DNA from: an uncultured virus (IMG/VR IMGVR_UViG_3300028590_000010)
Lineage: Duplodnaviria; Heunggongvirae; Uroviricota; Caudoviricetes
Virus record (IMG/VR): IMGVR_UViG_3300028590_000010
DNA length: 64,000 nt
Direction: 5' to 3' (one strand)
Made by a program: the position numbers and the translations under genes. This document shows, piece after piece, positions 1-64,000 of the stretch. The stretch's first letter is position 1; every line of letters starts with the position of its first letter. The notes under the pieces were generated by a model. It did not search any database. It was not told the DNA's origin and saw only the letters and a list, made by a program, of their open reading frames with translations.

Positions 1-72
1 GACCCCTTCGGGCAACAGGACGCGCAGCACCTCACCCTGTCGCATGATGTGCTGCCTGTTCGGTGCGCTCAC
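1..72 (-). CDS. 5' part of a hypothetical protein running off the window edge (MSAPNRQHIMRQGEVLRVLLPEGV...)
   Basis: GTG at 72-70 preceded by GAAGGAGACAG RBS; frame open to position 1. Confidence 0.5.
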   Translation of the reverse strand, partial: MSAPNRQHIMRQGEVLRVLLPEGV

Positions 73-193
73 TGCCTGTCTCCTTCGCTCGATGTTTCAC
101 GTGGAACCAAGAACGATCATGGTCCCGACAACGCACCCCACACCGGGGCGGGGATGCGAAGCCGACAGCACGTCGATGTTTCACGTGGAACAT

Positions 194-646
194 TCAGCCC
201 TGGGCGGCGGTCAGGTACTCGTCGTACTGGTCGCCGAGCCAGGCGTGCAGCGTGGCGCTGATGCGCTGCGCCTCGTAGTAGTGGTCGAGGACGCTCGGGT
301 CGAACCCGCCCGCCTCGTGCGCCTCGGTGATCCACCCCGACAGGGTGGGGTTGTTGTCGTACTGGGAGGCGTCGGCCAGCAGGTCGGCCAGCACCAGGGC
401 GGGCATCGGCTCCCTGCGGTTGCCGCCCGTGGCCCGTCGGCTGTCGGCGGTGATGCCGGGGATGCCGGTGAAGTAGGCGGTGCGTCGGGTGTCGCCGTCG
501 GTGACCCAACGCTCCGGCTCGTTGGAGTTGCGGACGAACACGACGTCCCACACCTCGTGTTCGGTGTACGGTCCGGTGCTCACCTCGTGCGTCCAGAACC
601 AGTGCGTCTCGACGGCGTCGCGTGCGATCAGTTCGGCCAGGGTCAT
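194..646 (-). CDS. Hypothetical protein (150 aa)
   Basis: ORF with ACAGGAGACAG RBS before ATG at 646; flanked by parS copies. Confidence 0.75.
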   Translation of the reverse strand: MTLAELIARDAVETHWFWTHEVSTGPYTEHEVWDVVFVRNSNEPERWVTDGDTRRTAYFTGIPGITADSRRATGGNRREPMPALVLADLLADASQYDNNPTLSGWITEAHEAGGFDPSVLDHYYEAQRISATLHAWLGDQYDEYLTAAQG

Positions 647-698
647 GCCTCTGTCTCCTGTCTCTCGATGTTTCACGTGGAACCAAGAATGATCTTGG

Positions 699-929
699 TC
701 AGTCCTCGTCCTCGTAGCTCTCGTCGGTGAGGCCCCAGCGATAGGCGCAGTCGTAGCTCTCGGTCACGTCCTCCAGGCGGTTGCGGGGAAGCCACTCAGT
801 CGTGCGTCCGCCGTCGAACGAGACCTCCACCTGCTCTTCGCGGGGATCGACCATCACTACGCCTATCTGATCGATGTCGTTGTCGAATGTGACGGTCCGC
901 AGCGTCAGGTCGTCGGGCAGGTCGCCCAT
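699..929 (-). CDS. Hypothetical protein (76 aa, acidic)
   Basis: ORF with GAGAGGGG RBS; between parS copies. Confidence 0.7.
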   Translation of the reverse strand: MGDLPDDLTLRTVTFDNDIDQIGVVMVDPREEQVEVSFDGGRTTEWLPRNRLEDVTESYDCAYRWGLTDESYEDED

Positions 930-1046
930 AGGTACCCCTCTCGTCGATGTTTCACGTGGAACATTGCTCCGTCAGGTCGGGGGAACGTCCCGACCCTGCC
1001 AACGTGGGGCAGGCAGGGGCGGGACGCTCGGCCTGAGGTGACGGGG

Positions 1047-1508
1047 TCAGTCGTGCTGCCCGACGAGCAGCCGCTCCGACTCGGCCCACGAGTAGCCCGG
1101 CTGCCGGTCGGTGATCCGCTTGACGACGTGCCCGTGCTCGCCGCAGAACGGGGCGGCGGGGTGCGTCACCCCGTCGGCGTCGGTCACGGCGATGTAGCGA
1201 TCGGCGTAGCTGTACTCGCAGTCGGTGCAGGCCACCCGCGTCCAGTACTCCGTGTGGTACAGGTTCACCACGGTGCCGCCGACGTCGACGATCATGTCGA
1301 AGCGGCAGTGCTGCCCGTCGGGGTTCACGTCGTGCCACGTGTAGTGCGTCAGCCGGAGCGTCGAGAACATCGAGACGCGCCGGATCTCCAGCTCACGCGT
1401 GACTGGGGTGTGGTAGGGCCACGTGGACTGCGCCATGTCCCGGCGGAACGCGTAGTCGGTGACGGTCTCGGAGTTGTCCCGCACGGTGGCGGGGATGGTC
1501 ACGGTCAT
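1047..1508 (-). CDS. Hypothetical protein (153 aa; CxxC...CxxH possible Zn site)
   Basis: ACAGGAGACAGC-ATG start; CTDC and CGEH motifs. Confidence 0.7.
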   Translation of the reverse strand: MTVTIPATVRDNSETVTDYAFRRDMAQSTWPYHTPVTRELEIRRVSMFSTLRLTHYTWHDVNPDGQHCRFDMIVDVGGTVVNLYHTEYWTRVACTDCEYSYADRYIAVTDADGVTHPAAPFCGEHGHVVKRITDRQPGYSWAESERLLVGQHD

Positions 1509-1549
1509 GCTGTCTCCTGTCGATGTTTCACGTGGAACATTGCTTTCGG

Positions 1550-1789
1550 TCAGGCCCACCGCTGCAACTCGCGCAGCATCGCGGAGTCGGGCGGGTACGG
1601 CCCGAACACTTCCGCGCTGCGCACCCTGTACGCCCCGCGATCCATGCGCACAAGCGGGTAGCGGTACACGCTGACCACGGTTCCGAGCGGGAGGCGGAAG
1701 TAGAGCATCGGCCCCCTGTCGTACACGTTGTGCCCGCGCTTCCGGTGGCGCAGCAATGTGCGCCGATTGCGCTTGGTCAGACTCCCCAC
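1550..1789 (-). CDS. Hypothetical basic protein (79 aa)
   Basis: ORF filling the interval between two parS copies; GGAAGG RBS. Confidence 0.6.
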   Translation of the reverse strand: MGSLTKRNRRTLLRHRKRGHNVYDRGPMLYFRLPLGTVVSVYRYPLVRMDRGAYRVRSAEVFGPYPPDSAMLRELQRWA

Positions 1790-1823
1790 AGACTGTCGCC
1801 CTTCCTGGTTTCACGTGGAACAT

Positions 1824-2042
1824 TCAGTCGGCGGCGAGTACCGCCTTGGCCCACGCCTCACGGTCAGCCCGTTCCTCAGCGTCCACCTTGGCCCGCCACT
1901 TCCTGTAGCTGCCGCCGGTGCTGGCCTCGACCCACTCCGCGTGGGACGCGTAGCCGTACCGCTGCGCCGCCCGGTCGTACAGGTAGGTCAGGTACTCGGC
2001 GTCCGTCATGGACTCGTCGTACGTCACCGGCTCGAAGGGCAT
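1824..2042 (-). CDS. Hypothetical protein (72 aa)
   Basis: GGAGACAGAC-ATG start directly after a parS copy. Confidence 0.7.
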   Translation of the reverse strand: MPFEPVTYDESMTDAEYLTYLYDRAAQRYGYASHAEWVEASTGGSYRKWRAKVDAEERADREAWAKAVLAAD

Positions 2043-2085
2043 GTCTGTCTCCGTTTCACGTGGAACAATCACGCGTGCTTGTTTC

Positions 2086-2346
2086 TCAGCGCTGGCCCAG
2101 CGTGCGGCGCTTGCGCGGGGGCGCGCTCACGGACGTGGACTCGCCGGTGCTGCGCTCGATCTTGAGCTGATAGAACTTCGTGTGCCCGGTCTTGTCCCGG
2201 TGCTCGTCGAACCACTGCCACCAGGCCGGGTTGTCGACCTGCGTCAGCGGGCCGGACTCGTCGCACTCGCGGCACGCGTTCGCGCGGAACTCCACGTGCC
2301 GTGCGTCGGGGTCGATGGACAGCATGCGCTGTACGTCGGCGCTCAT
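2086..2346 (-). CDS. Hypothetical protein, CxxC...H...H Zn-ribbon-like (86 aa)
   Basis: AAGGAGGAG RBS; CREC...EHRDKTGH. Confidence 0.65.
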   Translation of the reverse strand: MSADVQRMLSIDPDARHVEFRANACRECDESGPLTQVDNPAWWQWFDEHRDKTGHTKFYQLKIERSTGESTSVSAPPRKRRTLGQR

Positions 2347-2540
2347 CTGGTCTCCTCCTTCTTCAGAATCCACCACGTGTTCAGGTGACCCGACGGGACC
2401 ACCCTGACGCGGACGAACAAGCCGGGCCGCAGCCTCTCGCGCTCGTGCTTGTAGCGCATCGCGGTTGACCACGCTGTCTCCCATCCCTGGTCGCTGGTAA
2501 CGAACTCCCACCCCTCAGGGATACGCGACGACTTGATCAT
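2343..2540 (-). CDS. Hypothetical protein (65 aa)
   Basis: GAAGGA RBS; stop overlaps next start (ATGA). Confidence 0.6.
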   Translation of the reverse strand: MIKSSRIPEGWEFVTSDQGWETAWSTAMRYKHERERLRPGLFVRVRVVPSGHLNTWWILKKEETR

Positions 2541-2634
2541 GCGTTGGTCCTTCGTCCATGCCACGGGGCGAACCCCCGATGTTCCACGTGAAACATACGG
2601 GACCATCGGGAGTCGCCCCGAAGCCGGGCGACGG

Positions 2635-2898
2635 TTACAGCGGCGTCGGCATCACGGCCACACCGGTCCGCTCGTACGTGCGCAGGGCGTCAAGCGCCCG
2701 CTCGTACGAGAGGGAGCCGAGGGAGCCCATCGAGACCACCGCACGGGCGAACGGGTTGTGCCGCTGCACCAGCCGGTCGAGGGCCGACATCAGGGTGACC
2801 CCGTCCGTCTCGTCGAGCAGCACCTTGGAGCGGAACATCACGACCGAGTCGTCCCACCCGCTCAGCACGGGGAGCGGGTTGTTCTTGCGTCGGAGCAT
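2635..2898 (-). CDS. Hypothetical protein (87 aa)
   Basis: CAGGAGG RBS, GC-rich third positions. Confidence 0.65.
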   Translation of the reverse strand: MLRRKNNPLPVLSGWDDSVVMFRSKVLLDETDGVTLMSALDRLVQRHNPFARAVVSMGSLGSLSYERALDALRTYERTGVAVMPTPL

Positions 2899-2919
2899 CG
2901 TTGGTCCTCCTGTCACCTG

Positions 2920-3327
2920 TCAGCGGATGTCGGCGTAGCCCAGCGCGGCGCAGTTCGCCACGCCCATGCGCGCCGTCCACTCGATCATCTGGTTGCCGTT
3001 GCGGAAGTTGTCCGTGATCACGTCGCCGCGCGTCTCGCGCACCACCAGGACCATGTCGCCCGTCCGCCACGCCGTCTCGCAGTCGGCGGCGCGCTGCTCG
3101 TCGGAGTAGCCCACGTACCACGCGACAGCGGCCTCTTCGTGCGTGCCGTTCGACATGCACTCGCTGACGTACTCCGGGTCGGTGGTGAAGCCCGTCTCGC
3201 ACACGTAGTCGGAGCCCTCCGCCGACGGGGCGAGCAGCACGCCACCCGCCACCAGGAGGGCCGCCGACAGCGCCCCGAACACCAGTCCGAGCCGACCTTT
3301 GCGCGCCTTGTGGTTCATCATGTCCAT
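2920..3327 (-). CDS. Secreted or membrane-anchored protein (signal peptide, 4 Cys)
   Basis: Basic N-region + hydrophobic LGLVFGALSAALLVAGGVLLA + AEG cleavage-like site; ACAGGAGAC RBS. Confidence 0.7.
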   Translation of the reverse strand: MDMMNHKARKGRLGLVFGALSAALLVAGGVLLAPSAEGSDYVCETGFTTDPEYVSECMSNGTHEEAAVAWYVGYSDEQRAADCETAWRTGDMVLVVRETRGDVITDNFRNGNQMIEWTARMGVANCAALGYADIR

Positions 3328-3339
3328 GTCTCCTGTCTC

Positions 3340-3819
3340 TCACATTGCAAGCAGGATGCCCGGCTTGCGCTGTGTCAACGCACCCTTGCGCGGGTGCAGT
3401 TCGTCCCCGTCCAACGGGGTCGGGCAAAGGAAGCCGTGCGTCAGCATGCGCGTCAGCACGGGATGCCCATCGCCGTAACGCACCGCCACACTCTTCAACT
3501 TGATCATCCGGTACTCAGGACCGGAGTCCTCGTTCTCCGGCGTGCGGTCAACCACCCGCACAATGTGGTCGCCACTGTCCGTCGTCGCCAGCTCATACGG
3601 CTCGACAACCCGCGTCACCTTCACGAACACAGGGTTGCCGTAGTCGTCGACCACAGGCTTACGGCGCGCATCCTTCTTCCGCTTGAAGAACGACACACGC
3701 ACCGGACAACGATGATCGATCGCCGACTTGAACGCGAACCACACATCCAACTGGTCGCGCTCGTCGGTCGCCATGCGGAACCCGTACACGGGCCCGACCT
3801 CCCTAGAAACACACGTCAC
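3340..3819 (-). CDS. Stand-alone WYL-domain-like protein
   Basis: Pattern AIDHRCPVRVSF...TRVVEPYEL...VRVVDR...YRMIKLKSV fits the WYL consensus (AI..r..v.f.Y...R.v.Py.l...a.d....r.frldri). Confidence 0.6.
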   Translation of the reverse strand: MTCVSREVGPVYGFRMATDERDQLDVWFAFKSAIDHRCPVRVSFFKRKKDARRKPVVDDYGNPVFVKVTRVVEPYELATTDSGDHIVRVVDRTPENEDSGPEYRMIKLKSVAVRYGDGHPVLTRMLTHGFLCPTPLDGDELHPRKGALTQRKPGILLAM

Positions 3820-4252
3820 CGTGCGGGGGCACCGTCTGTCGCACCCGCTTGTTGCCGTCCTTGTCCACCTCGTGCAGCTCGATCGAGTTGTCCGCGCAGA
3901 AAACCTCCCCCGTCGCGCTCACACTCGTGTCCGGACGCCACTGCGGCTCAACCTCACGCCGGTAACGCAGGTGCGCCCGATACCGGGACAACGCCCGGCC
4001 CATCGCCGCAACCTGCTCCGGGGAGAAGAACCAGTCACCCGACCAGTCACCCGACCCCGCGTACGGAATCGACACCCGTTCCATCTCGGCCGGACCCGGC
4101 ACCGTGTTGCCCCACGCACCACACCGACGGATCATGCCCGTGTCCAGCGCCCAACGGAGCATCCCCATCGCCGTGTGAAAGCGCATCGGCTCCGGCGGCG
4201 GAACCTTCACCCCGTTGCGCACGATCCAGTACTTACCCTGCACCACGTACAC
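3803..4252 (-). CDS. Hypothetical protein (149 aa)
   Basis: GAGGAG RBS before GTG at 4252. Confidence 0.65.
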   Translation of the reverse strand: MYVVQGKYWIVRNGVKVPPPEPMRFHTAMGMLRWALDTGMIRRCGAWGNTVPGPAEMERVSIPYAGSGDWSGDWFFSPEQVAAMGRALSRYRAHLRYRREVEPQWRPDTSVSATGEVFCADNSIELHEVDKDGNKRVRQTVPPHGDVCF

Positions 4253-4330
4253 AGTCCGTCTCCTCTCGTATGCGGACAGAGGGCCCAATGTTCCACGTGA
4301 AACATTGAGCCCGCGACCCGCACAGTCAGG

Positions 4331-4552
4331 TCACTTGAACGCGAAACACGCCCGGTAGACGAACTGACCCGCCACGCTGGTCTGGTTCGTCACCCGACGC
4401 CACACACCCAGGTTGAAGCCCTGCGCCCTCGCCCACTGCGCAGCAGCAGCATCCGCCGTACGCGTTGCCCGCTTCGCCTTCGGCAAGGGCCCCCGCACCG
4501 TCACCCACAGAGCACGATCCTTGCGCTCGATGGACACCATCAGTCCCGCCAT
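4331..4552 (-). CDS. Hypothetical protein (73 aa)
   Basis: AGGTGA RBS; flanked by parS copies. Confidence 0.6.
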   Translation of the reverse strand: MAGLMVSIERKDRALWVTVRGPLPKAKRATRTADAAAAQWARAQGFNLGVWRRVTNQTSVAGQFVYRACFAFK

Positions 4553-4637
4553 GTCACCTATCACCTTCCATGTGGACACTGAGCGCAGCGCCCGCACGCG
4601 ATGTTTCACGTGGAACACTGCGCCCCGAACCCACACG

Positions 4638-5177
4638 TCAGTCGAGCTGCAACTTTCCCCGCCGGTCGATCCAGTGCAACACCTTGCAGGTGCTGCGGAT
4701 CGGATGCCAGCACGAGAAACACAGAGCGCGCTCCTCACCTGTCGGCACCGGGCCGAACGTCACTCGCCACACGGTTCCTCCGCCTTCGTACGTATGTGAC
4801 GGTTCTACACGCACGTCCGAAGACTCACCCGTGAGCATGAGAACCAGTTGACCCGGCTCGTTGTCAGCGCAACCGTCGCACCTCGTATACGTGTGCTTGG
4901 CCAGCTCCGCACGGTGCGCGATCTCCTCCGCCGTGCGCAGCCGGTACACCATGATCGCCGCCAGATGCGGCGATTTGTACGTGTCCAGGTCCATGGACAC
5001 GAACGACACCCGCGTACCCTTGGCAGGCTTCAGCTCAGCGCGCACACATGCCGCCGCAGCACGCTTGGCCAGCGTCGTCGACTGATCGCGCGTCACTCGC
5101 CAGAACACGCGCACGTGGTGCGTGCCGTTCATCCGGCCCGTGCCCGCATACTCCGTCGTGATCATCTCGTCCGCCAT
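4638..5177 (-). CDS. Hypothetical protein with two CxxC motifs (179 aa)
   Basis: GGAGG RBS; CDGC...CFSC. Confidence 0.6.
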   Translation of the reverse strand: MADEMITTEYAGTGRMNGTHHVRVFWRVTRDQSTTLAKRAAAACVRAELKPAKGTRVSFVSMDLDTYKSPHLAAIMVYRLRTAEEIAHRAELAKHTYTRCDGCADNEPGQLVLMLTGESSDVRVEPSHTYEGGGTVWRVTFGPVPTGEERALCFSCWHPIRSTCKVLHWIDRRGKLQLD

Positions 5178-5437
5178 CAGCCCTCCAACGGTGCCACGTG
5201 CACCGGACGGCCCGACAGTCGGGCCGCCAACGCGTGCGCGTCGTCCTCCGTCATCGGCTCCCCGTACGCCCGTCGCGTGTGCGCACCGTCGTACCGGAAG
5301 ACACCCCAGCACTGGCCGCCGTCGCCGCCGACGAACTGCACCCGGTAACCCTCCGGGCCCGTGAACACCCACCGATTGCAGATGAACGACATCCCGTTCG
5401 GGTCCCCCGTCGGGTAGTCGATACTGCGCTCCGCCAT
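5177..5437 (-). CDS. Hypothetical protein (86 aa)
   Basis: GGAAGGTGA RBS; coupled to downstream gene. Confidence 0.65.
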   Translation of the reverse strand: MAERSIDYPTGDPNGMSFICNRWVFTGPEGYRVQFVGGDGGQCWGVFRYDGAHTRRAYGEPMTEDDAHALAARLSGRPVHVAPLEG

Positions 5438-5513
5438 CTGCTGTCACCTTCCTGAGTCGGGACCGGGCGCGCATGTTCCACGTGAAACATGCGCCCCGGA
5501 CACATCAGGACGG

Positions 5514-6281
5514 TCAGTCGCCCACGTTGCCGTCACACTCAGGCACATCGCACCCGTAGTTCATGCCAGGGCCGCACGTGTGCGCCGGTTCGGCGGCAGG
5601 TGCCAGCACTCCGCCCGACACCCACTCGTGCACGATCTCCGTCGTGCCCGCACGGTGCGCGGACACCGACACGGACCCGTCGCCCCACACGATGCGCGTG
5701 AACTCGAACGCCGAACCGTTGTAGCGGCGCACGTACCGGTACACGTAATCGCCCCGATAACCACCCGGCACACTGCGCAGCCGGTAGCGCTCCGTACGCG
5801 TGACCGCACTGCGCCCCAACGCGGGCGGGTGCGGACCCATCCACGCCACAGTCACGTCCGCGCCGGGCGGGAACTCCACGGGCATGAACGACTCCAGCGC
5901 GGACAGATACGCCGGGGCCGCCGAGTCGTGGCGGTACAGCGCCGCGTACTCGCGCCACGTACGTACGTCCTCGTGCGTGCGCGCCCGGTTCAGCCGGTCA
6001 CACCGCGCGGATGCAGCGGCGAACGTGGGCCACGACTCGATGCCCGCGTGCCCGTGCGTCGGCCGGTGCTCATGCCGACCGGAGAACATGCGCACGTCGA
6101 ACGGTCCGTCAGGGTAGACGCGCGTCTGCACCGTGACCGTGCCGTTCGGCGCGATGTTCGGCTTGGACGACACGACTGCGAACGGCATACCCCCGTCGTC
6201 CAAGAGCACCTGCCCGGACCGCAGATAGCGCGGGGCCATCGTGCGCGGATTCATTTCATACACGCCAACCACACTCCTCAC
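5514..6281 (-). CDS. Hypothetical protein (start uncertain, possibly 6263)
   Basis: Long ORF on the co-oriented strand; GAGGAG RBS. Confidence 0.6.
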   Translation of the reverse strand: MRSVVGVYEMNPRTMAPRYLRSGQVLLDDGGMPFAVVSSKPNIAPNGTVTVQTRVYPDGPFDVRMFSGRHEHRPTHGHAGIESWPTFAAASARCDRLNRARTHEDVRTWREYAALYRHDSAAPAYLSALESFMPVEFPPGADVTVAWMGPHPPALGRSAVTRTERYRLRSVPGGYRGDYVYRYVRRYNGSAFEFTRIVWGDGSVSVSAHRAGTTEIVHEWVSGGVLAPAAEPAHTCGPGMNYGCDVPECDGNVGD

Positions 6282-6361
6282 CTGTCACCTGTCTCGGGGT
6301 GAGACAAGACCGGGACGGCACGGACATCGCAGTCCGTGCCGCCCGGAGATCGGATCACCCC

Positions 6362-6736
6362 CTAGACCGCAGCAGCCTCCGCCGCGATCGTGTCGCAGTC
6401 ACACCCCTCGCCCACGATGTCACCGCACGGCAGGCGCATGGACCACTCCGCCCCGATGCAGGGGACCGAGTACGACACCCCGTGAACGGGCCGACGCAAG
6501 GCACCCAGCACGTAGCGCCCGGTCTCGGTCTCGGCGCACTCCGGGTCGCTCTCGTCCCGCATCGACTCGACCAGCACCGAACCACAGCAGCGCCAGACGA
6601 GCCGGACACGCCCGTGGTACGGCGTCCCCCGAAACTTGACCACGTGCCCCGGGTCGGCCCATACCGGCCACCTGCTGGGGTCTACCGGCTTGCCCTCCGG
6701 GACACAGCGGTGACGTGCGTAACTCCCCATAGCCAA
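6362..6736 (-). CDS. Hypothetical Cys-rich protein
   Basis: 124-aa ORF co-oriented with neighbours. Confidence 0.5.
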   Translation of the reverse strand: MAMGSYARHRCVPEGKPVDPSRWPVWADPGHVVKFRGTPYHGRVRLVWRCCGSVLVESMRDESDPECAETETGRYVLGALRRPVHGVSYSVPCIGAEWSMRLPCGDIVGEGCDCDTIAAEAAAV

Positions 6737-7044
6737 CCCCTCACACCGTCTTGATCATGAACAGAATCATGACCACCGTCACGAACCGGCCCACCCTCAG
6801 GCACCGGTCAACGCCTGTCTTGACGCGTGACACAGCCACGCTTACGCCCTGACTTACCGTCACGGCCACCCCTGTCACTTGTCCTCCGGGGTCACCACGA
6901 TGGCAATCAGCAAGATCACCGAACACGCGATGACTACCCACATGTCAACCCGCACGGACAACCAACCCCCTTACCAGGCCGGACGGCCTGAGGGACCGTA
7001 GGGCTACGAGGAATCCGCGCCCTACGGTCCGACCACTGCCCGGA

Positions 7045-7995
7045 CTACTTACCGCGCTTACGCTCCGCGATACGGGCCTGCGCCTTGCGCTCCGCGTTCA
7101 CCTTGCGCCGGTGCCGACGCTTGGATGCAGGAGTGCGACGGGCGGACGACTGCACGAACCCGTCACGGTCTGCGGCATCCGGAACGATGGTCCGGTCAAC
7201 GCGCTCCCGGAGGGAACCGTCAAGTCGCGGGGATGCGGGCTCGATGGCACCGGTCACAGGGTTGCGCCACGTACGCCGAGGGGCATCCGGGTTCGGTTCT
7301 GCGATCGGGGCACCGACGAGACAGTTGGGCAAGTCACCCGTAGGGCGCTCCCAATCCGTCACCTGACCATCGGTCGCTTCCATGTTGGGACCCTGAACCA
7401 GCGCGACACCATCGGACATGCCATGGTCACGCTGCCCGATCGGGGACCGCTCAGCCTTGGGGACCATGCCCCCGATGCTCTTGGCGGACACGTCAAGTCG
7501 ACGTGCCAGCGCAAGCGCTTCGTCGTCGCGACCATCACGAGTGAGGTCAACGATCACCGGATTGATCTTGGACGCCTCACCGAACAACGGCTTCAATTCA
7601 GCCGTACGCCGTCGCTCAGCGTCTTTCGGGTCACCCTGAGTAAGACCGGTCGCCACGTTGTCAGTGGTCGGCTCACTCAGTTCCTTGCCACGCTTGCGCG
7701 TGTCTTCCGCCATCCGGATCGTGCACGTCTTGCAGCGCTGCCTCTTAGAAGGGGCGAGACGCTGCGAGTCCATGACGCGACCGCAGACAGCTTTGACCGA
7801 CTCGTCACCGTCGGGCCTGACCGGAATGAGGAACGCGTGTTCCATACCGGAGGAATAGCCCAACCACAACGGGGACGGAACCTCGTTCTTGACCGAGAAC
7901 GGCGTGATACGCGCGCTCTCGTGCGCCGGAACGGCAACGATCTTGGGGAGTTCCCGGATCGCAGCAGCCGGACGCGTGTGCGCCAACTTGCGCAT
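7045..7995 (-). CDS. Hypothetical protein (316 aa) with H-C-CxxC Zn-finger-like motif and Arg/Lys-rich C-terminus
   Basis: ACAGGAGACAGTT-ATG; EHAF...AVCG...RCKTC; C-terminal SKRRHRRKVNAERK. Confidence 0.65.
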   Translation of the reverse strand: MRKLAHTRPAAAIRELPKIVAVPAHESARITPFSVKNEVPSPLWLGYSSGMEHAFLIPVRPDGDESVKAVCGRVMDSQRLAPSKRQRCKTCTIRMAEDTRKRGKELSEPTTDNVATGLTQGDPKDAERRRTAELKPLFGEASKINPVIVDLTRDGRDDEALALARRLDVSAKSIGGMVPKAERSPIGQRDHGMSDGVALVQGPNMEATDGQVTDWERPTGDLPNCLVGAPIAEPNPDAPRRTWRNPVTGAIEPASPRLDGSLRERVDRTIVPDAADRDGFVQSSARRTPASKRRHRRKVNAERKAQARIAERKRGK

Positions 7996-8663
7996 AACTG
8001 TCTCCTGTCTCATGTCACCTATCCAGGGGGCGAGAGAGGGACGGACACACTTACCCCTAGGGGCAGGGTTGGTCCCTCTCTCGCCACACTCTGTTAGGGC
8101 CGTCTCACTTAAAGTGATCGGGCCCGGTCCCCTTCGCTACGCGCGGGGACCCTACCCATGGGCCGGAAGTGCCAGTTCCGGCCCATGGGGATGTTGGCGT
8201 TTTGCCCACTGACCACACAACCGCGTATGACTGCCGTCCGGTCCCCCTTCCTAGGGAGGATGCTCCGGCGGGTACGTCACCCTTCGTACGCTCCAGTCGT
8301 GACTTGCGGTCCGTACCGTTGCGCCGTTTGGGCGGTGGGGCCCATACCCCATGACGGGGCATGCCGGATTACGCGCGTCTGCGCGTGTCTCGGTATGGGC
8401 GTGCTTGACACACTGTTCAGTTCTCAATGGCCGTGTGAATGGCCGCACTGTGCCGTGCGAGGGCATCTGTCAACGCGCTCCCGCTCAACGCGGGGGGTCA
8501 ACTCACGCGCCCGGCCTTCCGTCCGGGCTTCCTACTCCTTGCCCCTCTCCCCCGACGGGGGAGAGGGACCCGGCCGGGGGAGGGACCTTCGTCCTTCCCC
8601 CTTGGGGTACCCCTAGTCTATAGCCGAATCGGCCGGAAGTGTCTTGACGTCGAGATAAAACGG

Positions 8664-8679
8664 TGTGACGTGCGTCACA
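8664..8679. promoter_or_regulatory. Perfect CRP/GlxR-type box TGTGA-CGTGCG-TCACA
   Basis: Exact TGTGA-N6-TCACA in a long non-coding region. Confidence 0.5.
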
Positions 8680-8857
8680 CGCATGTGAGCACACCCATGC
8701 TCAACTGAGCGTCAACCGGCGTTGACACCAAGTGAGCCGGCGTGCGCTCATGTGAGCGCTCACGTGAGAGGGGTGGTGCTCATATGAGCGGTGCTCATGT
8801 GAGCGGAGGGGGTGCTCATGTGAGCGCTCATACGAGCAGGAGTTTGCTCAAATGAGC
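8680..8857. repeat. Array of GCTCANNTGAGC palindromes (8 near-complete + 2 partial)
   Basis: Copies at 8699-8710, 8746-8757, 8758-8769, 8778-8789, 8793-8804, 8814-8825, 8826-8837, 8846-8857; partials at 8680-8690 and 8727-8737. Confidence 0.9.
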
Positions 8858-8897
8858 GGGGGTCCTGGCGCGCGGTCCCGCGAAATTTTTGCACCCT

Positions 8898-9371
8898 CTA
8901 CGACCCTCTAGAAGATTCCGACATATCGCCCATACCGTCGCGAATCGTCACCATCACCTTCTCGTACAGCCCTCCGTCCCACTCCCGGCCCACCTCCTTC
9001 AGCGCCAGGAGCGCGAAGGAGGAGGCCCGCGCCAGCTCCGGCGAACAGCGGTGACAGAAACCGAAGTTGGCGCAGTGGATCGTGGAGCGGCAGCCGGTCG
9101 GGTGTAAGTACGGCAGCACCTCGACGCCGACCCTCATGCGGTCGAGGACGAACGTGCCGTGCGCGGTGGTGTGGACGTACCCGTTGTCCCGCAGCTCCCG
9201 GACCGCCCTGGCCGCCGTCTCCCCGGCCACGTCGAACGTCTCGGCGATCCTCGGCACAGGGGGCACCTTCTGGCCGGGCATCAGGTCGCCGCAGTCGATG
9301 GCCTGTTCGAAATGCCGAACGATCCGCCGGTACTTCGACTCTCTCCCCTCGGGGGCGGGGCCGTCTTCCAT
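8898..9371 (-). CDS. GntR-family winged-HTH protein with Cys/His-rich C-terminal extension
   Basis: KYRRIVRHFEQAIDCGDLMPGQKVPPVPRIAETFDVAGETAARAVRELRDNGYV...GTFV is the GntR wHTH; C-terminal CRSTIHC...FCHRC. Confidence 0.85.
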   Translation of the reverse strand: MEDGPAPEGRESKYRRIVRHFEQAIDCGDLMPGQKVPPVPRIAETFDVAGETAARAVRELRDNGYVHTTAHGTFVLDRMRVGVEVLPYLHPTGCRSTIHCANFGFCHRCSPELARASSFALLALKEVGREWDGGLYEKVMVTIRDGMGDMSESSRGS

Positions 9372-9384
9372 CGTGTCTCCTTCG

Positions 9385-9708
9385 CTACGGGCCCAGTACT
9401 CGGCGCAGGGCCTGCTCCATTTCGACCCGGGTCTCCAGACTCACCGGGCCGAGGTCTTCCTTCAGCTCTTCCTGAAGCACCATGCCGATGTCCCGGCAGA
9501 TGATGTAACCGAAAGCGGGGTCACCGGGGTTGAGCCGGACGGCTCCAGCGGTCCCGTCGTGTTCCTTGCTGGTCGCCACCTGCGCGGTGATGTACTCGTC
9601 GTAGAGCGCGTTCAGCCTGTCGTTGGACACGATGATGCCGAGCACGGTGACATCCTGGTCGAGGCACAGCCGGTAGATGTGGCCGTACCGGGCTTCGATG
9701 ATGCTCAC
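9385..9708 (-). CDS. Divergent MazF/PemK-fold protein (107 aa)
   Basis: YGHIY...IIVSNDRLN...ITAQVAT...YIICRDIGMV...LGPVSLETRVEMEQALRRVLG follows the PemK/MazF pattern, but the R-P catalytic motif is missing; GTG start coupled to upstream stop. Confidence 0.6.
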   Translation of the reverse strand: MSIIEARYGHIYRLCLDQDVTVLGIIVSNDRLNALYDEYITAQVATSKEHDGTAGAVRLNPGDPAFGYIICRDIGMVLQEELKEDLGPVSLETRVEMEQALRRVLGP

Positions 9709-10046
9709 AGCTTGCCGATTTCCTTCAGGATGTCTTCGATGTGGCCGTTGAAGTACCGGCCGCAGCATTCGTACTCGATCATGGGGGCGACCGCGAGTCC
9801 GGCGAGTCGGCAGAACTGGTCGAAGGTGATGACGCCGCTCATGGGGTTGCCGTACTCGAAGCGGGCGACGGGGTTGTGCCAGTCGTCCCAACTCCACTGG
9901 GTGTAGTCCTCGTCGGGGAAGGAGTGGACGGTTCCACGGGAACGACGGTAGCGCAGATAGTAGTACTGACCGTTCGTGTCCCAGGCGTTCCACGACGAAG
10001 GAAGACCCATGGACGTCTGCACCGCGCGGACCAGGGTGATGTTCAC
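9705..10046 (-). CDS. Hypothetical protein (113 aa)
   Basis: GTGA-coupled on both sides; PSSWNAWDTNGQYYYLRYR. Confidence 0.7.
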   Translation of the reverse strand: MNITLVRAVQTSMGLPSSWNAWDTNGQYYYLRYRRSRGTVHSFPDEDYTQWSWDDWHNPVARFEYGNPMSGVITFDQFCRLAGLAVAPMIEYECCGRYFNGHIEDILKEIGKL

Positions 10047-10369
10047 GCGGGGTTCCCGTCCGTGACGTGCCGGACGCGGTTCCTGCGCATACACGCGCGC
10101 CACTTCAGCCGTTCCGGGTCTGCCGCGTCCACCTCGGCGGCCCGCTTGTAGGCGAGGTCGAGTTCCTTCTCTCGCAGCAGGGAGCGGCCGAGGTCGATCA
10201 GTCCGTGCAGCACTTCGGATTCCGAGGTGCGCGCCCCGATTCGCAGGCCGGTGAGCGCGGTGAAGGCTTGAGCCTTGGTGCTGTCTCCGGCCTTCAGCTC
10301 GGTGAGGTCGTCCAGATCTTCGCTGGTCAGGGACACATTTTTACGCACCCGAGGGGGCTTGGCTGTCAT
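10043..10369 (-). CDS. Ribbon-helix-helix / antitoxin-like protein (108 aa)
   Basis: RVRKNVSLT beta-strand, SESEVLHGLIDLG helix, C-terminal LREKELDLAYKRAA reminiscent of RHH MazE-type antitoxins. Confidence 0.5.
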   Translation of the reverse strand: MTAKPPRVRKNVSLTSEDLDDLTELKAGDSTKAQAFTALTGLRIGARTSESEVLHGLIDLGRSLLREKELDLAYKRAAEVDAADPERLKWRACMRRNRVRHVTDGNPA

Positions 10370-11082
10370 GCAACCACTTTAGCGATTTTTCTGCATCGAC
10401 GAAAGCGGTGTTGGTGCATCAGATGATTTCCCACCCACCAGGTGTACGCGGGTGGTATGGCCTGACGCACCCCGTCCTGGTTCGCCCATGGCATCCCCAT
10501 CGCCTGGGCTGCCTCGTCCACGCCGGAGAAGTTCCCCGCGATCGACCAGAACTCCCCCGGTCGCGGCTTGCGTCCCATGGGCGCGGTGCGGGCGACGTGG
10601 AGAGGGTGCGCTGGGGAGTCGGGGCGGGGCACACCACCGAACTCGAAAATCCTGTGCCGGTAAGTGGGTAGTCCGAACATCGCGCCGCACAGCATGACGG
10701 GGTCGATCAGCGGAGCGCCGATCACGTTCTCGATGACGTACGGAATGTGGTGCCCGTCGGCCCACAGAGCGGCGAGGGCGGCACGCAACGGCGGGATGTA
10801 GTCGGTGTGCTGGTACCGGACCGGGGCCGAGTTGCGGGCGACGGTGTGCGCGCGGCACACGGGGGACGCGTGGATGTAGTCGTACTCGTGCCCGTGGGCA
10901 CGCAGGTACTCGATGGCGTCCCCGTGCACGAACCGGATGTCCGGCGGGACGAGTTCCATGGGGCGGATGTCCACGCCGGTCACATCGAACCCGGCGAGGT
11001 GGTACCCCCAGCCAGCGCCGCACTGACCGCAGAAGAGGTCGAGCAGACGGGGCCGCCGGGGGATGTCAGTCCTCGCGGACAA
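10366..11082 (-). CDS. DNA cytosine methyltransferase (short phage type)
   Basis: Motif I LDLFCGQCGAG, motif IV HASPVC, motif VI ENV, RHRIF, motif X QAIPP; TTG start is estimated. Confidence 0.85.
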   Translation of the reverse strand: MSARTDIPRRPRLLDLFCGQCGAGWGYHLAGFDVTGVDIRPMELVPPDIRFVHGDAIEYLRAHGHEYDYIHASPVCRAHTVARNSAPVRYQHTDYIPPLRAALAALWADGHHIPYVIENVIGAPLIDPVMLCGAMFGLPTYRHRIFEFGGVPRPDSPAHPLHVARTAPMGRKPRPGEFWSIAGNFSGVDEAAQAMGMPWANQDGVRQAIPPAYTWWVGNHLMHQHRFRRCRKIAKVVA

Positions 11083-11353
11083 TGACGTGCTTCTCTTCCG
11101 GAAGCAAGTCGCCCACGGTCGGCTCCTTGCCCGCACTCTCCCACTGACCCTCGTGCGCGAGACGGATCGAGGAAGCGAAGTAACGCCGGTGCCCGCCCGC
11201 CGTCTTGGTGCAGCGCAACCGGCCACTGTCGGCGTAGATGTTCAGCGTGCGCGTGGTGACGCCGAGAACACCCGCCGCTTCACGGGGCGTCAGAAGGACT
11301 TCCAGGACATCCTCGTCGTCAGGGACGTTGGTGTAGATATCGGTCACGGTCAC
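11066..11353 (-). CDS. BldC-like MerR-family DNA-binding protein
   Basis: LLTPREAAGVLGVTTRTLNIYADSGRLRCTKTAGGHRRY parallels BldC LLTPAEVA...T.GGHRRY. Confidence 0.8.
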   Translation of the reverse strand: MTVTDIYTNVPDDEDVLEVLLTPREAAGVLGVTTRTLNIYADSGRLRCTKTAGGHRRYFASSIRLAHEGQWESAGKEPTVGDLLPEEKHVIVRED

Positions 11354-11686
11354 ACGCTCTCCAAAGTCGACATGTATTCAGATGCACCCGAAGGTATACC
11401 CGCGAGCTTTGGCCAAGGGAAGAATCTACAGGAAATTTTTTCATTTCCGAAGGCAACCCTCATAGAGGTCGAACAACCGTTCTACCTGTCAGTAACTGAT
11501 GTGACCCGCACCACACATGAGGTACTTTATTTATAAAACGTATAGCGACCGTATACTGGAATCCGGACACGCTGACACCACCCCCCGGTGTCGGCGCGCT
11601 CCTTTCTCCAGGGGATGCAAAACGCCTGCACGGTGACCGTGTGGGCGTTTTCTTTTGCCCGAAAACGGCCACCTCGGCAGGACCGT

Positions 11687-12271
11687 ATGACTGACGACAA
11701 TCTGCCCGCGTTCCAGGGCAACGAGGAGTTCTTCCCCGAGCAGCGACCCGACGACTACCCCGCCTACCACAACTGGAAGCGGGACCGGGAAGCCTCACGA
11801 CTTTCGGCCATCGGGCACAGCCCCGACGAGATCGCCGAGATCCTCAACCTCACCGACCGCGAGACCGGACTCCCGGACGCCCGCCGCGCGGTGACCGCCA
11901 TCCGGCGCGGACTGACCGCCGTCTACCGCTTCACGGCGGATGAGACGAAGCTCCAGGAACTCCAGTCCCTCGACGAGATGGAGCGCCACCTCTGGGGGCA
12001 GCTCCGGCGCGAGCACGTGCTGGTCCAGCAGGGCCGCGTGATCATGGTCGAGGGCCAGGTCGTCCAGGACGAACGCTTCGTCCTGGAGACGCTCGACCGC
12101 ATCCTGAAGATCAAGGAGCGCCGGTCCAAGTACCTGGGTCTGGACGCGCAGGTCCGCCTCTCCGTCGAGGCCGACCAGATCGGCAGCGAGATCAGCAGCC
12201 TGATCGCGATGATCAACGCCACCGAGGACGTCACCAAGGCGGCCCTTGGTTCGTCCGAGGACGACGGATGA
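11687..12271 (+). CDS. Putative terminase small subunit (HTH)
   Basis: HTH (GHSPDEIAEILN), ILKIKERRSKYLGLDA motif, position upstream of TerL. Confidence 0.65.
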   Translation: MTDDNLPAFQGNEEFFPEQRPDDYPAYHNWKRDREASRLSAIGHSPDEIAEILNLTDRETGLPDARRAVTAIRRGLTAVYRFTADETKLQELQSLDEMERHLWGQLRREHVLVQQGRVIMVEGQVVQDERFVLETLDRILKIKERRSKYLGLDAQVRLSVEADQIGSEISSLIAMINATEDVTKAALGSSEDDG

Positions 12272-12588
12272 CCACCTGGATCGTCACCAACGGCACGCTC
12301 TGGAAGCAGACTCCGGAGCTGCGCCGGGGTGAGATCAGGGGCTGGCTCGGTCTGAACGGGGTGAACGCCAACCTCGTTCCCGCCGACAGCGAGGTCATCA
12401 TCCGCGAGAACTCCGACGGCATCTGGGTCATCGACTTCGAGGAGTACCGGACCAACGCCGAGGGTCACGTCCTGCTGGACCCCGAGAACCCGGCCGAGGC
12501 GTACGTACAGGCGCGCACCGTCCCCATGGACATGGACCCGCCGCTGTACCTGCTGACCGCAGTACAGGGGAATGAACATGACAACTGA
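12268..12588 (+). CDS. Hypothetical protein (106 aa)
   Basis: Coupled ORF between TerS and TerL. Confidence 0.7.
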   Translation: MTTWIVTNGTLWKQTPELRRGEIRGWLGLNGVNANLVPADSEVIIRENSDGIWVIDFEEYRTNAEGHVLLDPENPAEAYVQARTVPMDMDPPLYLLTAVQGNEHDN

Positions 12589-14089
12589 TCTCGGGACGAT
12601 GGACCCGCAGGCCATGCAGGAGCTGGTCGAGCGACTGATCCGCACCGGCGACACCAAGCGGCTGAAGATCGTCCGGGACCAGCTCAAGGCAGCGGTCGAC
12701 CGCAAGCAGTCCACCGTGCGCCAGTCCAAGTACATGTCGGACCCGGCGCTCTGGGTCGACGAGCGACTCGGGCAGGCCGTCTGGTCAAAGCAGCGGGACA
12801 TCCTGGAGTCCGTCAGGGACTACCGCCGCACCGCCGTGCACTCGTGCCACGGCATCGGCAAGTCCCACGTCGCCGCGCTGGCGATCTCCTGGTGGCTGGA
12901 CTCCCACCCGCCGGGCGAGGCGTTCGTCGTAACGACGGCACCGACCACCGCTCAGGTCCGTGCGATTCTCTGGCGTTACGTACGCCGGTTCCACAAGTCG
13001 GTGGGCCTGCCCGGTCGCGTGAACCAAACCGAATGGTTGATCGACGAAGAGATCGTCGCCTACGGTCGCAAGCCCGCCGACCAGGACGAGAGCGCCTTCC
13101 AGGGCATTCACGCGCGGTACGTACTCGTCGTCATCGACGAGGCGTGCGGCGTACCGGAGCAGCTCTGGGTCGCAGCCGACGCACTGGCCACCGGTCCGGA
13201 CTGCCGCATCCTCGCGATCGGCAACCCGGACAACTCGGCCACGCACTTCTACAAGGTCTGTCAGCCGGGCTCCGGCTGGCAGACGATGGGCATCTCGGCG
13301 TTCGACTCCCCGAACTTCACCGGCGAGCCGGTCAGCGAGAACGTGGCCGCCTCCCTGGTCTCCCAGGTGTGGGTCGAGGAGAAGAAGCAGGACTGGGGCG
13401 AGGACAACGCCCTGTACCGATCGAAGGTGCTCGGCGAGTTCTCGGTCGACGCGGCCGACACGGTGGTGAGGGCATCCGATGTGGCAGCCTGCCGACTGGA
13501 CCCGGAGACCAAGTACTCCCCCGCTGACCTCTCGCCTGTGGAACTGGGCGTGGACGTGGGCGGTGGTTCCGACGAGACGGTCATCCGCGAACGTCGCGGT
13601 GTTCTCGCCGGACGCGAATGGCGTATCCGGACGGACCGACCCGAGAAGATCGCCCCCCTCGTACTGCGGGCACTGCGGATCAGCGGTGCCACCAAGGTAA
13701 AGATCGACTCGATCGGCGTGGGCTTCGGCGTGATCGGCGAGCTGCGCAACGCGGCCCGCCGGGGCGAGCACAACGCACAGATCGTCGGCGTGAACGTCTC
13801 CTCGAACCCGCACGACAAAAAGAAGTTCAAGAACCTGCGGGCCGAGATGTGGTGGACGATCGGCCGCGAGTTCTCGGCGGCCGGTGGCTGGGACCTGTCC
13901 CAGATGGAGAACGCGGACACCGCGTGCGCCCAGCTTCTGTGGCCGCGCTGGTACCTGGACGCCAAGGGCCTGATCCAGGTCGAGGCGAAGGACGACATCA
14001 TCCGTCGGTGCGGCCGAAGTCCCGATAACGCGGATGCTCTCCTTTTGGCCTATTTTTCCGGTTCTACTCCGAGGATGCGGTTTCTGTAG
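12578..14089 (+). CDS. terL: Terminase large subunit
   Basis: Walker A-like SCHGIGKS, Walker B VVIDEA, AIGNP, nuclease LGVDVG and SPDNADALLLA. Confidence 0.95.
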   Translation: MTTDLGTMDPQAMQELVERLIRTGDTKRLKIVRDQLKAAVDRKQSTVRQSKYMSDPALWVDERLGQAVWSKQRDILESVRDYRRTAVHSCHGIGKSHVAALAISWWLDSHPPGEAFVVTTAPTTAQVRAILWRYVRRFHKSVGLPGRVNQTEWLIDEEIVAYGRKPADQDESAFQGIHARYVLVVIDEACGVPEQLWVAADALATGPDCRILAIGNPDNSATHFYKVCQPGSGWQTMGISAFDSPNFTGEPVSENVAASLVSQVWVEEKKQDWGEDNALYRSKVLGEFSVDAADTVVRASDVAACRLDPETKYSPADLSPVELGVDVGGGSDETVIRERRGVLAGREWRIRTDRPEKIAPLVLRALRISGATKVKIDSIGVGFGVIGELRNAARRGEHNAQIVGVNVSSNPHDKKKFKNLRAEMWWTIGREFSAAGGWDLSQMENADTACAQLLWPRWYLDAKGLIQVEAKDDIIRRCGRSPDNADALLLAYFSGSTPRMRFL

Positions 14090-14759
14090 CTTTGTCGCTG
14101 TCGCGCTTCCTCTGCCACCGGAGCTTCGCACCGCAACTCCGTGAGCAGGTTTCCTGTTGCGTGCTGGGGATGCGCTTGAAGGCGTTGCCGCAGAACGCAC
14201 AGGAAACCTCTTCACCCCAGTTCTCGCGTTTTCCCTGACGACGATCACCACGCTGACGGCAGGACGAAGAACAGTACCTCTCCTTCGTCGGCTCGCCGCG
14301 ATTCGCGAAGTACCCGGCGTGCTCTGTACCGCACTCCGGACACGTGAACACACCGTCCGGGCTGCGACCTTCCCAGGTGCGTTTCCCATGCTCGCGGTGC
14401 CATGCGCGTCCCTCTTCGCTGCCATGCCATTCGGCAGCGGCTTTCAAAGTGGTCGCACGGTGTATCGCAAGGCGTTCTTCGTCGAACTTGCCGTTGCGTT
14501 CCCGGTGTAGCTTCTGGTGCTCCGAGGGCGAGAGAGCTACGAGGTTCTCCGGGACATTGTTAAACGGGTCGAAGTCCCGGTGGTGTATGTGGTGGCCCTC
14601 CAGTATCGCGCCGTAGGTGTCCACGTAGACGTCCCGGTGAAGGTAGCTGCGCCCACTCCCCCGAGGAGCAAGGTAGTAGACCCGTTTCGACCACTCAGAA
14701 CTTTCGGGGTTTCGCTTATACATGACACCCCGGTACTCAATTTCAGCAGGCGGTTCCAT
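14064..14759 (-). CDS. HNH homing endonuclease with C-terminal Zn-binding repeats
   Basis: LHRDVY...HIHHRDFDPFNNVPENL...EHQKLH; CPEC, YCSSSC, CAFC, TCSRSC; lower GC; opposite strand. Confidence 0.9.
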   Translation of the reverse strand: MEPPAEIEYRGVMYKRNPESSEWSKRVYYLAPRGSGRSYLHRDVYVDTYGAILEGHHIHHRDFDPFNNVPENLVALSPSEHQKLHRERNGKFDEERLAIHRATTLKAAAEWHGSEEGRAWHREHGKRTWEGRSPDGVFTCPECGTEHAGYFANRGEPTKERYCSSSCRQRGDRRQGKRENWGEEVSCAFCGNAFKRIPSTQQETCSRSCGAKLRWQRKRDSDKATETASSE

Positions 14760-14868
14760 GCAGATGATCGTATCGCACTGACGCCCTGCTGCTCGCGCAC
14801 TACAACGGCACCACGCCACGAATGCGTTTCCTGTGACCCTCTCGGCGGGTCGAAAGCGGGGAGGACCC

Positions 14869-15066
14869 ATGCACGCTTCAACAAGGAAGACCCTGCTGCC
14901 CAAGCTGGCACCAGGGGCAGCAGGGTCGATCATGTCGGGCCTTCTGGCCCTGGCCGCCGTAGCGCTGGTCGCGCTCGGCATCGGGATGATCTACATCCCT
15001 GCGGGAGTCATCGCCGCCGGTCTCGGCGCTGCGGTGCTCCAGTGGCAGTTCTTCTCCGGCCAGTGA
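14869..15066 (+). CDS. Small membrane protein preceding the portal
   Basis: GGAGG RBS; two hydrophobic segments. Confidence 0.7.
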   Translation: MHASTRKTLLPKLAPGAAGSIMSGLLALAAVALVALGIGMIYIPAGVIAAGLGAAVLQWQFFSGQ

Positions 15067-15360
15067 TCAGGCGCTCTTGCGGCCGAAGCCACGGCTCGGA
15101 TCGGCGCGCTTGTTCTCGACCGTGGCGGACCGGAAGACATCCTTCTCCACCTCGTCGGACACGTCGTCGATGACGCCTTCGCCGACGAACCGGATGTCTA
15201 CGCCTACCGCATCCATGTACCGGCGCAGCGTCGGGAACATGACGTCCGGATAGCTCGCTTCGATACGGCTCACCTGCGTGTTGCTCACGCCCATCTTCTT
15301 CGCCATCTGGGACTGCGACAGCCCAGCGCGCTTACGCAGGTCGGCAAGGGTCGTGGTCAT
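15067..15360 (-). CDS. XRE/HTH_3 DNA-binding protein
   Basis: LADLRKRAGLSQSQMAKKMGVSNTQVSRIE; AAGGAG RBS. Confidence 0.85.
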   Translation of the reverse strand: MTTTLADLRKRAGLSQSQMAKKMGVSNTQVSRIEASYPDVMFPTLRRYMDAVGVDIRFVGEGVIDDVSDEVEKDVFRSATVENKRADPSRGFGRKSA

Positions 15361-15409
15361 GGCTTGTCTCCTTCTTTCTTCTCAGCATCTCAAGTGAACA
15401 GGAGCGCGC

Positions 15410-16723
15410 ATGGGACGCACATTGCTCGGCGCGGTCCTGAAGAACAAGGCCCCGGTTCCTTACGTTCCCAATTCTCGGGGACGCGGCTGGCTGCCGACTA
15501 CCGCCTCCACGGGAGGCATGGTCGCGCAGATGCAGGCGCAGGGCCAGGTCGGGACACTCTTCGCCATCGTAGACCGCATCATCACGGCCTACTCACAGGT
15601 CGAGTGGAAGCTGTACCGGACCCCGCGTGACGGACGCCGTCGCTACGGCGGCGGCACCACGGGCGTCCAGGACAGCCGGATCGAGGTCACCAAGCATCCG
15701 GCGCTCGACCTGTGGCACCGACCGAACCCGTTCTTCTTCGGGTCCGCGTTCCGCGAGTCCACGCAACAGCACGAGGAGCTGACCGGCGAGCAGTACTGGA
15801 TCATCGTCCGCCGGTTCAACATCCCGGCCGAGCTGTGGTTCGTACGGCCCGACCGGATGGAGCCGGTCCCGGACTCCAACAACTTCCTCGTCGGGTACAT
15901 CTACCACGGGCCGGGCGGCGAGGACGTGCCGCTCGCGAAGGAAGACGTAATCTTCCTTCGCCGTCCTCACCCCCTTGACCCGTACCGTGGCCTGGGCGCG
16001 GTCCAGTCCATCATGGGCGACCTCGACGCCACCTACATGGCGACCGAGTACAACCGGAACTTCTTCCGGAACTCGGCGGCACCGGGCGGTGTCATCGAAG
16101 CCGAGAACAACATCTCGGACGAGGACTTCCACCAGTTCCAGCAGCGGTGGGCGGAAAGCCACAAGGGTGTCGCGAACGCGCACCGCGTGGCGATCCTCGA
16201 AGCCGGAATGAAGTGGGTCGACCGCAAGTACACGATGGACGACATGCAGTTCGTGGAACTGCGTGAAGCCTCCCGCGAGACGATCCGCGAGGCGTTCGGT
16301 TTCCCGAAGGCCATGACTGGCGCTACTGACGACGTGAACAAGGCGAACGCCTACGCGGGCGAGGTCATGTTCGCCCGGTGGATGACCAAGCCCCGACTGC
16401 TGCGGACGAAGGAAGCCCTCAACTGCCTGCTGCTCCCCCTCTTCGGGCGCGCTGGCGAGGGACTCGAATTCGATTTCGTGAACCCGGTTCCGGAGGACGA
16501 CGAGATCGCTGCGCAGGTGCTGCTCAGCAAGGCGCAGTCCGCCAAGTTCCTCGCCGACACGGGTCTGTGGGAAGCGTCCGACATTCTCTCCGCCGTCGGC
16601 CTGCCCGACATGACGGAACTCCCGGAACCTCGCACTCCCACCCCTTCCACGCGACCGGCCCTGCCGCCTGCTCAGGAAGAACAGAACAAGCCGCCCGAGG
16701 AGGCGACCAATGCCATTCATTGA
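15410..16723 (+). CDS. Portal protein (HK97 family)
   Basis: HPALDLWHRPNP, YRGLGAV, FFRNSAAPGGVI, DDMQFVELRE...IREAFGFP. Confidence 0.95.
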   Translation: MGRTLLGAVLKNKAPVPYVPNSRGRGWLPTTASTGGMVAQMQAQGQVGTLFAIVDRIITAYSQVEWKLYRTPRDGRRRYGGGTTGVQDSRIEVTKHPALDLWHRPNPFFFGSAFRESTQQHEELTGEQYWIIVRRFNIPAELWFVRPDRMEPVPDSNNFLVGYIYHGPGGEDVPLAKEDVIFLRRPHPLDPYRGLGAVQSIMGDLDATYMATEYNRNFFRNSAAPGGVIEAENNISDEDFHQFQQRWAESHKGVANAHRVAILEAGMKWVDRKYTMDDMQFVELREASRETIREAFGFPKAMTGATDDVNKANAYAGEVMFARWMTKPRLLRTKEALNCLLLPLFGRAGEGLEFDFVNPVPEDDEIAAQVLLSKAQSAKFLADTGLWEASDILSAVGLPDMTELPEPRTPTPSTRPALPPAQEEQNKPPEEATNAIH

Positions 16724-17903
16724 GCTGGTGGCTCAGCGCCGCTCACCGACGCCTCCGCCGGGGATGCAGCCGCCTGAGAACGCCAAGGACTGGTTCCGCA
16801 TCGAGAACTCGGCCGAGGATGCCGAGTCGACGGACATCTACGTCTACGACTCCATCGGCGGATGGTTCGGGATGTACGCCGACGAGTTCATCGAGGCGCT
16901 CGGCGGGATCACCACTTCGAAGATCAACCTCCGCCTGAATTCTCCCGGCGGGTCGGTCTTCGAAGGCATTGCTATCGCCAACGCGATTCGGTCGCACCCC
17001 GCGAACGTCACGGTGTACGTCGACTCGCTGGCCGCGTCGATCGCTTCGGTGATCGCGCTGGCGGGCGACCGGGTCGTGATGATGCCGCAGGCGCAGTTCA
17101 TGATCCACAACGCGTCTGGTGCCGAGTACGGCCAGGCGTCCGACCTGCGCAAGACGGCGGATCTGCTGGACAAGCAGTCCCTCAACATCGCTCAGGCGTA
17201 CGCCCAGCACACCGGCCGCCCGCTCGCCGAGTGGCAGGCGCTGATGGAGGCCGAGACCTGGTTCACCGCCGAGGAGGCAGTGGAGATGGGCCTGGCCGAC
17301 GAACTCATCCCGATGCGTCCTGCCAAGCAGGAGGCATCCGCGTCTGTCCAGAGGGATGTCATGAACCGGACATGGGACCTGACGATGTACCGCTACGCCG
17401 GTCGCGCCAACGCCCCCGCTCCGTCCGTCGTCGACAACTCTGCGGCGACGCCCGAGGCACCCGCCAAGGCGGACGACAACGTGGAGTCCATCGCGAACAT
17501 GACACGGGACGAACTGGTCGCGCTCATCCGGGACGTCGTCACGACGGCCATGGCCCCCATCGAGCCGGGGAACGAGCCGGAACCCCCGAACCCGACGGGT
17601 GACCCGGAGACTCCGCCGCCCGAGCCGGAGCCCGGACCGGCACCCGAGCCGGAGCCCACGAACGCCTTCCCGCCTCCGAAGGAGGACGAGGAAGAGCCCG
17701 AGGACGCGACCTCCGAGGAGATGGACGACGAGTCCGACCCCGAGGACGCCGACAAGAAGCTGCCTCCCTTCCTTCAGCCCGATGAGGACGAGGAAGAGGA
17801 GGAGGACGAGCCCAAGGACGAATGGTCCAGTCTCGTCGCCCGCCTCACCACACCGTCGCCCAGCGCGGACGACGTGTTCATGAGCCTGAAGGAGGCTTGG
17901 TAA
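16710..17903 (+). CDS. ClpP-like head maturation protease with acidic Pro-rich C-terminal (scaffold-like) tail
   Basis: LNSPGGSVFEG, LAASIASVIALAGD, FMIHNA, ETWFTAEEAVEMGLAD. Confidence 0.95.
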   Translation: MPFIELVAQRRSPTPPPGMQPPENAKDWFRIENSAEDAESTDIYVYDSIGGWFGMYADEFIEALGGITTSKINLRLNSPGGSVFEGIAIANAIRSHPANVTVYVDSLAASIASVIALAGDRVVMMPQAQFMIHNASGAEYGQASDLRKTADLLDKQSLNIAQAYAQHTGRPLAEWQALMEAETWFTAEEAVEMGLADELIPMRPAKQEASASVQRDVMNRTWDLTMYRYAGRANAPAPSVVDNSAATPEAPAKADDNVESIANMTRDELVALIRDVVTTAMAPIEPGNEPEPPNPTGDPETPPPEPEPGPAPEPEPTNAFPPPKEDEEEPEDATSEEMDDESDPEDADKKLPPFLQPDEDEEEEEDEPKDEWSSLVARLTTPSPSADDVFMSLKEAW

Positions 17904-19264
17904 TGTCCACGCCCACCACTCCGCGCAACGACGCCGAACTGGAAGAGCTGTTCAACGACGGCAGTGCCGTCAAGGAGGTCTTCGCCTCCAAGGACAACGC
18001 CCTCCGGTTCGTCCGTGAGTACGCGAACCAGTTCAACTCCGCTTCGCAGGGCGACCTGGAGGGCCAGATCGAGGCCCAGGTCCAGAGCGGCATCCTCAAG
18101 TACCTCGCCGACTCCGGGTCCATCGACCCGAAGGGCGACGCCCGCCGACTGGACCTGCGTCCGTCGAACTCCACCAAGGGTTCGCGCGTCGGCGACAAGT
18201 ACAACAAGAACGCGCCGGGCGCGAAGCTCGACGAGCACTTCTCCAACGTCACGGACTTCATGTCCGCGATCTGGCACGGTGCCCGTACCGCCGAGGCGCT
18301 GAACAACCAGCACAAGATCAAGGAGATCCAGAACTCCTTCGGGTCCACGGTCCCGGCGGACGGCGGGTTCCTGATCCCCGAGACGCTGCGCTCCGAGCTG
18401 CTGCGCGTCGCCCTGGAGAAGGCGCTGGTCCGTGGCCGGGCCCGCGTCGTCCCGATGGAGACGCTGACTGTTCCGTTCCCGATGATCGACGCCTCTTCGA
18501 ACGCGTCGAACATCTACGGCGGCGTCACCGCGTACTGGACCGAAGAGGCGGCGTCTCTCCAGGACTCCTCGCCGACGTTCGGCCGGGTCAAGCTGGAGGC
18601 CAAGAAGCTCACGGCCTACAGCGAGATCCCGAACGAGCTGTTCGCGGACTCGATCATCTCCCTGGAGATGTTCATCAACGAGATCTTCCCCGAGGCCATC
18701 GCCTGGTTCGAAGACCTCGCCTTCATCGGCGGCTCCGGCGTCGGCGAGCCGCTCGGCTTCCTGAACGCCTCGGCCACGGTCGAGGTCACCAAGGAGGGCG
18801 GTCAGGCCGCTGGCAGCATCGTGTGGGAGAACATCGTCAAGATGTACGCCCGCATGCTGCCGTCCTCGCTGGACTCGGCGGTGTGGGTCGCCCACATCGA
18901 CACCTTCCCCGAGCTGGCCACCATGGCGCTCTCGGTCGGCACCGGCGGCTCGGCGATCTGGCTGAACAACGGTGTCCAGGGCCCGCCGATGACGATCCTG
19001 GGTCGCCCCGTCGTGTTCACCGAGAAGGTCAACTCGGTCGGTGCGGCTGGCGACATCAACTTCGTCGACTTCAGCTACTACCTGATCGGCGACCGTCAGG
19101 CGATCCAGGCGGACACCTCGCCGCACTACCGCTTCCAGAACGACCAGACGACTGTTCGGTTCATTGAGAGGGTCGACGGACGTCCCTGGATTCAGTCCGC
19201 CATCACGCCCAACCAGGGCAGCAACACCCTCTCGCCGTTCGTCCGGCTGGAGACCCGCGCCTGA
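17903..19264 (+). CDS. Major capsid protein (HK97 fold)
   Basis: DGGFLIPE, AYWTEE, AFIGGSGVGEPLG, ILGRPV, GDINFVDFSYYLIGDR; AAGGAGG RBS. Confidence 0.95.
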   Translation: MSTPTTPRNDAELEELFNDGSAVKEVFASKDNALRFVREYANQFNSASQGDLEGQIEAQVQSGILKYLADSGSIDPKGDARRLDLRPSNSTKGSRVGDKYNKNAPGAKLDEHFSNVTDFMSAIWHGARTAEALNNQHKIKEIQNSFGSTVPADGGFLIPETLRSELLRVALEKALVRGRARVVPMETLTVPFPMIDASSNASNIYGGVTAYWTEEAASLQDSSPTFGRVKLEAKKLTAYSEIPNELFADSIISLEMFINEIFPEAIAWFEDLAFIGGSGVGEPLGFLNASATVEVTKEGGQAAGSIVWENIVKMYARMLPSSLDSAVWVAHIDTFPELATMALSVGTGGSAIWLNNGVQGPPMTILGRPVVFTEKVNSVGAAGDINFVDFSYYLIGDRQAIQADTSPHYRFQNDQTTVRFIERVDGRPWIQSAITPNQGSNTLSPFVRLETRA

Positions 19265-19281
19265 TTCAGGGCGCAGCACGT

Positions 19282-19311
19282 ACGCCAGTTCTTCGTGAGC
19301 TGGCGTTTTTT
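19282..19311 (+). terminator. Intrinsic terminator after capsid gene
   Basis: ACGCCAGTTC-TTCGT-GAGCTGGCGT followed by T-run. Confidence 0.75.
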
Positions 19312-19430
19312 GATGCCGCCGTTCGGTGGCATCACCGTCCCCGGGCGGCACTTGAACCCCGCCCGGGGGCCGCAACGCAGGCAGTGGCACCCCTGCGCCA
19401 AGCATCGCGCCGTACTGAGAGGACGAGACC

Positions 19431-19847
19431 ATGAAGGGTCTTGGCCGAGTTTTCAACGTGGTTGCCGCCGCGAGCGGTGTCCACATCCCCCTCAAGCAGG
19501 GCCTCGCCGTCACGTTCGTGACGTACCTGGACGCGGGCTCGCAGATCGCCACCCTGAAGCAGTCGGTCGACGGCGCGTCCGAGGCGGCCCTGTCCGTCAA
19601 GGGATACCCGCACAAGGCTCCCGGCGTCGGCGGCACCTGGACGGCCATGTCTGACACGGAGGCTTCTTCGTTCGACCTGGCCGACGACGCCACCAACGAC
19701 TGCATGGTGTTCACCGTCGGACACGAGCAGCTCGACGACGGCTACAACTGCGTCGAGGTCACGGTCGACGGCGGCATCTGCGTCGCGATCATCCACGACC
19801 TGCTCGTGCAGCGGAAGCCCGCCAACCTCGCACGCAACGTGGTCTGA
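19431..19847 (+). CDS. Virion protein (possible capsid decoration)
   Basis: Position after MCP; beta-rich. Confidence 0.6.
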   Translation: MKGLGRVFNVVAAASGVHIPLKQGLAVTFVTYLDAGSQIATLKQSVDGASEAALSVKGYPHKAPGVGGTWTAMSDTEASSFDLADDATNDCMVFTVGHEQLDDGYNCVEVTVDGGICVAIIHDLLVQRKPANLARNVV

Positions 19848-19859
19848 GGGGGCTGACAC

Positions 19860-20306
19860 ATGAGCACGATCATCAGCGGCAACCAGCTCCGGGACATCGG
19901 TCTCGGTCGTCTGGCCACCAAGTCGATCACCCAGTCCGGCGCGGGCACGCAGAACGTTTTCACCGTCACCGGTGGCCTCGTTCTCGTCACCTCGCTGATC
20001 GGCCGCGTCACCACGGCCATCACCGTCGCGGGCACGACCAAGCTGGTCGCCAACCCGACGGCCGGTACCAGCGCCGATCTGTGCACCGCCACGGACCTGG
20101 GCACGACCGACACGGTCGCTGGCGAGATCCTCGTCATCACCAAGGGCGCTTCGATCGCCCTCGGTGCCGACGACCTCACCGGCTTCCCGCTCGCCGTCGA
20201 GACGGGTGTCATCGAGCACACCGTCGCGACCGGTGGAGACGGCGTCATCAAGTGGTACTGCACCTGGGTTCCGCTCGACAACGGCGCAACCCTGACCGCA
20301 GCCTGA
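19860..20306 (+). CDS. Virion protein (Thr/Gly-rich)
   Basis: Position in head cluster; GAGGGG RBS. Confidence 0.6.
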   Translation: MSTIISGNQLRDIGLGRLATKSITQSGAGTQNVFTVTGGLVLVTSLIGRVTTAITVAGTTKLVANPTAGTSADLCTATDLGTTDTVAGEILVITKGASIALGADDLTGFPLAVETGVIEHTVATGGDGVIKWYCTWVPLDNGATLTAA

Positions 20307-20323
20307 CCAACCCGGAGTGACTG

Positions 20324-20890
20324 ATGCCTGCAAACCTGCGGACGTGCGCTGACTGCTCGACTGCGTACGCACTCGATCTGGACGCCTGCCCGCACTGCGG
20401 CAGCAGTGACTACGCCGAACAGGAGGGGGTCGTCACACGACGGCTCCCCCTGTTCGTCACCGTTTCCTGCGCCGACTGCGGACGCGGGCCCTGGACGGTT
20501 CGGATGCACTCCGTGTCGTCCGGACTCATCGAACTTCCGACACTGGCCTGCGCCTCGTGCGGTAGCCGGGTGCCGGTCACCTGGCCTCCCGAGGAGGAGC
20601 CGATGTCCCCCAAGATCACCACCGCTGGTGGTGCCACAAACGCTCGCGAGGCGGACGTCTCCCCGGTCGCCGACGCGAGCCCGCCCCAGGTCGTAGCCGA
20701 GGACGACCTGGGGCCCTCCACTTCCGAGGAGCTGACCGCCGAGGTCGCTGCTGAAGACGAGGTCGAGACCGTCGACTACGACGGGATGACGCTGGCCGAG
20801 CTGCGTTCGGCCGCCGACGCCGCTCAGCTGCCGACCTACGGCACGAAGGCGCAGCTCATCGAGCGCCTCAAGGGCGCGGACGAGGAGTAA
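20324..20890 (+). CDS. Zn-ribbon + C-terminal SAP-domain protein
   Basis: Four CxxC motifs; YDGMTLAELRSAA...LPTYGTKAQLIERL is SAP-like. Confidence 0.7.
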   Translation: MPANLRTCADCSTAYALDLDACPHCGSSDYAEQEGVVTRRLPLFVTVSCADCGRGPWTVRMHSVSSGLIELPTLACASCGSRVPVTWPPEEEPMSPKITTAGGATNAREADVSPVADASPPQVVAEDDLGPSTSEELTAEVAAEDEVETVDYDGMTLAELRSAADAAQLPTYGTKAQLIERLKGADEE

Positions 20891-20893
20891 GCC

Positions 20894-21076
20894 GTGGGGT
20901 CCTGGGATCAGCTGACCAGCATCTTCATCGAGGCCATTGCCTACGTCGAGCTGGAGAAGTCGGAGCCTCCGACCGCTTGCCCCTTCGACGGCGAGCCGCT
21001 GGACCAGGGCCCTGACGGGCGTCTCTTCTGTCAGCTCGGCAACTATTCCTGGCCGCAGATGCGGCGACTGATCTGA
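20894..21076 (+). CDS. Small Cys-containing hypothetical protein
   Basis: GAGGAG RBS; PPTACPFDGEPL...LFC. Confidence 0.65.
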   Translation: MGSWDQLTSIFIEAIAYVELEKSEPPTACPFDGEPLDQGPDGRLFCQLGNYSWPQMRRLI

Positions 21077-21089
21077 CCCGGGAGGGTAG

Positions 21090-22166
21090 ATGGCCATCAC
21101 GACGCCCGCCTACACCACCCGGGAGACGATCAAGAGGGCACTCGACCAGGGCGAGGTTGCGCGCAACAACCGCAACATCGACCGCTGCATCGAATCGGCC
21201 TCCCGGAACGTCGAGCTGCTGTGCCACCGGACGTTCTACCCGCACATCGCGACCAAGTACTTCAACTGGCCGGGTGGGCAGGGTGCCCCGCCGTGGCGTC
21301 TGTGGCTCGACGACAACGACCTGATCTCCCTGACGGCGGCCACGTCCGGCGGGACGAACATCCCCACGGGGAACGTCCTGCTGGAGCCGAACACTTCCGG
21401 CCCGCCGTACACCCGGGTTGAGATCGACGTCAGCACGTCGTCCGCGTTCGGCGGCGGGTCCACGCACCAGCGCGACATCGCACTGTCAGGTCTGTGGGGC
21501 TGGAACGACGACCACTACTCCAGCGGCGCGACGATCGAGGCACTCGACGACTCCGAGACGACGGTCGACGTGGACGCCGCAGTCGCCATTCAGGTAGGTG
21601 TCGGATCGATCCTGAAGATCGACGACGAACGTCTGCTGGTGTCGGAGCGACGTCAGCTCGACACCGGCCAGGTGGTCGGGGGGACGGGACTCACCCCCTC
21701 GAAGGGCGACACCACGCTGTCCGTGACCGACGGTACGGCTTTCGAGGTGGACGAGACCCTCCTTCTCGGGGCGGAGCGGGCGCTGATCACGGAGATCGCG
21801 GGCAACACGCTCACCATCGAACGCGCCTTCGAGGGATCGACTTCCTCCACCCATCCGGCGGGCACCGCGATCTACGCCCCGCGCACGCTGGTCGTGGAGC
21901 GCGGCGCACTGGGGTCCACGGCAGAGGCTCACACTTCGGGGACGCCGATCCAGGTGTGGCGCGTCCCGGCCGGTCTGAGGCAGTACGTGACCGCCGAGGC
22001 GATCCACGAGCTGATGCAGGAGCAGACCGGTTGGTTCCGCACCATGTCCGCGTCGTCGATCTTCGGCGGTACGGCAAAGCGTGCGGCCACGGTCGAGGCG
22101 CTCATGGACTTCCGCGATCAGACCTATCAGACCTACGGCCGGAAGGCGCGCACCCGGGCCATCTGA
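21090..22166 (+). CDS. Head-to-tail adaptor with inserted beta domains
   Basis: YTTRETIKRAL...ASRNVELLCHRTFY...ALSGLWGW...VPAGLRQ; position. Confidence 0.7.
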   Translation: MAITTPAYTTRETIKRALDQGEVARNNRNIDRCIESASRNVELLCHRTFYPHIATKYFNWPGGQGAPPWRLWLDDNDLISLTAATSGGTNIPTGNVLLEPNTSGPPYTRVEIDVSTSSAFGGGSTHQRDIALSGLWGWNDDHYSSGATIEALDDSETTVDVDAAVAIQVGVGSILKIDDERLLVSERRQLDTGQVVGGTGLTPSKGDTTLSVTDGTAFEVDETLLLGAERALITEIAGNTLTIERAFEGSTSSTHPAGTAIYAPRTLVVERGALGSTAEAHTSGTPIQVWRVPAGLRQYVTAEAIHELMQEQTGWFRTMSASSIFGGTAKRAATVEALMDFRDQTYQTYGRKARTRAI

Positions 22167-22177
22167 GGAGGTCAGGC

Positions 22178-22588
22178 ATGGGGTCGGTTTCCTATCACAT
22201 CAGTTTCCGGGGCCGGGCTCAGGGCCCCATCTCTTCCGGCGCAATCCACAAGCACGTCCACGACTATCAGGCGGACGTTGCGGAGGAACTCGCCAAAGAG
22301 GCAGAGAACGCATGGCTGGTTTACCTCAATTCACGGCTGAGGCACCAGCGCCCGTACTACACAACTCGTATCGAAACCAGGCGCTTGGCCTTCAACCGGT
22401 ACAAGATCCACGACAACGACGTCATCTACGGCCACTGGCTTGAAGGTACGGGGTCCAGGAACTCTCCGGTCACCCGATTCCCCGGCTATTGGTCGATGCG
22501 GGACACCAAGGCGGACATGAAGTACGACCGGAAGCCGATCGCCGAACGCGTCCTGGGAGAACACCAGGCACGGGGCCGCCTGATCTAG
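22178..22588 (+). CDS. Neck / tail-completion protein (HK97 gp10-like)
   Basis: YGHWLEGTG...FPGY motif; position. Confidence 0.6.
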   Translation: MGSVSYHISFRGRAQGPISSGAIHKHVHDYQADVAEELAKEAENAWLVYLNSRLRHQRPYYTTRIETRRLAFNRYKIHDNDVIYGHWLEGTGSRNSPVTRFPGYWSMRDTKADMKYDRKPIAERVLGEHQARGRLI

Positions 22589-22597
22589 GAGGAACCC

Positions 22598-23053
22598 GTG
22601 ACTCTCGCCATCAACGAGATTCTCGACATCGTCGTCACCCACGCCCAGAACACAGGGTGGTTCCAGACCGTCACGGAATACGAGTCCAAGCAGTCCGGAA
22701 CGAACGGAATGACCGCCGGTGTCTGGGTGGACAGCATCGTGCCGATCAAGTCGTCGGGACTCGCCAGCGCATCCGTGCGCCTCGAACTCCAGATGCGGCT
22801 GTTCGGTTCCACAATGTCGGAACCGTACGACGATATCGACGCCAATCTCACGAAGGCGGTCGACGACCTCTTCACCGCGTACATCGGCGACTTCGATCTC
22901 GGCAGCAATGCCCGGCACATCGACATCTTCGGCGCTCACGGTAATCCGCTGAGTGTCCGCGTCGGCTACATGAACATGGACGGCCGGGAATTCCGGGTAT
23001 TCCAAATCGTGCTGCCGATCATCATCAACGACGTTTGGTCTGAATCGCCCTAG
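22598..23053 (+). CDS. Tail terminator-like protein
   Basis: Position before tail tube genes; AGGAGG RBS. Confidence 0.6.
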   Translation: MTLAINEILDIVVTHAQNTGWFQTVTEYESKQSGTNGMTAGVWVDSIVPIKSSGLASASVRLELQMRLFGSTMSEPYDDIDANLTKAVDDLFTAYIGDFDLGSNARHIDIFGAHGNPLSVRVGYMNMDGREFRVFQIVLPIIINDVWSESP

Positions 23054-23064
23054 AAGGAGGCATC

Positions 23065-23811
23065 GTGGCTAAGCAGTCCGGACTGGGCGATAACTTTTAC
23101 GTTGGCGGATACAACATGTCCGGTGACACCGCATCGCTCGACGAGGTGGGCGGCGGACCGGCCGTCATCGACGTCACCGGTATCGACAAGTCGGCGTTCG
23201 AACGCATCGGCGGTCTGCGCGACGGCCGGATCGAGTGGACCTCGCACTTCAACCCCGCAGAGGGGCAGCAGCACGAGGTACTCGCCTCGCTCCCGTCCTC
23301 CGACCGGCACCTCATGTACTTCCGTGGAACGACTCTCGGCGGTCCGGCGGCGGCCCTGGTCGGCAAGCAGCTGAACTACGACTGGTCGCGCGGTGACGAC
23401 GGCAAGATCAGCATGAAGATCCGCGCCGAGGCGAACGGGTACGGGATCGAGTGGGGCCAGAGCCTCACTGCCGGACGTCGTACTGACACCGCAGCCACCA
23501 ACGGTACGGCGGTGGACTTCGGCACCGGCTCGACCACGTTCGGCGCGCAGTTCTACCTTCAGGTCTTCTCCTTCACCGGCACGGACATCACGTTCACCGT
23601 CGAGGAGTCTTCGGACGACGGGGCGGACGCCTACGCGGCAGTGACGGGCGGTGCCTTCACCCAGGTGACGGCGTCCCCGGCAGTGGAGCGGATCGAGACG
23701 GCACGCGACCAGACCGTGGAGCGGTACCTGCGCGTGGCCACCACGGGGACGTTCACCGAGTGCACCTTCGCGGTGGTCGCCGTACGGAATGACACCAGCG
23801 TCGTCTTCTAA
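23065..23811 (+). CDS. Tail tube-like protein 1 with C-terminal extra domain
   Basis: MAKQSGLG...IDVTGIDKSAFERIGGLRDG. Confidence 0.6.
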   Translation: MAKQSGLGDNFYVGGYNMSGDTASLDEVGGGPAVIDVTGIDKSAFERIGGLRDGRIEWTSHFNPAEGQQHEVLASLPSSDRHLMYFRGTTLGGPAAALVGKQLNYDWSRGDDGKISMKIRAEANGYGIEWGQSLTAGRRTDTAATNGTAVDFGTGSTTFGAQFYLQVFSFTGTDITFTVEESSDDGADAYAAVTGGAFTQVTASPAVERIETARDQTVERYLRVATTGTFTECTFAVVAVRNDTSVVF

Positions 23812-23833
23812 GGCGCACACCCGGGGAGAGCAC

Positions 23834-24274
23834 ATGCAGCGTATGAACAGGATTCCGCCGCAGGGCCGGGTCCAGGACTACAAGACGTACCAGATCGTTT
23901 CGCCGGTCAGTACGCACTGGCGTCCGGCGACCTGCGCCGAGGTGAACTGCCCGGAGTTCACGAAGGGATGGAGGCTCCGTGTCGAGGGCCTCCCCCCGGA
24001 AATGCTCCACGCGGCAAAGACCTCCGGCCGGAAGTTTTCGGAGCTGGACGTGACGGAGACCGAACACTGGCTCGTCTTCGAATCGGGCCAGCCGTGCTTC
24101 CGGGCCCGGACGCACCGCAAGCTCCTGGACAAGCAGGAGATCTTCATCGCCAGGGACGGCGACTTCCGGGGTAACCCCACGGGGAACATCCGGAAGCACA
24201 CCCGCCCGGAATTCTGGCTGGAAGATTTCCAGGAGAACCAGGAAAAAGTCGCCCAGCAGATCCAGCGGGGTTGA
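23834..24274 (+). CDS. Hypothetical protein (146 aa)
   Basis: GGAGAG RBS; tail cluster. Confidence 0.7.
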   Translation: MQRMNRIPPQGRVQDYKTYQIVSPVSTHWRPATCAEVNCPEFTKGWRLRVEGLPPEMLHAAKTSGRKFSELDVTETEHWLVFESGQPCFRARTHRKLLDKQEIFIARDGDFRGNPTGNIRKHTRPEFWLEDFQENQEKVAQQIQRG

Positions 24275-24285
24275 TTTGAGTCGAA

Positions 24286-24312
24286 GGCCCATCGCAGTCC
24301 GGTGGGCCTTTT
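24286..24312 (+). terminator. Intrinsic terminator-like hairpin
   Basis: GGCCCATCG-CAGTC-CGGTGGGCC-TTTT. Confidence 0.6.
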
Positions 24313-24345
24313 GCTTTGCCGCAAAACGGACAAAGGAGGGCTATC

Positions 24346-24753
24346 GTGGCGAAAGAGTCAGGATTGGCGTGGACTACCCTCAGTGTGGACGATTCTTCCG
24401 GAACGCCACAAGACGTGAGGAATGACGTGACCAACCTGGAGTTCGCGACGCCTCGCGCAACCCAGGACACCACGGGTATCGACAAGTCGGCGTTCGAGCG
24501 GCTCCTGCTGCTCGCCGACTTCACGATCACCCTCAACGGCGTGTTCAACGACGCGGCGGACAAGTCGCACGCCGTCTTCAAGACGGTTCCGTCGACCTCC
24601 GTCGCCCGTACGGTCAGCATCGCCGTGTCGGGCCAGACTCTGGCCAACGAGTGCATCTTCACCGACTACCCGCTGACCCGCTCGGACTCCGGTGAACTCA
24701 CCTGGGCCGTTCCCGGCCAGCTGAGCGACGGCGTCGTCCCGACCTGGTCTTGA
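24346..24753 (+). CDS. Major tail (tube) protein, paralog of 23065-23811
   Basis: MAKESGLA...QDTTGIDKSAFERLLLLADF; strong AAGGAGG RBS; upstream of the chaperone. Confidence 0.7.
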   Translation: MAKESGLAWTTLSVDDSSGTPQDVRNDVTNLEFATPRATQDTTGIDKSAFERLLLLADFTITLNGVFNDAADKSHAVFKTVPSTSVARTVSIAVSGQTLANECIFTDYPLTRSDSGELTWAVPGQLSDGVVPTWS

Positions 24754-24790
24754 GAAGCTGTCCGGTACGTGCCCATGTTAATCTTCCGAC

Positions 24791-25465
24791 ATGGCACGTA
24801 CCGGACGCGCAAAAGACGAACCACCGATCTGTCACCCCGACAGGCCCCATCAGGCAAAAGGTCTTTGCTCGCAGTGTTACATGCGGGAATACGACGCGCG
24901 ACGCAAGGGGCGTCCGGATAGGCGCAAGGATTCGGAGGATTACGCACCGAACTACCGGAAGCCACCGACTAAAGAGCGACGAAGTGCTGGATGCCATCCA
25001 GACAAGGATCACTACAGCCGGGGACTCTGCCGCCCTTGTTACCAAAAAGCGCGCCGCAAGGGTGTGCTGCCTACCGAGCGTGCCACTTGTCACCCAGAAC
25101 GTGCAGTATCTGCGCGCGGATTGTGTGCTCAGTGCTACGCCAAGAAGAATTACTGGGGCGACCCGGACAAGTATCGGCAGAAAGCTCGCGACGAACAGGC
25201 TGCGAGGCGGAGGAACCTCCGCGAAGAGATGATCGAAGTCTACGGCGGACGGTGTGCATGTCAGTGGTGTCCGGAAACGGATCCGGCGTTTCTTACGCTG
25301 GATCACGTGAACGGCGATGGCAAGGAACACCGAAAGACGGTCGGGAGTCACACCTACGCCGACCTGCGCCAGAGGGGCTGGCCGCAGGGCGGATATCGCC
25401 TTCTCTGCTGGAACTGCAACGCGATGACGCGGTACGGCAGAGTGTGTCCCCACGAACATAACTGA
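24791..25465 (+). CDS. HNH endonuclease with three CHP..xxGLCxxCY repeats
   Basis: YGGRCAC..C..LTLDHVNGDG...LLCWNCN; three N-terminal Zn-binding repeats; lower GC. Confidence 0.9.
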   Translation: MARTGRAKDEPPICHPDRPHQAKGLCSQCYMREYDARRKGRPDRRKDSEDYAPNYRKPPTKERRSAGCHPDKDHYSRGLCRPCYQKARRKGVLPTERATCHPERAVSARGLCAQCYAKKNYWGDPDKYRQKARDEQAARRRNLREEMIEVYGGRCACQWCPETDPAFLTLDHVNGDGKEHRKTVGSHTYADLRQRGWPQGGYRLLCWNCNAMTRYGRVCPHEHN

Positions 25466-25536
25466 ATAGCAATCTCGGACAGACCCGTCGCACTCTTGCG
25501 GCGGGTCTTCTTCATGCCCTTATCCGGGGAGAACCA

Positions 25537-25926
25537 ATGGCATTCAAGCGCAAGCGCAAGGTCTACAACCTCGACTTCACCGGCACCGAGTACGAGGGGC
25601 TGGAAGTCAAGGTCCGGGGCCTCACCACCGGCGAGTACCTGGAGATCATCTCCCTCAGTGCCCCCAGCACTGAGGGAGATCAGGAGACCGAGGGCATGCT
25701 GCGCATGTTCGCAGAGCACCTCGTCTACTGGAACCTCGAAGACGAGGTGACCGGCGAGCCGGTGCCGACGACCTACGAGGGCGTCATCACCAACGACTTC
25801 GTGATGAACATGTACGTCATCAACGCCTGGACGCAGGCTCTCGCCACCGTTCCGGAGGCCACGGAAAAAAAGTCCGTGACTGGCGAGCCTTCCCTGGTGG
25901 AGTCGATTCCGACGGAAACCCTGTAA
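25537..25926 (+). CDS. Tail assembly chaperone (short form)
   Basis: Position before TMP; HLVYWNLED; contains slippery A_AAA_AAG at 25866-25872. Confidence 0.85.
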   Translation: MAFKRKRKVYNLDFTGTEYEGLEVKVRGLTTGEYLEIISLSAPSTEGDQETEGMLRMFAEHLVYWNLEDEVTGEPVPTTYEGVITNDFVMNMYVINAWTQALATVPEATEKKSVTGEPSLVESIPTETL

Positions 25927-26084
25927 CGAAGCCTTCGGAATACGCCAGGGCAGAACTCCTCATCTCCCTGTGTCAATTCTTCCATGTGCTGCCCAGTCAG
26001 ATTCTGGATGAGGACGTAGAAATCCTCCAGCTGGTCGAGCTGTACGAAATGGGCAAGGACAGAAAGGGCGGTCACGATGGCTGA
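25537..26084 (+). CDS. Tail assembly chaperone, -1 frameshift product
   Basis: After A_AAA_AAG the -1 frame is open to TGA 26082-26084 (...LLISLCQFFHVLPSQILDEDVEILQL...). Confidence 0.8.
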
Positions 26085-29000
26085 TGACATCACTCTTACT
26101 GTCCGGGTCCGGGACATGACCCGTGGAGAATTCGCCGACATTCGTCGGCGAATGCGGGGCATGGACGGCGACATTCGTGGGCTGGCGAACTCCAGCAACC
26201 TCGCGTCCGACCGGGCCGACCGGCTGAGCCGCAGCATCCGAGGCGTCTCCGGACGCCTCGGCCAGATGCAGCGCGTCGGAAGCCTGGCCGGGCACGAGAT
26301 GGACTACATGCGCCGGTCCATGGGGTTGCTGAGCCGCGACCTGCGCATGGCCGCGCGGGCGGGCGAGCTGACCGAGGACGAGTTTCACCGCCTCCGGGAC
26401 GAACTCGACGAAACTCGGCTCGGGTTCGACCGGCTCGACAACGAGATCCGCCGCCACAACGCGGTGTCTCAGCGAGCGGCACGTGATGCTGCGGCGGCAC
26501 AGCGCGAAGAACGCCGCCAGCAGATGGCCGACGGCCAGCAGCGGGTCAGTCTCATGCAGCGGCTCAACCGCGCACACGATGCCGCCCTGCGGGAGAACGC
26601 ACGTCGCAACACTGCGGCACGTCGCGAAGAACTGCGTCAGCAGATGGCACACGGCCAGCAGATGGTAAGCCAGCAGCGACGCATCAACAGAGCACACGCC
26701 GCTGCCCTCCGCGAGGAAGCGGCGCGTAACCGCCGCGCCGAAGCCGAGCGTCGCCGTCTTGCGGCACAGGTTGCCACCCGACTCCGCCAGGAAGAGGCCG
26801 ACTTCCGTCGACACGTCTCTCGGCTGGCGAGCATCGGGGACAACGACGAGGGGATGACGGGCCGGTTCCAGGGGTTGGGGGGCAACGACCTCAACCGCAT
26901 GGCCCGCGCACTCCAGGCCGTCGGCAACGCCATGAACGGCGTCAGCACGAGCAACGCGCGGGCTCGCAGCACGGCACAGTCTCTCAACGGGGACCTGCGC
27001 GTGATGTCCCGCCTGCTTGCGGACGCTGCCCGTAACGGACGTCTGAGCCAGCGTGAGTTCAACGCCCTGTCTCGTGGCCTGACCCAGGCTGCGAACGGAG
27101 CGCGCGGACTCCGTAGCGCAGGCGCTCTCACGCGCGGTGCCTTCCGTGACACCTCCCGCGAGATCGCTTACCTGCGGGCGCAGCTTCGGCTGCTGGGTGA
27201 CGACGGGAGCATCTTCGACCGGCTCGACTCGCGCCTGCTGATCTTCCAGCACAGGCTCCGCGACACGAGTCGTCATGGCGGTCTGATGCGCCGGTCGATG
27301 CGAGGCATGGGTGACGGCCTGACGGACGGTCTTCGCGGTGCTGTGCGCGGCGTCGGCGGTCTACTGGGTGTGCTGCGCCAGATGGGCAGCGTCATCAACA
27401 TCAACCGTCGCTGGACGGCGATCCTGATCGCTGCTCTGGTCCTGATCGGCCCCATCGCCCAGGCACTGGGTGCACTGCTCGTCACGGCACTGGGCGGTGC
27501 GTTCATCGCCCTGGGTGCCTTCGCCCTGCGGGGCAGCACGCAGGTGCGGAACGCCTTCAATCAGATGCGGGGAACCCTCGACGACGTCCTGACGGAGTCG
27601 GCGATTCCCCTTGAGTCGGCTCTCGTCGGCGGCATGAACCAGATCTCCGGTGCAGCCCGCCGGATGCAGCCCGCGTTGACGCGCGTCTTCGCATCAACGG
27701 CTCCGCTGGTCAAGGACTTCACTGGCGGTCTCACTGACCTGTTCGAGTACGCCCTGCCGGGCTTCGAGCAGGCTCTGAGCCGGTCCGGTCCGGTCATGGA
27801 GGGCTTCCGCACCGCCATGGGCATGCTCGGCTCCGGCCTCGGTGACATGTTCGCGTCGATGACGGAGGACGGCGGAGCGCAGGGCCTCAAGCAGGTCTGG
27901 GAAACCCTGGGCACCGAACTGAAGAACCTGCTGGTCAACATCGGTCAGTTCACGAACGCCATGTCGCAGTCCGCGACGGCGACGGCGCTGCTGGTCGGCG
28001 TCTTCCGTGCACTGTCCGGCGTTCTCCACATCGTCGAGGGCGGCATGTCCTTCCTTGACCGGATGTTCGGCGACGTACTCAGTCAGATCACCGGCAGCAT
28101 CGGCGGTGTCGGCAAGTTCGAGCAGCGCATCGACGGGCTCGGCGGAGTCTTCAGGACCACCGCCGAGGATGTCGACGCCCTCAAGAACAAACTGGCCGAG
28201 GTCGATGTCCGCATCGCCAAGATGAAGGAGGCGCGCGACAGCGCGCTCGCCAAGGGCCCGAAGGGTGACGACTTCCTCGCCAGCGTCGGTGCCACCGACG
28301 GTGACCTGAACGCCGCCCTTCAGGAGCGTGAGGGTCTCGTCGGCGCTATCGCCGACGCGGAGATGCGCGCGGCTTCGGAGACGCGGAACCACGCCGGTTC
28401 CGTCAAGGAGCTGATCGGGCAGATCCAGGCCCTCGCGGATCTGAACCGCAACTACATGGACGCCCAGGCGGCCCAAGAGCAGGCCATCGCCGACGCCACG
28501 AAGAAGCAGAACAAGTGGGGCGAGGCGCTGTCCTGGTCAAACGGCCAGCTTGAGCGCAACGGTCAGGCCGGTCGTGACGCGTACGAGCAGCTGTCCAACA
28601 TCGCTCGTACCACCAAGGAGGCCACGGACAAGGCGATCGAGGCGAACGCCCCGTGGAGCCAGATCAACGAGCGGTGGAAGGAAGGCCGCGCGAGCCTCAT
28701 CAGCATGGCCGACGGCTGGGGTCTGAACAAGACGCAGGCTCAGCAGCTCGCCGACCAGATCCTGGGGATGCCGCCGTCCAAGGAGGTCTTCGTCAAGGCG
28801 GAGACGGCTGGGGCGATCAACAGCCTCGACGGTGTCATCGCGGCGATGGAGGCCACTCCCGAGTCCGAGACCATCACGGTCGAGGCGCTCACCGGGAAAG
28901 CTCAGAAGATCCTGGAAGACCTGGGCTACACGGTCACCCGCATGCCTGACGGGTCCTTCAAGATCTCCGCCGAAGCAGGGGCGGCCAGCGCGGACATTGC

Positions 29001-30561
29001 TGCCGTTCAGGCGGCGAGGGATCGGCTCGCGGGTAAGAAGATCACCATTGCGGCTGCGACCGGCAGCGCGGTGGGCAACATCGCCAGGGCCCAGGCAGCG
29101 CGTAACCGGCTCAGCAACAAGAGCATCACGATCATCGCCAACACAGGGCCCTTCCGTGCTGCTGTCGGCGGTATCGCGGGCTCCATCGTCGGTACGGCGT
29201 ACATCAACGTGCAGCGCCGGTACGACAACAGCGCGGCAAAGCCTTTCGGTGCGCAGGGCGGCAAGGCTTCGTCTCTTCCGATGAAGCGTTTCGCCAGTGG
29301 CGGCAGCATCTCTGGCCAGGTGCTCGAAGGGCCGGGCACGAAGACGTCGGACGGTATCATCGCGCGCCTCTCCAGGGGCGAATTCGTGATGCGGGCCGCC
29401 GCCGTCGACAAGTACGGCGTCGACACCATGCGGCGCATCAACCTGGGCATGCTTCCGAAGTTCGCCAGCGGAGGCAGCGCAGCCGCGAAGAAGATGCGGG
29501 AGGCGCGGGACGACCTCGTTCCGTACCTGACGGTTTCCCGGTTCGGCCAGTTCGCCGGGAGCAAGAATTCCGAGTTCATCTCCGCGATGACGAAGATGGA
29601 CAGCCGTCAGGATCTGGTCGACGACCTGAACCGGATGCGTACATCCATTAAGAAGTCAACCAGCGGCCGAACGGAATCCCGCCTTCTCGGTCAGCTGGAC
29701 GCAGCAGGCAAGGGCCTGCTCAAGTACCAGTCCAAGCTGACGTCGGTAAACAAGTCCCTGGAGAAGGCCAAGGAAAAACTCGACGGACTCAAGGATGCCT
29801 CTTCCCAGCTCAAGGATTCCATCAAGCAGGGAATCATCGGCGAACTGAACCTGACGAGGTCCGCATCCCGCGAGGACTCGCAGGTCACACTGAACACGAT
29901 CATGAGCCAGCTCACCGCTGACTCGTCTCGCGCGAACCAGTTCACGGGAATGCTCGAAACCCTGAAGAAGCGCGGCTTCTCGGGTCGCGTGCTGGAGCAG
30001 GTTGCTCAGGCAGGCGTCGAGGGTGGCGGTCTGGAAACGGCCACGGCACTAATGAGCGCCTCTGCTTCCCAGATCAAGCAGATCAACGACATGAACCAGA
30101 GCATCCGTCAGTCTGCGGACGACGCGGGTGATGTGGCGGCCGACGCGCTGTACGCGGCGGGAATCAAGGCGGCCGAAGGTCTGGTCAAGGGTCTGGAAAG
30201 GCAAAAGGCCAGCATCGAGAAGGTGATGTTGAACATCGCCAAGTCGATGGAGAAGGCCATCAAGAAAGCGCTCGGCATCAAGTCGCCGTCCCGTGTCATG
30301 CAGAAGCTCGGGCACTACACGGCCGAGGGTTTCGCTCTCGGAATCGAGAAGAACTCCCGGCCGGAGCACGCCTGGACATCAATGCTCAACGTTCCGGCGA
30401 GCAGTTCCGGCGGGGCGAGTTACGCGGGCGGCAGGTCCGGCGAACCGATGGTCATTCAGCTGAACATCGGTGGCAACAGCATCGGCGAAGTCATCATCGA
30501 CCCCCTGCGCAAGTCCATCCGACACCGTGGCGGGAATGTGCAGGCCGTGCTGGGCAAGTAA
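26077..30561 (+). CDS. Tape measure protein (1494 aa)
   Basis: Very long Ala-rich helical ORF, hydrophobic segment, GPGTKTSD...LSRGEFV, LGIKSPSRVM. Confidence 0.95.
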   Translation: MADDITLTVRVRDMTRGEFADIRRRMRGMDGDIRGLANSSNLASDRADRLSRSIRGVSGRLGQMQRVGSLAGHEMDYMRRSMGLLSRDLRMAARAGELTEDEFHRLRDELDETRLGFDRLDNEIRRHNAVSQRAARDAAAAQREERRQQMADGQQRVSLMQRLNRAHDAALRENARRNTAARREELRQQMAHGQQMVSQQRRINRAHAAALREEAARNRRAEAERRRLAAQVATRLRQEEADFRRHVSRLASIGDNDEGMTGRFQGLGGNDLNRMARALQAVGNAMNGVSTSNARARSTAQSLNGDLRVMSRLLADAARNGRLSQREFNALSRGLTQAANGARGLRSAGALTRGAFRDTSREIAYLRAQLRLLGDDGSIFDRLDSRLLIFQHRLRDTSRHGGLMRRSMRGMGDGLTDGLRGAVRGVGGLLGVLRQMGSVININRRWTAILIAALVLIGPIAQALGALLVTALGGAFIALGAFALRGSTQVRNAFNQMRGTLDDVLTESAIPLESALVGGMNQISGAARRMQPALTRVFASTAPLVKDFTGGLTDLFEYALPGFEQALSRSGPVMEGFRTAMGMLGSGLGDMFASMTEDGGAQGLKQVWETLGTELKNLLVNIGQFTNAMSQSATATALLVGVFRALSGVLHIVEGGMSFLDRMFGDVLSQITGSIGGVGKFEQRIDGLGGVFRTTAEDVDALKNKLAEVDVRIAKMKEARDSALAKGPKGDDFLASVGATDGDLNAALQEREGLVGAIADAEMRAASETRNHAGSVKELIGQIQALADLNRNYMDAQAAQEQAIADATKKQNKWGEALSWSNGQLERNGQAGRDAYEQLSNIARTTKEATDKAIEANAPWSQINERWKEGRASLISMADGWGLNKTQAQQLADQILGMPPSKEVFVKAETAGAINSLDGVIAAMEATPESETITVEALTGKAQKILEDLGYTVTRMPDGSFKISAEAGAASADIAAVQAARDRLAGKKITIAAATGSAVGNIARAQAARNRLSNKSITIIANTGPFRAAVGGIAGSIVGTAYINVQRRYDNSAAKPFGAQGGKASSLPMKRFASGGSISGQVLEGPGTKTSDGIIARLSRGEFVMRAAAVDKYGVDTMRRINLGMLPKFASGGSAAAKKMREARDDLVPYLTVSRFGQFAGSKNSEFISAMTKMDSRQDLVDDLNRMRTSIKKSTSGRTESRLLGQLDAAGKGLLKYQSKLTSVNKSLEKAKEKLDGLKDASSQLKDSIKQGIIGELNLTRSASREDSQVTLNTIMSQLTADSSRANQFTGMLETLKKRGFSGRVLEQVAQAGVEGGGLETATALMSASASQIKQINDMNQSIRQSADDAGDVAADALYAAGIKAAEGLVKGLERQKASIEKVMLNIAKSMEKAIKKALGIKSPSRVMQKLGHYTAEGFALGIEKNSRPEHAWTSMLNVPASSSGGASYAGGRSGEPMVIQLNIGGNSIGEVIIDPLRKSIRHRGGNVQAVLGK

Positions 30562-30583
30562 ATGAATTCAGGGGAGGAACACC

Positions 30584-33500
30584 GTGGCTTTTCCCGAGAC
30601 TCCACTTCCGATAACCGTGGAAGTAAGCCTCGACGGCACCGCGTGGACTGATATCACCAGCGACGTACGCGCCGCTGACCAGATCGAGATCACGCGGGGC
30701 CGGTCCGACTGGGGTCAGCAGACCGACCCTGGGCGGTGTTCCTTCTCCCTGAACAACCGCGACGGCAAATACAGCCCTCGCAACCCCGAGAGCCCATTCT
30801 ACGGGCAGATCGGGCGCAACACCCCGGTCCGCGTTTCCGTCGAGGCGGGAGACGCCGCTCTCTGGATGCCCGGCGGCGCGGAGACCAACACCATCAGCGT
30901 GCTCGACACCGCAGCCATCGACATCACGGGCGACATCGACATCCGCCTGGACGCGACGCTCTTCAACTGGCACCTGGCCGACGGCATGATCGGCCGTGGG
31001 CTGACTTCCGTGCTGACCGAGCTGATCGGCAAGTACGCGACCTCCGGTAGTCAGCGCTCGTGGTACCTCTCGGTTCAGAACGGAAGCCTCGTTCTCCGCT
31101 GGTCCGAGGACGGCACACAGAGCACGGGCTACACCGTCACCTGCTCCGACGTCCTTCCCGTCCCGCCCACCGGGCGAATGGCCGTTCGCGCCACCCTCGA
31201 CGTCGACAATGGTGCGGGCGGCTTCACATGCCGCTTCTACACGTCCGACTCGATCGACGGTATCTGGACGCAGCTGGGCAACACCGAGACCGCTGGGGCA
31301 ACGACCAGCCTCTACAACAGCACCGCCCCCCTGCATATCGGCAATGCCAACAACGGCACGGCCTACACGATGCCTCACGGTTACGTGCACGCGGCAGAGG
31401 TCCGCAACGGCATCGACGGGACCATCGTCGCCAACCCGATCTTCGCGAACGAGGCAGTCGGCAGCGCCTCCTTTGTCGACGAAGCGGGATTGACATGGGT
31501 GTACGACGCCGACAACGTGGACACCCAGATCACCAAACGGAAGGTCCGCTTCGTCGGCGAGATCTCCTCGTGGACGCCCGAATGGGACACCGGCGGGCAC
31601 GACATCGTCACGCGCGTGGAAGCATCGGGTGTTCTCCGTCGGCTTTCCCAGGGTGTTGTCGCCGCGAAGTCTCCGGCGTACCGGGAGTACACCTCTACGT
31701 ACCGCACGGGAATCATCGCCTACTGGCCGATGGAAGATGGAAGCGAAGCGACAAGCATCGCCTCCGCATTCGACGGGCACTCCCCGATGTCCATCAAGGG
31801 GACCGTCACGCCCGCCGCCTACAGCGACTGGGCCGCATCGGACCCCATTCTCACGGTAGGCACCGGCTCCCTTCGGGCGAACGTCCCCGCCTACACGACG
31901 ACGGGCTACATCTTTACGCGCGTTTTCATCGCCGTTCCCGCAGCAGGTGTTGCCGCCGAGCAGCGCCTGTTCTCCTTCACCCAGACCGGTACGGCGCGGA
32001 ACTGGTCCGTCTTCATGAACACCAACGGATCGCTAGCACTCAGGGCGTATGACGCCGAGGGGGCGGAGATCCTCAACACGGGCTACTACCTTTTCGCCCT
32101 GAACGGCGAGAAGAAGAGCGTCGGAGTTGAGCTGACGACAAGCGGTAGCAATATCAGTTACCGGCTCATCAGCTACGACCTCATCACCAGCACACTGAAC
32201 ACCAGCGTCAGCGGCGCGATATCCGGAACTCTTACCGGCTACACGGTGGGGCGTGCCACTCAGGTCCGCTTCGGTGAAGACGGCCTGATGAACGACACAG
32301 CGTTTGGGCACCTCGCTCTGTCCGACGACTCAGAGGCGTTCACCAACGCCACCAACGCGCTCATCGGATGGGATGGCGAGAGGGCTGCCGCCCGCGTTCA
32401 CCGACTGGGCGTCGAGGAGGACATCACCGCATACACCACGGCCTTCGGCGATCAGCAGATGGGCGTGCAGTCCCGCAGCACAGTCCTCGACCTCATGCGG
32501 AACGCGGAGGAGGTGGACCAGGGAATCCTCGGGGAGCAGCGGGACATCCTGGGCGTCAAGCTGGTGCAGCGCACCAGCCTGTACAACCAGGTCCCCACCA
32601 TGGTCCTGAACTACGAAGGGTCGGACGGACTTGTTGCGCCCCTGGACCCCGTGGACGACGACCAGCTCGTCACGAACGATGTCACCGTTACCCGAGAGGG
32701 CGGGTCCTTCGCCCGCACCACGCTGACCTCGGGGGCACTGTCCACCCAGAGCCCGCCCAACGGCATCGGTCTGTACGACACGTCGTACACCTTCCAGCTG
32801 TACAGCGACGACCAGCCCTCGCACCACGCGGGCTGGCTCCTGCACCGGGGCACGTGGGACGAGACGCGCTTCCCCCAGGTCACCGTGGACCTGGCGAACG
32901 CACCTGCCACGGTCTCGGCGGCGCTACTGACGGACTTCGGCTGCCGTCTCCAGATCACCAACCCGCCGCCGTGGCTGCCGCCGGACACCATCGACCTGCT
33001 TGTTCAGGGCTACACGGAGTCCTTCGATCAGTACCACTGGACCATCAAGTACAACTGCACGCCGTACGGACCGTACAACGTGGCGTACGAGGCGTACTCG
33101 CCGCAGAGCCTGTACACCCACGCGGACACCGACGGCAGCGTGCTGAAGGAAGACCTGACCACCACGGAAACCGACGTGGATGTCCAGGTGACTTCCGGTC
33201 CGGAATGGGTGATCGCAGCCCCGTCCCTGGTCACCAACTACGCGTTCGAAACCGACCTGACCGGCTGGGCGGGGAATGGCTGCACCATCGAACGCGTAGA
33301 AACGCCGGGCATTCCGCCTTTCCTCGGCGACTGGTCCATGAAGCTGACACCGGACGGGGTCACTCAGTACCCGAACGCCGGGTCCGACATGACCGCCGTC
33401 ACCGTCGGGAAGTCGTACACCTTCTCCGGCTGGCAGATGTGCGAGACCTCGCGCAGCGTGGACCTCAACATCAACTGGTTCGACGCCACGTTCAACTACC

Positions 33501-34459
33501 TGTCCACGAATTCAGCCAACGAGACGCTGACGGCCGGTGAATGGACGTGGTTCCAGGGGACGGCGATTGCGCCCGCGAGCGCGGCGTACGTCAACATGTC
33601 TCCGACGGTCCCGGATTTCCCTCCGGCAACCGACGTCCTGTATTCCGACATGCTGACTCTGCGCCCCACCGTGGACGACGAACTCCCTGATGACTTCCCT
33701 TTCGATATCCGTATCGGCGGTGAAGTCATGCGGGTCACGGGGTGCACGCGCAGCGTGTACGACAAGTTCGGTCGCACCGAAAGTAACGGCTGGGGTACAG
33801 CGGATTCCGGGCAGACCTGGGCGACCACCGGCACTGCGGCAGACTTCTCAGTGACCGGCGGTTACGGAGCCATCTCCCCTTCGGCAGTCAACTCCGCTCG
33901 GCTCGCACTGATCACAGCTCCGAGTGCGGATATCGACGTGTACGTCGACATCACCACGGCAACGATCCCCACCGGAGGGCCGATCTTCGCGGGACCTGTC
34001 ATCCGCACGGTCGACAACTCCAACTTCTACAACCTGCGACTGGAATACACGACGAGCAGCACCGTCATTGCGACTCTCCAGAAGCGCGTGTCGGGATCGG
34101 GTACCCAGCTAGCTACGTACACCGTTCCGGTCACGCACGCAGGTGGCACCTTCCTCCGCACGCGATTCCAGGTAACGGGAAGCACGGTTCGCGCTCGCGT
34201 ATGGGAGCGCACCACCCCCGAACCGGGGGACTGGAACCTGTCGGCGTCCGACACCAGCATCACCACCGTGGACAGTGTCGGAATTCGCTCCTACAGGGAC
34301 ACCACAAACACGAGCGTGAACCCGCAGATACAGTTCGACAATTTCAAGGTCGTGAATCCGCAGACCTTTACTGTGACTCGGTCCATGAATGGGGTCGTCA
34401 AAACACACTCGGCAGGTGCTGACGTGCGTCTCGCCTACCCCGCCATCACGGCACTGTAA
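30584..34459 (+). CDS. Large minor tail protein with lectin / carbohydrate-binding insertions (1291 aa)
   Basis: WTDITSDVR...ITRGRSD...LNNRDGKYSPRNP; LamG-like IAYWPMEDG; CBM-like TNYAFETDLTGW. Confidence 0.85.
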   Translation: MAFPETPLPITVEVSLDGTAWTDITSDVRAADQIEITRGRSDWGQQTDPGRCSFSLNNRDGKYSPRNPESPFYGQIGRNTPVRVSVEAGDAALWMPGGAETNTISVLDTAAIDITGDIDIRLDATLFNWHLADGMIGRGLTSVLTELIGKYATSGSQRSWYLSVQNGSLVLRWSEDGTQSTGYTVTCSDVLPVPPTGRMAVRATLDVDNGAGGFTCRFYTSDSIDGIWTQLGNTETAGATTSLYNSTAPLHIGNANNGTAYTMPHGYVHAAEVRNGIDGTIVANPIFANEAVGSASFVDEAGLTWVYDADNVDTQITKRKVRFVGEISSWTPEWDTGGHDIVTRVEASGVLRRLSQGVVAAKSPAYREYTSTYRTGIIAYWPMEDGSEATSIASAFDGHSPMSIKGTVTPAAYSDWAASDPILTVGTGSLRANVPAYTTTGYIFTRVFIAVPAAGVAAEQRLFSFTQTGTARNWSVFMNTNGSLALRAYDAEGAEILNTGYYLFALNGEKKSVGVELTTSGSNISYRLISYDLITSTLNTSVSGAISGTLTGYTVGRATQVRFGEDGLMNDTAFGHLALSDDSEAFTNATNALIGWDGERAAARVHRLGVEEDITAYTTAFGDQQMGVQSRSTVLDLMRNAEEVDQGILGEQRDILGVKLVQRTSLYNQVPTMVLNYEGSDGLVAPLDPVDDDQLVTNDVTVTREGGSFARTTLTSGALSTQSPPNGIGLYDTSYTFQLYSDDQPSHHAGWLLHRGTWDETRFPQVTVDLANAPATVSAALLTDFGCRLQITNPPPWLPPDTIDLLVQGYTESFDQYHWTIKYNCTPYGPYNVAYEAYSPQSLYTHADTDGSVLKEDLTTTETDVDVQVTSGPEWVIAAPSLVTNYAFETDLTGWAGNGCTIERVETPGIPPFLGDWSMKLTPDGVTQYPNAGSDMTAVTVGKSYTFSGWQMCETSRSVDLNINWFDATFNYLSTNSANETLTAGEWTWFQGTAIAPASAAYVNMSPTVPDFPPATDVLYSDMLTLRPTVDDELPDDFPFDIRIGGEVMRVTGCTRSVYDKFGRTESNGWGTADSGQTWATTGTAADFSVTGGYGAISPSAVNSARLALITAPSADIDVYVDITTATIPTGGPIFAGPVIRTVDNSNFYNLRLEYTTSSTVIATLQKRVSGSGTQLATYTVPVTHAGGTFLRTRFQVTGSTVRARVWERTTPEPGDWNLSASDTSITTVDSVGIRSYRDTTNTSVNPQIQFDNFKVVNPQTFTVTRSMNGVVKTHSAGADVRLAYPAITAL

Positions 34460-34470
34460 GGAGACGCTTT

Positions 34471-34992
34471 ATGGGGGTTACCCCCTGGCAGGCCGGGCAG
34501 CGAATCACCGCCGCCCGGCTGAACCAGATAACACCGCGTTGGTCGTCCTGGACGCCGACGTGGTCCACATCGACCGGTTCGGCAACGCCCAGCCTCGGCA
34601 ACGCCACACTGTCCGGCTCGTACTGCCAGACCGGCGACGTCGTGTTCTTCCGGCTGGAGGTCACGTTCGGTACCACCACCTCATTCGGTGGAGGAACGTC
34701 GGCGGACAACTGGCGCTTCTCGCTCCCGGTCACCGCGTCCACCACCGCCTTGATCGTCGGATACGGCGAAGCCCAGGACAGCGCGACCGGCGGAACACCC
34801 GGCTCCGCTCGGTACCCGCTGCGCTGCCGCCTCACGTCCACCGCAGCTCTCGAACTTGAGACCACCGGTGGCTCCACCGGCGCAGCAGGCGGCTACGCCG
34901 CCGTCTCCGTGGGCCTGGTCGACGCCGTCACGCCCTTCACCTGGGCGAGCACGGACGCGATCCGCGCCGTCGGCTTCTACCAGGCAGCGTAA
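34471..34992 (+). CDS. Minor tail protein
   Basis: WQAGQRITAARLN, WTPTW, FSLPV motifs typical of actinophage tail proteins. Confidence 0.75.
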   Translation: MGVTPWQAGQRITAARLNQITPRWSSWTPTWSTSTGSATPSLGNATLSGSYCQTGDVVFFRLEVTFGTTTSFGGGTSADNWRFSLPVTASTTALIVGYGEAQDSATGGTPGSARYPLRCRLTSTAALELETTGGSTGAAGGYAAVSVGLVDAVTPFTWASTDAIRAVGFYQAA

Positions 34993-35001
34993 GGAGTACC
35001 C

Positions 35002-35934
35002 ATGGCCTCCCCCCTGTCCGCCGATCGCCTCGTGTCCGCGCTGCGCGCCGAGGGCGTAATGGTCGTCGAGCGCTCCGGTTGGCGAACCAACAACCGAAAC
35101 CACAAGGGCAAGTGGGACAACCTCAACGGGATCGTCATCCACCACACGGCCGGGTCGAACAGCCTGAGCCTGTGCTTCAACGGACTGGCCGACCTGCCCG
35201 GCCCGCTCTGCCACACCCACCTCGCCAAGAACGCCACGGCGACGATGGTCGGCTACGGCCGGGCCAACCACGCCGGGACGTTCGCGCAGAACGCACACGA
35301 CGCCGTCGTGGCCGAGTCAAAGACGCACCCGCGCCCTGACGCTGCGGAGCCGGTGGACGGCAACCGGCACTACTACGGCATCGAGATCGAGAACCTCGGA
35401 AACGGCAAGGACCCGTACCCGGAGGCTCAGTACGACGCCGCCGTCCGGTGGGCCACGGCGATCTGCCGTGCTCACGGCTGGACCGCGCACTCGATCATCG
35501 GCCACAAGGAGGGGACGCGTCGCAAGATCGACCCCTCCTTTGACATGAACACATTCCGTGCCGACGTGGCCGAGCGTCTCAAGCACCCGGCGGATTGGAC
35601 CCCGGGAGATGAGGAGGACAGCTTGTCCGGCCTGAGCAAGGACGACATCTACGCGGCGGTGTGGCTGAGCGACAGGGTGCCCGCACCCTCATCGGCAGCC
35701 GACCGGGCCACGAACGCCACGTGGCAGCCGCAGAGCTACCTCAAGGACATCGGCAACCGGGTCCGGGCCCTGGACGCCCGTACGGCGGCACAGCAGGTCG
35801 CCATCGACGAGCTGGTGAAGACCGTCGCCCAGCTGGCCGCCAACACGGCGGAGATCGACGCGGAAGCCCTGATCACTCGCATCAAGAGCGAGATCGACAA
35901 GGTCACCATCCACCTGGAAGTCGCCGAATCCTAG
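35002..35934 (+). CDS. Endolysin, N-acetylmuramoyl-L-alanine amidase
   Basis: IVIHHTAG, LPGPLCH, GRANHAG, YGIEIEN, IIGHKE...KIDP. Confidence 0.95.
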   Translation: MASPLSADRLVSALRAEGVMVVERSGWRTNNRNHKGKWDNLNGIVIHHTAGSNSLSLCFNGLADLPGPLCHTHLAKNATATMVGYGRANHAGTFAQNAHDAVVAESKTHPRPDAAEPVDGNRHYYGIEIENLGNGKDPYPEAQYDAAVRWATAICRAHGWTAHSIIGHKEGTRRKIDPSFDMNTFRADVAERLKHPADWTPGDEEDSLSGLSKDDIYAAVWLSDRVPAPSSAADRATNATWQPQSYLKDIGNRVRALDARTAAQQVAIDELVKTVAQLAANTAEIDAEALITRIKSEIDKVTIHLEVAES

Positions 35935-35943
35935 GAGTCCCTC

Positions 35944-36156
35944 ATGAACGTGTACGTACGCGACCTCGCCGAGCGCGTTGTCGTGACCTTCGCCCAGGGC
36001 TTCCTGGGCTCGCTCGTCGTGACCGAGATGACGGACAAGTCCGTGTGGCTTGCCGCCGTCGGTGGCGGCGTGGCCGCCGTTACTGCACTTCTGAAGGGAC
36101 TCGTCGCCAAGAGGGTCGGCAACAACGAGAGCGCATCCCTCACCGGGGGCGTGTAG
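35944..36156 (+). CDS. Holin (r1t-like)
   Basis: DLAERVVVTFAQ + two TM segments, right after the endolysin. Confidence 0.85.
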   Translation: MNVYVRDLAERVVVTFAQGFLGSLVVTEMTDKSVWLAAVGGGVAAVTALLKGLVAKRVGNNESASLTGGV

Positions 36157-36392
36157 TGGCGAATTCGGAGGCATGCACCTTGGAGGACATCCGTCTTGCC
36201 CTTGAGGTCGGCCTCGCTAGGATCGACGGCCGTCTGACATCCATCGAGAAGCACCTGGACCGCGCAGACGCGGACATCGCTCAACTGGAGACGCGGGTCA
36301 CCCAGCTCGAACGCCGAGTATGGATGGCCAGCGGAGCCGCAGCACTGGTCGGTATGGCAGTCCCGTACCTGGCTCAGGGGCTCGGAGCATGA
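36156..36392 (+). CDS. Coiled-coil + C-terminal TM lysis-cassette protein
   Basis: LARIDGRL...LETRVTQLERRVW + hydrophobic tail; coupled start. Confidence 0.7.
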   Translation: MANSEACTLEDIRLALEVGLARIDGRLTSIEKHLDRADADIAQLETRVTQLERRVWMASGAAALVGMAVPYLAQGLGA

Positions 36393-36393
36393 C

Positions 36394-36433
36394 AAGGGGT
36401 GCCTGGCAGAATTGCCGGGCACCCCTTCTTTTT
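36394..36433 (+). terminator. Intrinsic terminator after lysis genes
   Basis: AAGGGGTGCCTGGCA-GAAT-TGCCGGGCACCCCTT-CTTTTT. Confidence 0.8.
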
Positions 36434-36462
36434 CGTTGGGGTGGCCGACAGAAGGGGAGAAC

Positions 36463-37218
36463 ATGACGGATCTGACATTCCTCTCGGACGTGTCCGTCGC
36501 GCTGGTCCGACACGACGCCACCGACCTCGGCGTGTGCAAGGCCGCCCGGGTGTCCACGCTCGGCGAGCAGATCGAGGAAGAACTGCTGCGCGCGGGGTTC
36601 GACATCGAGGAGGTCGGGCAGGAAGAGTTCACCCCGAAGGACAGGGGCCTGATCAACTACTTGATGCGGGACAGGCACGGCTCGCCCTTCGAACACAACA
36701 GCATGACCTTCTTCGTGAAGGCACCCATGGTGGTCTTCTGGCAGACGGTCCGGCACCGGGTGGGCTGGTCGTACAACATCGAGTCCGGCCGGTACCGCGA
36801 GCTGGGTCCGACGTTCTACGTCCCCTCGCCGACCCGCCCCCTCGTACAGACGGGGAAGGCGGGGGCGTACGACTTCGAGACGGACGACGGCACCCTGCAC
36901 GCTGTCGTCGTGGAGCAGCTGGAGAGGGCGTACGAGACGTCCTGGGATGCCTACCAGACGATGATCCAGGCAGGAGTGGCGCGCGAGGTGGCACGCCTGG
37001 CCCTGGGGTTCGGTATCTACTTCTCCGGCTACGTCACCTGCAACGCCCGCAGCCTGATGCACTTCCTCAGCCTGCGGACGAAATACGCGGACGCGACGGT
37101 GACGTCCTCTCCGCAGCAGGAGATCAACATGGTCGCCGACAAGATGGAGAACCTCTGGCGTGAGCTGATGCCGAGCACTCACGCCTCTTTCGTGGCGAAC
37201 GGGCGGGTTGCCCCGTAA
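36463..37218 (+). CDS. thyX: Flavin-dependent thymidylate synthase
   Basis: HGSPFEH, RHRVGWSYNIESGRY, AREVARL, NARSLMHFLSLR, QQEI. Confidence 0.95.
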   Translation: MTDLTFLSDVSVALVRHDATDLGVCKAARVSTLGEQIEEELLRAGFDIEEVGQEEFTPKDRGLINYLMRDRHGSPFEHNSMTFFVKAPMVVFWQTVRHRVGWSYNIESGRYRELGPTFYVPSPTRPLVQTGKAGAYDFETDDGTLHAVVVEQLERAYETSWDAYQTMIQAGVAREVARLALGFGIYFSGYVTCNARSLMHFLSLRTKYADATVTSSPQQEINMVADKMENLWRELMPSTHASFVANGRVAP

Positions 37219-37227
37219 GGTTGACGC

Positions 37228-37488
37228 ATGGCCAGAATGATGCGTAGCCGGTCATGGGTCAAGGTGTCGAACACGTACGGTGCCGACTACTCCGGCAGCT
37301 TCAGGGGACGCGACCGTCGCGAACACGAAAGCCTTGTCGCCGAGTGGTCGGACGAGATCGACGAGGATCGGAAGATCCGCGAGACGTGGTGCTACTTTTA
37401 TGGTTTGTACTCGGCCGAGTACGCGGACCACATGCTCGACACGTACGGCCTCCCTAGGCCGCCTTCGAGAAAACGTCGTACGCCTTGA
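37228..37488 (+). CDS. Hypothetical protein (86 aa)
   Basis: ORF after thyX. Confidence 0.5.
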   Translation: MARMMRSRSWVKVSNTYGADYSGSFRGRDRREHESLVAEWSDEIDEDRKIRETWCYFYGLYSAEYADHMLDTYGLPRPPSRKRRTP

Positions 37489-37705
37489 TGAGGTCGATGG
37501 CCCGGTACACCCGTGGCTGTCGACCTCGCTTGTCCGCACGGTCGGGACGGCGGGTCCCCACCGGCACGATCTCCAGTCGCCTGATCATCCATCGCAGGTC
37601 GCTCGGCTGTTCCCCCAGGAACCGCGAGGCTTCGTCCACGGTCCACAGCCGTTCGTCTTCACCGACGAGCGAGAGCCCGGCAGCAGTCCACCCTCGCTTA
37701 CTCAC
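37454..37705 (-). CDS. Small HTH DNA-binding protein
   Basis: LWTVDEASRFL...LRWMIRR...RVYRAIDL. Confidence 0.6.
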   Translation of the reverse strand: MSKRGWTAAGLSLVGEDERLWTVDEASRFLGEQPSDLRWMIRRLEIVPVGTRRPDRADKRGRQPRVYRAIDLIKAYDVFSKAA

Positions 37706-38328
37706 ACGGCCCCCTCGGCGTACGGGCTCCAGCTGAACTGCATCTGGTCGCCCACTACTTCATAGTCTGCCCGCCAACGAGGACGCACACCCTCGCCGTC
37801 TGTGCACTCGGGATTTACACAAACAATGATCCCGGTGGCCGGCTGCCAACGCATGGTCGGGTAATTGCACCACGGACAGCGCATGTCTTCCTCACCCGGC
37901 GACCGGGGTATTCGGTGAAGTCCGAGGTCCGGGTTGAATACGGCTTCTGCTCGACGATTCCACCGGTCGATGTATCCGAGAACACCGATGACGGTCTGGT
38001 CGTCAACCGTGTGGGAGAAGTTGACAACGGAACGCAGTGCCATCTGAGTATTACCGTCGGACCCCCCTCGGCGAACGCCGCGAATCCCCGTGACCGTGGC
38101 CTTGAGGTTGACCTCAAGTCGGCGCACCTCGGCGTAAAACTCACCGATGAGTCCGGCAGCCGTACCGTGCCACGGAATAGTAGAAGCTGTGAGTTTCTGG
38201 CGACTAATCGGCTGGCCGCGACTGGGTTCCTTGTACGGGAGCATGGTTTCGAGAGCGCAATACAAGCGCCACGCTTTTTCTGTGCTGCTCTTCAGGCGTT
38301 CCCGAAGACTCCCCGGATCAGCATGCAT
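37702..38328 (-). CDS. Hypothetical protein with C-terminal Zn ribbon, probably leaderless
   Basis: CPWC...CVNPEC; TACAAT 6 nt before ATG. Confidence 0.65.
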   Translation of the reverse strand: MHADPGSLRERLKSSTEKAWRLYCALETMLPYKEPSRGQPISRQKLTASTIPWHGTAAGLIGEFYAEVRRLEVNLKATVTGIRGVRRGGSDGNTQMALRSVVNFSHTVDDQTVIGVLGYIDRWNRRAEAVFNPDLGLHRIPRSPGEEDMRCPWCNYPTMRWQPATGIIVCVNPECTDGEGVRPRWRADYEVVGDQMQFSWSPYAEGAV

Positions 38329-38416
38329 GGCCGCATTGTAAATGGTGGAACGCAACAAATCCCCCTCTTCGTCAGGCAACTGACGAGGAGGGGGATTCTT
38401 TTCGTGCCCGAGGTCC

Positions 38417-38581
38417 CTACGCCACGAGGCTCTCGGCGCTACGCAGGTCGAGGACGTGCTTGAATTCCGGGTCCGCTGCCGCATGCTCGCGGTCGACCAT
38501 CGACTGGATCTCGGGGGGCACTTCCAGATCGGACCCCAGGAGGTTGAGTGTGGTGCAGTAGGTTTCCTGAGCCTTCGTCAT
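38417..38581 (-). CDS. Hypothetical protein (54 aa, MTKAQETYC...)
   Basis: AGGTGAGAG RBS; open frame below the ORF-track cutoff. Confidence 0.45.
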   Translation of the reverse strand: MTKAQETYCTTLNLLGSDLEVPPEIQSMVDREHAAADPEFKHVLDLRSAESLVA

Positions 38582-38609
38582 GTCTCTCACCTGCTTGAGC
38601 GCAGCGCCG

Positions 38610-38897
38610 TTACTCGGATGGTACGGCTATGTCGGTTGTCTCGGCAGTCTGCTGACTGCTCTTTTCCCTGAGCTTCTCGACGTCCGCCACCTCGACGGTG
38701 ACGACCGTTCGCAGCATACGGACCTCTACGTCCGCATGCTTCTCCACCCAGAAGTCATAGGTTCGGATGGTCTCCCCGAGCGCGGCACGCTCTGTACCCA
38801 CGCTCTTCCAGGGGAACGTCTCGTCTTCGCGGAACTGGATGTGCCAGAGTTCCCGGCTCTCGACGATCTCCTCAGCGGCGGACACTTCCTGCGTCAT
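38610..38897 (-). CDS. Hypothetical protein (95 aa)
   Basis: GGAAGGGGAG RBS. Confidence 0.65.
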   Translation of the reverse strand: MTQEVSAAEEIVESRELWHIQFREDETFPWKSVGTERAALGETIRTYDFWVEKHADVEVRMLRTVVTVEVADVEKLREKSSQQTAETTDIAVPSE

Positions 38898-39204
38898 GAC
38901 TCCCCTTCCGTAGCAGAACTGCGGTGGGGTCATCGTAGGCGACGGTGTGAATCTCCGGCTCGCTCAGGTGGATCTCCGTCAGCGCACGACGTACGAGTGG
39001 GACCCAGCCCTGCTGTCGTTCGTGCTGGTTGATCTCGGAACGGATCACGCGCTCCTCGCGGTCCCTTTCGAGGAGGGCGACCAGGTCGTAGTTCGCGAAG
39101 TCTTCCCGGTTCGACGTATTGGCGAGACCGATCCGCGCTACTTCCGACGACCTGTCGTACGCGCCCCCGGGCCACACGCTCACGGTGACAACAAGCATGG
39201 CCAT
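38872..39204 (-). CDS. Hypothetical protein (110 aa)
   Basis: MLVVTVSVWPGG...ARIGLAN...NYD; AGGAAG RBS. Confidence 0.65.
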   Translation of the reverse strand: MAMLVVTVSVWPGGAYDRSSEVARIGLANTSNREDFANYDLVALLERDREERVIRSEINQHERQQGWVPLVRRALTEIHLSEPEIHTVAYDDPTAVLLRKGSHDAGSVRR

Positions 39205-39348
39205 TCTTCCTGTCTGCCTACCAAAAGGGGATGGGGCCCGTTTCGCACCCCCGGTGGTGCCATACCGGGTTGGAATCCTGTCCGGCAATGCTCCTCCGCG
39301 ACCCCGAGTTGCCTCGTAGTCGGATGGTCCGGACTGGATAGGTGCTAG

Positions 39349-39418
39349 TGGGGCCAGTAGGAGTTGAACCTATCTTCGGGAAGCTGATCAGGTCTTCCCT
39401 AAGCACACCGGCGGCCCC
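39349..39418 (-). ncRNA. D-arm-less tRNA-like RNA (Ile GAU-like loop)
   Basis: Acceptor GGGGCCG/UGGCCCC-A, T-arm UAGG-UUCAACU-CCUA, central stem GGGAAG/CUUCCC with CUGAUCA loop. Confidence 0.55.
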
Positions 39419-39534
39419 TTCGTTCGGCCGGGGTGTGTCCATTCCCCGGCCGAACTCCCTGCAATTCACTCACTTAATCGTGGGCACGTTAGTGAGTGTC
39501 GGAGTTGGCGCTCGACCCCTTCTCCGTGTGTAAA

Positions 39535-39564
39535 AACCTATGATGTTGAGACCGCCTTTGTCAA
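39535..39564 (-). promoter_or_regulatory. sigma70/HrdB-type promoter
   Basis: TTGACA-N18-TAGGTT. Confidence 0.7.
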
Positions 39565-39648
39565 ATTGCTTGGCGTTTCTCGATAATGCAGCAATGCGCC
39601 GCACTAGATGTACGACGCATTGCAACTACTGGACGCCTACCCCGTCGC

Positions 39649-41340
39649 TCAGGAAGCCTTCCGCTCCCACGGCCAGACGCCGTCCTTCCCCGACTCCAGA
39701 ATCGGAATGAGCTGGAACGCCTTGTCCGTGAGCCCGCCGAGGTGGAACCGGGCCTCGTTCCCGGACGGCATGGCCGCCGCCGAGTAACCGGCGAAGTTCC
39801 ACATGAACACCGGGACGTGCTTCGGCACGAGGTCGTTGACCTCCGTCTCCGGCATCCCGCCGTATCCCCGCCACATGTTCGACGGGAGTCGGCCGGGGCG
39901 CGTCTGCTCGTCGGTGAGGATGACGACCCGGTCGTGCCCGGCGTAGTGTCGCTTCACCGCGCTCGGGATGTCCGTGCCGGAGTCCCGACCGAAACGGTCG
40001 ACGAGCTTCAGCACGCTGACACCCCGCTCGAACGGGATCACGCGCGACTGGCCGCCGAACTCGACGAGCGTCGGGTCCTCGGCACGGAGCGCCAGGGCGG
40101 AGCCGAAGACCGCCGCCTGGTCTGCGCGACTGATGTCCGACTTCTTCGCCTTCGGGAACCAGCTGTCGTACTCCGGGAACATCGACGGCGACCGGTCGAC
40201 GAGGATGAGCGTTCGGCCGGACAGCCGGGGCACGTTGGCGAGCGAGTGGTTCAGCGCCTGCTCCAGGGGCCACGACCAGCGCAGCGAGTCCTTCGTCGCG
40301 CGGTACGCGGCGAGGAACCGGAAGGGGAACTGCCGGGAGCTGGCGATCTGCTCACGGCTGGCCAGCCGCTCCATGACGTCCACCGCCACCTCGTCCGAGA
40401 CACCGGCCTGGTCGAAGTTCCGGAGGTTGCGGATGAGGGCCATGATCCCCATCGACGGGATCACCGCCTCCCACGCTTCCTTCGTGCTACCGACATGAGA
40501 GATCACGTTCTCCCACGTCATGCCTGCCGCCTTGACGTAGTCGACGTTCAGCCACATCGACTCCTCGCCATGTCGGTGCAGAGCCCGGTTGCGCATGATC
40601 ACGTCAAGCGAGAACGGGATGTCCTGCGTCGACTCGATGCGTCCGTGACGACGGTCGATGGCGAACTTGAACAGGTCGCCCTGCCACACCTCGTCCGGCG
40701 TCGGATGGGTCAGCTCCAGCACGTCGGCGAACCGGTACGACTTGGTGTCGGTGTCGTACTTGAGCAGCGACCGCTGGTTGTACAGACGGATCACCGCGTC
40801 GGCAACACCGCGCTTGACCGGCTTCGGGATGCGCCGTCCGTACCACGCCGTCCAGATCGCGAGGATCTCGCCGGGCTCGTCGGCTCGCTGGCACACAGCG
40901 TCGATGAGCCGACGGTTGGTGAAGATGGTCTCGTCGGAGTCGGGGTGCGGGACATTGGCACCGACGCATCCGTGCTGCTGCGCCGCGAGTCGTTCGTGAA
41001 CGAACTCGACGGCGAACATCAGCGCGCCGGTCCGGATGTTCCCCTCGGAGCGGAGCCAACGTGCGAACCGGAAGCCCCAGCTGGGGTCCTCGACCGCGAT
41101 CTCGCGGACCAGCTCACGGAGCCGGTCGTCGCGCCTCTCGGCCGACTCGTAGAAGTCGGCCTCGCCGCCGTGGAACGCGCCGGTCGCCCGCAGGAACAGC
41201 TCCGTCTTGGCGTCACGGGTGTACCCGGCACCGCCCTCGAACGTGAGAGTGTTCGCCTTCTTCGTCTCGGTGCCCAACGGGCTGGACACCGTGGCCACGG
41301 CAGCCTTCGCCTTGTGGCTCGGCGCGTTGAAGCGCGTCAT
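39649..41340 (-). CDS. rsr: Ro60 / TROVE-domain RNA-binding protein with C-terminal vWA (563 aa)
   Basis: DAKTELF, FYES, WLRSEGNIRT, QRADEP, PKPVKRGVADA, MTWE, MALIRNLRNF, SRQFPFRFLAAY; MIDAS VDRSPSM and ILTDEQ. Confidence 0.95.
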   Translation of the reverse strand: MTRFNAPSHKAKAAVATVSSPLGTETKKANTLTFEGGAGYTRDAKTELFLRATGAFHGGEADFYESAERRDDRLRELVREIAVEDPSWGFRFARWLRSEGNIRTGALMFAVEFVHERLAAQQHGCVGANVPHPDSDETIFTNRRLIDAVCQRADEPGEILAIWTAWYGRRIPKPVKRGVADAVIRLYNQRSLLKYDTDTKSYRFADVLELTHPTPDEVWQGDLFKFAIDRRHGRIESTQDIPFSLDVIMRNRALHRHGEESMWLNVDYVKAAGMTWENVISHVGSTKEAWEAVIPSMGIMALIRNLRNFDQAGVSDEVAVDVMERLASREQIASSRQFPFRFLAAYRATKDSLRWSWPLEQALNHSLANVPRLSGRTLILVDRSPSMFPEYDSWFPKAKKSDISRADQAAVFGSALALRAEDPTLVEFGGQSRVIPFERGVSVLKLVDRFGRDSGTDIPSAVKRHYAGHDRVVILTDEQTRPGRLPSNMWRGYGGMPETEVNDLVPKHVPVFMWNFAGYSAAAMPSGNEARFHLGGLTDKAFQLIPILESGKDGVWPWERKAS

Positions 41341-41389
41341 GTCTACCTTCCCTTCGCACCGGACATGCCGGTGATCGAGTCGACGGACA
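41341..41389 (-). promoter_or_regulatory. Permuted Y-RNA Ro-binding motif overlapping the Ro RBS (candidate translational operator)
   Basis: Leader UGUCCGUC-GACUCGAUC-ACCGG-CAUGU-CCGGU-GCGAAG-GGAAGG-UAGAC-AUG has both conserved strands of the upstream Y-RNA-like elements in reverse order. Confidence 0.6.
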
Positions 41390-41617
41390 TCAGTCCGCCA
41401 ACCGCCAGTCCTCCGCGAGGAGCTGCTGGTCATTGACGCGGTACGGCTCCCTGCTGCCGTCGTTCCGCGTCACCACCGGGGTCGGTTCGAACCCGGGGAG
41501 GTCACGCACCAGCTCTACGTGTGCGTACTCACTAGGGATGTGGGCGTAGGCGTCCCAGCTCTCACGCCGGACAGCCTGACCCTCCTTCAACTTGCGCAGG
41601 GCCCAGCTGAAGTCCAT
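41390..41617 (-). CDS. DUF2829 / Tad2-like (Thoeris anti-defence 2) small protein
   Basis: MDFSWALRKLKEGQAVRRESW...QLLAEDW matches the DUF2829 signature MnF..Al..lK.G..v.R.gW...DmlAeDW. Confidence 0.75.
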   Translation of the reverse strand: MDFSWALRKLKEGQAVRRESWDAYAHIPSEYAHVELVRDLPGFEPTPVVTRNDGSREPYRVNDQQLLAEDWRLAD

Positions 41618-41645
41618 GTCTCCGTCTGCCTTCTGTCTGTCGAGC

Positions 41646-41730
41646 GGTTCCTGAGATCAAGATCGCCGGTACGGGATTGGTTTCCTTGAGAGGGAAATGA
41701 AGTACCCGTGGTGGCTTCGCACCAGGAACC
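41646..41730 (-). ncRNA. Y-RNA-like element 1 (Ro-binding stem + Glu-CUC anticodon-like hairpin)
   Basis: GGUUCCUG-GUGCGAAG...GGG-UACUUC-A-UUUCC-CUCUCAA-GGAAA...CCCGU...GAUCUUGAUCU-CAGGAACC. Confidence 0.8.
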
Positions 41731-41833
41731 TGCATCGAGGTGTCTGCACAGTATGCCAACTATGCAACCGGTCCTCGCCGCCCCTGGCATGGGGCTTGAT
41801 CCGTCCCGCCCTTTGCAGTGGCGAGGGGACCCG

Positions 41834-41905
41834 TGGGAGTTGACGGATTTGAACCGCCTCGTGCAGGCCCCTGCACTTTGCCGTGTGCCCGCGTCCGGGC
41901 CTCCC
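41834..41905 (-). ncRNA. Atypical tRNA-like RNA (5-bp acceptor + T-arm, non-canonical interior)
   Basis: GGGAG/CUCCC-A, T-arm GGCGG-UUCAAAU-CCGUC, hairpins GCCCG-GACG-CGGGC and GUGCAG-GGGC-CUGCAC. Confidence 0.45.
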
Positions 41906-42016
41906 GGGTGACCCCGGACGAGTCCGGGGCAGCAGGATGGTGGAGCAACCGTGGAGTTGTGCCGCCCTGCTTCTCCGGTGCCGCTTCAAGTGGGAGCACC
42001 GGAGCCGTTCTGTACG

Positions 42017-42089
42017 CTCCCTGACCTGGACTCGAACCAGGAACCTCCGGATTAACAATCCGTTGCGCTGCCTGTTGCGCCATCAGGGA
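42017..42089 (-). tRNA. tRNA-Asn(GTT)
   Basis: Cloverleaf UCCCUGA/UCAGGGA-G, D-arm GCGC/GCGC, anticodon loop UUGUUAA, T-arm CCUGG-UUCGAGU-CCAGG; CCA not encoded. Confidence 0.92.
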
Positions 42090-42094
42090 TCGTG

Positions 42095-42246
42095 CGGGTG
42101 CGACGGGACTCGAACCCGCGCCGTGAGCCGAGCTTGGAAAACGCGCTTCCCTACAGACCCAGCGAGAGCCATTCGGTGCATCCGCAACCGTCTCGGCACG
42201 CCGCCCATCCGTTTTCGGGCCGCTCTTCCTTCTGAGCTACGCACCC
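42095..42246 (-). ncRNA. 152-nt tRNA-scaffold RNA with a ~80-nt multibranch domain in the variable arm
   Basis: Perfect acceptor GGGUGCG/CGCACCC, D-arm GCUC-AGAAGGAA-GAGC, T-arm GCGGG-UUCGAGU-CCCGU; non-canonical 10-nt anticodon loop. Confidence 0.75.
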
Positions 42247-42255
42247 ATGCAGAGC

Positions 42256-42330
42256 GCGCCCGAGATCAAAGGTGACGTGACGGCGTGATTTCACCAAAAG
42301 AAGTAGCCGTCGTGTCTTCGCACCGGGCGC
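42256..42330 (-). ncRNA. Y-RNA-like element 2 (minimal)
   Basis: GCGCCCG-GUGCGAAG...GACGG-CUACUUC-UUUUGGU-GAAAUCACG-CCGUC...CUUUGAUCU-CGGGCGC. Confidence 0.8.
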
Positions 42331-42350
42331 TGCACCCTTTTGAGTTGTAC

Positions 42351-42488
42351 CTGTCTGAGTTCAAAGTCGGAGACGGAACTATGACGGCGCTCTGCCCACT
42401 GAGCTACCCGACCGATTAAGGAAGGGGCGGGACTCGAACCCGCGACATCCGGCTCCAATGAAGTAACCGTTTCCTGCGCACCAGACAG
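42351..42488 (-). ncRNA. yrlA: Y-RNA-like element 3, YrlA-type (permuted tRNA domain)
   Basis: CUGUCUG-GUGCGCAG-GAAACGG-UUACUUC..., T-arm GCGGG-UUCGAGU-CCCGC precedes D-arm GCUC-AGUGGGCA-GAGC, ...GACUUUGAACU-CAGACAG. Confidence 0.85.
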
Positions 42489-42496
42489 AAGTCTTC

Positions 42497-42643
42497 TCGA
42501 ATGGCAGAGATCCTAGCGGAAACAGAGTTTCTTGTGCTAGCCACTACACCACAGGGGTTCATGCACCCCCGCCGGGATTCGAACCCGGGCCTTCAATTTT
42601 GCAGATTGACGAAGTATCTGTGTCCTTCGCACCTGCCATTCGA
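42497..42643 (-). ncRNA. yrlA: Y-RNA-like element 4, YrlA-type with intact Cys-GCA anticodon hairpin
   Basis: UCGAAUGGCAG-GUGCGAAG...UACUUC-G-UCAAU-CUGCAAA-AUUGA, T-arm CCGGG-UUCGAAU-CCCGG, closed acceptor CGGGGG/CCCCUG, D-arm GUGU-AGUGGCUA-GCAC, GAUCU-CUGCCAUUCGA. Confidence 0.85.
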
Positions 42644-42650
42644 TGTCTTG

Positions 42651-42680
42651 ACACTACCCAGTCGGCGGTTCCCCGCGCAA
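42651..42680 (-). promoter_or_regulatory. Promoter for the Y-RNA / tRNA / Tad2 / Ro operon
   Basis: TTGCGC-N18-TAGTGT with upstream A-tract; predicted +1 at ~42644, the 5' end of Y-RNA element 4. Confidence 0.7.
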
Positions 42681-42703
42681 CTTATTTTTCCAGCTTTTCC
42701 AAG

Positions 42704-43114
42704 TCACAGATCGAGCACGCTGGACCGGTAGTTCTCGCGTACCTCGGGGTGTGTGCGGTACGACCCCTGCTCCGCGTCGACCGGGTGCCCCCGCCAGTCG
42801 ATGCTGAAGAGCGGAATCGTTTCTATCGGCGGGTTCACCACAGGTCGGGTCATGCGCCAGCTGATATGCCATCGCTCGACGGCGACGAGGTCGAAAAGGA
42901 CCCTGACCCTACCGTCGACCTCATCCATGGGCATGCGCTCGGGGAAACCGTTGGTCTCCCGACACGCGTACCACTTCGCTACCAGCTGTCGGCTGATGGG
43001 CTTCGCACGTTCCGGGTGCAGTGCATTGAGTCGCCGCGCTATCTCGGCGAATCCTCCGTAAGTGTTGCCCGTATCAACCGGTTCAGCGGGACGCTCCACG
43101 AGCGCTTCGGCCAT
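42704..43114 (-). CDS. Hypothetical, possibly HTH protein
   Basis: GFAEIARRL...ISRQLVAKWY...GFPE; GGAGG RBS. Confidence 0.6.
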   Translation of the reverse strand: MAEALVERPAEPVDTGNTYGGFAEIARRLNALHPERAKPISRQLVAKWYACRETNGFPERMPMDEVDGRVRVLFDLVAVERWHISWRMTRPVVNPPIETIPLFSIDWRGHPVDAEQGSYRTHPEVRENYRSSVLDL

Positions 43115-43140
43115 CCCTACCTCCCCGAGTCAAGCGGTGA

Positions 43141-43214
43141 TTGCGGGGGCAGGATTTGAACCTGCGACCTCCGGGTCATGGCCCCGGCGCGCTACCGAAC
43201 TGCGCCACCCCGCC
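43141..43214 (-). tRNA. Initiator-like tRNA-Met(CAT) with non-canonical anticodon loop GCCAUGA
   Basis: Mismatched 1:72 pair (G:A), three G-C pairs at the bottom of the anticodon stem, T-arm GCAGG-UUCAAAU-CCUGC. Confidence 0.8.
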
Positions 43215-43285
43215 ACGAAAAGTTCCGCTGTCAAATAGTACGACGAGAGGAGCGTGTAGGACCTGTAAAGACGGTGCCTATCTGC

Positions 43286-43777
43286 TCACTTCTTCGTACC
43301 AGTCCCTGTTACACACGCCACGTCAGACGGGGACAGCGACACACCGTCGACCTTCACCGTCACCCACCGGGGGAGGGGGATCTCGGTCGTCTCGTCGTCG
43401 TCGTCGGTCGAGGGCGCTTCGGCCTCGACCTCCGGGTCCAGGACGGCACTCAGTTCGGCGTCGGTGCACCCGACGGACGCGAGCGTCGCGGCGATGTGAT
43501 CGAGCGCCACGCGCGTGGTCCGTATGTACTCCTCACGGAGTCCTTCCCACGCCTCGCGCTGTTCACCCTCCTCCATCACCGTGGGTGGAAGCTGTGCGTA
43601 CAGCTTCTCCAGGGAGTGGAGGGCCTCGGACATGTGCCCCTGGATGTACGGGGTGAGCCTGCTGGCGTAGCTCGCAAGCTCGCGGTGGTTGACACCGCTG
43701 TCTCGTTCGCTGGTCCGCGCGTTGGCGAGCCACGTGCCGAAAAGCACTCTTATTTCCGTCTCTTCCAGGTTTTCCAC
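43286..43777 (-). CDS. Hypothetical protein (163 aa)
   Basis: Co-oriented ORF. Confidence 0.55.
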   Translation of the reverse strand: MENLEETEIRVLFGTWLANARTSERDSGVNHRELASYASRLTPYIQGHMSEALHSLEKLYAQLPPTVMEEGEQREAWEGLREEYIRTTRVALDHIAATLASVGCTDAELSAVLDPEVEAEAPSTDDDDETTEIPLPRWVTVKVDGVSLSPSDVACVTGTGTKK

Positions 43778-43834
43778 GTTGGGCGTTCACACTAACAGGT
43801 GAGCGCCCAACGAGGAAGGGTTCGTACGGGAGTT

Positions 43835-44335
43835 CTAGAACGGGACGTTCGGGGCCATGGGGTCGGCCACCGGAGCGGCGACGGGCGGGGCCTGAACCGG
43901 CGTGGGTGCCGGGGACGGTGCCGCCGCGTCAGGCGAGGGGGCCATGATCTTCTTGACGTCCTCGCGCTCCTCGCCGTTCCACACGCGGGTGCCGACCTCG
44001 ATACGGCAGGTCTTGCCGACCAGGTCTGCGGCCACCTTCTGCGGGGCGGGGTTCTGACTGAAGTATGCCGAGTCCAGGCCCATGGCGTTCATGTGGCGGA
44101 AGAAGAAGCCGAGCGCGGTGCCGTTCTCCGGGCTGATGACGAAGTTGTTCGGGACCTTGCGTCCACCGTGCGGCCCGCCGAGGATCTCGAACTTGACGAC
44201 GAGCATGTCCTTGCCCGCGCTGGTGGTCTTCGCGGTGCCCTCGACCACCCGCACGTCGTACGTGCCGGGAGGGCAGTTGCTGAAGCCCGCGTCTTCGGCT
44301 GCCTTCAGAAGGTCGGCAAAGTTCGCAGATGCCAT
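43835..44335 (-). CDS. ssDNA-binding protein (DUF669-like)
   Basis: PPGTYDVRVVE...KDMLVVKFEILGGPHGGRKV...DLVGKTC; C-terminal VPF; follows the AAA ATPase. Confidence 0.75.
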   Translation of the reverse strand: MASANFADLLKAAEDAGFSNCPPGTYDVRVVEGTAKTTSAGKDMLVVKFEILGGPHGGRKVPNNFVISPENGTALGFFFRHMNAMGLDSAYFSQNPAPQKVAADLVGKTCRIEVGTRVWNGEEREDVKKIMAPSPDAAAPSPAPTPVQAPPVAAPVADPMAPNVPF

Positions 44336-44337
44336 GT

Positions 44338-45069
44338 TCACGCCACCTCGTTCGTCGTCGCGTCCGCGTCGGAGCGGATCGTCTTGAGCATGTCGCCGAT
44401 GTTCGGGTTGTCGATGAAGTGACCGAGACGACCGCCCACGCGCTCGCCGGTCTCGTATCCCGGGGTCGGTCCGACGAGGAGGCGGCGCACCATGGCACCG
44501 TCCTCCGTCGGTACGGGTGCCAGATACGCCAGCAGGTCCGTGTAGTAGGGGAGAGTCGTCTTCAGCTGCCCCTGCACGTACGGGTGCTGCGTTCCGTCCT
44601 GCCGCTGCTGCGCCATCGCGATGAAGAGCACGACGTCGAGCGGCCGGACCGGATTGGTCGTCAGGTCACGGAACTTCCGGACCAGGTCTGACGCCTGGCG
44701 GAGCAGGGTCCCCCAGTCCTGGAGCTGCATGGGGTTGGTTCCGACGAGAGAGTCCACCATCCGCTGCTGGACCTCGGAGATCGAGTCCATGACGACCGAG
44801 CGGAACGGGTGCTTGCCGGAGTTGAGCCACTCGTACGCCCGCTGCACAGCGGTGAAGGAGTGCACGGGAACGAGTGCCGTCTCCCAGGAACCGTCGGCCT
44901 CCGGCGGAGCGTCCCGGGTCGGGTCCCACTTGATCTTCTTACTCGGGGTGAAGCGCGAGCCCATCTCCGCGTCGAGCACCAGGCGCGGGAAGGGGGTCGT
45001 GTCGCCGAGCGTGGACTTGCCGCCCTTGCTCGGACCGTAAACGATCAGCGAGATGCCGTCGTCAGTCAT
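44338..45069 (-). CDS. AAA_24 / Sak4-like ATPase (single-strand annealing)
   Basis: YGPSKGGKST, LDAEMG, VVMDSISEVQ, QDWG. Confidence 0.85.
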   Translation of the reverse strand: MTDDGISLIVYGPSKGGKSTLGDTTPFPRLVLDAEMGSRFTPSKKIKWDPTRDAPPEADGSWETALVPVHSFTAVQRAYEWLNSGKHPFRSVVMDSISEVQQRMVDSLVGTNPMQLQDWGTLLRQASDLVRKFRDLTTNPVRPLDVVLFIAMAQQRQDGTQHPYVQGQLKTTLPYYTDLLAYLAPVPTEDGAMVRRLLVGPTPGYETGERVGGRLGHFIDNPNIGDMLKTIRSDADATTNEVA

Positions 45070-46033
45070 CGGAGCCCTCCCCGACCACGGGGACGGACAC
45101 GCCGAACGCCGCCTTCACCGTGTCGATCAGATCGTTGTTGCGGTAGTGGTAGGGATCGAGCTGGATGTAGTTCGCACGCATCGCAGCGTCGACCCGGGAC
45201 CCGTCGTCGAACATCGCGCAGACGTTCGTGAAGTTGCAGTCCCACTTGCAGCGGTCGGTCATCGGGCTCGGGTACGCCGCCACTCGGTGGTCAGTGGCTC
45301 CCGCGTCGAGCTGCCGGGTCACCCGGTCCATGTCGTCGAGGACGCCGCGCAGCCGGAGCATCATGCTGTTGTGGTCGTGCCCGTTGTAGCCGATGTGGAC
45401 CTGCTCGTAGAACGGTCCGGATGCCCTGGCCGTGCGCTTGGAGCGCAGCAACATGGCGTAGATCGCCCCGTCCACCCGCATCCCGTCGGACGCCCGTGCC
45501 AGCAGCGCCGAGTAGATGCGCATCTGCTCGTCGAGGACCAGCAGGTCGGCCTTGTGGAGCGTGGCCACGGTCTTCCAGTCACGGACGCACAGCGCGCCGT
45601 CCATCCTGCGCCGGACGATCTGGTCGAGCTTGCCGGTGACGATAGCCATCTCACCGTTGGACAGCAGCAGCGGCACCTCGACGGCGCGCTCGACGGCGAC
45701 GGCGTCGTACTCCTCGTCGATGCCGGTCTCCGCTGCCCACTCCAGGTAGCCGGACACCATGATCATGGCCCAGTCCTGTTCAGCGGTCAGCGCGTCGGCT
45801 CCGTCGGGGCGGCGTGCTCGCTCGAAGTCGTAGATGATGCCGAGGGCGGAGCACGGGTCGATGTCGTATCCGTAGTACGCCTCAAGCGCGGCATGGATAC
45901 GCGTCCCGAGCTGCGCGGCACCGGTGACCGGCGCGGTCATCGGGTCCTGCCCCCACTTGTAGTAGTACGTGAGCGCCCAACTCCGCCTGCAACGGCGGAA
46001 CTTGGCTATCTCACTGGGGGAAACCTTCAGCAC
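45062..46033 (-). CDS. PD-(D/E)XK RecB/Cas4-like exonuclease
   Basis: SPSEI..F.RC.R.W, GTRIHAALE, GKLDQI...VRDWKT, QMRIY, C-terminal CKWDC...C. Confidence 0.88.
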   Translation of the reverse strand: MLKVSPSEIAKFRRCRRSWALTYYYKWGQDPMTAPVTGAAQLGTRIHAALEAYYGYDIDPCSALGIIYDFERARRPDGADALTAEQDWAMIMVSGYLEWAAETGIDEEYDAVAVERAVEVPLLLSNGEMAIVTGKLDQIVRRRMDGALCVRDWKTVATLHKADLLVLDEQMRIYSALLARASDGMRVDGAIYAMLLRSKRTARASGPFYEQVHIGYNGHDHNSMMLRLRGVLDDMDRVTRQLDAGATDHRVAAYPSPMTDRCKWDCNFTNVCAMFDDGSRVDAAMRANYIQLDPYHYRNNDLIDTVKAAFGVSVPVVGEGSDD

Positions 46034-46359
46034 GCCACCACTTCCCCGCGCGTGTTCGTGGTGCGCAGGCAGGTCTGGCAGACGAACCCGGACGGGGGGG
46101 CGTCGTCGCAGGTCCCGCACAACGGGCCGGACATGAAGTCGTTGAAGGTGACGCCGTACACCCGCATCGCGGCCACGACGAGATCGACCGACACCGTCTT
46201 GAAGCGCCCGTTCTCCACGTTCGCCAGGACGCTGCGGGTGATCGGGTACCCGGCCTGCGTGAGTTCGGAGGCCAGCGCCTCCCCCGTGATACGGCGAGTC
46301 TTACGGAAGGCGCGGATGCGCTTCGAGGCCCGGTTCGATATCCCGTAGATCTCGCTCAT
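46027..46359 (-). CDS. XRE HTH protein with C-terminal Zn finger
   Basis: IRAFRKTRRITGEALA...ITRSVLANVENGR; CGTC...CQTC. Confidence 0.8.
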   Translation of the reverse strand: MSEIYGISNRASKRIRAFRKTRRITGEALASELTQAGYPITRSVLANVENGRFKTVSVDLVVAAMRVYGVTFNDFMSGPLCGTCDDAPPSGFVCQTCLRTTNTRGEVVAC

Positions 46360-46514
46360 ACCACACCTCGCCGGAAGACTTCGCTGATGACTGCCTTGAC
46401 CAGCTCAAGCGCCTGGTCGGGGGTGAAACCGGCCTGCACCCAGGCCAGGTACATCTCGTGCTGGGCGACGGCACCTTCGTCCATGCCGCCCAGGAACTCC
46501 TCCGGCTCGCTCAC
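46356..46514 (-). CDS. Small hypothetical protein (52 aa)
   Basis: AAGGAGG RBS; HEMYLAWVQAGFTPDQAL. Confidence 0.65.
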   Translation of the reverse strand: MSEPEEFLGGMDEGAVAQHEMYLAWVQAGFTPDQALELVKAVISEVFRRGVV

Positions 46515-46735
46515 GCCGCCTCCTTCAGGGGGAGACGGTGCGGCCCGCCGCACTCCCAGGTGTAGAAGTCGTCCATGCACACGTCCTCACTGGGGTCCGG
46601 GCATACGCACCCGGGCCACATCTCCCAGTGGGTGCCCTCGTTGATGCACCGGTCGAGGTTGCGCGCGTCGAGCTGCTCCGGGATGTAGACCTGGCAGCGG
46701 CGGTTCGCCGGTGGGTGCATCGCAGTCCCGGTCAT
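46511..46735 (-). CDS. Small Cys-rich hypothetical protein
   Basis: Coupled ORF. Confidence 0.5.
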   Translation of the reverse strand: MTGTAMHPPANRRCQVYIPEQLDARNLDRCINEGTHWEMWPGCVCPDPSEDVCMDDFYTWECGGPHRLPLKEAA

Positions 46736-46941
46736 GCGTCCGGCTCGTTCTGCTTGAGCGCCTGGAGCTGCACGTACTCGTTCAGCGAGGTGACGGTGAT
46801 ACGGCGGAGTCGTCCGACCTTGATACTGCGCAGCTCGCCGGAGCTGATCAGTTCCTTCATCTTCGTCACGCCGATGCCGAGGGCGGCAGCCGCCTCTTCC
46901 GTCGTGTACAGAAGTCGCTGGACTTCGTTCGCGATGGTCAT
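46732..46941 (-). CDS. Excisionase-like HTH_17 DNA-binding protein
   Basis: LLYTTEEAAAALGIGVTKMKELISSGELRSIKVGRLRRI. Confidence 0.85.
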   Translation of the reverse strand: MTIANEVQRLLYTTEEAAAALGIGVTKMKELISSGELRSIKVGRLRRITVTSLNEYVQLQALKQNEPDA

Positions 46942-48449
46942 GCTGCGGCTCCCAGGAGTTGCGCCAACGTCTCGGGGTCCCGGATGACTTCGTCCATCCG
47001 GATCTTCTTCGTGGTCAGCAGTTCTTCCTGGCGTTCCTCGACGGTGCCGGGGGTGATCTGCTTGATGATGCGGATCGCGTCGTGCCGCTCGGACCCGATG
47101 CGGTGGACCCGGTCCCGGGCCTGCTGGTTCTGGATCTCGGAGTCGCTCTCCTGCATGAAGAGCATCGTCCGGCTGCGGGTCAGGGTGATCCCCTCGGCTC
47201 CGGCTCCGATCGTCAGCATGACCACGCGGATCTGCCCGTTCTGGAACCGCTGCACCGCCTGGTCGCGCTCGTACTGCGACTGTGCGCCGGTGATGAGGCC
47301 GTGAGGGATCTTCAGCTTGGTGAGCCGGTCGGACGCCAGCTCGATCAGCTGCCGGGAGACGGCGGCGACGACGAGGGGTTCGTCCTCCCCCATCTCGTCG
47401 AGCAGCTCCACGAGATCGTCCACCTTGCACGACGGCCCGGTGAGCCGGAGGTTGACGACGGGGATCTCGATGACCTTCTCAACGAGCTGCCCGTTCTCCC
47501 ACACCTCCTGCCGCTCCCTCTTGACGCCGGGTTCGGTCACCCCGGCTGCGGAGGCGAACTGCTTGAGCCGCGTGAACTTGGAGATGAAGTTCGGTGCCAC
47601 GAGGAGATCGTCGAGCTGCGCGATCATGTCGCGCTCCATCTCGTCGTACGCCTTCTTCTGGCGGGCCGTCATCACCGTGTGGCGCACCTGTACCGGAAGG
47701 ACGGGCGGCAGATGGGGAAGAGCCGCCTCCTTCGGGATGCGCCGCATGATCGGGTCGACGATGCGGAAGAACTCGTCCCGGTGCTCCGGCTTGAGGCCGT
47801 GCACTTCGAGGGCACCGAAGCTGTTGAGGCTGACGTCGGCAAAGTAGTCGAGGTACTTCGTCTTCGCCGGGAACCAGACCTCGTCGATCCCGTGGAGCAG
47901 ACTCCAGAGGTCGCCGACGTGGTTCGGGATGGGAGTGCCCGACGCGAGGTAACGGAACTCCGCGCCGTGCAGGACCGCCCATACGGCCCGAGTCTGAGCC
48001 GCCGTCGGGTTGGCCGCCTTGTGCGCCTCGTCGAGGATGACGGTCCGCAGCCCGAGCTGGTTCAGTTCCTTGGGTTCCTTCTCCTTCTCGGTGAGGGAGA
48101 TGGTCCCGTATCCGGCGAGCCGGGAATGAAGGCGAACGGCCTCCCAATTCAGCACGAACACCTGCGCGTCGGCGTCGAGTTGCTTACGACGCTTGGTCGC
48201 ATTCCCGTCGACCACCTGGTAGCTCAGCTCGGGAGCCCAGGTTGACAGTTCCCGCGCCCAGGTTGACAGCTTCAAGCTGTTCGGACAGACTACGAGAGCC
48301 GGAAAGGGGTTCTCGCCCAGTTCCTGCAACACCTGCATAGTGCGGATCAGCTGTGCCGTCTTGCCGGTGCCTGGAGGATCAGCGAGTAGAGCCCGCCGAC
48401 TCTTGACGAGAAAGGCAACGCCGGAGCGCTGGAAGCCGAGGAGCTTCAT
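46938..48449 (-). CDS. SNF2-family helicase
   Basis: LADPPGTGKT, ILDEAH, LASGTP, AGAEGITL, QARDRVHRIG. Confidence 0.92.
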   Translation of the reverse strand: MKLLGFQRSGVAFLVKSRRALLADPPGTGKTAQLIRTMQVLQELGENPFPALVVCPNSLKLSTWARELSTWAPELSYQVVDGNATKRRKQLDADAQVFVLNWEAVRLHSRLAGYGTISLTEKEKEPKELNQLGLRTVILDEAHKAANPTAAQTRAVWAVLHGAEFRYLASGTPIPNHVGDLWSLLHGIDEVWFPAKTKYLDYFADVSLNSFGALEVHGLKPEHRDEFFRIVDPIMRRIPKEAALPHLPPVLPVQVRHTVMTARQKKAYDEMERDMIAQLDDLLVAPNFISKFTRLKQFASAAGVTEPGVKRERQEVWENGQLVEKVIEIPVVNLRLTGPSCKVDDLVELLDEMGEDEPLVVAAVSRQLIELASDRLTKLKIPHGLITGAQSQYERDQAVQRFQNGQIRVVMLTIGAGAEGITLTRSRTMLFMQESDSEIQNQQARDRVHRIGSERHDAIRIIKQITPGTVEERQEELLTTKKIRMDEVIRDPETLAQLLGAAA

Positions 48450-48775
48450 ACGCCGCCTTCCATGCGTGACTCAACAAGGTCAATGGCTTGCGCGACGGGG
48501 TCGTCCGGGGACAACTCCATTGCATGTCTCAGTTGGAGTGCGGGTTCGATCCTCGCCCTGTAAATCTGCCAGGACCACTTGGCGAGGTTCGACCCGATTT
48601 CAAGTCGCTCTCCGAAGAGCCCACGAAGTATGACGCATGTCGGCCAACTCAGCGGTGCTGTCCAGTGTCCGGCACGTTTGTCGTACCGGGCTCCGGGAAC
48701 TTGCTGAACCAGATGACGTTCGTGGTACTGCGTTCGGATAGCGACTCTTCCGTCTTCTATCTCTGCGGCAGGCAC
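48446..48775 (-). CDS. HARP-like domain protein coupled to the helicase
   Basis: QYHERHLVQQVPGARYDKRAGHWTAP. Confidence 0.55.
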   Translation of the reverse strand: MPAAEIEDGRVAIRTQYHERHLVQQVPGARYDKRAGHWTAPLSWPTCVILRGLFGERLEIGSNLAKWSWQIYRARIEPALQLRHAMELSPDDPVAQAIDLVESRMEGGV

Positions 48776-48829
48776 ACCATCTTCTCCCCGTGCACTGCGC
48801 CTGAAGAGCGCTCTGAGCTGTGTGATCGC

Positions 48830-49315
48830 TCAGGTGGCGAGAGTACCACGCGGTGTGTACCCCGGGAAGAGTCTGGCTCGTATCGTGGGCGGCATCGGCT
48901 GACGCTTGAGCAGATCCGCCAACAGGTGCTGAGCAGCGTCGTTCGCGTGTCCCTTGCCGGGCTTGTACCAGCCCAACCTCCGCAGCCACACGACCTGTCC
49001 GAGGTTGCGCGCCGACGACGGCTGCGACCGGAGCACCTGGACCTGCGAGACGTAGGCCCAGTCGTCGAGCACACGGATCGCCCGCTGCGAGTGCTCCGAG
49101 GAGCTGGTCTTCCGGCCGCCGGACGTGGCGATGAATTTCTCGTACCCCAGGACCAATCGAGAGCGACGCCCCTTGGCGAGCTGGTCGAGCTTGCGCGCAA
49201 GGTCTGCGGGCCCGTACTGGCCTGACTGGAAGTCATCCGACGCGATGTCGTACCAGGCGAGACCGGTCATCAGACCCGGGTCCGCCCATACGATGAAGTT
49301 CCGCTCGCTGCTCAC
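48830..49315 (-). CDS. RuvC-like Holliday junction resolvase
   Basis: WADPGLMTGLA, LGYEKF, HANDAAQH. Confidence 0.7.
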   Translation of the reverse strand: MSSERNFIVWADPGLMTGLAWYDIASDDFQSGQYGPADLARKLDQLAKGRRSRLVLGYEKFIATSGGRKTSSSEHSQRAIRVLDDWAYVSQVQVLRSQPSSARNLGQVVWLRRLGWYKPGKGHANDAAQHLLADLLKRQPMPPTIRARLFPGYTPRGTLAT

Positions 49316-49581
49316 GATGCCCCTCCTGCCGTGCGCGCCACCAGGTGCCAGACCAGGTGTCCCCCGGGAGTCAATGTAGTGCCCACGTAGGTTGCGCCGG
49401 GCTCGACCCGGCGTCCGGTGCCGTATACCCGGTACTCCGTGGGGAGTTCGGTCGCCGACTCCCACGCCCAGAACTCCACGATGTCGGCGTCTCGGGAGGC
49501 AACGTGGAGTGGCCGCCCGGCGGTGTAGACCGTGTGCCACTCTTCGTCGACCGGGACGATGTACCTGAGAATGCGGGTCAC
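49312..49581 (-). CDS. Hypothetical protein (89 aa)
   Basis: RVYGTG...YVGT...LVWHL; coupled. Confidence 0.7.
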   Translation of the reverse strand: MTRILRYIVPVDEEWHTVYTAGRPLHVASRDADIVEFWAWESATELPTEYRVYGTGRRVEPGATYVGTTLTPGGHLVWHLVARTAGGAS

Positions 49582-51362
49582 GTCTTCACCCACCGTTCCG
49601 GCAGGATCGATCCGCCTGCCGTCAGAGGAACCGCGTATCCGTCGCGGTCTGTCATGCACTCCTCAACGATCTTCAGCGCTTCCTCGGCGTCCTCCTTCGG
49701 GACTTCGAGGAGCGCTTCGTCGTGGATCGGGAGGAGGAGGTTGTCACCGAGGCCGGAGGCGTCGATGTTGATGAGCGCCCGCTTCATGTACTCGGCGGCC
49801 GGTCCCTGGGTTGCGTAGTTCAGACCGGCGTACTCCTTGCCGGGCTTGAGCGGGAGGAACCGGCCCGACTTCAGCCACACCCCCGGGCGCTGGCCGTCCC
49901 GCTTCATCGCCATGGCGGCGGCGAGCAGCCGGTCGGCGAGTGAACGCATACCTGGGAAGTTCTTGTTGAACAGCCCCTCGATCATGGCCACCGTCTCGGC
50001 CGGGATACCGGCCGTTTCCGCCAACGTCTCGGGGCCCGCTCCGTAGGCGCGGGCGTAGACGAATGCCTTGAGCTGGGTGTATCGGGGGTCCTTCTTCGAG
50101 ATCGGCTCGCCGTACATCTCGCGGCCGATGATGAGGAAGACATTGGACCCTGTGGCGTCGGCCTCGTGGATCGCGCGGATGAGTCCCTCGTCGGCGGAGG
50201 CGTCGGCGATCATCCGCAGCTCGATCTGGTCGAGGTCGCAGGAGATGAGGACCAGACCCTCACGCGGTACGAAGGAACCCCGGATCGTTGTCTCGTCGCG
50301 GGAGAGCTGCTGGAGTGGCGGTTCGGACACCGACATCCGGCTGGTGGCGGCGGCCCCCATGACGTTGATCGACATCCGGAGGATGTCACCGGCGTCGCGC
50401 AGGTCCAGGAACTTGTGCAGGTAGTCGCGCGGGAACTTGTCGGCCTTGCGGACGGCGAGCAGGTACTTGGCCAGTTGCTTGACGGCCTCGTTCTGTCCGT
50501 GGTCCCGGTAGAAGCCGAGCGTCTCCTTGGTGTACTGCGGCTGCCCGGTCCCGGTCCAGAACAGGGACTCCTGGCCGATCCGCTCGAAGGCCCGGCGGAT
50601 CTGTCCGGCGGCGACGGGGCTCGTGATCTGGTGAGCCTTCGTCAGCCATTCGCGGATCTTGCCGCTGGTCTCTTCATAGGTCGCGATGGCGCGTTCGATG
50701 TAGGGGACATCGAGTTGCATCCCCTTCATCATCATCTTCGTGCAGATGCGGTTGGCCGCACGCTCCAGGTCGTACGCCTCCGGCGCGGAGGACATGACCC
50801 GGGGGGCCAGGTGGTCGTACAGGTGCGCCGTGATCACGGGGTCCAGCGCGGAGTAGATCCAGTACGGCGGATAGTTGATGGGGACCGTGGCCCAGGTCCA
50901 CCGGTTCGCCTTCATGCCCTCGTCGAGAGCCTTCTGCCCGGCCACGGCACGCCGGTCGATGAGTGAACTGCCCAGCGGTTTCAGCCCGTTGGCCCGGGAC
51001 GGGTCGTCTATTCGGGCCATGGTGAGGGTGTCGTGCATCCGCTCCCACGGCACGTCGTACCCGGCCTTGACAGAGAGGAACTTCCAGTCGTGGATGCCGT
51101 TGTGTGCGGCCCACTCCCCCTCGTAGGAGCGGAAGATCTCCAGGGCGACGCCGCCCCACCGTTCCCACGGCACAGCCCAGCCGGTGCGCTTGTCTCCGAA
51201 CTGCACCATGCGCAGGTCGGTCTTCCACGGCGAGAGCCCGCCGGATTCGGTGTCGAAGGCGACGACGCCATCGCGTCGTTCGCCGAGCCAGCGCTTGAGC
51301 GCCATCGCGTCGTCGATGCTCTCGACAAGGTGAAGGCTCACGTCAGCGAGTGGTGATGTCAC
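49578..51362 (-). CDS. polA: DNA polymerase, family A with 3'-5' exonuclease
   Basis: AFDTES, HDTL, YSALD; motif A DLDQIELR, motif B K...YARAYG, motif C IHDE. Confidence 0.95.
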   Translation of the reverse strand: MTSPLADVSLHLVESIDDAMALKRWLGERRDGVVAFDTESGGLSPWKTDLRMVQFGDKRTGWAVPWERWGGVALEIFRSYEGEWAAHNGIHDWKFLSVKAGYDVPWERMHDTLTMARIDDPSRANGLKPLGSSLIDRRAVAGQKALDEGMKANRWTWATVPINYPPYWIYSALDPVITAHLYDHLAPRVMSSAPEAYDLERAANRICTKMMMKGMQLDVPYIERAIATYEETSGKIREWLTKAHQITSPVAAGQIRRAFERIGQESLFWTGTGQPQYTKETLGFYRDHGQNEAVKQLAKYLLAVRKADKFPRDYLHKFLDLRDAGDILRMSINVMGAAATSRMSVSEPPLQQLSRDETTIRGSFVPREGLVLISCDLDQIELRMIADASADEGLIRAIHEADATGSNVFLIIGREMYGEPISKKDPRYTQLKAFVYARAYGAGPETLAETAGIPAETVAMIEGLFNKNFPGMRSLADRLLAAAMAMKRDGQRPGVWLKSGRFLPLKPGKEYAGLNYATQGPAAEYMKRALINIDASGLGDNLLLPIHDEALLEVPKEDAEEALKIVEECMTDRDGYAVPLTAGGSILPERWVKT

Positions 51363-51419
51363 ATGTCCGCCTTCCTGCCTCAGAGCAGGAAGATAACACC
51401 GGATCTCGCCGGATGGGAG

Positions 51420-51448
51420 ATTGTACCCTCGTCAACCCGGCCTGTCAA
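51420..51448 (-). promoter_or_regulatory. Near-consensus sigma70/HrdB promoter upstream of the polymerase
   Basis: TTGACA-N17-TACAAT. Confidence 0.8.
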
Positions 51449-51513
51449 CCTGAGCCAGAAACGGGAACCGCCCGCCGAGCGGGGGGATGCTCGACGGGCG
51501 GCGTCAGGGGACC

Positions 51514-51789
51514 CTACTCCCCGAGTTCCCTCGGAGACGGGACCAAACCCTTGCCCCACAGGTCACGTTCTTCGTCGGTCACGTCCGGAACCACCTCCGG
51601 CAGACCGAGCATGTTCAGTATCAGTGCCATGTCGTCGGCGCTCTCTTCGAGCCGACGCTTCACGTAGTGAGCCGCCAGCTTCCGCGCCGTGTCATCTTTC
51701 CAACCACCGCCCTCCGACACGACGAGAGCATCGCCGCGCCAGAGGATGTTGGCTATGTCGTCTGTCGTACTTCCCCGGGGTGCGTGCAC
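51514..51789 (-). CDS. Hypothetical protein (91 aa)
   Basis: Coupled GTG start. Confidence 0.5.
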   Translation of the reverse strand: MHAPRGSTTDDIANILWRGDALVVSEGGGWKDDTARKLAAHYVKRRLEESADDMALILNMLGLPEVVPDVTDEERDLWGKGLVPSPRELGE

Positions 51790-52352
51790 TAAAGCCGCCT
51801 TGTCTTCACCTGCTCCGCCGCGATGTTCGGGTCCACCGCCGACGCGACCTTCAGGAGCTTCATACTCAGGCCGTTCTTGTTGCGTTCCCGGCTGATCCGG
51901 TCGTTCATCACGTTGACGAACTCCCGCGCGGTGCGGCACCGGTGGAGGGTCGGGAGATCCTCCTCGACGGCGACGGACTCGGACTCCTCAAGGTAGTCGA
52001 GATCCTTCGGGTTGCAGTCCGGGCACGCCTTGAGTTCCCGGTACCGCTCCTCGTCGCGCATCACCATGCTCACCGGCAGGTTGATGCCGCTGCGGCACGG
52101 GCCTCCGGTGCGGTGGTAGAGGACGCTCCGGCCGACCACCTGGAGCACGTACATGTACTCCGAGTCAGGCTCTCGCACCCGGTACAGCGTGAGGTCCGTC
52201 CACCGCTTGTGACCGTATGTGTCCGCGATTTCGTAGGTCCACGACAGATCGGCGACCATTTCACCGACGAATTCCAGTGGCCCGGACTGGTCCTTCACGA
52301 CGATCTTGCCGTATGTGCCCGGCGAGTTGCTTTCAGTCACTGTCATCGTCAT
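51789..52352 (-). CDS. Hypothetical protein (187 aa; H...C...CPDC)
   Basis: RWTDLTLYR...YVLQVVGRSVLYH; GGAGAG RBS. Confidence 0.7.
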   Translation of the reverse strand: MTMTVTESNSPGTYGKIVVKDQSGPLEFVGEMVADLSWTYEIADTYGHKRWTDLTLYRVREPDSEYMYVLQVVGRSVLYHRTGGPCRSGINLPVSMVMRDEERYRELKACPDCNPKDLDYLEESESVAVEEDLPTLHRCRTAREFVNVMNDRISRERNKNGLSMKLLKVASAVDPNIAAEQVKTRRL

Positions 52353-52698
52353 CTCTCTCTCCGTCTCCAGGAGTTTTTCCTGTTTCCTCTCGCTTCCCGG
52401 CGTCGCACCGGAGGCACGAGGCCATGGACTCCTTCTCACTTCCTGACCGAAGGGTAACAGAAGTCGATCGTTCCGCTTCGGTGAGAGCACGCGAGTGTTT
52501 TCACCATGAAACTTCTGTTATCCCTTGGCCAACCCCTACTCCTGACCCAGCATGAAGGCGAGGAAACTCCCCCGGGGCGGGTCCTTCACAATTTCCCGCT
52601 CGAAGATCACGGGGCCCTCACACTCCTCGGCGTGGACCCACCTGGCACGACCGCGTCCCTTGTCATCGACGAAGGTCTCGTACTCGCAGTCGTCGTTG

Positions 52699-53010
52699 TC
52701 ACACTCGCGTGGCACGACCCCGCACCGCCCTCTCCTGCTGCGCCGCCCGGAGGATCTCCAGCGCCGACGACACCGTCAGATCCTGGTTCCTCGACACGCG
52801 CAGCTTGTCCCTCAGTCGCCGCATCTGGTCGTACCCCTCGGGTATCTCCCGCACCGCGAGGTCGTCGTACGCCGAACAGCGGAACCCCTCGGGGATGTGC
52901 AGCTCCAGCACCTCATCCCGATGTTCCTCCGCGCTGACGTCGTCGCCGAACTCGGCGATGCAGTCGACGCCGTCGAACACGCCGAACACACCACGAACCA
53001 TCACTATCAC
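52699..53010 (-). CDS. Hypothetical protein (103 aa)
   Basis: Co-oriented ORF. Confidence 0.55.
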   Translation of the reverse strand: MIVMVRGVFGVFDGVDCIAEFGDDVSAEEHRDEVLELHIPEGFRCSAYDDLAVREIPEGYDQMRRLRDKLRVSRNQDLTVSSALEILRAAQQERAVRGRATRV

Positions 53011-53035
53011 CTTCCTGTCATGAGGCTACGCAGGA

Positions 53036-53281
53036 TCAAGAGGACCCGTCAACCTCACACTCCGGCCACACATCGTCGATCCAGCAGGCACGCCAGCCGT
53101 CCCGGTTGACGGTTATCCACCATCGATCCGGACCGAATGGCTTGTTGTTTTCGACCTGTATCTGAAAGGTCTTTTCCCCGGGGGAACCGGGGGCCCGCTT
53201 GTCACTTACGACACCGGACGCACAACCCGTGACAACAAAAAAGACGCCGATTGCAACGACGCCTCGTACGTACTTTTTCAT
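53036..53281 (-). CDS. Small lipoprotein
   Basis: MKKYVR + hydrophobic stretch + lipobox VTGC; lower GC. Confidence 0.7.
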   Translation of the reverse strand: MKKYVRGVVAIGVFFVVTGCASGVVSDKRAPGSPGEKTFQIQVENNKPFGPDRWWITVNRDGWRACWIDDVWPECEVDGSS

Positions 53282-53414
53282 TTCCCCTGTCCCGTTGTCG
53301 ATCATGATCATGATACAACAAAGGGCACTCGTACTCGTTCACGTGTACGGGTGCCCGTGCCGGGGATTCTGTGCGCGTCCACCCCGACGGCAGACATCTT
53401 TGGCGCACCCTGCG

Positions 53415-53662
53415 TGGGAGGGGTGGGAGTCGAACCCACCCAGCCGGAGCACTGCATCTCGGTTTTCCCGTACGGCTCCGCTTTCGGGTCACCAGCCCGC
53501 GATCCATCGTCACGGCCGGAATCGAACCGGCACACTGCCCTTTCCTCCCCAGTGGCATCCTTTCGCGTCACCGGTGGATGCCGACCGGTCTGGCCGAAGC
53601 GCCGGTCGATCGGAGGAGTCACGAACGAACGACGCCGCTGACGCAGTCGGGGTACCCCTCCC
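53415..53662 (-). ncRNA. ~248-nt structured RNA with tRNA-like ends and a second internal T-arm
   Basis: GGGAGGG/CCCUCCC-A, terminal T-arm GUGGG-UUCGACU-CCCAC, internal GCCGG-UUCGAUU-CCGGC, several hairpins. Confidence 0.65.
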
Positions 53663-53748
53663 GACACCTTGCCCTCGCTCCCCGTGTGTTCTCCCGTGAG
53701 GGGTCAAGCCGGGGTCACTCCCCGGACACGGTAATGGCAAGCCCATCG

Positions 53749-53820
53749 TAGACACGGCAGGATTCGAACCTGCGCATCCGCTTTAGGAGAGCGGCGCTCT
53801 ATCCCCTGAGCTACGTGTCC
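53749..53820 (-). tRNA. tRNA-Arg(CCT)
   Basis: GGACACG/CGUGUCU-A, D-arm GCUC/GAGC, CCGCU-CUCCUAA-AGCGG, T-arm GCAGG-UUCGAAU-CCUGC. Confidence 0.93.
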
Positions 53821-53924
53821 TTGTGACGCCGTTGGGCACCGGGGCGTCGCCGGTTTCACCGCCACCTCCGGGCTGGGGGCCCTGAGGTGCTGCCCGTCCC
53901 AGCCGTAACGGGTCGGCTGGGAGA

Positions 53925-54131
53925 CTAGAACGAGCAGTCGCCGCTCGACGAGGACGACGAGGTGTCGCAGCTCGACGGGGACGGCGTGCTCACCGAGATC
54001 ACGGTGTTCGCCACGACGGTGGACGCGACGTCCTGCGCGGTCATCCGCGCGAGACGGTCGGCGTCCCGCTTGCGCATCTCCCGGACGTCCTCGGTGGAGT
54101 CGGGCTGCTTCTTCGTGGGGTTGTCGCTCAT
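53925..54131 (-). CDS. Small Ser-rich hypothetical protein
   Basis: AGGAGG RBS. Confidence 0.55.
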   Translation of the reverse strand: MSDNPTKKQPDSTEDVREMRKRDADRLARMTAQDVASTVVANTVISVSTPSPSSCDTSSSSSSGDCSF

Positions 54132-54166
54132 GTCAACTTCCTCCTGTCACCTTCGCGTTGAAGGTA

Positions 54167-54544
54167 TCACGTACCGTCGATCCACACTAGCTCGCTCGCC
54201 CCGTTGTGTCCGCTGATCTTGAGCAGCGGATCGACACCGAGGTTGTGCCACACCTCCGTCTTCGGCTCGTTCATCGGGGGCATGTCAAGCCAGTGGGACA
54301 CGGCATAGCCGTCACTGAAAACGACACCCTCGACCCGGACGCCGGTGCCGGAAATCCCCGTCACGTCGATCTTCCGGTTGAGGACGAACCGACGGAACTC
54401 GGGACGGTGGAAGACCAGGGAGGACGACGCCTCCCCGTCCTTCATTCCGGCCACCCAGTTCCTCGCCTGCCGCTTGTAGAACAGTGCGACCGCCAGAACG
54501 ACATTGACGCACATGGACATCAGCAGCAGGAGTACGGTCACCAT
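54167..54544 (-). CDS. Membrane-anchored hypothetical protein
   Basis: N-terminal TM; RRFVLNR..DVTGISGTG...EGVVFSDG. Confidence 0.7.
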   Translation of the reverse strand: MVTVLLLLMSMCVNVVLAVALFYKRQARNWVAGMKDGEASSSLVFHRPEFRRFVLNRKIDVTGISGTGVRVEGVVFSDGYAVSHWLDMPPMNEPKTEVWHNLGVDPLLKISGHNGASELVWIDGT

Positions 54545-54553
54545 TTTTCCCTC

Positions 54554-54982
54554 TTACGCGGCTCCTTCATAGGAGCTTTCTCCTTCCGATGCTGACGGAG
54601 CGGTATTCACCTCGTCAACGCTGTCACCTTCACGATCCGCGTGGCACCGGCAGACGCACGGGGCCTCGCAGAACTTGCACACGGCCGGTGTCTTGATCCC
54701 GATCAGGCCGCGTTCGGACTGGCAGTAGTCGTGGTTTCCGTGGAAGCACGACGTGGAGAAGTAGACGTGGGGCGGGCAGCAGTCGTGCCCCTCGTGGTCG
54801 ACCTGAAGCAGGTCGCCCTTGTGGCCGACGATGAGCGGGTCCCACTGACCTCGCTCGGCCAGCAGGTCGCCGAACACCCCCTCGGAGATGTGGTTCATGA
54901 CCTTGTCGACCTGCTCGTTGGTCACCCCACCCGGCAGATAGACGCTGATCGTGTACCCCTTCGGGTACGTCGGCTCAGACAC
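54554..54982 (-). CDS. Hypothetical protein with Cys/His-rich domain
   Basis: HVYFSTSCFHGNHDYC...CKFCEAPCVCRCH. Confidence 0.7.
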   Translation of the reverse strand: MSEPTYPKGYTISVYLPGGVTNEQVDKVMNHISEGVFGDLLAERGQWDPLIVGHKGDLLQVDHEGHDCCPPHVYFSTSCFHGNHDYCQSERGLIGIKTPAVCKFCEAPCVCRCHADREGDSVDEVNTAPSASEGESSYEGAA

Positions 54983-55343
54983 TGTCTCCTCCCCCTCTGG
55001 ACGCCATGTCCAGGTAGCTCCCCCGGATCTGCCCGGGGTACTTGGCTTCGAGGAGAGCGACGTAGCGCTGGTTCTCCTCGAACGCCAGTTGCTTGGTCAT
55101 CAGCAGGGCGTCGTCCAGGTCGTAGCGGTAGGCACTCGGACCCCGGAGGTTGTCGTCCCACTCACTGCCGTCCCAGTACGCAGCACCCGCGTTGCCGTTG
55201 CAGATGGCCCACCGACCGTCGTTGTGTCCGCTTCCCCGGCGCACGACGAAGTACCGATGCTCACCCTCACGCGTCCGCCAGAAGTCGAACCTGAATTCGG
55301 ATGCGTGTGCCAGCTGTCCGGCCGCTGTCAGGATTCCTTCCAC
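54975..55343 (-). CDS. Hypothetical protein (122 aa)
   Basis: Coupled ORF. Confidence 0.65.
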   Translation of the reverse strand: MEGILTAAGQLAHASEFRFDFWRTREGEHRYFVVRRGSGHNDGRWAICNGNAGAAYWDGSEWDDNLRGPSAYRYDLDDALLMTKQLAFEENQRYVALLEAKYPGQIRGSYLDMASRGGGDSV

Positions 55344-55792
55344 AGCTCCACCCTATGGGTATCGATGCCCGCCTTCTCTGCGAGATCAGCACATCCCGAC
55401 GCACCGTGGCTGCCGTGAAGACCTGGCCGCCGACAGCGAGGAGAGGTGCACGGACCGACGAAGGCGTGGCACTCGTGTGCCCCGAGCCCCACCATGTAGT
55501 CGTTACGACGGGGACCGGCCCCCGGCCACGGGCCGAAGTCCTGCGTGGGATGGTCCTGCGCAGGGTGCGCATCGACCATGACCGGGTAGCCGTTCCGTTC
55601 CATCGTTCTGCCCCAGTCGTCGGCGAACTTGTCCGCGCCGCCGGGGCAATGACCGTGCCGTACGCACAGCAGCGTGTACCCCTCGCTCAGGGCGAAGGCG
55701 AGGCAGTCGTCCAGGGTGGCATAGACCGGCTCCGGGTCCGTCAGGTCACGGCTGCCGGTTATCAGCACACAGAACACTGCTGTCATGTTCAC
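55328..55792 (-). CDS. SLOG-superfamily protein (DUF2493 / YspA-like)
   Basis: VLITGSRD, HGHCPGGAD, AGPRRNDYM, HGASGC...AEKAGI. Confidence 0.85.
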   Translation of the reverse strand: MNMTAVFCVLITGSRDLTDPEPVYATLDDCLAFALSEGYTLLCVRHGHCPGGADKFADDWGRTMERNGYPVMVDAHPAQDHPTQDFGPWPGAGPRRNDYMVGLGAHECHAFVGPCTSPRCRRPGLHGSHGASGCADLAEKAGIDTHRVELWKES

Positions 55793-55843
55793 GCCCCTCC
55801 GGCGAGCGCCGGGACACCGAAGCGCCCCGGCGCTCGCCGATTG

Positions 55844-56749
55844 CTACACCGGGTTCGGCACCGGGTCCTCGGCCGACTGGGTCAGTCGCTTCAGCGGCCG
55901 GTCCTCGCGCCAGGCGTTCCACGCCCGGATGACGTAGGCCAGCTGCTGGTGTCGCGGGACGGCCCGCTTCTCCATCCGCTCGTTGATCAGCTGGTTCCGC
56001 AGCGTCAGGATCGGGTGGTTGGTCTCCAGACCCGCGCCATCCCGCAGTCGCTCGAAGAACTCGACCGCCATCGAGTCGTCGACCTGGCACAGGATGTAGA
56101 AGGCCAGGGCCGTCACCGACTGGGGGAGCGGCTTGAACTTGCCCCGGACGTAAGCGGCCTTCTCCGCCGACCGGCGCAGCAGCGAGCCGTTGCGCTTGAG
56201 CAGGATCTCGCACTCGGAGCGGGTGGGCTTGAAGTTCCCGGAGAACTTCCGGTCTCCCGAGTCCCACAGGTACGCCAGGCGGACCACGGAGGCGAGGATC
56301 ATGGCGTTGCCCTCTCCGCCCATGCGCAGCACGTCGGCGGTGGACCGCAGCACACCGGCGTCCACCGTCTTGCGGGCGCTCGGGGCCAGCCCGTAGGCGA
56401 CCAGGGTGACGATCGACTGACCCGTCCGGACGATCGACTCCAGCCGGTGCTGCCCGTCGAAGAAGAGAACGCGTCCGGCCGGGACGTCCTCGACCTCACC
56501 CTCGACGAGGGGGCGGGAGATCTTCAGCGTCTCACCGTTGACGTCGAAGTTGCCGCTCATCATGTCGCGGCCGATGTCATTGGCGGCACGCCTGCGCAGG
56601 TTGCGGTTGTTCGCGTTGTAGCGCAGCCAGTTGCGCGCCACCTCGGGGGTGATGACCCAGTACTCGGAGGAGGGCCTGTCCGCCTGAGGCGGGTCCATCG
56701 GGGCCACCTCGTACTCGACGCCATCCACCATGGCACTCTTCACGCTCAT
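55844..56749 (-). CDS. ParB/Srx-fold (DGQHR) protein
   Basis: ITPEVARNWL..NANNRNL...DMMSGNF..NGETL...FDGQHRL. Confidence 0.75.
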   Translation of the reverse strand: MSVKSAMVDGVEYEVAPMDPPQADRPSSEYWVITPEVARNWLRYNANNRNLRRRAANDIGRDMMSGNFDVNGETLKISRPLVEGEVEDVPAGRVLFFDGQHRLESIVRTGQSIVTLVAYGLAPSARKTVDAGVLRSTADVLRMGGEGNAMILASVVRLAYLWDSGDRKFSGNFKPTRSECEILLKRNGSLLRRSAEKAAYVRGKFKPLPQSVTALAFYILCQVDDSMAVEFFERLRDGAGLETNHPILTLRNQLINERMEKRAVPRHQQLAYVIRAWNAWREDRPLKRLTQSAEDPVPNPV

Positions 56750-56917
56750 TCTTGTCTCCTTCCAGAGCAGTCTCCCTGGTGTGCGTTGTGCACAGCCGTG
56801 AAGCAGACTGCATTCTTTCCACGCAGCAATGTCAAGCTACGTGCTAGAGCCCTCACTTGTCCGGTGAAGTGTACGTTCCACTCACCTCAAACAGGAAGGG
56901 GCCCTCGGATCAGGGCG

Positions 56918-57148
56918 TCAGAGGCTCTTGCTCCGACGCAGTCCGTCGCGGGTGATCTCGTAGGTCTCGTCGATCACCACTTCGGTCACCATCCCCTTGC
57001 CTGCCAGGATGTTGAGCAGCCGAAGGGTCCAGTACCGGCTCTCCCACAGAGGGCGCTCTCCCGACTCCCAGCGTCCGTTCGTCGTCGCCGCCAGCCGCAC
57101 CAGAACGGTGGCCTCAGCGCTACTGATGCGTTCATTCCTAGAGCCCAT
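56918..57148 (-). CDS. Small wHTH-like protein
   Basis: TLRLLNILAGKGMV...YEITRDG. Confidence 0.5.
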   Translation of the reverse strand: MGSRNERISSAEATVLVRLAATTNGRWESGERPLWESRYWTLRLLNILAGKGMVTEVVIDETYEITRDGLRRSKSL

Positions 57149-57548
57149 GCTTGGCCCACTCCCCCCTTGCGTACTCCTTACGCCACCGCACGACCGTGCG
57201 GTGGTCGACATACAGGCGCTCACCCAACTCGCGAGCGCTGAGCCGGTCCATGAAGTGGATGATGACCCGGCGCGCGTCCATCCGGGAGAGCACCGGGTAC
57301 GGTCCGTCGCCGTTGATGACCCGGCGCAGCGCCACTTCGTCGTCGTCCGGCGGTCTCTTGACCTGATTGCGGCCGTCGAGGTCGAGCCCTTGGCACTGTG
57401 CCACCATCTTGTTGCCCAGGGCCCGCCAGAACCGTCGGTCCTTGTGCGTGGTGGACCGGTCGGCGGCCCGGCGCATCAGACTGATGAACCAGAGCGCCTG
57501 CCGGGGGTCGTCCGTCTCGAAGACGACCCTGTATCGGGCTTCCGTCAT
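57138..57548 (-). CDS. HTH protein
   Basis: DEVALRRVING...LSARELGERLYVDHRTVVRWR. Confidence 0.75.
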   Translation of the reverse strand: MTEARYRVVFETDDPRQALWFISLMRRAADRSTTHKDRRFWRALGNKMVAQCQGLDLDGRNQVKRPPDDDEVALRRVINGDGPYPVLSRMDARRVIIHFMDRLSARELGERLYVDHRTVVRWRKEYARGEWAKHGL

Positions 57549-57563
57549 GTCTCCTTCCTTCAC

Positions 57564-58007
57564 TCAGACGCGGATGACCGTCGTCTTCTTGACGGCCATC
57601 TGCTGCTTGTTGCTACCGGACGCCTCGCTCGCCGCCTTGCCGTCACCCTGCGGGTTGGTCGGCTTGGCCAGGAGCGACATGATGGCGTTGACGTCGACCA
57701 CCACGTCCATGACGTCGTCGACCAGCAGACGGCAGCTGTCCCGCCACGGGCGCAGTCCCTGCCGGTAGGCACCACGGCGGAACGTGATCCGCACCTTGCT
57801 GTTGTGTCCCGCCGTGCAGGAGCAGTAGCACTCCCCCGTCTCGCGGTGCATCAGCTCGTGGAGCAGCTCGCTGCATTCGAGGGACTCGTCGAGTTCGATG
57901 ACCCAGCCACCGCTCTTCTCGTCCCAGAACGGCACGCACTCGCTCTTCATGCTGCGCGTGATCCTGAGTGCCATGTGCTGGACCTTCGCCGGTGCGATTC
58001 CCGGCAT
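57564..58007 (-). CDS. Hypothetical protein (147 aa)
   Basis: GGAAGGTGA RBS. Confidence 0.6.
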   Translation of the reverse strand: MPGIAPAKVQHMALRITRSMKSECVPFWDEKSGGWVIELDESLECSELLHELMHRETGECYCSCTAGHNSKVRITFRRGAYRQGLRPWRDSCRLLVDDVMDVVVDVNAIMSLLAKPTNPQGDGKAASEASGSNKQQMAVKKTTVIRV

Positions 58008-58010
58008 ACG

Positions 58011-58775
58011 TCACCTTCCCCTGTCTTCGTCGGCCGCCGCCTCGCGGCCCCTCACCTGTTGGATGTAGTCCTTGACCAGCTGAAGGGGCGTGCTGACCAG
58101 GTCGACCCCCTCCGCCGCCAGCAGCTTCACGATGTCGCAGAGCTGGTCGGTGGCTTCGTTCATCAGCGACAGCGTCCTGGCGTGTTCGACGGCATGTCGC
58201 CGCTCGATCTCACTGACGTGCGGCATGATGCTGCCGCCCAGGTCAGCGGTGATACCCGCGATGACCTCGATGGCCGCCACCTCGCCCTTGTTCCAGCACT
58301 CGCACCACTGGCGGTAGCGCTCCAGCTGAGCGTCCCGATCAGCGACGACCTGCTCAGCCTGTGCGGCTGCCCTGTCTCGCTGCTCAGTGGCCTCGACGAG
58401 CTTCTTCCGCAGCTCCTCGACCAGCTCGTCCAGTTCCCGCGCCCGCTGCGCTTCCTCCGCCTTGGCGGTGGTGGCTCGACGGGCGTGGTCGCGCCACTGC
58501 TGGCGCTTGGCGAGGAGCTGGGCGACCTTCTCCCGCTCCTCGGTGAGCTGCTGGTAGATCGAGCTGGCATCGTGGTCCCTCATCACCTGCTGGGCATCCC
58601 AGACGACGAGGTTCAGGGCGCTGTGCAGGCGCATCCAGGATCGGTGATGGTTCTCCGCCTGGTTCTGCCAGCGGATCGCCTCCTCACGGAGGTTCGCCGA
58701 CTCCTGCCGCGCCTCACGGAGCCGCTCACTAAGGTACTTGTTGTGCTCCGCCAGGCTGTCTATGTCTCGTTCCAT
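58011..58775 (-). CDS. Coiled-coil protein
   Basis: Heptad-rich E/Q/R/A helices. Confidence 0.65.
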   Translation of the reverse strand: MERDIDSLAEHNKYLSERLREARQESANLREEAIRWQNQAENHHRSWMRLHSALNLVVWDAQQVMRDHDASSIYQQLTEEREKVAQLLAKRQQWRDHARRATTAKAEEAQRARELDELVEELRKKLVEATEQRDRAAAQAEQVVADRDAQLERYRQWCECWNKGEVAAIEVIAGITADLGGSIMPHVSEIERRHAVEHARTLSLMNEATDQLCDIVKLLAAEGVDLVSTPLQLVKDYIQQVRGREAAADEDRGR

Positions 58776-58861
58776 CACTGTCTCTTCTCCGGCTGGCCGA
58801 AACTTAACACACATACGGCGTAGCCGGGCATCCGTATCACACAAATACCCGGCCACCACCG

Positions 58862-59050
58862 CTAGTTGAGCTTGTGCCGGTCGGCCAGCGCCTCGAAGTC
58901 GGCCGGTTCGATCGTGCCGAGGTCGACGAAGCCGAACTGCTCGACGTACCCCTTGACCAGGCCCGCGATGTCGTACTCCCCGACCCGGTCGCCGAGGCGT
59001 GACGTGATCGTGACCTCCAGGACCATGCGTCCCATGTCCTTGAAGATCAC
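58862..59050 (-). CDS. Hypothetical protein (62 aa)
   Basis: AAGGAGG RBS; coupled. Confidence 0.65.
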   Translation of the reverse strand: MIFKDMGRMVLEVTITSRLGDRVGEYDIAGLVKGYVEQFGFVDLGTIEPADFEALADRHKLN

Positions 59051-59307
59051 GCCTCGACCTCCTTCGGGGACCGGGCGAATCCCCAGGACTCCTCGACGGC
59101 CTCGACGATCTCCTCCAGGATCGATGCCGCCTCCCGGTCGATCTCGTCCATGTCCTCCTGGTTGCGCTGCGCGCTGCCAGTCGAGACCATGATCGTCGCC
59201 TTCAGGGCCGCGCGGCGGTCAATCCACTTCTTGCCCTCGATCAGCCAACGCTCCAGGTTGGGCGGGATCGCGTGGGTCGGCTCCCCACTGGACTCCCAAT
59301 TACTCAC
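59047..59307 (-). CDS. Hypothetical protein (86 aa)
   Basis: AAGGAGACAG RBS before GTG. Confidence 0.6.
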   Translation of the reverse strand: MSNWESSGEPTHAIPPNLERWLIEGKKWIDRRAALKATIMVSTGSAQRNQEDMDEIDREAASILEEIVEAVEESWGFARSPKEVEA

Positions 59308-59344
59308 AGCTGTCTCCTTCCTTGCGTGTCTTTGCGAGGCGAGC

Positions 59345-59650
59345 TTACGCGGCCAGCGCCTGGTGCCTCGCCCGGCGGGTGAGGCACAGCCCCTTGGCCG
59401 TCCCCCAGTTCCGCATGGCCCGTGTCGCCGCCAGCGCCTCGATCTCGGCCGCCAGGTGCGTCGGGTCGAGCCAGTCCGGTGCCTGGTCAAGGGTGCTGGC
59501 CATGCCCTCACGCCGGAGCCTGGACAGCTCGGCGTGGAACATGGCCAGGAACCGCTCGGGCGTCTCCGAGTGCGCTGCCCTGTTCCTCGCCCGACCGCAC
59601 ACCGAGTCGAAGCGCTTGCTGTAGGGGGTGATGTCAATCTGCTCGGACAT
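59345..59650 (-). CDS. Hypothetical protein (101 aa)
   Basis: AAGGAG RBS. Confidence 0.6.
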   Translation of the reverse strand: MSEQIDITPYSKRFDSVCGRARNRAAHSETPERFLAMFHAELSRLRREGMASTLDQAPDWLDPTHLAAEIEALAATRAMRNWGTAKGLCLTRRARHQALAA

Positions 59651-59879
59651 GAATTCTCCTTGCTTCCGCGTGACACGCCCGCAGGTACAGCACGAGGAGG
59701 CCATTCAGGAACAGGGAAGCGGCAATTCCGTGCCGGATCGCGTCCGTCAGCAGAAAGCCGAATGCGTACCCGATGGCCCCCATCGCCATGGTCGCCACCC
59801 CGTAGATACACGGGGCGACGACAGGACGGTCATGCCACGTTATGTGGTCTATGGTCCGGTGTCTTCCTGTTGTACCCAT
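59634..59879 (-). CDS. Small membrane protein
   Basis: Two hydrophobic segments. Confidence 0.45.
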   Translation of the reverse strand: MGTTGRHRTIDHITWHDRPVVAPCIYGVATMAMGAIGYAFGFLLTDAIRHGIAASLFLNGLLVLYLRACHAEARRIHVRAD

Positions 59880-59899
59880 CGCCCCTCATATTGCCGGGA

Positions 59900-60487
59900 T
59901 TACGAGCGGTGCGGGGCCTTCAGTCGGAGAACCGAAAGCATCTCGTCGAGGATGTCATCAGGCTGCGCAGCCGTCAGGGATTCCGGGTACTTCTGGATCA
60001 GAACCATGCGGAGACGCTTGTAGTCGTCCGGGCGCAGGCGGCGCTCGATGACCGGCGTGTAGTGCTTCATGTCGTCCGGCTCCGGCAGGCCGTACCGCAT
60101 GCGCGTCAGCGCCAGCAGCTCCCGCAGGCCGTCCGGCGTGAGGAGGAAGCTGCTCCCTCCCGCGCCCCGGGACAACGGCGCGTCGGCCCTCAGGTCGTAC
60201 GTCGCCTTGCTCGTCGGGTTGGGCACCGCGTACAGGTCGGGCAGGTCGTCACCCTCGGGCAGCGTCACCAGCCAGTCCGCGCGGGGGCGCACCTCGATGA
60301 GCTTCCCGCTGGTGATCGCCTCGGTGATCCGGGCCAGCACCACCTGCCGTGACACCGACAACAGGTCAGCGGCCATGTTGCAGATCTGTCCCCGCGCCAG
60401 CAGGCGGTCGGGGTACATCGCCTGCACAGAAGCGATGTAGGGCAACAGGTGCTGGTCCAGCCGCTCGGCGGACGCAGTCAGTCCCAT
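59900..60487 (-). CDS. Hypothetical protein (195 aa)
   Basis: AAGGAG RBS. Confidence 0.65.
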   Translation of the reverse strand: MGLTASAERLDQHLLPYIASVQAMYPDRLLARGQICNMAADLLSVSRQVVLARITEAITSGKLIEVRPRADWLVTLPEGDDLPDLYAVPNPTSKATYDLRADAPLSRGAGGSSFLLTPDGLRELLALTRMRYGLPEPDDMKHYTPVIERRLRPDDYKRLRMVLIQKYPESLTAAQPDDILDEMLSVLRLKAPHRS

Positions 60488-60546
60488 GTCTCATGTCTCC
60501 TTCCAGAAGGGAGAGGCCCGACCACCGTAGCGGTCGGGCCCCAGGT

Positions 60547-61227
60547 CTAGCTGACGTTCAGCGCACCCCGCAGCACGGAGCGGAAGTCGCCGGGCGTCAC
60601 GTCGAAGCTCTCGCCGACGATGCGCAGGGACCACAGCCCGGTGCCCTTGTCCCGGTCGAGCCGGGCCATGGCCAGCATGCGGCGGGTGCCGAGCAGCGAC
60701 GGCTCGTACTCGCCGACCGCCTCGAACGCGCCGCCGGAGCCGTCGTAGATGGTGGCCTTCACGTCGCGGACGGCGTCGACCGAGGAGCCCTTCTTCGCGG
60801 CCCCGCCGATCAGGAGGACGCTGTCGTAGCGCCGGGGGATGTTCGGCAGGTCCAGCTCCACGGACTCGTCGTCGCCGTCACCGGCACCGCGCACGCTGTC
60901 GCCGGAGTGCCGGGCGGCCAGGCGCTCCTCGGTGGTGGCCTCGTCCTTGAACGGCTCGAAGTTGTCGAAGCCGATGTACTTCTTCGGGTCGCCGTCGGTG
61001 AGGAACACCGCGCCCGCGTCCCAGTCGGCCGGGTCGGTGGTGCCGTCCAGCTCGCGCTTCTTCTTGTCGGCCCATCCCATCAGGCCCTTGCGCTCACTCT
61101 TCAGCGGCTCCCACCGCAGGCCGAACTTGAGGACCCGCACGCCGGTGCCGTCGACCGGCTGGCCGGGGTCCTCGTTGACGAACTGGTAGAGGGGGTACGT
61201 TCCGTCGCTCTTGCTCAGGCTGTGCAT
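60547..61227 (-). CDS. TerD-family protein
   Basis: FGLRWEP, DWDAGA, HSGDSVRGAGDGDDESVELDL. Confidence 0.9.
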   Translation of the reverse strand: MHSLSKSDGTYPLYQFVNEDPGQPVDGTGVRVLKFGLRWEPLKSERKGLMGWADKKKRELDGTTDPADWDAGAVFLTDGDPKKYIGFDNFEPFKDEATTEERLAARHSGDSVRGAGDGDDESVELDLPNIPRRYDSVLLIGGAAKKGSSVDAVRDVKATIYDGSGGAFEAVGEYEPSLLGTRRMLAMARLDRDKGTGLWSLRIVGESFDVTPGDFRSVLRGALNVS

Positions 61228-61252
61228 GAACTGTCTCCTTCGTTTGTTGTTG

Positions 61253-61759
61253 TTACTGCGGCAGGTCGTACACCGTGACGGACAGGCCGTAGATGTCGAC
61301 CAAGGTCGCGAGGATGGCTTCCTCGACCACGGACCAGTCGCCGCCGCCGAGACCGCACCCGATGCGGGGCATGTGGATGGACGGCACGACGCCGGTCACC
61401 TCACACCAGGAGGTAGCGCCTCGCCCCAGATAGTCCAGACACTGCCGCAGTGCCGGGTAGTTGATGGCGGGCGGGGCACTCGGACTGTGTCGGATGCCGT
61501 CCTGGGCGATCATGTTGACCACCTTGACATCCGGCTCGGTGAAGTCGGCGAGCTGCACGTACCCCAGTTCGAAGGGCACCGTGCTCCAGGTGCCGTTGCG
61601 GTGCCACTCCCGGTACTGCATCTCCGGCGTCTTGCAGCGCCGGGACAGGGCGACGACGAACCCGCTCCCCCAGCCGCCCTTGTTGTTGCAGACGTGGGCG
61701 ATGAGGCGTGCGCCCTCACCCTGCGGCTGGGTGGCGTCACCCGTCACGTAGTTGATCAT
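61253..61759 (-). CDS. Macrodomain ADP-ribosylhydrolase (TARG1 / DarG / SCO6735-like)
   Basis: YVTGDAT, IAHVCNNKGGWGSGF, NMIAQ, IHMPRIGCGLGGGDW. Confidence 0.9.
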   Translation of the reverse strand: MINYVTGDATQPQGEGARLIAHVCNNKGGWGSGFVVALSRRCKTPEMQYREWHRNGTWSTVPFELGYVQLADFTEPDVKVVNMIAQDGIRHSPSAPPAINYPALRQCLDYLGRGATSWCEVTGVVPSIHMPRIGCGLGGGDWSVVEEAILATLVDIYGLSVTVYDLPQ

Positions 61760-61809
61760 TCTTCTCCTTCATGGCGGGGCCGTGGCGATCCACGGCCCAC
61801 ACCGTCACG

Positions 61810-62940
61810 TCACTTCGTCAGAAGCAGGAGCTGGGTGCCGACACGGAGGTGCCGGTTCAGCGACGTCGACTCGACGAAGATCTTGTAGCCGGGGTTGAGC
61901 GTCGGCTTCACCCGACACTGCCCGGAGGGCAGGCCGAGGAGCTGCCGGGCACCGTCCCCGACGTACACCTGGTTGTCGTTCACGTCGACCACGGCGATCT
62001 GCTTGTCCGCCGTGACGCGCTCGGGCTTGGTCAGCTCGTAGTACGCCATGCCGACCCGGTAGGGCGGGTAGGCGGCGTCCACGAACGGCTTGATCTCCAC
62101 GTGCCACGCCCGGTCCGGGACGGGACGCTTCTTCGTGGGCCGGTTGACGTCCTTCTCGAAGAAGATGGACTCCGTACCCCGCGTCTTGGCGACGAGCACG
62201 ATCTTCCGGTCGGCGGTCGGCAGCGGCGTGAGCTTGGCCGCCTTGATGGCCGAGGCGTCCACGTTCTCGCCGACCACGAAGGCGCTCTTGGTGCCCCGCA
62301 GACCGGTCCGGGTACGGGTGTCGACGTAGGTGGTGTGCGCCGTCTTGATCCGCTCGACGGCCTGCTCCAGACCGGCCTCAGTCGAGGCGTCCCACAGGGC
62401 GACGTTGCCCTTGGCGAAGCCGAAGCCGTACATGTGCTGGGCGGAACGCTCGTCCGGGGCGAGTGCCAGCATGGTGATGTTGTCGGCAAGCCCGTCGAGC
62501 CGCTTGGTCAGCTCCTCCTGGTGCACGCTCAGCGGCACGCGGCCGAAGCCGCCTGTCCGGCCGCGCCGCCCCCGGCTGACGTTCTCCTCGCCGTCGGTGA
62601 GGATGTACGCCATGAAGTCGTGCTTGCCGTACTGCTCCGGCACCGTGGCGAAGTCGTCGATGACCTGGTGAACGGCGTCGGCCAGCGCCGTGCTGCTCTT
62701 GATCTGGTACAGCCCCTTCATGCTGGGCAGACGGAAGACGTCCATGTCCCAGATGTGACACTCGACCTCGTTGGAGAACGAGTAGACGGTGATGCGGGTC
62801 TCCTCGTTGTCGTCCTTGGACTTCTTCGCGAGGAACTGCACCAGGTCGTCGGTCACCTTGACGACCTTGTCGGCCAGCCTTCTCATCGAGTAACTGGCAT
62901 CAAGCGCCAGAGCTATGTGGTTGATGTAATTCTGCTTCAC
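61810..62940 (-). CDS. vWA-domain protein
   Basis: MIDAS LDASYSM, TALADA, ILTDGEEN. Confidence 0.88.
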   Translation of the reverse strand: MKQNYINHIALALDASYSMRRLADKVVKVTDDLVQFLAKKSKDDNEETRITVYSFSNEVECHIWDMDVFRLPSMKGLYQIKSSTALADAVHQVIDDFATVPEQYGKHDFMAYILTDGEENVSRGRRGRTGGFGRVPLSVHQEELTKRLDGLADNITMLALAPDERSAQHMYGFGFAKGNVALWDASTEAGLEQAVERIKTAHTTYVDTRTRTGLRGTKSAFVVGENVDASAIKAAKLTPLPTADRKIVLVAKTRGTESIFFEKDVNRPTKKRPVPDRAWHVEIKPFVDAAYPPYRVGMAYYELTKPERVTADKQIAVVDVNDNQVYVGDGARQLLGLPSGQCRVKPTLNPGYKIFVESTSLNRHLRVGTQLLLLTK

Positions 62941-63014
62941 GTCTCTCCTTCGCCTGTCTGTCGGTCATGAATTCTCGCACCCACAGCCGGAAAAATCACC
63001 CTCGCTACCGTGAT

Positions 63015-63293
63015 TCAAAACCACCCGAAGAGGCCGAGGCACACACAGATGAACCCCGCCGCCCCGAAGACGAATCCGACCAGACCGAGCAGTAGCACAA
63101 GGCACCCGTCGGCGCTCTCGAAGGACTTGCTGAACTTGCTGGCCGTGTAGCAGAAACCGGCCGCTACGAGGACCAGGAAAAGGCCGGTCCCCAAGGGATA
63201 AAACCACGGCGTTGTGTGAAGGGCACCAATAAGACCCTTAGCCGCGTGAGTAACTCTCACAGATGTCGCCTTCTCGATATACAAAACGCGCAC
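63015..63293 (-). CDS. Small membrane protein
   Basis: Two hydrophobic segments; start uncertain. Confidence 0.5.
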   Translation of the reverse strand: MRVLYIEKATSVRVTHAAKGLIGALHTTPWFYPLGTGLFLVLVAAGFCYTASKFSKSFESADGCLVLLLGLVGFVFGAAGFICVCLGLFGWF

Positions 63294-63355
63294 CCGATCG
63301 GCGACGGGTGCGCGTTGTCCGTCCCCTGCACCGCCAGGAGCAGAGAGAACGGTCG

Positions 63356-63444
63356 TAAGCCGGACGGGACTTGAACCCGCACACCCTTACCACAGGGCGT
63401 CCCTCCCGAGCGGCGAGGGGGGATCGACCGCTCAGGTCCGGCTC
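63356..63444 (-). ncRNA. 89-nt tRNA-like RNA with replaced D and anticodon arms
   Basis: GAGCCGG/CCGGCUU-A, T-arm GCGGG-UUCAAGU-CCCGU, hairpins CCUGAGCGG/CCGCUCGGG and ACGCCCU/AGGGUGU. Confidence 0.6.
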
Positions 63445-63547
63445 TCCAGGCCCATTTCGCACATCTTGGGCGGGCCCACCCTCAATGACCTCAAGCAATC
63501 TTCGAGGTGGTGCTGGCCCCTCGGCGGCCCCTGTCCGCGAGTGGCAG

Positions 63548-63682
63548 TCGGAGCGCCCGGACTCGAACCGGGCTCGCCGTGACGCTGACGTGGAACAGAC
63601 TGGGTCCAGAACGCAGGTTCAGAACATTGTCCACTGTCTCGGCTTTCCAGATGCCTGCCGCTGTTACCCGGCAGACGCTCCG
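63548..63682 (-). ncRNA. 135-nt tRNA-like RNA with long internal helix
   Basis: CGGAGCG/CGCUCCG-A, T-arm CCCGG-UUCGAGU-CCGGG, hairpin CUGCCG/CGGCAG, long stem GCCGAGAC/GUCACGGC. Confidence 0.65.
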
Positions 63683-63784
63683 ATGTTCCCCGCCTGCCGT
63701 GACACAGACGGGGACATCCCCACACGTGACCGTTGAGTGTTCCGTGTGGTTCCTTCGGCTCTCGTCCCCCGACGAGTTGCTCAC

Positions 63785-63815
63785 ACACTAGCAGCCGTTC
63801 GGACATACATGTCAA
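63785..63815 (-). promoter_or_regulatory. Candidate promoter upstream of the tRNA-like RNAs
   Basis: TTGACA-N19-TAGTGT with TGn extension (spacer is long). Confidence 0.4.
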
Positions 63816-64000
63816 CCAACTCGCCTACATGCCGGTTAAGTTGACACATGTACACCAGACGCCTCACGCCGGGCGCTTGGACTCCACGTCCTCGATCGCC
63901 AGGCGCAGGCCGGGCAGGTGCTGCGTCCAGGTGCAGACCTCGCCGAGGGTGCTGGTGAAGACCTGCCTCGACCGGCGCGGGCCGACGGCCCCTCTGCCGT

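Follow-up and report, generated by a model that had tools for sequence, protein, structure and literature searches.

Why should an uncultured soil phage carry, between its small early-type genes, a dense array of exact copies of the bacterial chromosomal centromere site parS, and yet have no gene for the ParB protein that reads it? This question was raised by a sequence-only reading of the window, by which we mean the whole 64-kb stretch of DNA analysed here, a part of the genome of a ~100-kb siphophage. As dense exact parS copies are present, yet no ParB gene, the phage most likely borrows the ParB of its host.

Number, sequence and placement of the sites

An exact search of the whole window returned 11 copies of the 14-mer GTTTCACGTGGAAC, spanning positions 94-5488, and none elsewhere; eight lie on the plus strand and three on the minus strand, and the expectation from 100 shuffled windows was 0.00. 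The 16-mer TGTTCCACGTGAAACA is exact at seven of these places (177, 948, 1524, 2580, 4289, 4602 and 5474) and has one mismatch, at an outermost base, at the other four (93, 669, 1807 and 2052). Outside 93-5489, the window contains no match to TGTTCCACGTGAAACA even when two mismatches are allowed. The 14-mer with up to three mismatches gave only five further rows in the other 58 kb, with 5.3 expected by chance, and therefore degenerate copies of the site are absent outside the array. The array and its sites are as follows (strands of sites are those of the GTTTCACGTGGAAC match; counterparts are positions in G006, the closest relative).

1..5513, minus strand: early-type array of ~15 small genes (from gene calls) with sites at its junctions, running past the window start
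94..107, plus: parS-type site; mRNA-sense (minus) strand reads GTTCCACGTGAAAC; 16-mer with one mismatch; counterpart ~939
178..191, plus: parS-type site; exact 16-mer; sense form GTTCCACGTGAAAC; immediately past the stop codon that ends the upstream gene; counterpart ~865
670..683, plus: parS-type site; start of gene 194-646 is 23 nt downstream, with a ribosome-binding site between; counterpart ~341
949..962, plus: parS-type site; exact 16-mer; gene 699-929 lies 19 nt downstream; counterpart ~102398
1525..1538, plus: parS-type site; exact 16-mer; left joint of the window-specific cassette (motif search and G006 alignment)
1808..1821, plus: parS-type site; part of a 283-bp cassette (site and gene 1550-1789) missing in G006, hence unaligned
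2053..2066, plus: parS-type site; in G006 the orthologous site is a perfect palindrome, GTTTCACGTGAAAC (motif search and G006 alignment)
2581..2594, minus: reversed parS-type site; sense strand reads GTTTCACGTGGAAC; longer gap with adjoining GC-rich hairpins; counterpart ~101026
4290..4303, minus: reversed parS-type site capping a GC-rich palindrome of 14 pairs; fold of the sense RNA (40 nt) -23.0 kcal/mol; counterpart ~99302
4603..4616, plus: parS-type site; exact 16-mer; sense form GTTCCACGTGAAAC; counterpart ~98997
5475..5488, minus: reversed parS-type site, the last of the array, within a GC-rich palindrome of 16 pairs; fold of the sense RNA (40 nt) -28.8 kcal/mol; counterpart ~98217, with changes on both palindrome arms

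According to GC3-based gene calls made in this analysis, all 11 sites are intergenic, in a stretch of which ~82% is coding, and all of them occupy gaps separating small minus-strand genes. Between 647 and 5513, a site is found in each of the nine gaps longer than 30 nt and in none of the five junctions that overlap or measure 21 nt or less. At almost every operon-internal junction the site lies 10-50 nt from the downstream start codon, the layout in the array being stop codon, site, ribosome-binding site (RBS) and start codon; such a placement has a regulatory look. Thus, 11 intergenic copies within 5.4 kb, none in the remaining 58 kb and seven exact 16-mers, all claimed from the letters of the window, were found again by our counts.

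Typical spacing between sites is ~450 bp, and the array measures 5-7 kb. Position 1 of the window falls inside it, and G006 has three more sites past the matching point. The array (1..5513) is colinear with 97.6-102.4 kb plus 1-1 kb of G006; none of the 16 ORFs at 194-6736 matched a PHROG or a Pfam family. The alignment places a G006 site opposite ten of the 11 window sites, against a background identity of 76%, and this, together with the lack of degenerate copies, argues for purifying selection on the sites.

The phage, its relatives and the likely host

PHROGs identified genes for terminase, portal, protease, capsid, tape measure, endolysin, holin, DNA polymerase and others in the window, and the phage is lytic-looking; the ~38 kb of its genome beyond the window were judged from G006. 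Other genes of the window code for a Sak4-type annealase, an exonuclease and helix-turn-helix (HTH) proteins recognised with Pfam (GntR-like, 8898-9371; HTH_17/MerR, 11066-11353; HTH_3, 15067-15360; HTH_31, 46027-46359); G006 likewise has several small HTH proteins. Four near-complete relatives carry 14 (G006, unique sites), 20 (G008), 24 (G002) and 32 (G007) sites, confined to arrays of small co-directional genes. The GC content is 65%, and endolysin and ThyX match Streptomyces phages. Together with the ParA of the relatives (see below), which is closest to Streptomyces ParA, these features suggest that the host is Streptomyces or a close relative.

Match to chromosomal parS and content of ParA and ParB

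The parS consensus TGTTNCACGTGAAACA is tabulated for B. subtilis and C. glutamicum (PMC7022226); seven of the 11 window sites agree with this 16-bp near-palindrome exactly, and the other four show the outermost mismatch noted above. TGTTCCACGTGAAACA itself is described, in a passage of PMC4333373, as the parS inside the B. subtilis parB gene. The proposed match to the chromosomal consensus was therefore correct. Three Streptomyces genomes contained 16, 19 and 30 GTTYCACGTGRAAC sites in clusters over ~160-330 kb; 54 of these 65 host sites are the perfect palindrome, the asymmetric variant typical of the phage occurs 3, 4 and 4 times in the oriC-proximal clusters, and four host sites share the full 20-mer consensus of the phage. 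Streptomyces ParB has been located on its own parS sites by ChIP-seq, and parS numbers of 16 for S. venezuelae and 23+1 for S. coelicolor are stated in the relevant passages of PMC4852455.

Neither ParA nor ParB was detected in the window by Pfam on 61 ORFs or by tblastn with phage ParA and host ParB. The ParB_N cut-off was reached by none of seven related records, and the HTH_ParB cut-off by neither G001 nor G002, the two records searched for that domain; host ParB, used as a tblastn query on the window and on four relatives, gave only matches with E of at least 0.047, i.e., at noise level. ParA was found at 206-208 bits in three of five records (G002, G007 and G008), inside or beside the array. 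These proteins are 69-71% identical to Streptomyces chromosomal ParA (69-70% for G002 against ParA of the Streptomyces parAB operon), and, among the best 120 ParA matches listed, the named ones were almost all Streptomyces ParA with 66-71% identity, the exceptions being four from other actinobacterial genera. Judged by these identities, the ParA of the relatives is host-derived. No conserved parB-like gene was found downstream of it. Hence, the earlier statement that canonical parA and parB are missing stands for ParB in all records searched and for ParA in the window and G006, and has to be withdrawn for ParA in G002, G007 and G008. A self-contained ParABS locus in the window phage was rejected, as the window and G006 have neither a cognate ParB nor an adjacent ParA.

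The same three ParA carriers share a tyrosine recombinase, which scores 33-40 bits above the Pfam cut-off and matches XerD best in the PDB (E 8e-5). It may act as an integrase or as a dimer resolvase, and it was found neither in the window nor in G006.

Asymmetric variant, flanks and RNA folding

The asymmetric variant makes up 98 of 101 unique phage sites (99 of 102 rows) versus 11 of 65 host sites (Fisher p = 7e-29), and, apart from the reversed sites, its orientation is fixed relative to transcription. Phage flanks are conserved out to ~22 bp, whereas those of host sites are conserved loosely: the AT..AT 18-mer is present in 68 of 102 phage rows (63 forward and 5 reversed) versus 9 of 54 host sites. 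No conserved block was found beyond the ~22-bp palindrome. Since the flanks are conserved past the 16 bp that ParB needs, another constraint or binder may act on them.

On the sense strand, the 24-nt fold averages -2.4 kcal/mol, versus -7.0 on the antisense strand (93 of 102 rows); with the asymmetric base pair oriented in this way, the in-operon transcript has a C-A mismatch and folds weakly. The six reversed sites have a mean 40-nt sense fold of -21.3 kcal/mol, and the three in the window cap strong GC-rich hairpins that may be terminators, as predicted from folding. Two candidate roles were rejected. One is that of RNA hairpin elements in general, stable sense-strand structure being limited to the six reversed sites. 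The other is that of promoter-type (early promoter/PeSL) cassettes: there is no promoter consensus at or beside the repeat, and the only sigma-70-like promoter in 1-12000 lies at 11530-11557.

Sites as joints of early-gene cassettes

The window has one extra unit of site plus gene compared to G006, 283 bp long and placed exactly between two sites, and the slot next to this insertion holds an unrelated gene between conserved sites; this detailed comparison of indels and slot replacement concerns one genome pair. The arrays of the window and G002 share the sites as their sole common sequence, and in G007 and G008 the ParA gene is itself a site-flanked cassette. As far as such alignments tell, the sites behave as joints for insertion and swap of early-gene cassettes. 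Site number goes with cassette number, and therefore the count of sites need not be selected for ParB.

Probable borrowing of host ParB and alternative explanations

Overall, we consider it probable that the 11 sites are true chromosomal-type parS, loading host ParB on a ~100-kb ParB-less siphophage of Streptomyces or a close relative. In an infected hypha, host ParB dimers would bind each site, close into CTP-dependent clamps and spread, so that the 5-7 kb early-gene array would become a single large ParB-DNA complex per phage genome. This complex would be handled by ParA, namely, host ParA in the window lineage and the phage copy of host ParA in the three relatives, and phage DNA would be positioned and partitioned as a chromosome origin would be. 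The most likely payoff would be spread along many-genome hyphae and into prespore compartments, i.e., the spore-entrapment strategy of phi29 in a second spore-forming host; draining of ParB from the host chromosome would be a side effect. Recruitment of host ParB by host-type parS, as the sequence-only reading had proposed, is thus the best-supported reading on circumstantial grounds: identity to parS, occurrence in Streptomyces, absence of ParB and the ParA of the relatives. Several observations count against it: the dominance of the asymmetric variant and the conserved flanks differ from host sites, the placement of the sites looks regulatory, their number follows that of the cassettes, the window encodes several HTH proteins, and the window lineage is without the ParA on which the case rests in the relatives.

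The sites might instead be operators or stoperator-like signals for a phage DNA-binding protein controlling the early array, their likeness to parS being due to capture from the host or convergence, with ParB binding unselected. Their position 10-50 nt before start codons at almost every operon-internal junction, the single fixed variant with flanks conserved past the 16-bp parS and an orientation fixed to transcription, and the several small HTH proteins in the window and G006 would all suit such a role. However, it is very unlikely that 101 sites would agree exactly with 14-16 bp of the universal parS if ParB were not involved, such sites would be bound by host ParB in any case, and relatives keep a host-derived ParA, without ParB, among the sites; moreover, no candidate regulator is tied to the sites, and searches of the phages revealed no HTH of the ParB type. 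We regard this explanation as unlikely. Ranked next below it, and also improbable, is a centromere of an extrachromosomal plasmid-like prophage in the style of P1, N15 or cluster A mycobacteriophages, which would have outsourced ParB to the host and, in the window lineage, ParA too. ParA with parS is indeed a plasmid partition core, and the three ParA-bearing relatives share the recombinase, but the window and G006 keep the array without either gene. Moreover, no close relative appeared in 72,556 plasmid records (portal identity below 31% among the 12 records listed) or among representative bacterial genomes, by a method that detects close relatives only, and PHROGs/Pfam showed no gene for plasmid replication or telomere resolution in the window or in G006.

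The least probable alternative, which we hold to be quite improbable, makes the repeat chiefly a recombination joint for gain, loss and swap of early-gene cassettes, with ParB binding incidental and unselected. The 283-bp unit and the unrelated gene in the next slot, the sites as all that the window and G002 arrays have in common, and the ParA cassette of G007 and G008 are what it would predict; the Sak4-type annealase and exonuclease could serve it, and conserved flanks with fixed orientation fit homogenisation between direct repeats. However, any sequence could act as a joint, so the exact parS core and the ParB-less ParA accompanying the sites are left unexplained. Such a role is also compatible with the loading of host ParB rather than exclusive of it. 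It is tempting to combine the two, and we do so as a speculation that is doubtful in its full extent: a ~100-116 kb Streptomyces phage family might possess a dual-purpose centromere, in which 14-32 parS load host ParB (with stolen ParA in some members) and let a virulent genome segregate along hyphae and into spores. The 22-bp repeats would double as cassette joints, and the asymmetric base pair would be orientation-coded, silent in mRNA where read-through is needed and part of a terminator hairpin elsewhere.

Comparison with known systems

P1 parABS and N15 sopABC are partition systems of plasmid-prophages, and a parABS of cluster A mycobacteriophages is named in a passage of PMC8612146. All of them place centromere sites for a ParA/ParB-type machine on a phage genome; however, they use their own ParA-ParB pair and a private parS, whereas the window lineage has the site of the host and neither protein. 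Plasmid RK2 carries about a dozen copies of the KorB operator, a palindromic ParB-family site, beside genes. This repeated site on a mobile element suggests how a ParB clamp could control genes, but KorB is encoded by the plasmid itself and the window phage is without a ParB-family gene. In T4-type phages, PeSL (promoter-early stem-loop) cassettes have a short conserved intergenic repeat flanking small early genes in a hyperplastic region. The window repeat similarly lies at the edges of cassettes that are gained, lost or replaced; it differs in having no sigma-70-type promoter and in its core, the predicted binding site of a host protein.

The chromosomal ParABS of Streptomyces has an identical 14-bp core and a multi-site cluster, and with 16-30 sites in three genomes its count per replicon is similar. 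Chromosomal sites, however, are spread over ~200 kb, are mostly the perfect palindrome with loose flanks, and have ParB encoded beside ParA; those of the phage are ~20 times denser, asymmetric in all but three of 101 cases and conserved in their flanks, and the ParB gene is absent.

The closest precedent is Bacillus phage phi29, for which PMC2731898, in a passage citing Meijer et al. 2005, describes how host Spo0J (ParB) reads five parS sites, by which the genome is brought into the prespore. Thus, borrowing of host parS by a phage is not new, although the sequence-only reading did not know of it as a described phage strategy. The link is not common knowledge either, since the word 'phage' is absent from a comprehensive ParB review (PMC7022226). 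Both phi29 and the window phage are lytic-type, without a ParB of their own (for the window phage, the unseen ~38 kb again being judged from G006), and carry several copies of the parS of a host chromosome; the host of phi29 is a spore-former whose ParAB segregates DNA into spores, and the presumed Streptomyces host of the window phage would be one too. Differences lie in the five sites, small genome and protein-primed ends of phi29, as opposed to 14-32 sites in the window family (11 in the window) within an early-gene array, a single asymmetric variant of fixed orientation, sites acting as cassette joints and a host-derived ParA in three relatives. New here are how large the array is, the use of one asymmetric variant, oriented with transcription, in 98 of 101 sites, and sites as joints of exchangeable cassettes; fixed orientation, stop-site-RBS-start placement and joints also go beyond what had been noticed in the window before.

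If true, the proposed borrowing would show that the strategy of phi29 is used in Streptomyces as well as in Bacillus, these being the two classic hosts that sporulate and hold many genomes, and on a much larger scale, sites per phage genome being about as many as per host chromosome. It would give a direct handle on the movement and persistence of lytic phage genomes in hyphal bacteria and on their route into spores, and one may ask whether host ParB is drained as the phage replicates. The orphan host-derived ParA of the relatives would offer a natural test of ParA-ParB partner specificity, and the asymmetric, orientation-fixed site a clean case of one motif under constraints at both the DNA and the RNA level.

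Distribution of the sites in the window

The motif GTTTCACGTGGAAC is present in 11 copies at window 94-5488, a number for which shuffled sequences give an expectation of 0 (motif search, 64-kb window). Seven places carry the exact 16-mer TGTTCCACGTGAAACA, and the four others differ from it in one outermost base. No copy of the 16-mer with up to two mismatches lies outside 94-5488 in the 64-kb window, while the 14-mer at three mismatches gave only 5 rows in the rest of the window versus 5.3 expected by chance; the window copies are thus all-or-none. A previous sequence-only reading had reported 11 copies in 5.4 kb and had noticed no other full copy, seven of them being exact and all of them intergenic, and the window agrees with it on each count: our own gene calls place all 11 sites between genes, although approximately 82% of this DNA is coding.

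From window 1 to ~11.3 kb all genes are read on the minus strand (gene and strand assignments around the sites are ORF-based calls). On this strand, a junction runs from the stop codon of the upstream gene through (A)ATGTTCCACGTGAAACATCG(A) and 10-25 nt containing a ribosome-binding site to the start codon. Within window 647-5513, sites occupy all nine gaps longer than 30 nt and none of the five junctions of 21 nt or less. Sites 94 and 178 precede a gene whose start is near 46 and which continues beyond the window. No sigma-70-like promoter was found at the repeats. GC-rich, hairpin-like stretches (read by eye from the unfolded sequence) adjoin sites 94/178 and 949 in gene-free gaps at window 108-177 and 963-1046; judging by their sequence, they may serve as terminators that separate groups of cassettes.

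Sequence identity of the sites to chromosomal parS

The proposed match to chromosomal parS is borne out in sequence. The exact 16-mer is the parS found within the B. subtilis parB gene (passage of PMC4333373), and it fits the consensus TGTTNCACGTGAAACA, which part of PMC7022226 tabulates for B. subtilis and C. glutamicum. Chromosomes from many phyla contain the 18-mer form, eight Streptomyces assemblies among them. In three Streptomyces genomes, GTTYCACGTGRAAC sites number 16, 19 and 30 and surround parAB, with nearly all of them on a single contig: most fall within ~160 kb, and outliers extend the spread to as much as 330 kb. In S. venezuelae, an excerpt of PMC4852455 reports ParB on its 16 parS sites by ChIP-seq. 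The phage consensus ATGTTCCACGTGAAACATCG equals one or two chromosomal parS in all 20 bases in each of the Streptomyces genomes G003, G004 and G005, and such host sites are possible sources of a phage founder site.

Host parS sites equal to the 20-base phage consensus
G004, contig C4, ~178284
G003, contig C1, ~245817
G005, contig C62, ~190476
G005, contig C62, ~198040

Related phages and their arrays

An IMG/VR portal search returned 17 loci with 67-100% identity, of which we examined the five longest or closest, together with G002, which came from the motif scan. In every relative with sites, these are held in blocks of small co-directional genes.

Related records and site counts
G002: 116,662 bp, 92% complete; 24 sites
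G006: 102,442 bp, ends overlapping by 127 bp; 15 site rows, 14 unique
G007: 104,344 bp; 32 sites
G008: 111,555 bp; 20 sites
G009: 48 kb; 1 site
G010: 28.9-kb fragment, 100% identical to the window's portal; 0 sites
G001: 37 kb, 31% complete, record nearest to the window; 0 sites

The window runs colinear with G006, its closest relative, in reverse: window 937-63795 corresponds to G006 102,410 down to 38,290, window 479-704 matches G006 528-307, and G006 has three further sites beyond the point matching the window start. Such colinearity indicates that the window begins inside the array and that ~38 kb of its genome lies outside the sequence seen. No IMG/VR contig extending the window leftwards was found with an exact window 30-mer.

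Some open frames in the relatives cross a site, whose translation then gives VPRET or MFHVKH at a protein end. For at least some of these C-terminal tails the overlap may be genuine, so that "all intergenic" is perhaps not valid for every relative.

Open frames reading through sites
G007 22550-22852
G007 22849-23733
G007 24892-25107
G008 83437-83667
G008 84651-84842

Among the matches listed, there were also IMG/VR "viral" contigs of ~11 kb from one sample with inverted parS, one or two exact 16-mers lying ~150-300 bp from each end (loci L038/L039, L062/L063, L075/L076, L064/L065, L096/L097 and L125/L126). Their sites are placed as they would be if a small linear element carried them in inverted repeats at its termini.

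Conserved sites and exchanged genes

Of the 11 window sites, 10 have an aligned counterpart in G006, while the aligned 5,959 bases are 76% identical, a contrast that we read as purifying selection on the sites. The unaligned site, 1808, belongs to a 283-bp unit (the site plus gene 1550-1789) that is missing from G006 exactly between two sites, and the next slot, 1824-2042, is filled in G006 by an unrelated gene with conserved sites on either side. G002, which is more distant, shares little with the window across the array besides the sites. Since sites are kept in both comparisons with differing genes between them, the sites persist and the intervening genes turn over. The sites act as joints of exchangeable cassettes, and we infer that the phage annealase and exonuclease could drive short-homology exchange at them.

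Asymmetry and orientation

A feature missed by the sequence-only reading is the asymmetry of the sites. Our census covered the window and four large relatives (102 rows, 101 unique sites).

Site forms in mRNA sense
GTTCCACGTGAAAC: 93/102 rows
Reverse orientation (GTTTCACGTGGAAC): 6/102 rows
Perfect palindrome: 3/102 rows

Asymmetric forms thus make up 99/102 phage rows versus 11/65 sites in the three Streptomyces genomes, where 54/65 are perfect palindromes (Fisher p = 7e-29). Conservation of phage sites reaches ~22 bp, flanks included: the AT..AT 18-mer is found in 68/102 phage rows (63 forward exact, 5 reversed), and AT..AT flanks accompany only 9 of the 54 host sites examined.

In the common orientation, the would-be hairpin of the transcript has a C-A mismatch, and the mean 24-nt fold is -2.4 kcal/mol, compared with -7.0 when the opposite strand is folded and -6.3 at perfect sites. 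The six reversed sites form three pairs of orthologues (window 2581, 4290 and 5475 with their G006 partners) and sit in longer gaps. Two pairs have the site within a GC-rich palindrome of 14-16 pairs, the third adjoins GC-rich hairpins, and in one pair both palindrome arms are altered together. The 40-nt sense folds of reversed sites range from -13 to -29, with a mean of -21.3 versus -7.1 for other sites. Such a pattern leads us to infer that the DNA site must remain a ParB-grade palindrome and that its one free position keeps the mRNA unstructured beside the ribosome-binding site, save where a terminator-like hairpin is wanted. An alternative of equal standing is that direct-repeat recombination simply keeps the copies alike and co-oriented.

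ParB, ParA and a tyrosine recombinase

The claim that no canonical parA or parB accompanies the sites held for ParB throughout, and for ParA in the window and G006 but not in G002, G007 and G008. No ParB_N domain passed the cut-off in any of seven related records, HTH_ParB stayed under it in G001 and G002, Pfam gave no ParB among 61 window and 75 G006 ORFs, and Streptomyces ParB as a tblastn query returned noise only. Two candidates were rejected: a 12-bit ParB_N match in G002, whose ORF looks vWA-type by eye, and window ORF 51789-52490, whose 31-residue likeness to a ParB HTH (tblastn E 0.21) had no Pfam (E <= 10) or PDB-sequence support and was set aside as noise.

ParA is encoded by three of five records (206-208 bits), its gene lying within the array or next to it; the G007 and G008 copies have sites on both flanks, as other cassettes do, and are followed by no conserved gene. 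Against ParA of the Streptomyces parAB operon, the G002 protein shows 69-70% identity, and against a second paralogue of the host 44%. The named ones among the best 120 matches are almost all Streptomyces ParA (66-71% identity), with four from other actinobacterial genera, and no Streptomyces phage matched among 50,697 records. By these identities, the relatives' ParA derives from the host.

The same three relatives possess a tyrosine recombinase, and the window and G006 have neither gene; no serine recombinase was found. We had presumed the enzyme to be Cre-like from its look. Its sole PDB sequence match is XerD instead, and we therefore name it a tyrosine recombinase and no further. The co-occurrence with ParA hints at two lifestyles inside one phage family.

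Tyrosine recombinase and ParA in relatives
G002 26019-27065
G008 18074-19108
G007 72211-72924

Possible role of the sites

The simplest account would have host ParB load on the phage sites, as the sequence-only reading had proposed. The sites might otherwise be operators for a phage-encoded regulator, the array might be the centromere of a plasmid-prophage, or the sites might be a pure recombination joint. We favour ParB loading because ParB-less phages keeping a host ParA among host parS make little sense otherwise, and because sites of this kind would in any case be bound by the host's ParB.

There is, moreover, a precedent: Bacillus phage phi29, according to a part of PMC2731898, carries five parS sites which, together with Spo0J of the host, assist entry of the phage genome into the prespore. 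The likeness lies in host-type parS on a phage, read by host Spo0J in phi29 and predicted to be read by host ParB here. In Streptomyces, ParAB segregates chromosomes into spores and ParA promotes assembly of the ParB complex (section of PMC4852455). Given both, spore or hyphal partitioning leads as the putative purpose of ParB-loaded phage sites; conceivably, they may also titrate ParB, recruit SMC or TopA, or control genes through ParB clamps. As a strategy, such recruitment is not new, the principle being already published for phi29. Searches of the openly accessible literature returned no description of parS arrays on actinophages, and a large ParB review (PMC7022226) makes no mention of phages.

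Phage identity and gene content

The window has a GC content of 61-68%. By PHROGs, its plus strand at 11.6-37.2 kb encodes large terminase, portal, maturation protease, major head and tail proteins, tape measure, endolysin, holin and ThyX, and its minus strand at 37.5-64 kb DNA polymerase A, SNF2 helicase, a Sak4-type annealase, exonuclease and SSB. No PHROG or Pfam family matched the 16 ORFs at 194-6736. Window DNA was detected in soil metagenome runs only, with no RNA runs among those listed. Megablast gave no isolated-phage match to window 1-8000, the nearest isolated phage being Streptomyces phage Dagobah (48% portal identity), and 72,556 plasmid records and the representative bacterial genomes yielded no close relative.

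A Cro/CI-type HTH gene of 97 residues lies between the terminase and portal genes on the opposite strand; at the matching region, G002, G007 and G008 instead have a tyrosine recombinase within a block on the minus strand. A gene for a Ro60/TROVE RNA-binding protein adjoins a Tad2-like (anti-Thoeris) gene, with three tRNAs (Asn, Met, Arg-CCT) nearby. A fourth, weak tRNA-like match at 42570-42629 (-) could, from its sequence, represent the tRNA-like portion of a Y RNA that partners Ro.

Further features of the window
15067-15360 (-), Cro/CI-type HTH gene
30584-34459 (+), tail-region protein of 1,291 residues bearing a carbohydrate-binding module, phosphodiesterase-like at its end
39649-41433 (-), 41390-41617 (-), 42570-42629 (-), 42016-42089, 43139-43215, 53748-53820, Ro60/TROVE, Tad2-like and tRNA neighbourhood
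55328-55792 (-), SLOG/YspA-like protein
60547-61227 (-), TerD-domain protein

Follow-up and report, generated by a model that had tools for sequence, protein, structure and literature searches.

tRNA-Like Elements and Predicted Y RNAs Around a Ro60 Gene in the Genome of an Uncultured Phage

Organization of the Locus

The window considered here is a 64,000-nt stretch of DNA from an uncultured virus (IMG/VR IMGVR_UViG_3300028590_000010), in which the minus strand is the gene strand from ~37.4 to 64 kb. Among the genes of this strand is a Ro60/Rsr orthologue (PHROG 850 RNA-binding protein, 1.6e-39; TROVE proteins of the PDB, 6.6e-28), whose relatives are annotated as “Ro-like RNA binding protein” and which was matched by tblastn in only 98 of 50,697 phage records. 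Relatives of 554–560 amino acids indicate that its true start probably lies ~30–35 codons downstream of position 41433. Read along the minus strand from 43215 to 41648, the array upstream of this gene comprises tRNA-Met, a small ORF, Y1, Y2, Y3, el3, tRNA-Asn, el2, and Y4, followed in order by a Tad2-like gene, the Ro60 gene, and el1. Y1–Y4 and el1, el2, and el3 are on the strand of the Ro60 gene and no more than 1.3 kb from it, inside the distance of about 4 kb taken as characteristic of Y RNAs; el4, el5, and el6 lie 12–22 kb away. The six tRNA-like elements (el1–el6) that a preliminary description had placed on one strand were all confirmed, on the minus (gene) strand. A megablast search of 41500–43500 against phages returned short tRNA matches only. 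The features are as follows, G002 denoting a related viral contig.

el6, 63548..63682, minus strand: 135 nt; 7–8-bp acceptor, 6-bp hairpin at the D position, divergent middle of ~80 nt, 6-bp T stem
el5, 63356..63444, minus strand: 89-nt tRNA-like element, missing from G002 (indel)
Terminator-like intrinsic hairpin, 63285..63316, minus strand: 12 bp and a T run; marks the end of the el6-el5 unit
tRNA-Arg(CCT), 53748..53820, minus strand: ARAGORN call, Rfam 69.8 bits; upstream of el4
el4, 53415..53662, minus strand: two T-arms (53518–53528 and 53426–53436); 248-nt outline uncertain
tRNA-Met(CAT), 43139..43215, minus strand: ARAGORN call, Rfam tRNA 55.1 bits; first gene of the noncoding RNA array
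Y1, 42502..42638, minus strand: permuted tRNA-like domain; 5' GGTGCGAAG, 3' GGATCTC, outer stem 5/5
Y2, 42352..42487, minus strand: YrlA-like permuted tRNA mimic with the motif pair, outer stem 5/5
Y3, 42257..42329, minus strand: short YrlB-like hairpin, no tRNA domain; motifs GGTGCGAAG/TTGATCTC
el3, 42095..42246, minus strand: 152-nt tRNA-shaped RNA; 8-nt loop AAAACGGA, conserved variable arm of ~75 nt
tRNA-Asn(GTT), 42016..42089, minus strand: ARAGORN call, Rfam 62.4 bits; 5 nt past el3
el2, 41834..41905, minus strand: 72 nt; acceptor, D-position hairpin, conserved CACACGGCAAA, variable middle hairpin, T-arm
Y4, 41648..41728, minus strand: short YrlB-like hairpin, outer stem GGTTCCTG/CAGGAACC; immediately precedes the genes for the Tad2-like protein and Ro60
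Tad2-like (Thoeris anti-defence 2-like) small protein, 41390..41617, minus strand: Pfam PF11195, 4.1e-11
Ro60/Rsr orthologue (TROVE), 39649–41433, minus strand: Pfam TROVE, 9.7e-21
el1, 39349..39418, minus strand: 70 nt; 7-bp acceptor, no D arm, T-arm

T-Arm Modules and Their Ends

The 64 kb contain 12 copies of the T-loop word GGTTCRANTCC against 0.35 expected, a count reached by none of 100 shuffles, and every copy is on the minus strand within 39–64 kb. Three copies belong to true tRNAs; the other nine are counted as non-tRNA modules because the tRNA calls made by ARAGORN total only three, so that such modules do outnumber the tRNAs, as had been claimed for this genome. Around phage Ro60 genes in general, 164 non-tRNA T-arm modules accompany 179 true tRNA T-arms (66 loci). 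The modules and genes found beyond the first outline of the six elements comprise T-arms at 42430 and 42575 in the YrlA-like units, a second T-arm in el4, and the Ro60 gene itself.

The loop GGTTCRANTCC is present in all six elements, and the T-stem is paired 5/5 in each but el1 (4/5). The T-arm stands in every case. The paired ends said to be stacked on it are not rare by themselves: a 7/7 end match within 300 nt upstream is given by 8–51% of dinucleotide shuffles for el1, el3, el4, el5, and el6, the real tRNAs behave likewise in this test, and the acceptor of el2 consists of five pairs and two mismatches. Since the match of paired ends is by itself within chance, the ends are supported only where homologues keep them, which is the case in el1, el2, el3, and el6. 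Folding energy is uninformative for these elements at 65% GC, with only el2 (z −3.18) and el5 (z −3.66) standing out and the values of el1, el3, el4, and el6 ranging from −0.07 (el3) to −1.88.

The absence of a normal anticodon arm was borne out by a reading of sequences and folds, a 7-nt anticodon loop being missing from all six; the loop measures 10 nt in el1, 4 nt in el2, 8 nt without U33 in el3, and 6 nt in el5, and el4 and el6 have none. A canonical cloverleaf, in which the anticodon stem has 5 bp and the loop 7 nt including U33, is thus not formed. ARAGORN called none of the six elements and none of the 11 el3 family members tested, and tRNA finders do overlook these genes, as anticipated. 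Two other identities were rejected: tmRNA, which ARAGORN reported neither for the window nor for the surroundings of el3 homologues, and for which there was no tag frame and only 12–17-bit fragments in the Rfam search of the window; and attP remnants, because both acceptor strands are present.

Beyond the T-arm, the six elements share no cargo, architecture, or distribution, their spread amounting to 20 records for el3, six for el2, five for el1, two for el6, and one each for el4 and el5. They are several unrelated families that differ in conservation, not one class.

Predicted Y RNAs Upstream of the Ro60 Gene

The occurrence of Y RNAs beside phage Ro60 genes is known biology, YrlA-like sequences having been reported in 22 phages (Chen et al., 2014; PMC4201824). 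Contacts of Xenopus Ro60 with GGUCCGA and a bacterial motif, GNCGAAN0-1G, are described in the same work (PMC4201824). In each of Y1–Y4 a motif of GGUGCGAAG type stands on the 5' side and one of (C)UUGAUCUC type on the 3' side, and the stem that closes the unit covaries; together these features are read as a predicted Ro60-binding helix, binding being inferred. The 5' motif is GGTGCGAAG in Y1, Y3, and Y4 and GGTGCGCAG in Y2, on outer stems that differ between units; it is a near match to GNCGAAN0-1G with one extra base, GGUGCGAAG not being a strict fit. Its vertebrate counterpart is GGUCCGAAG, to which it is identical at 8 of 9 positions. A descriptor built after inspection of the four units of the window, and hence not blind, found exactly four motif pairs with a 5/5 outer stem, all on the minus strand within 42638–41648, the remainder of both strands giving none; across 69 Ro60 loci, the Ro60 strand had 73 such pairs and the opposite strand two.

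A permuted tRNA domain (T-arm, closed acceptor hairpin, D-arm) is found in Y1 and Y2 and is absent from Y3, Y4, and el1–el6. In Y1 the order is T-arm (42575–42585), closed acceptor hairpin, and D arm, with a Cys-like anticodon-arm mimic in addition (loop CUGCAAA); its Rfam scores are 30.7 bits for tRNA (positions 6–65) and 17.4 bits for YrlA. Y2 matches YrlA (RF02553) over the full model with 39.2 bits (E 1.1e-6) and has homologous matches in three relatives (L002, L003, L004). The YrlA gathering score of 69 bits is reached neither by these two units nor by relatives, which score 30–47 bits, and YrlA-model matches lie upstream of Ro60 in three of three viral relatives and three of three cultured actinophages. 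Y3 has the outer stem GCGCCCG/CGGGCGC, and the gap between its 3' end and the start of el3 is 10 nt; Y4 is 88.8% identical to its G002 counterpart.

The bacterial and phage Y RNAs YrlA and YrlB with Ro60 (Rsr; Chen et al., 2014) resemble Y1–Y4 in numbering several per locus, beside and on the strand of the TROVE gene, in comprising one type with a tRNA domain and one plain hairpin, and in a 5' motif related to GGUCCGA and GNCGAAN0-1G. Y1–Y4 differ from YrlA in falling below the Rfam threshold, in retaining a bulged helix of vertebrate type with both of its strands (a reading by eye), and in that the Y RNAs of their relatives bear an extra anticodon-arm mimic. Whereas YrlA has a closed acceptor and termini that form the Ro60 stem, the termini of el1–el6 form an acceptor stem; these elements also lack the Y-type 5' motif with paired closing stem, and by architecture they are not Y RNAs.

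A Phage Family of tRNA-Shaped RNAs

Against the Rfam tRNA model, el3 scores 36.7 bits with a 95-nt insert, passing the gathering score of 29. It shares the acceptor, D, and T arms of canonical tRNA (RF00005) and differs in the insert and in its 8-nt loop without U33; el1, el2, el4, el5, and el6 differ from canonical tRNA in lacking a standard anticodon arm. Its core includes U8, A14, the D-loop GG, a D arm, an anticodon-like arm, a T loop, and a covarying 7-bp acceptor, and the proposal that all six elements keep only the top half of a tRNA is accordingly wrong for el3. The insert occupies the variable-arm position, no CCA is encoded, and the last aligned base (discriminator) is A in most rows. 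A tRNA interrupted by a group I intron was considered as an alternative identity and rejected: the insert is too short, occupies the variable-arm position, and has no Rfam intron match.

The family is defined by our own model, R1, which comprises the 7-bp acceptor, the D arm, the stem of the AAAACGGA loop, an arm core GCACCG...AGGGAAGCGCG, and the T-arm. On the window, R1 gives el3 170.5 bits, the other match listed being tRNA-Arg at 34 bits; the 20 members score 65.7–184 bits, no tRNA exceeds 37.4 bits, and the other five elements fall outside the family. Across members the variable arm measures 75–150 nt and the 8-nt “anticodon” loop is invariant. Identity to G002 is 96.1% for el3 and 78.4% for the Ro60 gene in the same comparison. 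In an alignment fitted to the model, whose 20 sequences represent about 10 lineages, 97.2% of cells are paired against 80.7% when shuffled, and covariation scores 0.528 versus 0.194 in the shuffled set (0.528 reached in none of 500 shuffles; slid controls 0.07–0.12). Double changes occur in 20 of 38 pairs of these sequences, and the invariant core helices give no covariation information.

An invariant 21-mer of el3 was found in 10 viral contigs and in none of 185,579 species genomes. TROVE is also present in 18 of the 20 carrier records. One phage whose complete genome measures 153 kb (G011) carries el3 but lacks a TROVE gene, el3 lies 10–39 kb away from the Ro60 gene in several phages, and it was not seen in six Ro60 phages and one fragment. 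Carriers include the cultured Streptomyces phages Alone3, Comrade, JustBecause, Quantum, and relatives. As a separate family el3 is absent from Rfam, and no description of such RNAs was found in the literature searched. The family appears to be phage-only, actinophage-specific within the searches made, and undescribed so far. Its full tRNA body, its invariant loop and arm core, its conservation across at least 10 phage lineages, and its company with TROVE suggest that el3 most likely binds a specific partner, which may be Ro60 itself, an enzyme tethered to Ro60, or one that binds tRNA.

Several side observations concern this RNA. A hypothetical protein is annotated over the el3 gene in one phage record. 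A 151-nt contig is identical to 42097–42247; its run is labelled metatranscriptomic but is probably DNA, and, as contigs do not reveal RNA ends, this match was left out of the evidence. The topology of el3 can be likened to a Y RNA turned inside out, and its invariant GCACCGAA stretch resembles the Ro60-contact motif.

Elements With Fewer Relatives

Small conserved tRNA-like elements, el1 and el2, adjoin Ro60 and the Y RNAs. The middle of el1 is a hairpin whose 6-bp stem bears the 10-nt loop ACCUGAUCAG; its relatives in four records (G002, G003, G004, L073) keep a CUGAUC loop on covarying stems and always adjoin the Ro60 gene, the covariation having been read from the sequences directly, as an insertion defeats four-way MAFFT alignment. 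In el2, 22 pairs across a family of six include five compensatory ones, and in two relatives a Y RNA starts 3–8 nt past the el2 end. In the 103.6-kb contig of a relative, other sequence stands where el2 and a portion of Y2 would be.

Comparison of el6 with its G002 homologue reveals 19 pairs, of which five have double compensatory changes and none is broken. Indels between the two are not multiples of three, and a coding sequence in this region was rejected on that ground. A sigma-70 scan gave no promoter ahead of either el6 or el4; TTGACA-19 nt-TAGTGT, read by eye upstream of el6 and conserved with G002, has a spacer beyond the range of that scan. The treatment of el4 as one element held in part: its T-arms are present, but there are two, and the outline comes from a single G-rich 8-bp match without a homologue. 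In G002, the 3' T-arm of el4 and ~50 nt downstream are kept, the rest is not, and a different tRNA-like sequence stands in its place. The Rfam tRNA-Sec match of el5 is weak (22.5 bits, E 2.4). Distant blastn found no match to el4, el5, or el6 in 50,697 phage records, and conserved-flank pattern scans of viral contigs found only G002 and G001, the latter being the same phage. Both el4 and el5 are lineage-specific and weakly supported, and may be recent or decaying.

Processing and Known Parallels

The reading we favor, with moderate confidence, is that the six elements are part of the noncoding RNA repertoire of a soil actinophage centered on a phage Ro60 (TROVE) protein, not forming one class, and that the array would be cut by host tRNA enzymes. 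Spacing and precedent suggest that the array would yield precursor transcripts, in which host RNase P and RNase Z would cut each acceptor/T-arm module, tRNA or mimic alike; such processing is plausible by analogy. Cuts at the modules would free the neighboring Y RNAs, given the 10 nt between Y3 and el3 and the 3–8 nt between el2 and a Y RNA in two relatives, and the mimics would remain as stable RNAs able to receive CCA. We read el1, el2, el3, el5, and el6 as tRNA-shaped RNAs with open acceptor ends; by this scheme el2 and the outer parts of el6 would serve as processing or stability handles, with a conserved scaffold and an interior free to vary.

A precedent is the YrlA RNA of M. smegmatis, which is reported to be cleaved by RNase P and to gain CCA, YrlA and YrlB arising from one precursor (Chen et al., 2014; PMC4201824). 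The “species I and II” RNAs of phage T4 are described as stable non-tRNAs that are co-transcribed with phage tRNAs and freed by tRNA processing (PMC2330249). T4 differs in having no Ro60, and its RNAs are likened to the present ones by description, not by sequence. They have tRNA-like ends. In mascRNA/MALAT1 and in the gammaherpesvirus MHV68, tRNA-shaped modules are RNase P/Z handles that set the ends of adjacent noncoding RNAs; in these eukaryotic and animal-virus systems, as far as their descriptions go, the likeness is one of working mode and not of homology.

It is possible, and we propose it tentatively, that the el3 type represents a new class of phage effector RNA, with a full tRNA body, processable ends, and a conserved domain of ~75 nt replacing the variable arm, which during infection might act jointly with Ro60, be it that of the phage or of the host, or interact with an enzyme that binds tRNA. 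Were this so, el3 along with el1, el2, and el6 would imply that actinophages routinely make non-decoding RNAs via tRNA processing.

Alternative Explanations

The preliminary description saw the six RNAs as one toolkit, in which the acceptor/T-arm half scaffolds cargo that acts as decoy, RNA antitoxin mimic, or scaffold against host defences. Its appeal lies in the conserved scaffolds and variable interiors of el2 and el6, the anti-defence (Tad2-like) gene inside the array, the anticodon-arm mimics with Asn-like or Cys-like loops on the Y RNAs of relatives, and the frequency of non-tRNA T-arm modules near phage Ro60 genes. We nevertheless consider it unlikely and did not retain it: the elements are unrelated families without common cargo, distribution, or architecture past the T-arm, el3 has a full tRNA core, no defence or toxin target is identifiable, and Ro60 and the four Y RNAs, which dominate the context, account for the cluster without the toolkit idea.

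A second possibility, which we regard as improbable, is that the elements serve no function and are either tRNA pseudogenes in decay or remnants of turnover within tRNA arrays. Turnover would explain the indel and lack of homologues at el5, the other tRNA-like sequence at the el4 site in G002, the replacement in the 103.6-kb contig, and the unremarkable fold z values of el1, el3, el4, and el6. It does not explain why el3 is better conserved than the neighboring protein gene (96% versus 78%) and covaries strongly over 20 sequences, why the stems of el1, el2, and el6 survive via double changes, or why every module keeps its strand and a perfect T-loop. Decay without compensation, which the preliminary description had set against its own proposal, is countered by compensatory changes in el1, el2, el3, and el6, el4 and el5 being without homologues; these changes show that the structures of at least those four are under selection.

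LeuRS and SerRS ignore the anticodon, and el3-type RNAs could be non-decoding class II-like tRNAs charged by such an anticodon-blind synthetase, donating the amino acid outside translation or titrating the synthetase or EF-Tu. The complete core (U8, A14, D-loop GG, T loop), the covarying 7-bp acceptor, the insert at the variable-arm position, the mostly A discriminator, and the unencoded CCA, as in the real tRNAs of this phage, agree with charging, but an arm of 75–150 nt far exceeds that of any class II tRNA, the invariant loop has no U33, and co-occurrence with TROVE points elsewhere, making this quite doubtful.

Implications

From bacteria to humans, Ro60 and Y RNAs serve as a conserved system of RNA quality control. 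The locus in the window and its 60-odd relatives indicate that phage Ro60 arrays contain almost as many tRNA mimics as tRNAs. In the annotation of current phage records, these RNA genes are left blank. Among them, el3 is a well-supported RNA family with genetically tractable carriers in cultured Streptomyces phages, which make two questions testable: the role of phage Ro60, and the use of tRNA maturation enzymes for non-decoding RNAs.

T-Arm Modules Outside tRNA Genes

The window is 65% GC and phage-like, and GC3 frame analysis places its genes on the minus strand from ~37.4 kb to the end, a region in which ARAGORN called three tRNAs in total. The window contains 12 copies of the T-loop word GGTTCRANTCC, always on the minus strand and always at 39–64 kb; dinucleotide shuffles gave a mean of 0.35 and a maximum of 2, and none of 100 reached 12. 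Three of these words lie in the tRNAs and nine in non-tRNA modules: one apiece in the tRNA-like elements el1, el2, el3, el5, and el6, two in el4, and one each at 42430 and 42575. The T stem is paired at 5/5 positions in all nine except el1 (4/5). The core of the preliminary description, that many non-tRNA T-arms lie on the transcribed strand, is thus borne out, and el1–el6 all hold T-arms as it had listed, with those at 42430 and 42575 overlooked.

Features of the minus-strand gene region
39349–39418, minus, el1, tRNA-like element
39649–41433, minus, TROVE/Ro60 ORF, 594 codons (Pfam 9.7e-21)
41390–41617, minus, Tad2-like (Thoeris anti-defence 2-like, anti-Thoeris) gene, 75 aa (Pfam 4.1e-11)
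41728–41648, minus, Y4, 81 nt, descriptor match
41834–41905, minus, el2, tRNA-like element
42016–42089, minus-strand gene region, tRNA-Asn (ARAGORN)
42095–42246, minus, el3, tRNA-like element
42329–42257, minus, Y3, 73 nt, descriptor match
42487–42352, minus, Y2, 136 nt, descriptor match
42638–42502, minus, Y1, 137 nt, descriptor match
43139–43215, minus-strand gene region, tRNA-Met (ARAGORN)
53415–53662, minus, el4, tRNA-like element
53748–53820, minus-strand gene region, tRNA-Arg (ARAGORN)
63356–63444, minus, el5, tRNA-like element
63548–63682, minus, el6, tRNA-like element

The paired ends attributed to the elements are a weaker character. Pairing at 7/7 positions (G-U allowed) with the heptamer that follows the T stem was found within 300 nt in 8–51% of shuffles for el1, el3, el4, el5, and el6, and in 28–72% for the real tRNAs; given this chance frequency, such ends count only where homologues preserve them.

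A Phage Ro60 Gene and Its Probable Y RNAs

The genomic context had been described without its TROVE/Ro60 gene. Besides its Pfam match, the ORF matched PHROG 850 ‘RNA-binding protein’ (1.6e-39) and solved TROVE proteins (6.6e-28), and shares 41–44% identity with proteins that carry the annotation ‘Ro-like RNA binding protein’ in phages of Streptomyces, Gordonia, and Arthrobacter. With this Ro60 as query, tblastn matched only 98 of 50,697 phage records, to which an HMM adds more distant copies, e.g., Comrade’s. Just downstream of the Ro60 gene of Streptomyces phage Alone3, the unannotated space that separates two tRNA-Lys genes matches Rfam manA RNA (RF01745; OR725492.1 ~13113–13345, or 5506–5738 of locus stretch L027; 47.8 bits, gathering 55.2, E 1.5e-9).

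YrlA-like RNAs adjoining Ro60 have been reported from 254 bacteria and 22 phages (Chen et al., 2014; PMC4201824). According to that account, each species has two or more Y RNAs, of which one is tRNA-like and one a hairpin, and the bacterial 5′ motif, GNCGAAN0-1G, is akin to the GGUCCGA touched by Xenopus Ro60 (PMC4201824). In the window, the Rfam YrlA (Y RNA-like) model matches 42364–42470 at full length (39.2 bits, E 1.1e-6; gathering score 69), with a weaker second match at 42534–42589. The full-length match runs from T-arm through closed acceptor hairpin to D-arm, a diagnostic permuted order. Alone3, VanLee, and Atuin, as well as the three viral-contig relatives, all have a match to this model upstream of Ro60.

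The minus strand carries a repeated pair of words, 5′ (C/U)GGUGCG(A/C)AG and 3′ (C)UUGAUCUC or a variant, which by their sequence can pair as a vertebrate-type bulged helix, GGU·(G)·CGA with UUGAUC. The five bases flanking each word pair are complementary and differ per unit (GGCAG/CUGCC, GUCUG/CAGAC, GCGCCCG/CGGGCGC, and GGUUCCUG/CAGGAACC). A descriptor script run over both strands of the whole window found exactly four units, Y1–Y4, a count that is only descriptive because the descriptor was drawn from the same window; the independent part is the strand bias in 69 Ro60 loci of relatives, where it found 73 units on the Ro60 strand versus 2 on the opposite one, in 33 loci. A tRNA-like domain is present in Y1 and Y2, while Y3 and Y4 are YrlB-like hairpins. 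It is highly probable that Y1–Y4 are Y RNAs, and with them the locus adds a new member to a system already known.

In this phage group the Y RNAs have, past the Ro60 motif and ahead of the T-arm, a 5-bp stem whose 7-nt loop imitates an anticodon loop; sequence reading places it at 42590–42625 (minus) in the window and at ~3080–3100, ~2530–2550, and ~2700–2720 in the relatives’ stretches L002, L003, and L004. Y1 has the Cys-like loop CUGCAAA, and relatives have the Asn-like CUGUUAA or CUAUUAA. ARAGORN called one such mimic tRNA-Asn(att), and a ‘tRNA-Cys(gca)’ call lies upstream in many Ro60 loci.

Among 66 non-duplicate Ro60 loci, T-arm words with a paired stem on the Ro60 strand numbered 179 in ARAGORN tRNAs, 51 inside Y units, 45 in the permuted order of T-arm then D-arm, and 68 in other non-tRNA settings, versus 6 in any setting on the opposite strand. 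This survey establishes the T-arm pattern as real across Ro60 phages. It belongs largely to the Ro60/Y-RNA system plus several small families; that the six elements form one toolkit of decoys on a shared scaffold, as had been proposed, is improbable.

The el3 RNA Family

The Rfam tRNA model covers el3 end to end (42095–42246; 36.7 bits) with a 95-nt insert. Between the window and a related viral record, G002, el3 is 96.1% identical and the adjacent Ro60 gene 78.4%, and the conservation of el3 ends exactly at the acceptor termini. Distant blastn found homologues in 13 Streptomyces phage records, 12 of them with no annotated feature under the match, and where inspected these lie within or close to tRNA gene regions; a further homologue occurs in a metagenomic Ro60 locus. 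In LuckySocke, gene 22 (L099, 230–379), annotated as a ‘hypothetical protein’, extends across the 5′ half of the homologue (296–450) and is probably an erroneous coding call on top of an RNA gene. An invariant 21-mer of the el3 arm is present in 10 viral contigs and had no match among prokaryotes, searched as one genome each of 185,579 species.

R1, a covariance model trained on 11 sequences, scored 20 family members at 65.7–184 bits and ordinary tRNAs at no more than 37.4 bits within the sequence searched, and ARAGORN made no tRNA or tmRNA call among 11 members tested. In an alignment fitted to R1 (20 sequences, 18 distinct rows, about ten lineages), standard pairs fill 97.2% of cells, compared with 80.7% in shuffled and 34–49% in slid-partner controls; the covariation score is 0.528, compared with 0.194 in shuffles (reached by 0/500) and 0.07–0.12 with slid partners. 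Double changes affect 20 of 38 pairs, distributed over the acceptor (5/7), anticodon-like stem (5/5), base of the big arm (6/6), and T stem (4/5). The inner helices of the arm show no variation, so that their pairing is putative. There is little doubt that el3 represents a genuine, undescribed family of structured RNA.

The consensus retains U8, A14, the D-loop GG, and the T loop. The loop AAAACGG(A), which is without U33, is invariant, as are the arm stretches GGUUGC.G..GCACCG and AGGGAAGCGCGUU; this invariance of loop and arm would imply a specific partner. The Quantum member has ~80 nt extra within the variable arm.

TROVE is also encoded in 18 of the 20 records that carry el3, at distances from <1 kb to ~39 kb. 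The two without it are G009, a 35%-complete fragment, and G011, which is 153 kb long, has terminal repeats, and is rated complete. Conversely, in the Ro60 phages Frankenweenie, BRock, Neville, Atuin, VanLee, and G003 (92% complete), and in the fragment G004, no R1 match rose above tRNA level. Set against the 98 of 50,697 phage records matching Ro60, the association is strong, not obligatory, in figures that ignore shared ancestry.

Smaller Families of T-Arm RNAs

The el2 family has six members (window, G002, L030, L033, L036, and L037), all within ~0.5 kb upstream of Ro60, with a common plan of a 5-bp acceptor in which two mismatches are conserved, a D-position hairpin, and a T-arm. They keep a single-stranded CACACGGC(A)AAA, and the sequence of the middle hairpin is replaced almost freely among them. 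RNAalifold gave 22 pairs for the six, 5 with compensatory changes. The 5′ word of the Y RNA lies 10–12 nt past the el2 discriminator in G002 and L037, so that the Y RNA closing stem begins a few nucleotides from the el2 3′ end; in the window ~105 nt separate el2 from the next Y RNA. A relative’s 103.6-kb contig has 68 other letters in place of 41731–41896 and retains 41897–42331 (tRNA-Asn, el3, and Y3) with 17 changes and 6 gaps.

In the window and G002, el1 lies just downstream of Ro60, with a 7-bp acceptor, no D arm, and the hairpin loop ACCUGAUCAG or GACUGAGCAG. Longer versions with an extra hairpin lie just upstream of Ro60 in G003, G004, and L073. In a comparison made by eye, a CUGAUC-type loop is kept on differing stems (GGGAAG, GGGAG, CCGAG, CCGGG, and CGGAGG).

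A Ro60-motif-like word, GGUGCGAA (GGTGCGAA), was read past the el1-type element and ahead of the ribosome-binding site that serves the following ORF (window 39241–39249, minus; L003 ~3990; L073 ~3480). In the window the ORF concerned has 138 codons; in L003 and L073 it is Ro60, a hint that Ro60 may regulate itself.

The single homologue of el6 is in G002. Read by eye from that alignment, none of its 19 scaffold pairs is broken: compensatory double changes number 5 (D-position hairpin, 2; T stem, 3) and single wobble changes 2; the ~80-nt interior aligns poorly, with indels that are not multiples of three. The el6–el5 linker (63455–63545, minus) is closer to G002 than the el6 interior and contains GUGCGAAAUGG, which is Ro60-motif-like. 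Upstream of el6 (63780–63815, minus), TTGACA-19 nt-TAGTGT was read by eye, with TTGACA-19-TAGTCT as its G002 counterpart; a promoter scan of this stretch left the TTGACA/TAGTGT pair uncalled because the spacer exceeds 18 nt. It is likely that el1, el2, and el6 are functional RNAs.

Functional roles for el4 and el5 are rather doubtful. el5 folds well (z -3.66), with a 12-bp terminator hairpin next after it; it is absent at the corresponding site of G002 and had no other match by distant blastn in 50,697 phage records. For el4, the 3′ T-arm and ~50 nt downstream are kept in G002, where the remainder is a different tRNA-like sequence, and the 248-nt outline first drawn for it is unsupported. The ~50 nt after its 3′ end (53365–53415, minus; G002 ~49530–49580, stretch L005) are near-identical in the two and start CCACGCAGGGTGCGCC; a similar word also stands 3′ of a T-arm in a contig from another soil run, whose loose end is at 42420.

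Possible Processing and Roles of the Array

Most units of the array are spaced by 5–22 nt, and in Mycobacterium smegmatis YrlA is reported to be cleaved by RNase P and to acquire a CCA, with YrlA and YrlB derived from a single precursor (PMC4201824). This tight spacing and precedent suggest precursor transcripts that RNase P and RNase Z would cleave at every acceptor/T-arm module, so that the Y RNAs would be released and the mimics would persist as stable RNAs. el2 and el6 would fit the role of handles for processing or stability. The T4 tRNA cluster, in which one transcript is described as yielding eight tRNAs together with ‘species I and II’ RNAs, offers a parallel to such co-processing of tRNAs and other RNAs (PMC2330249). 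Because the Tad2-like gene lies between Y4 and Ro60, just upstream of the latter, the Ro60/Y-RNA array may lie in a counter-defence neighbourhood.
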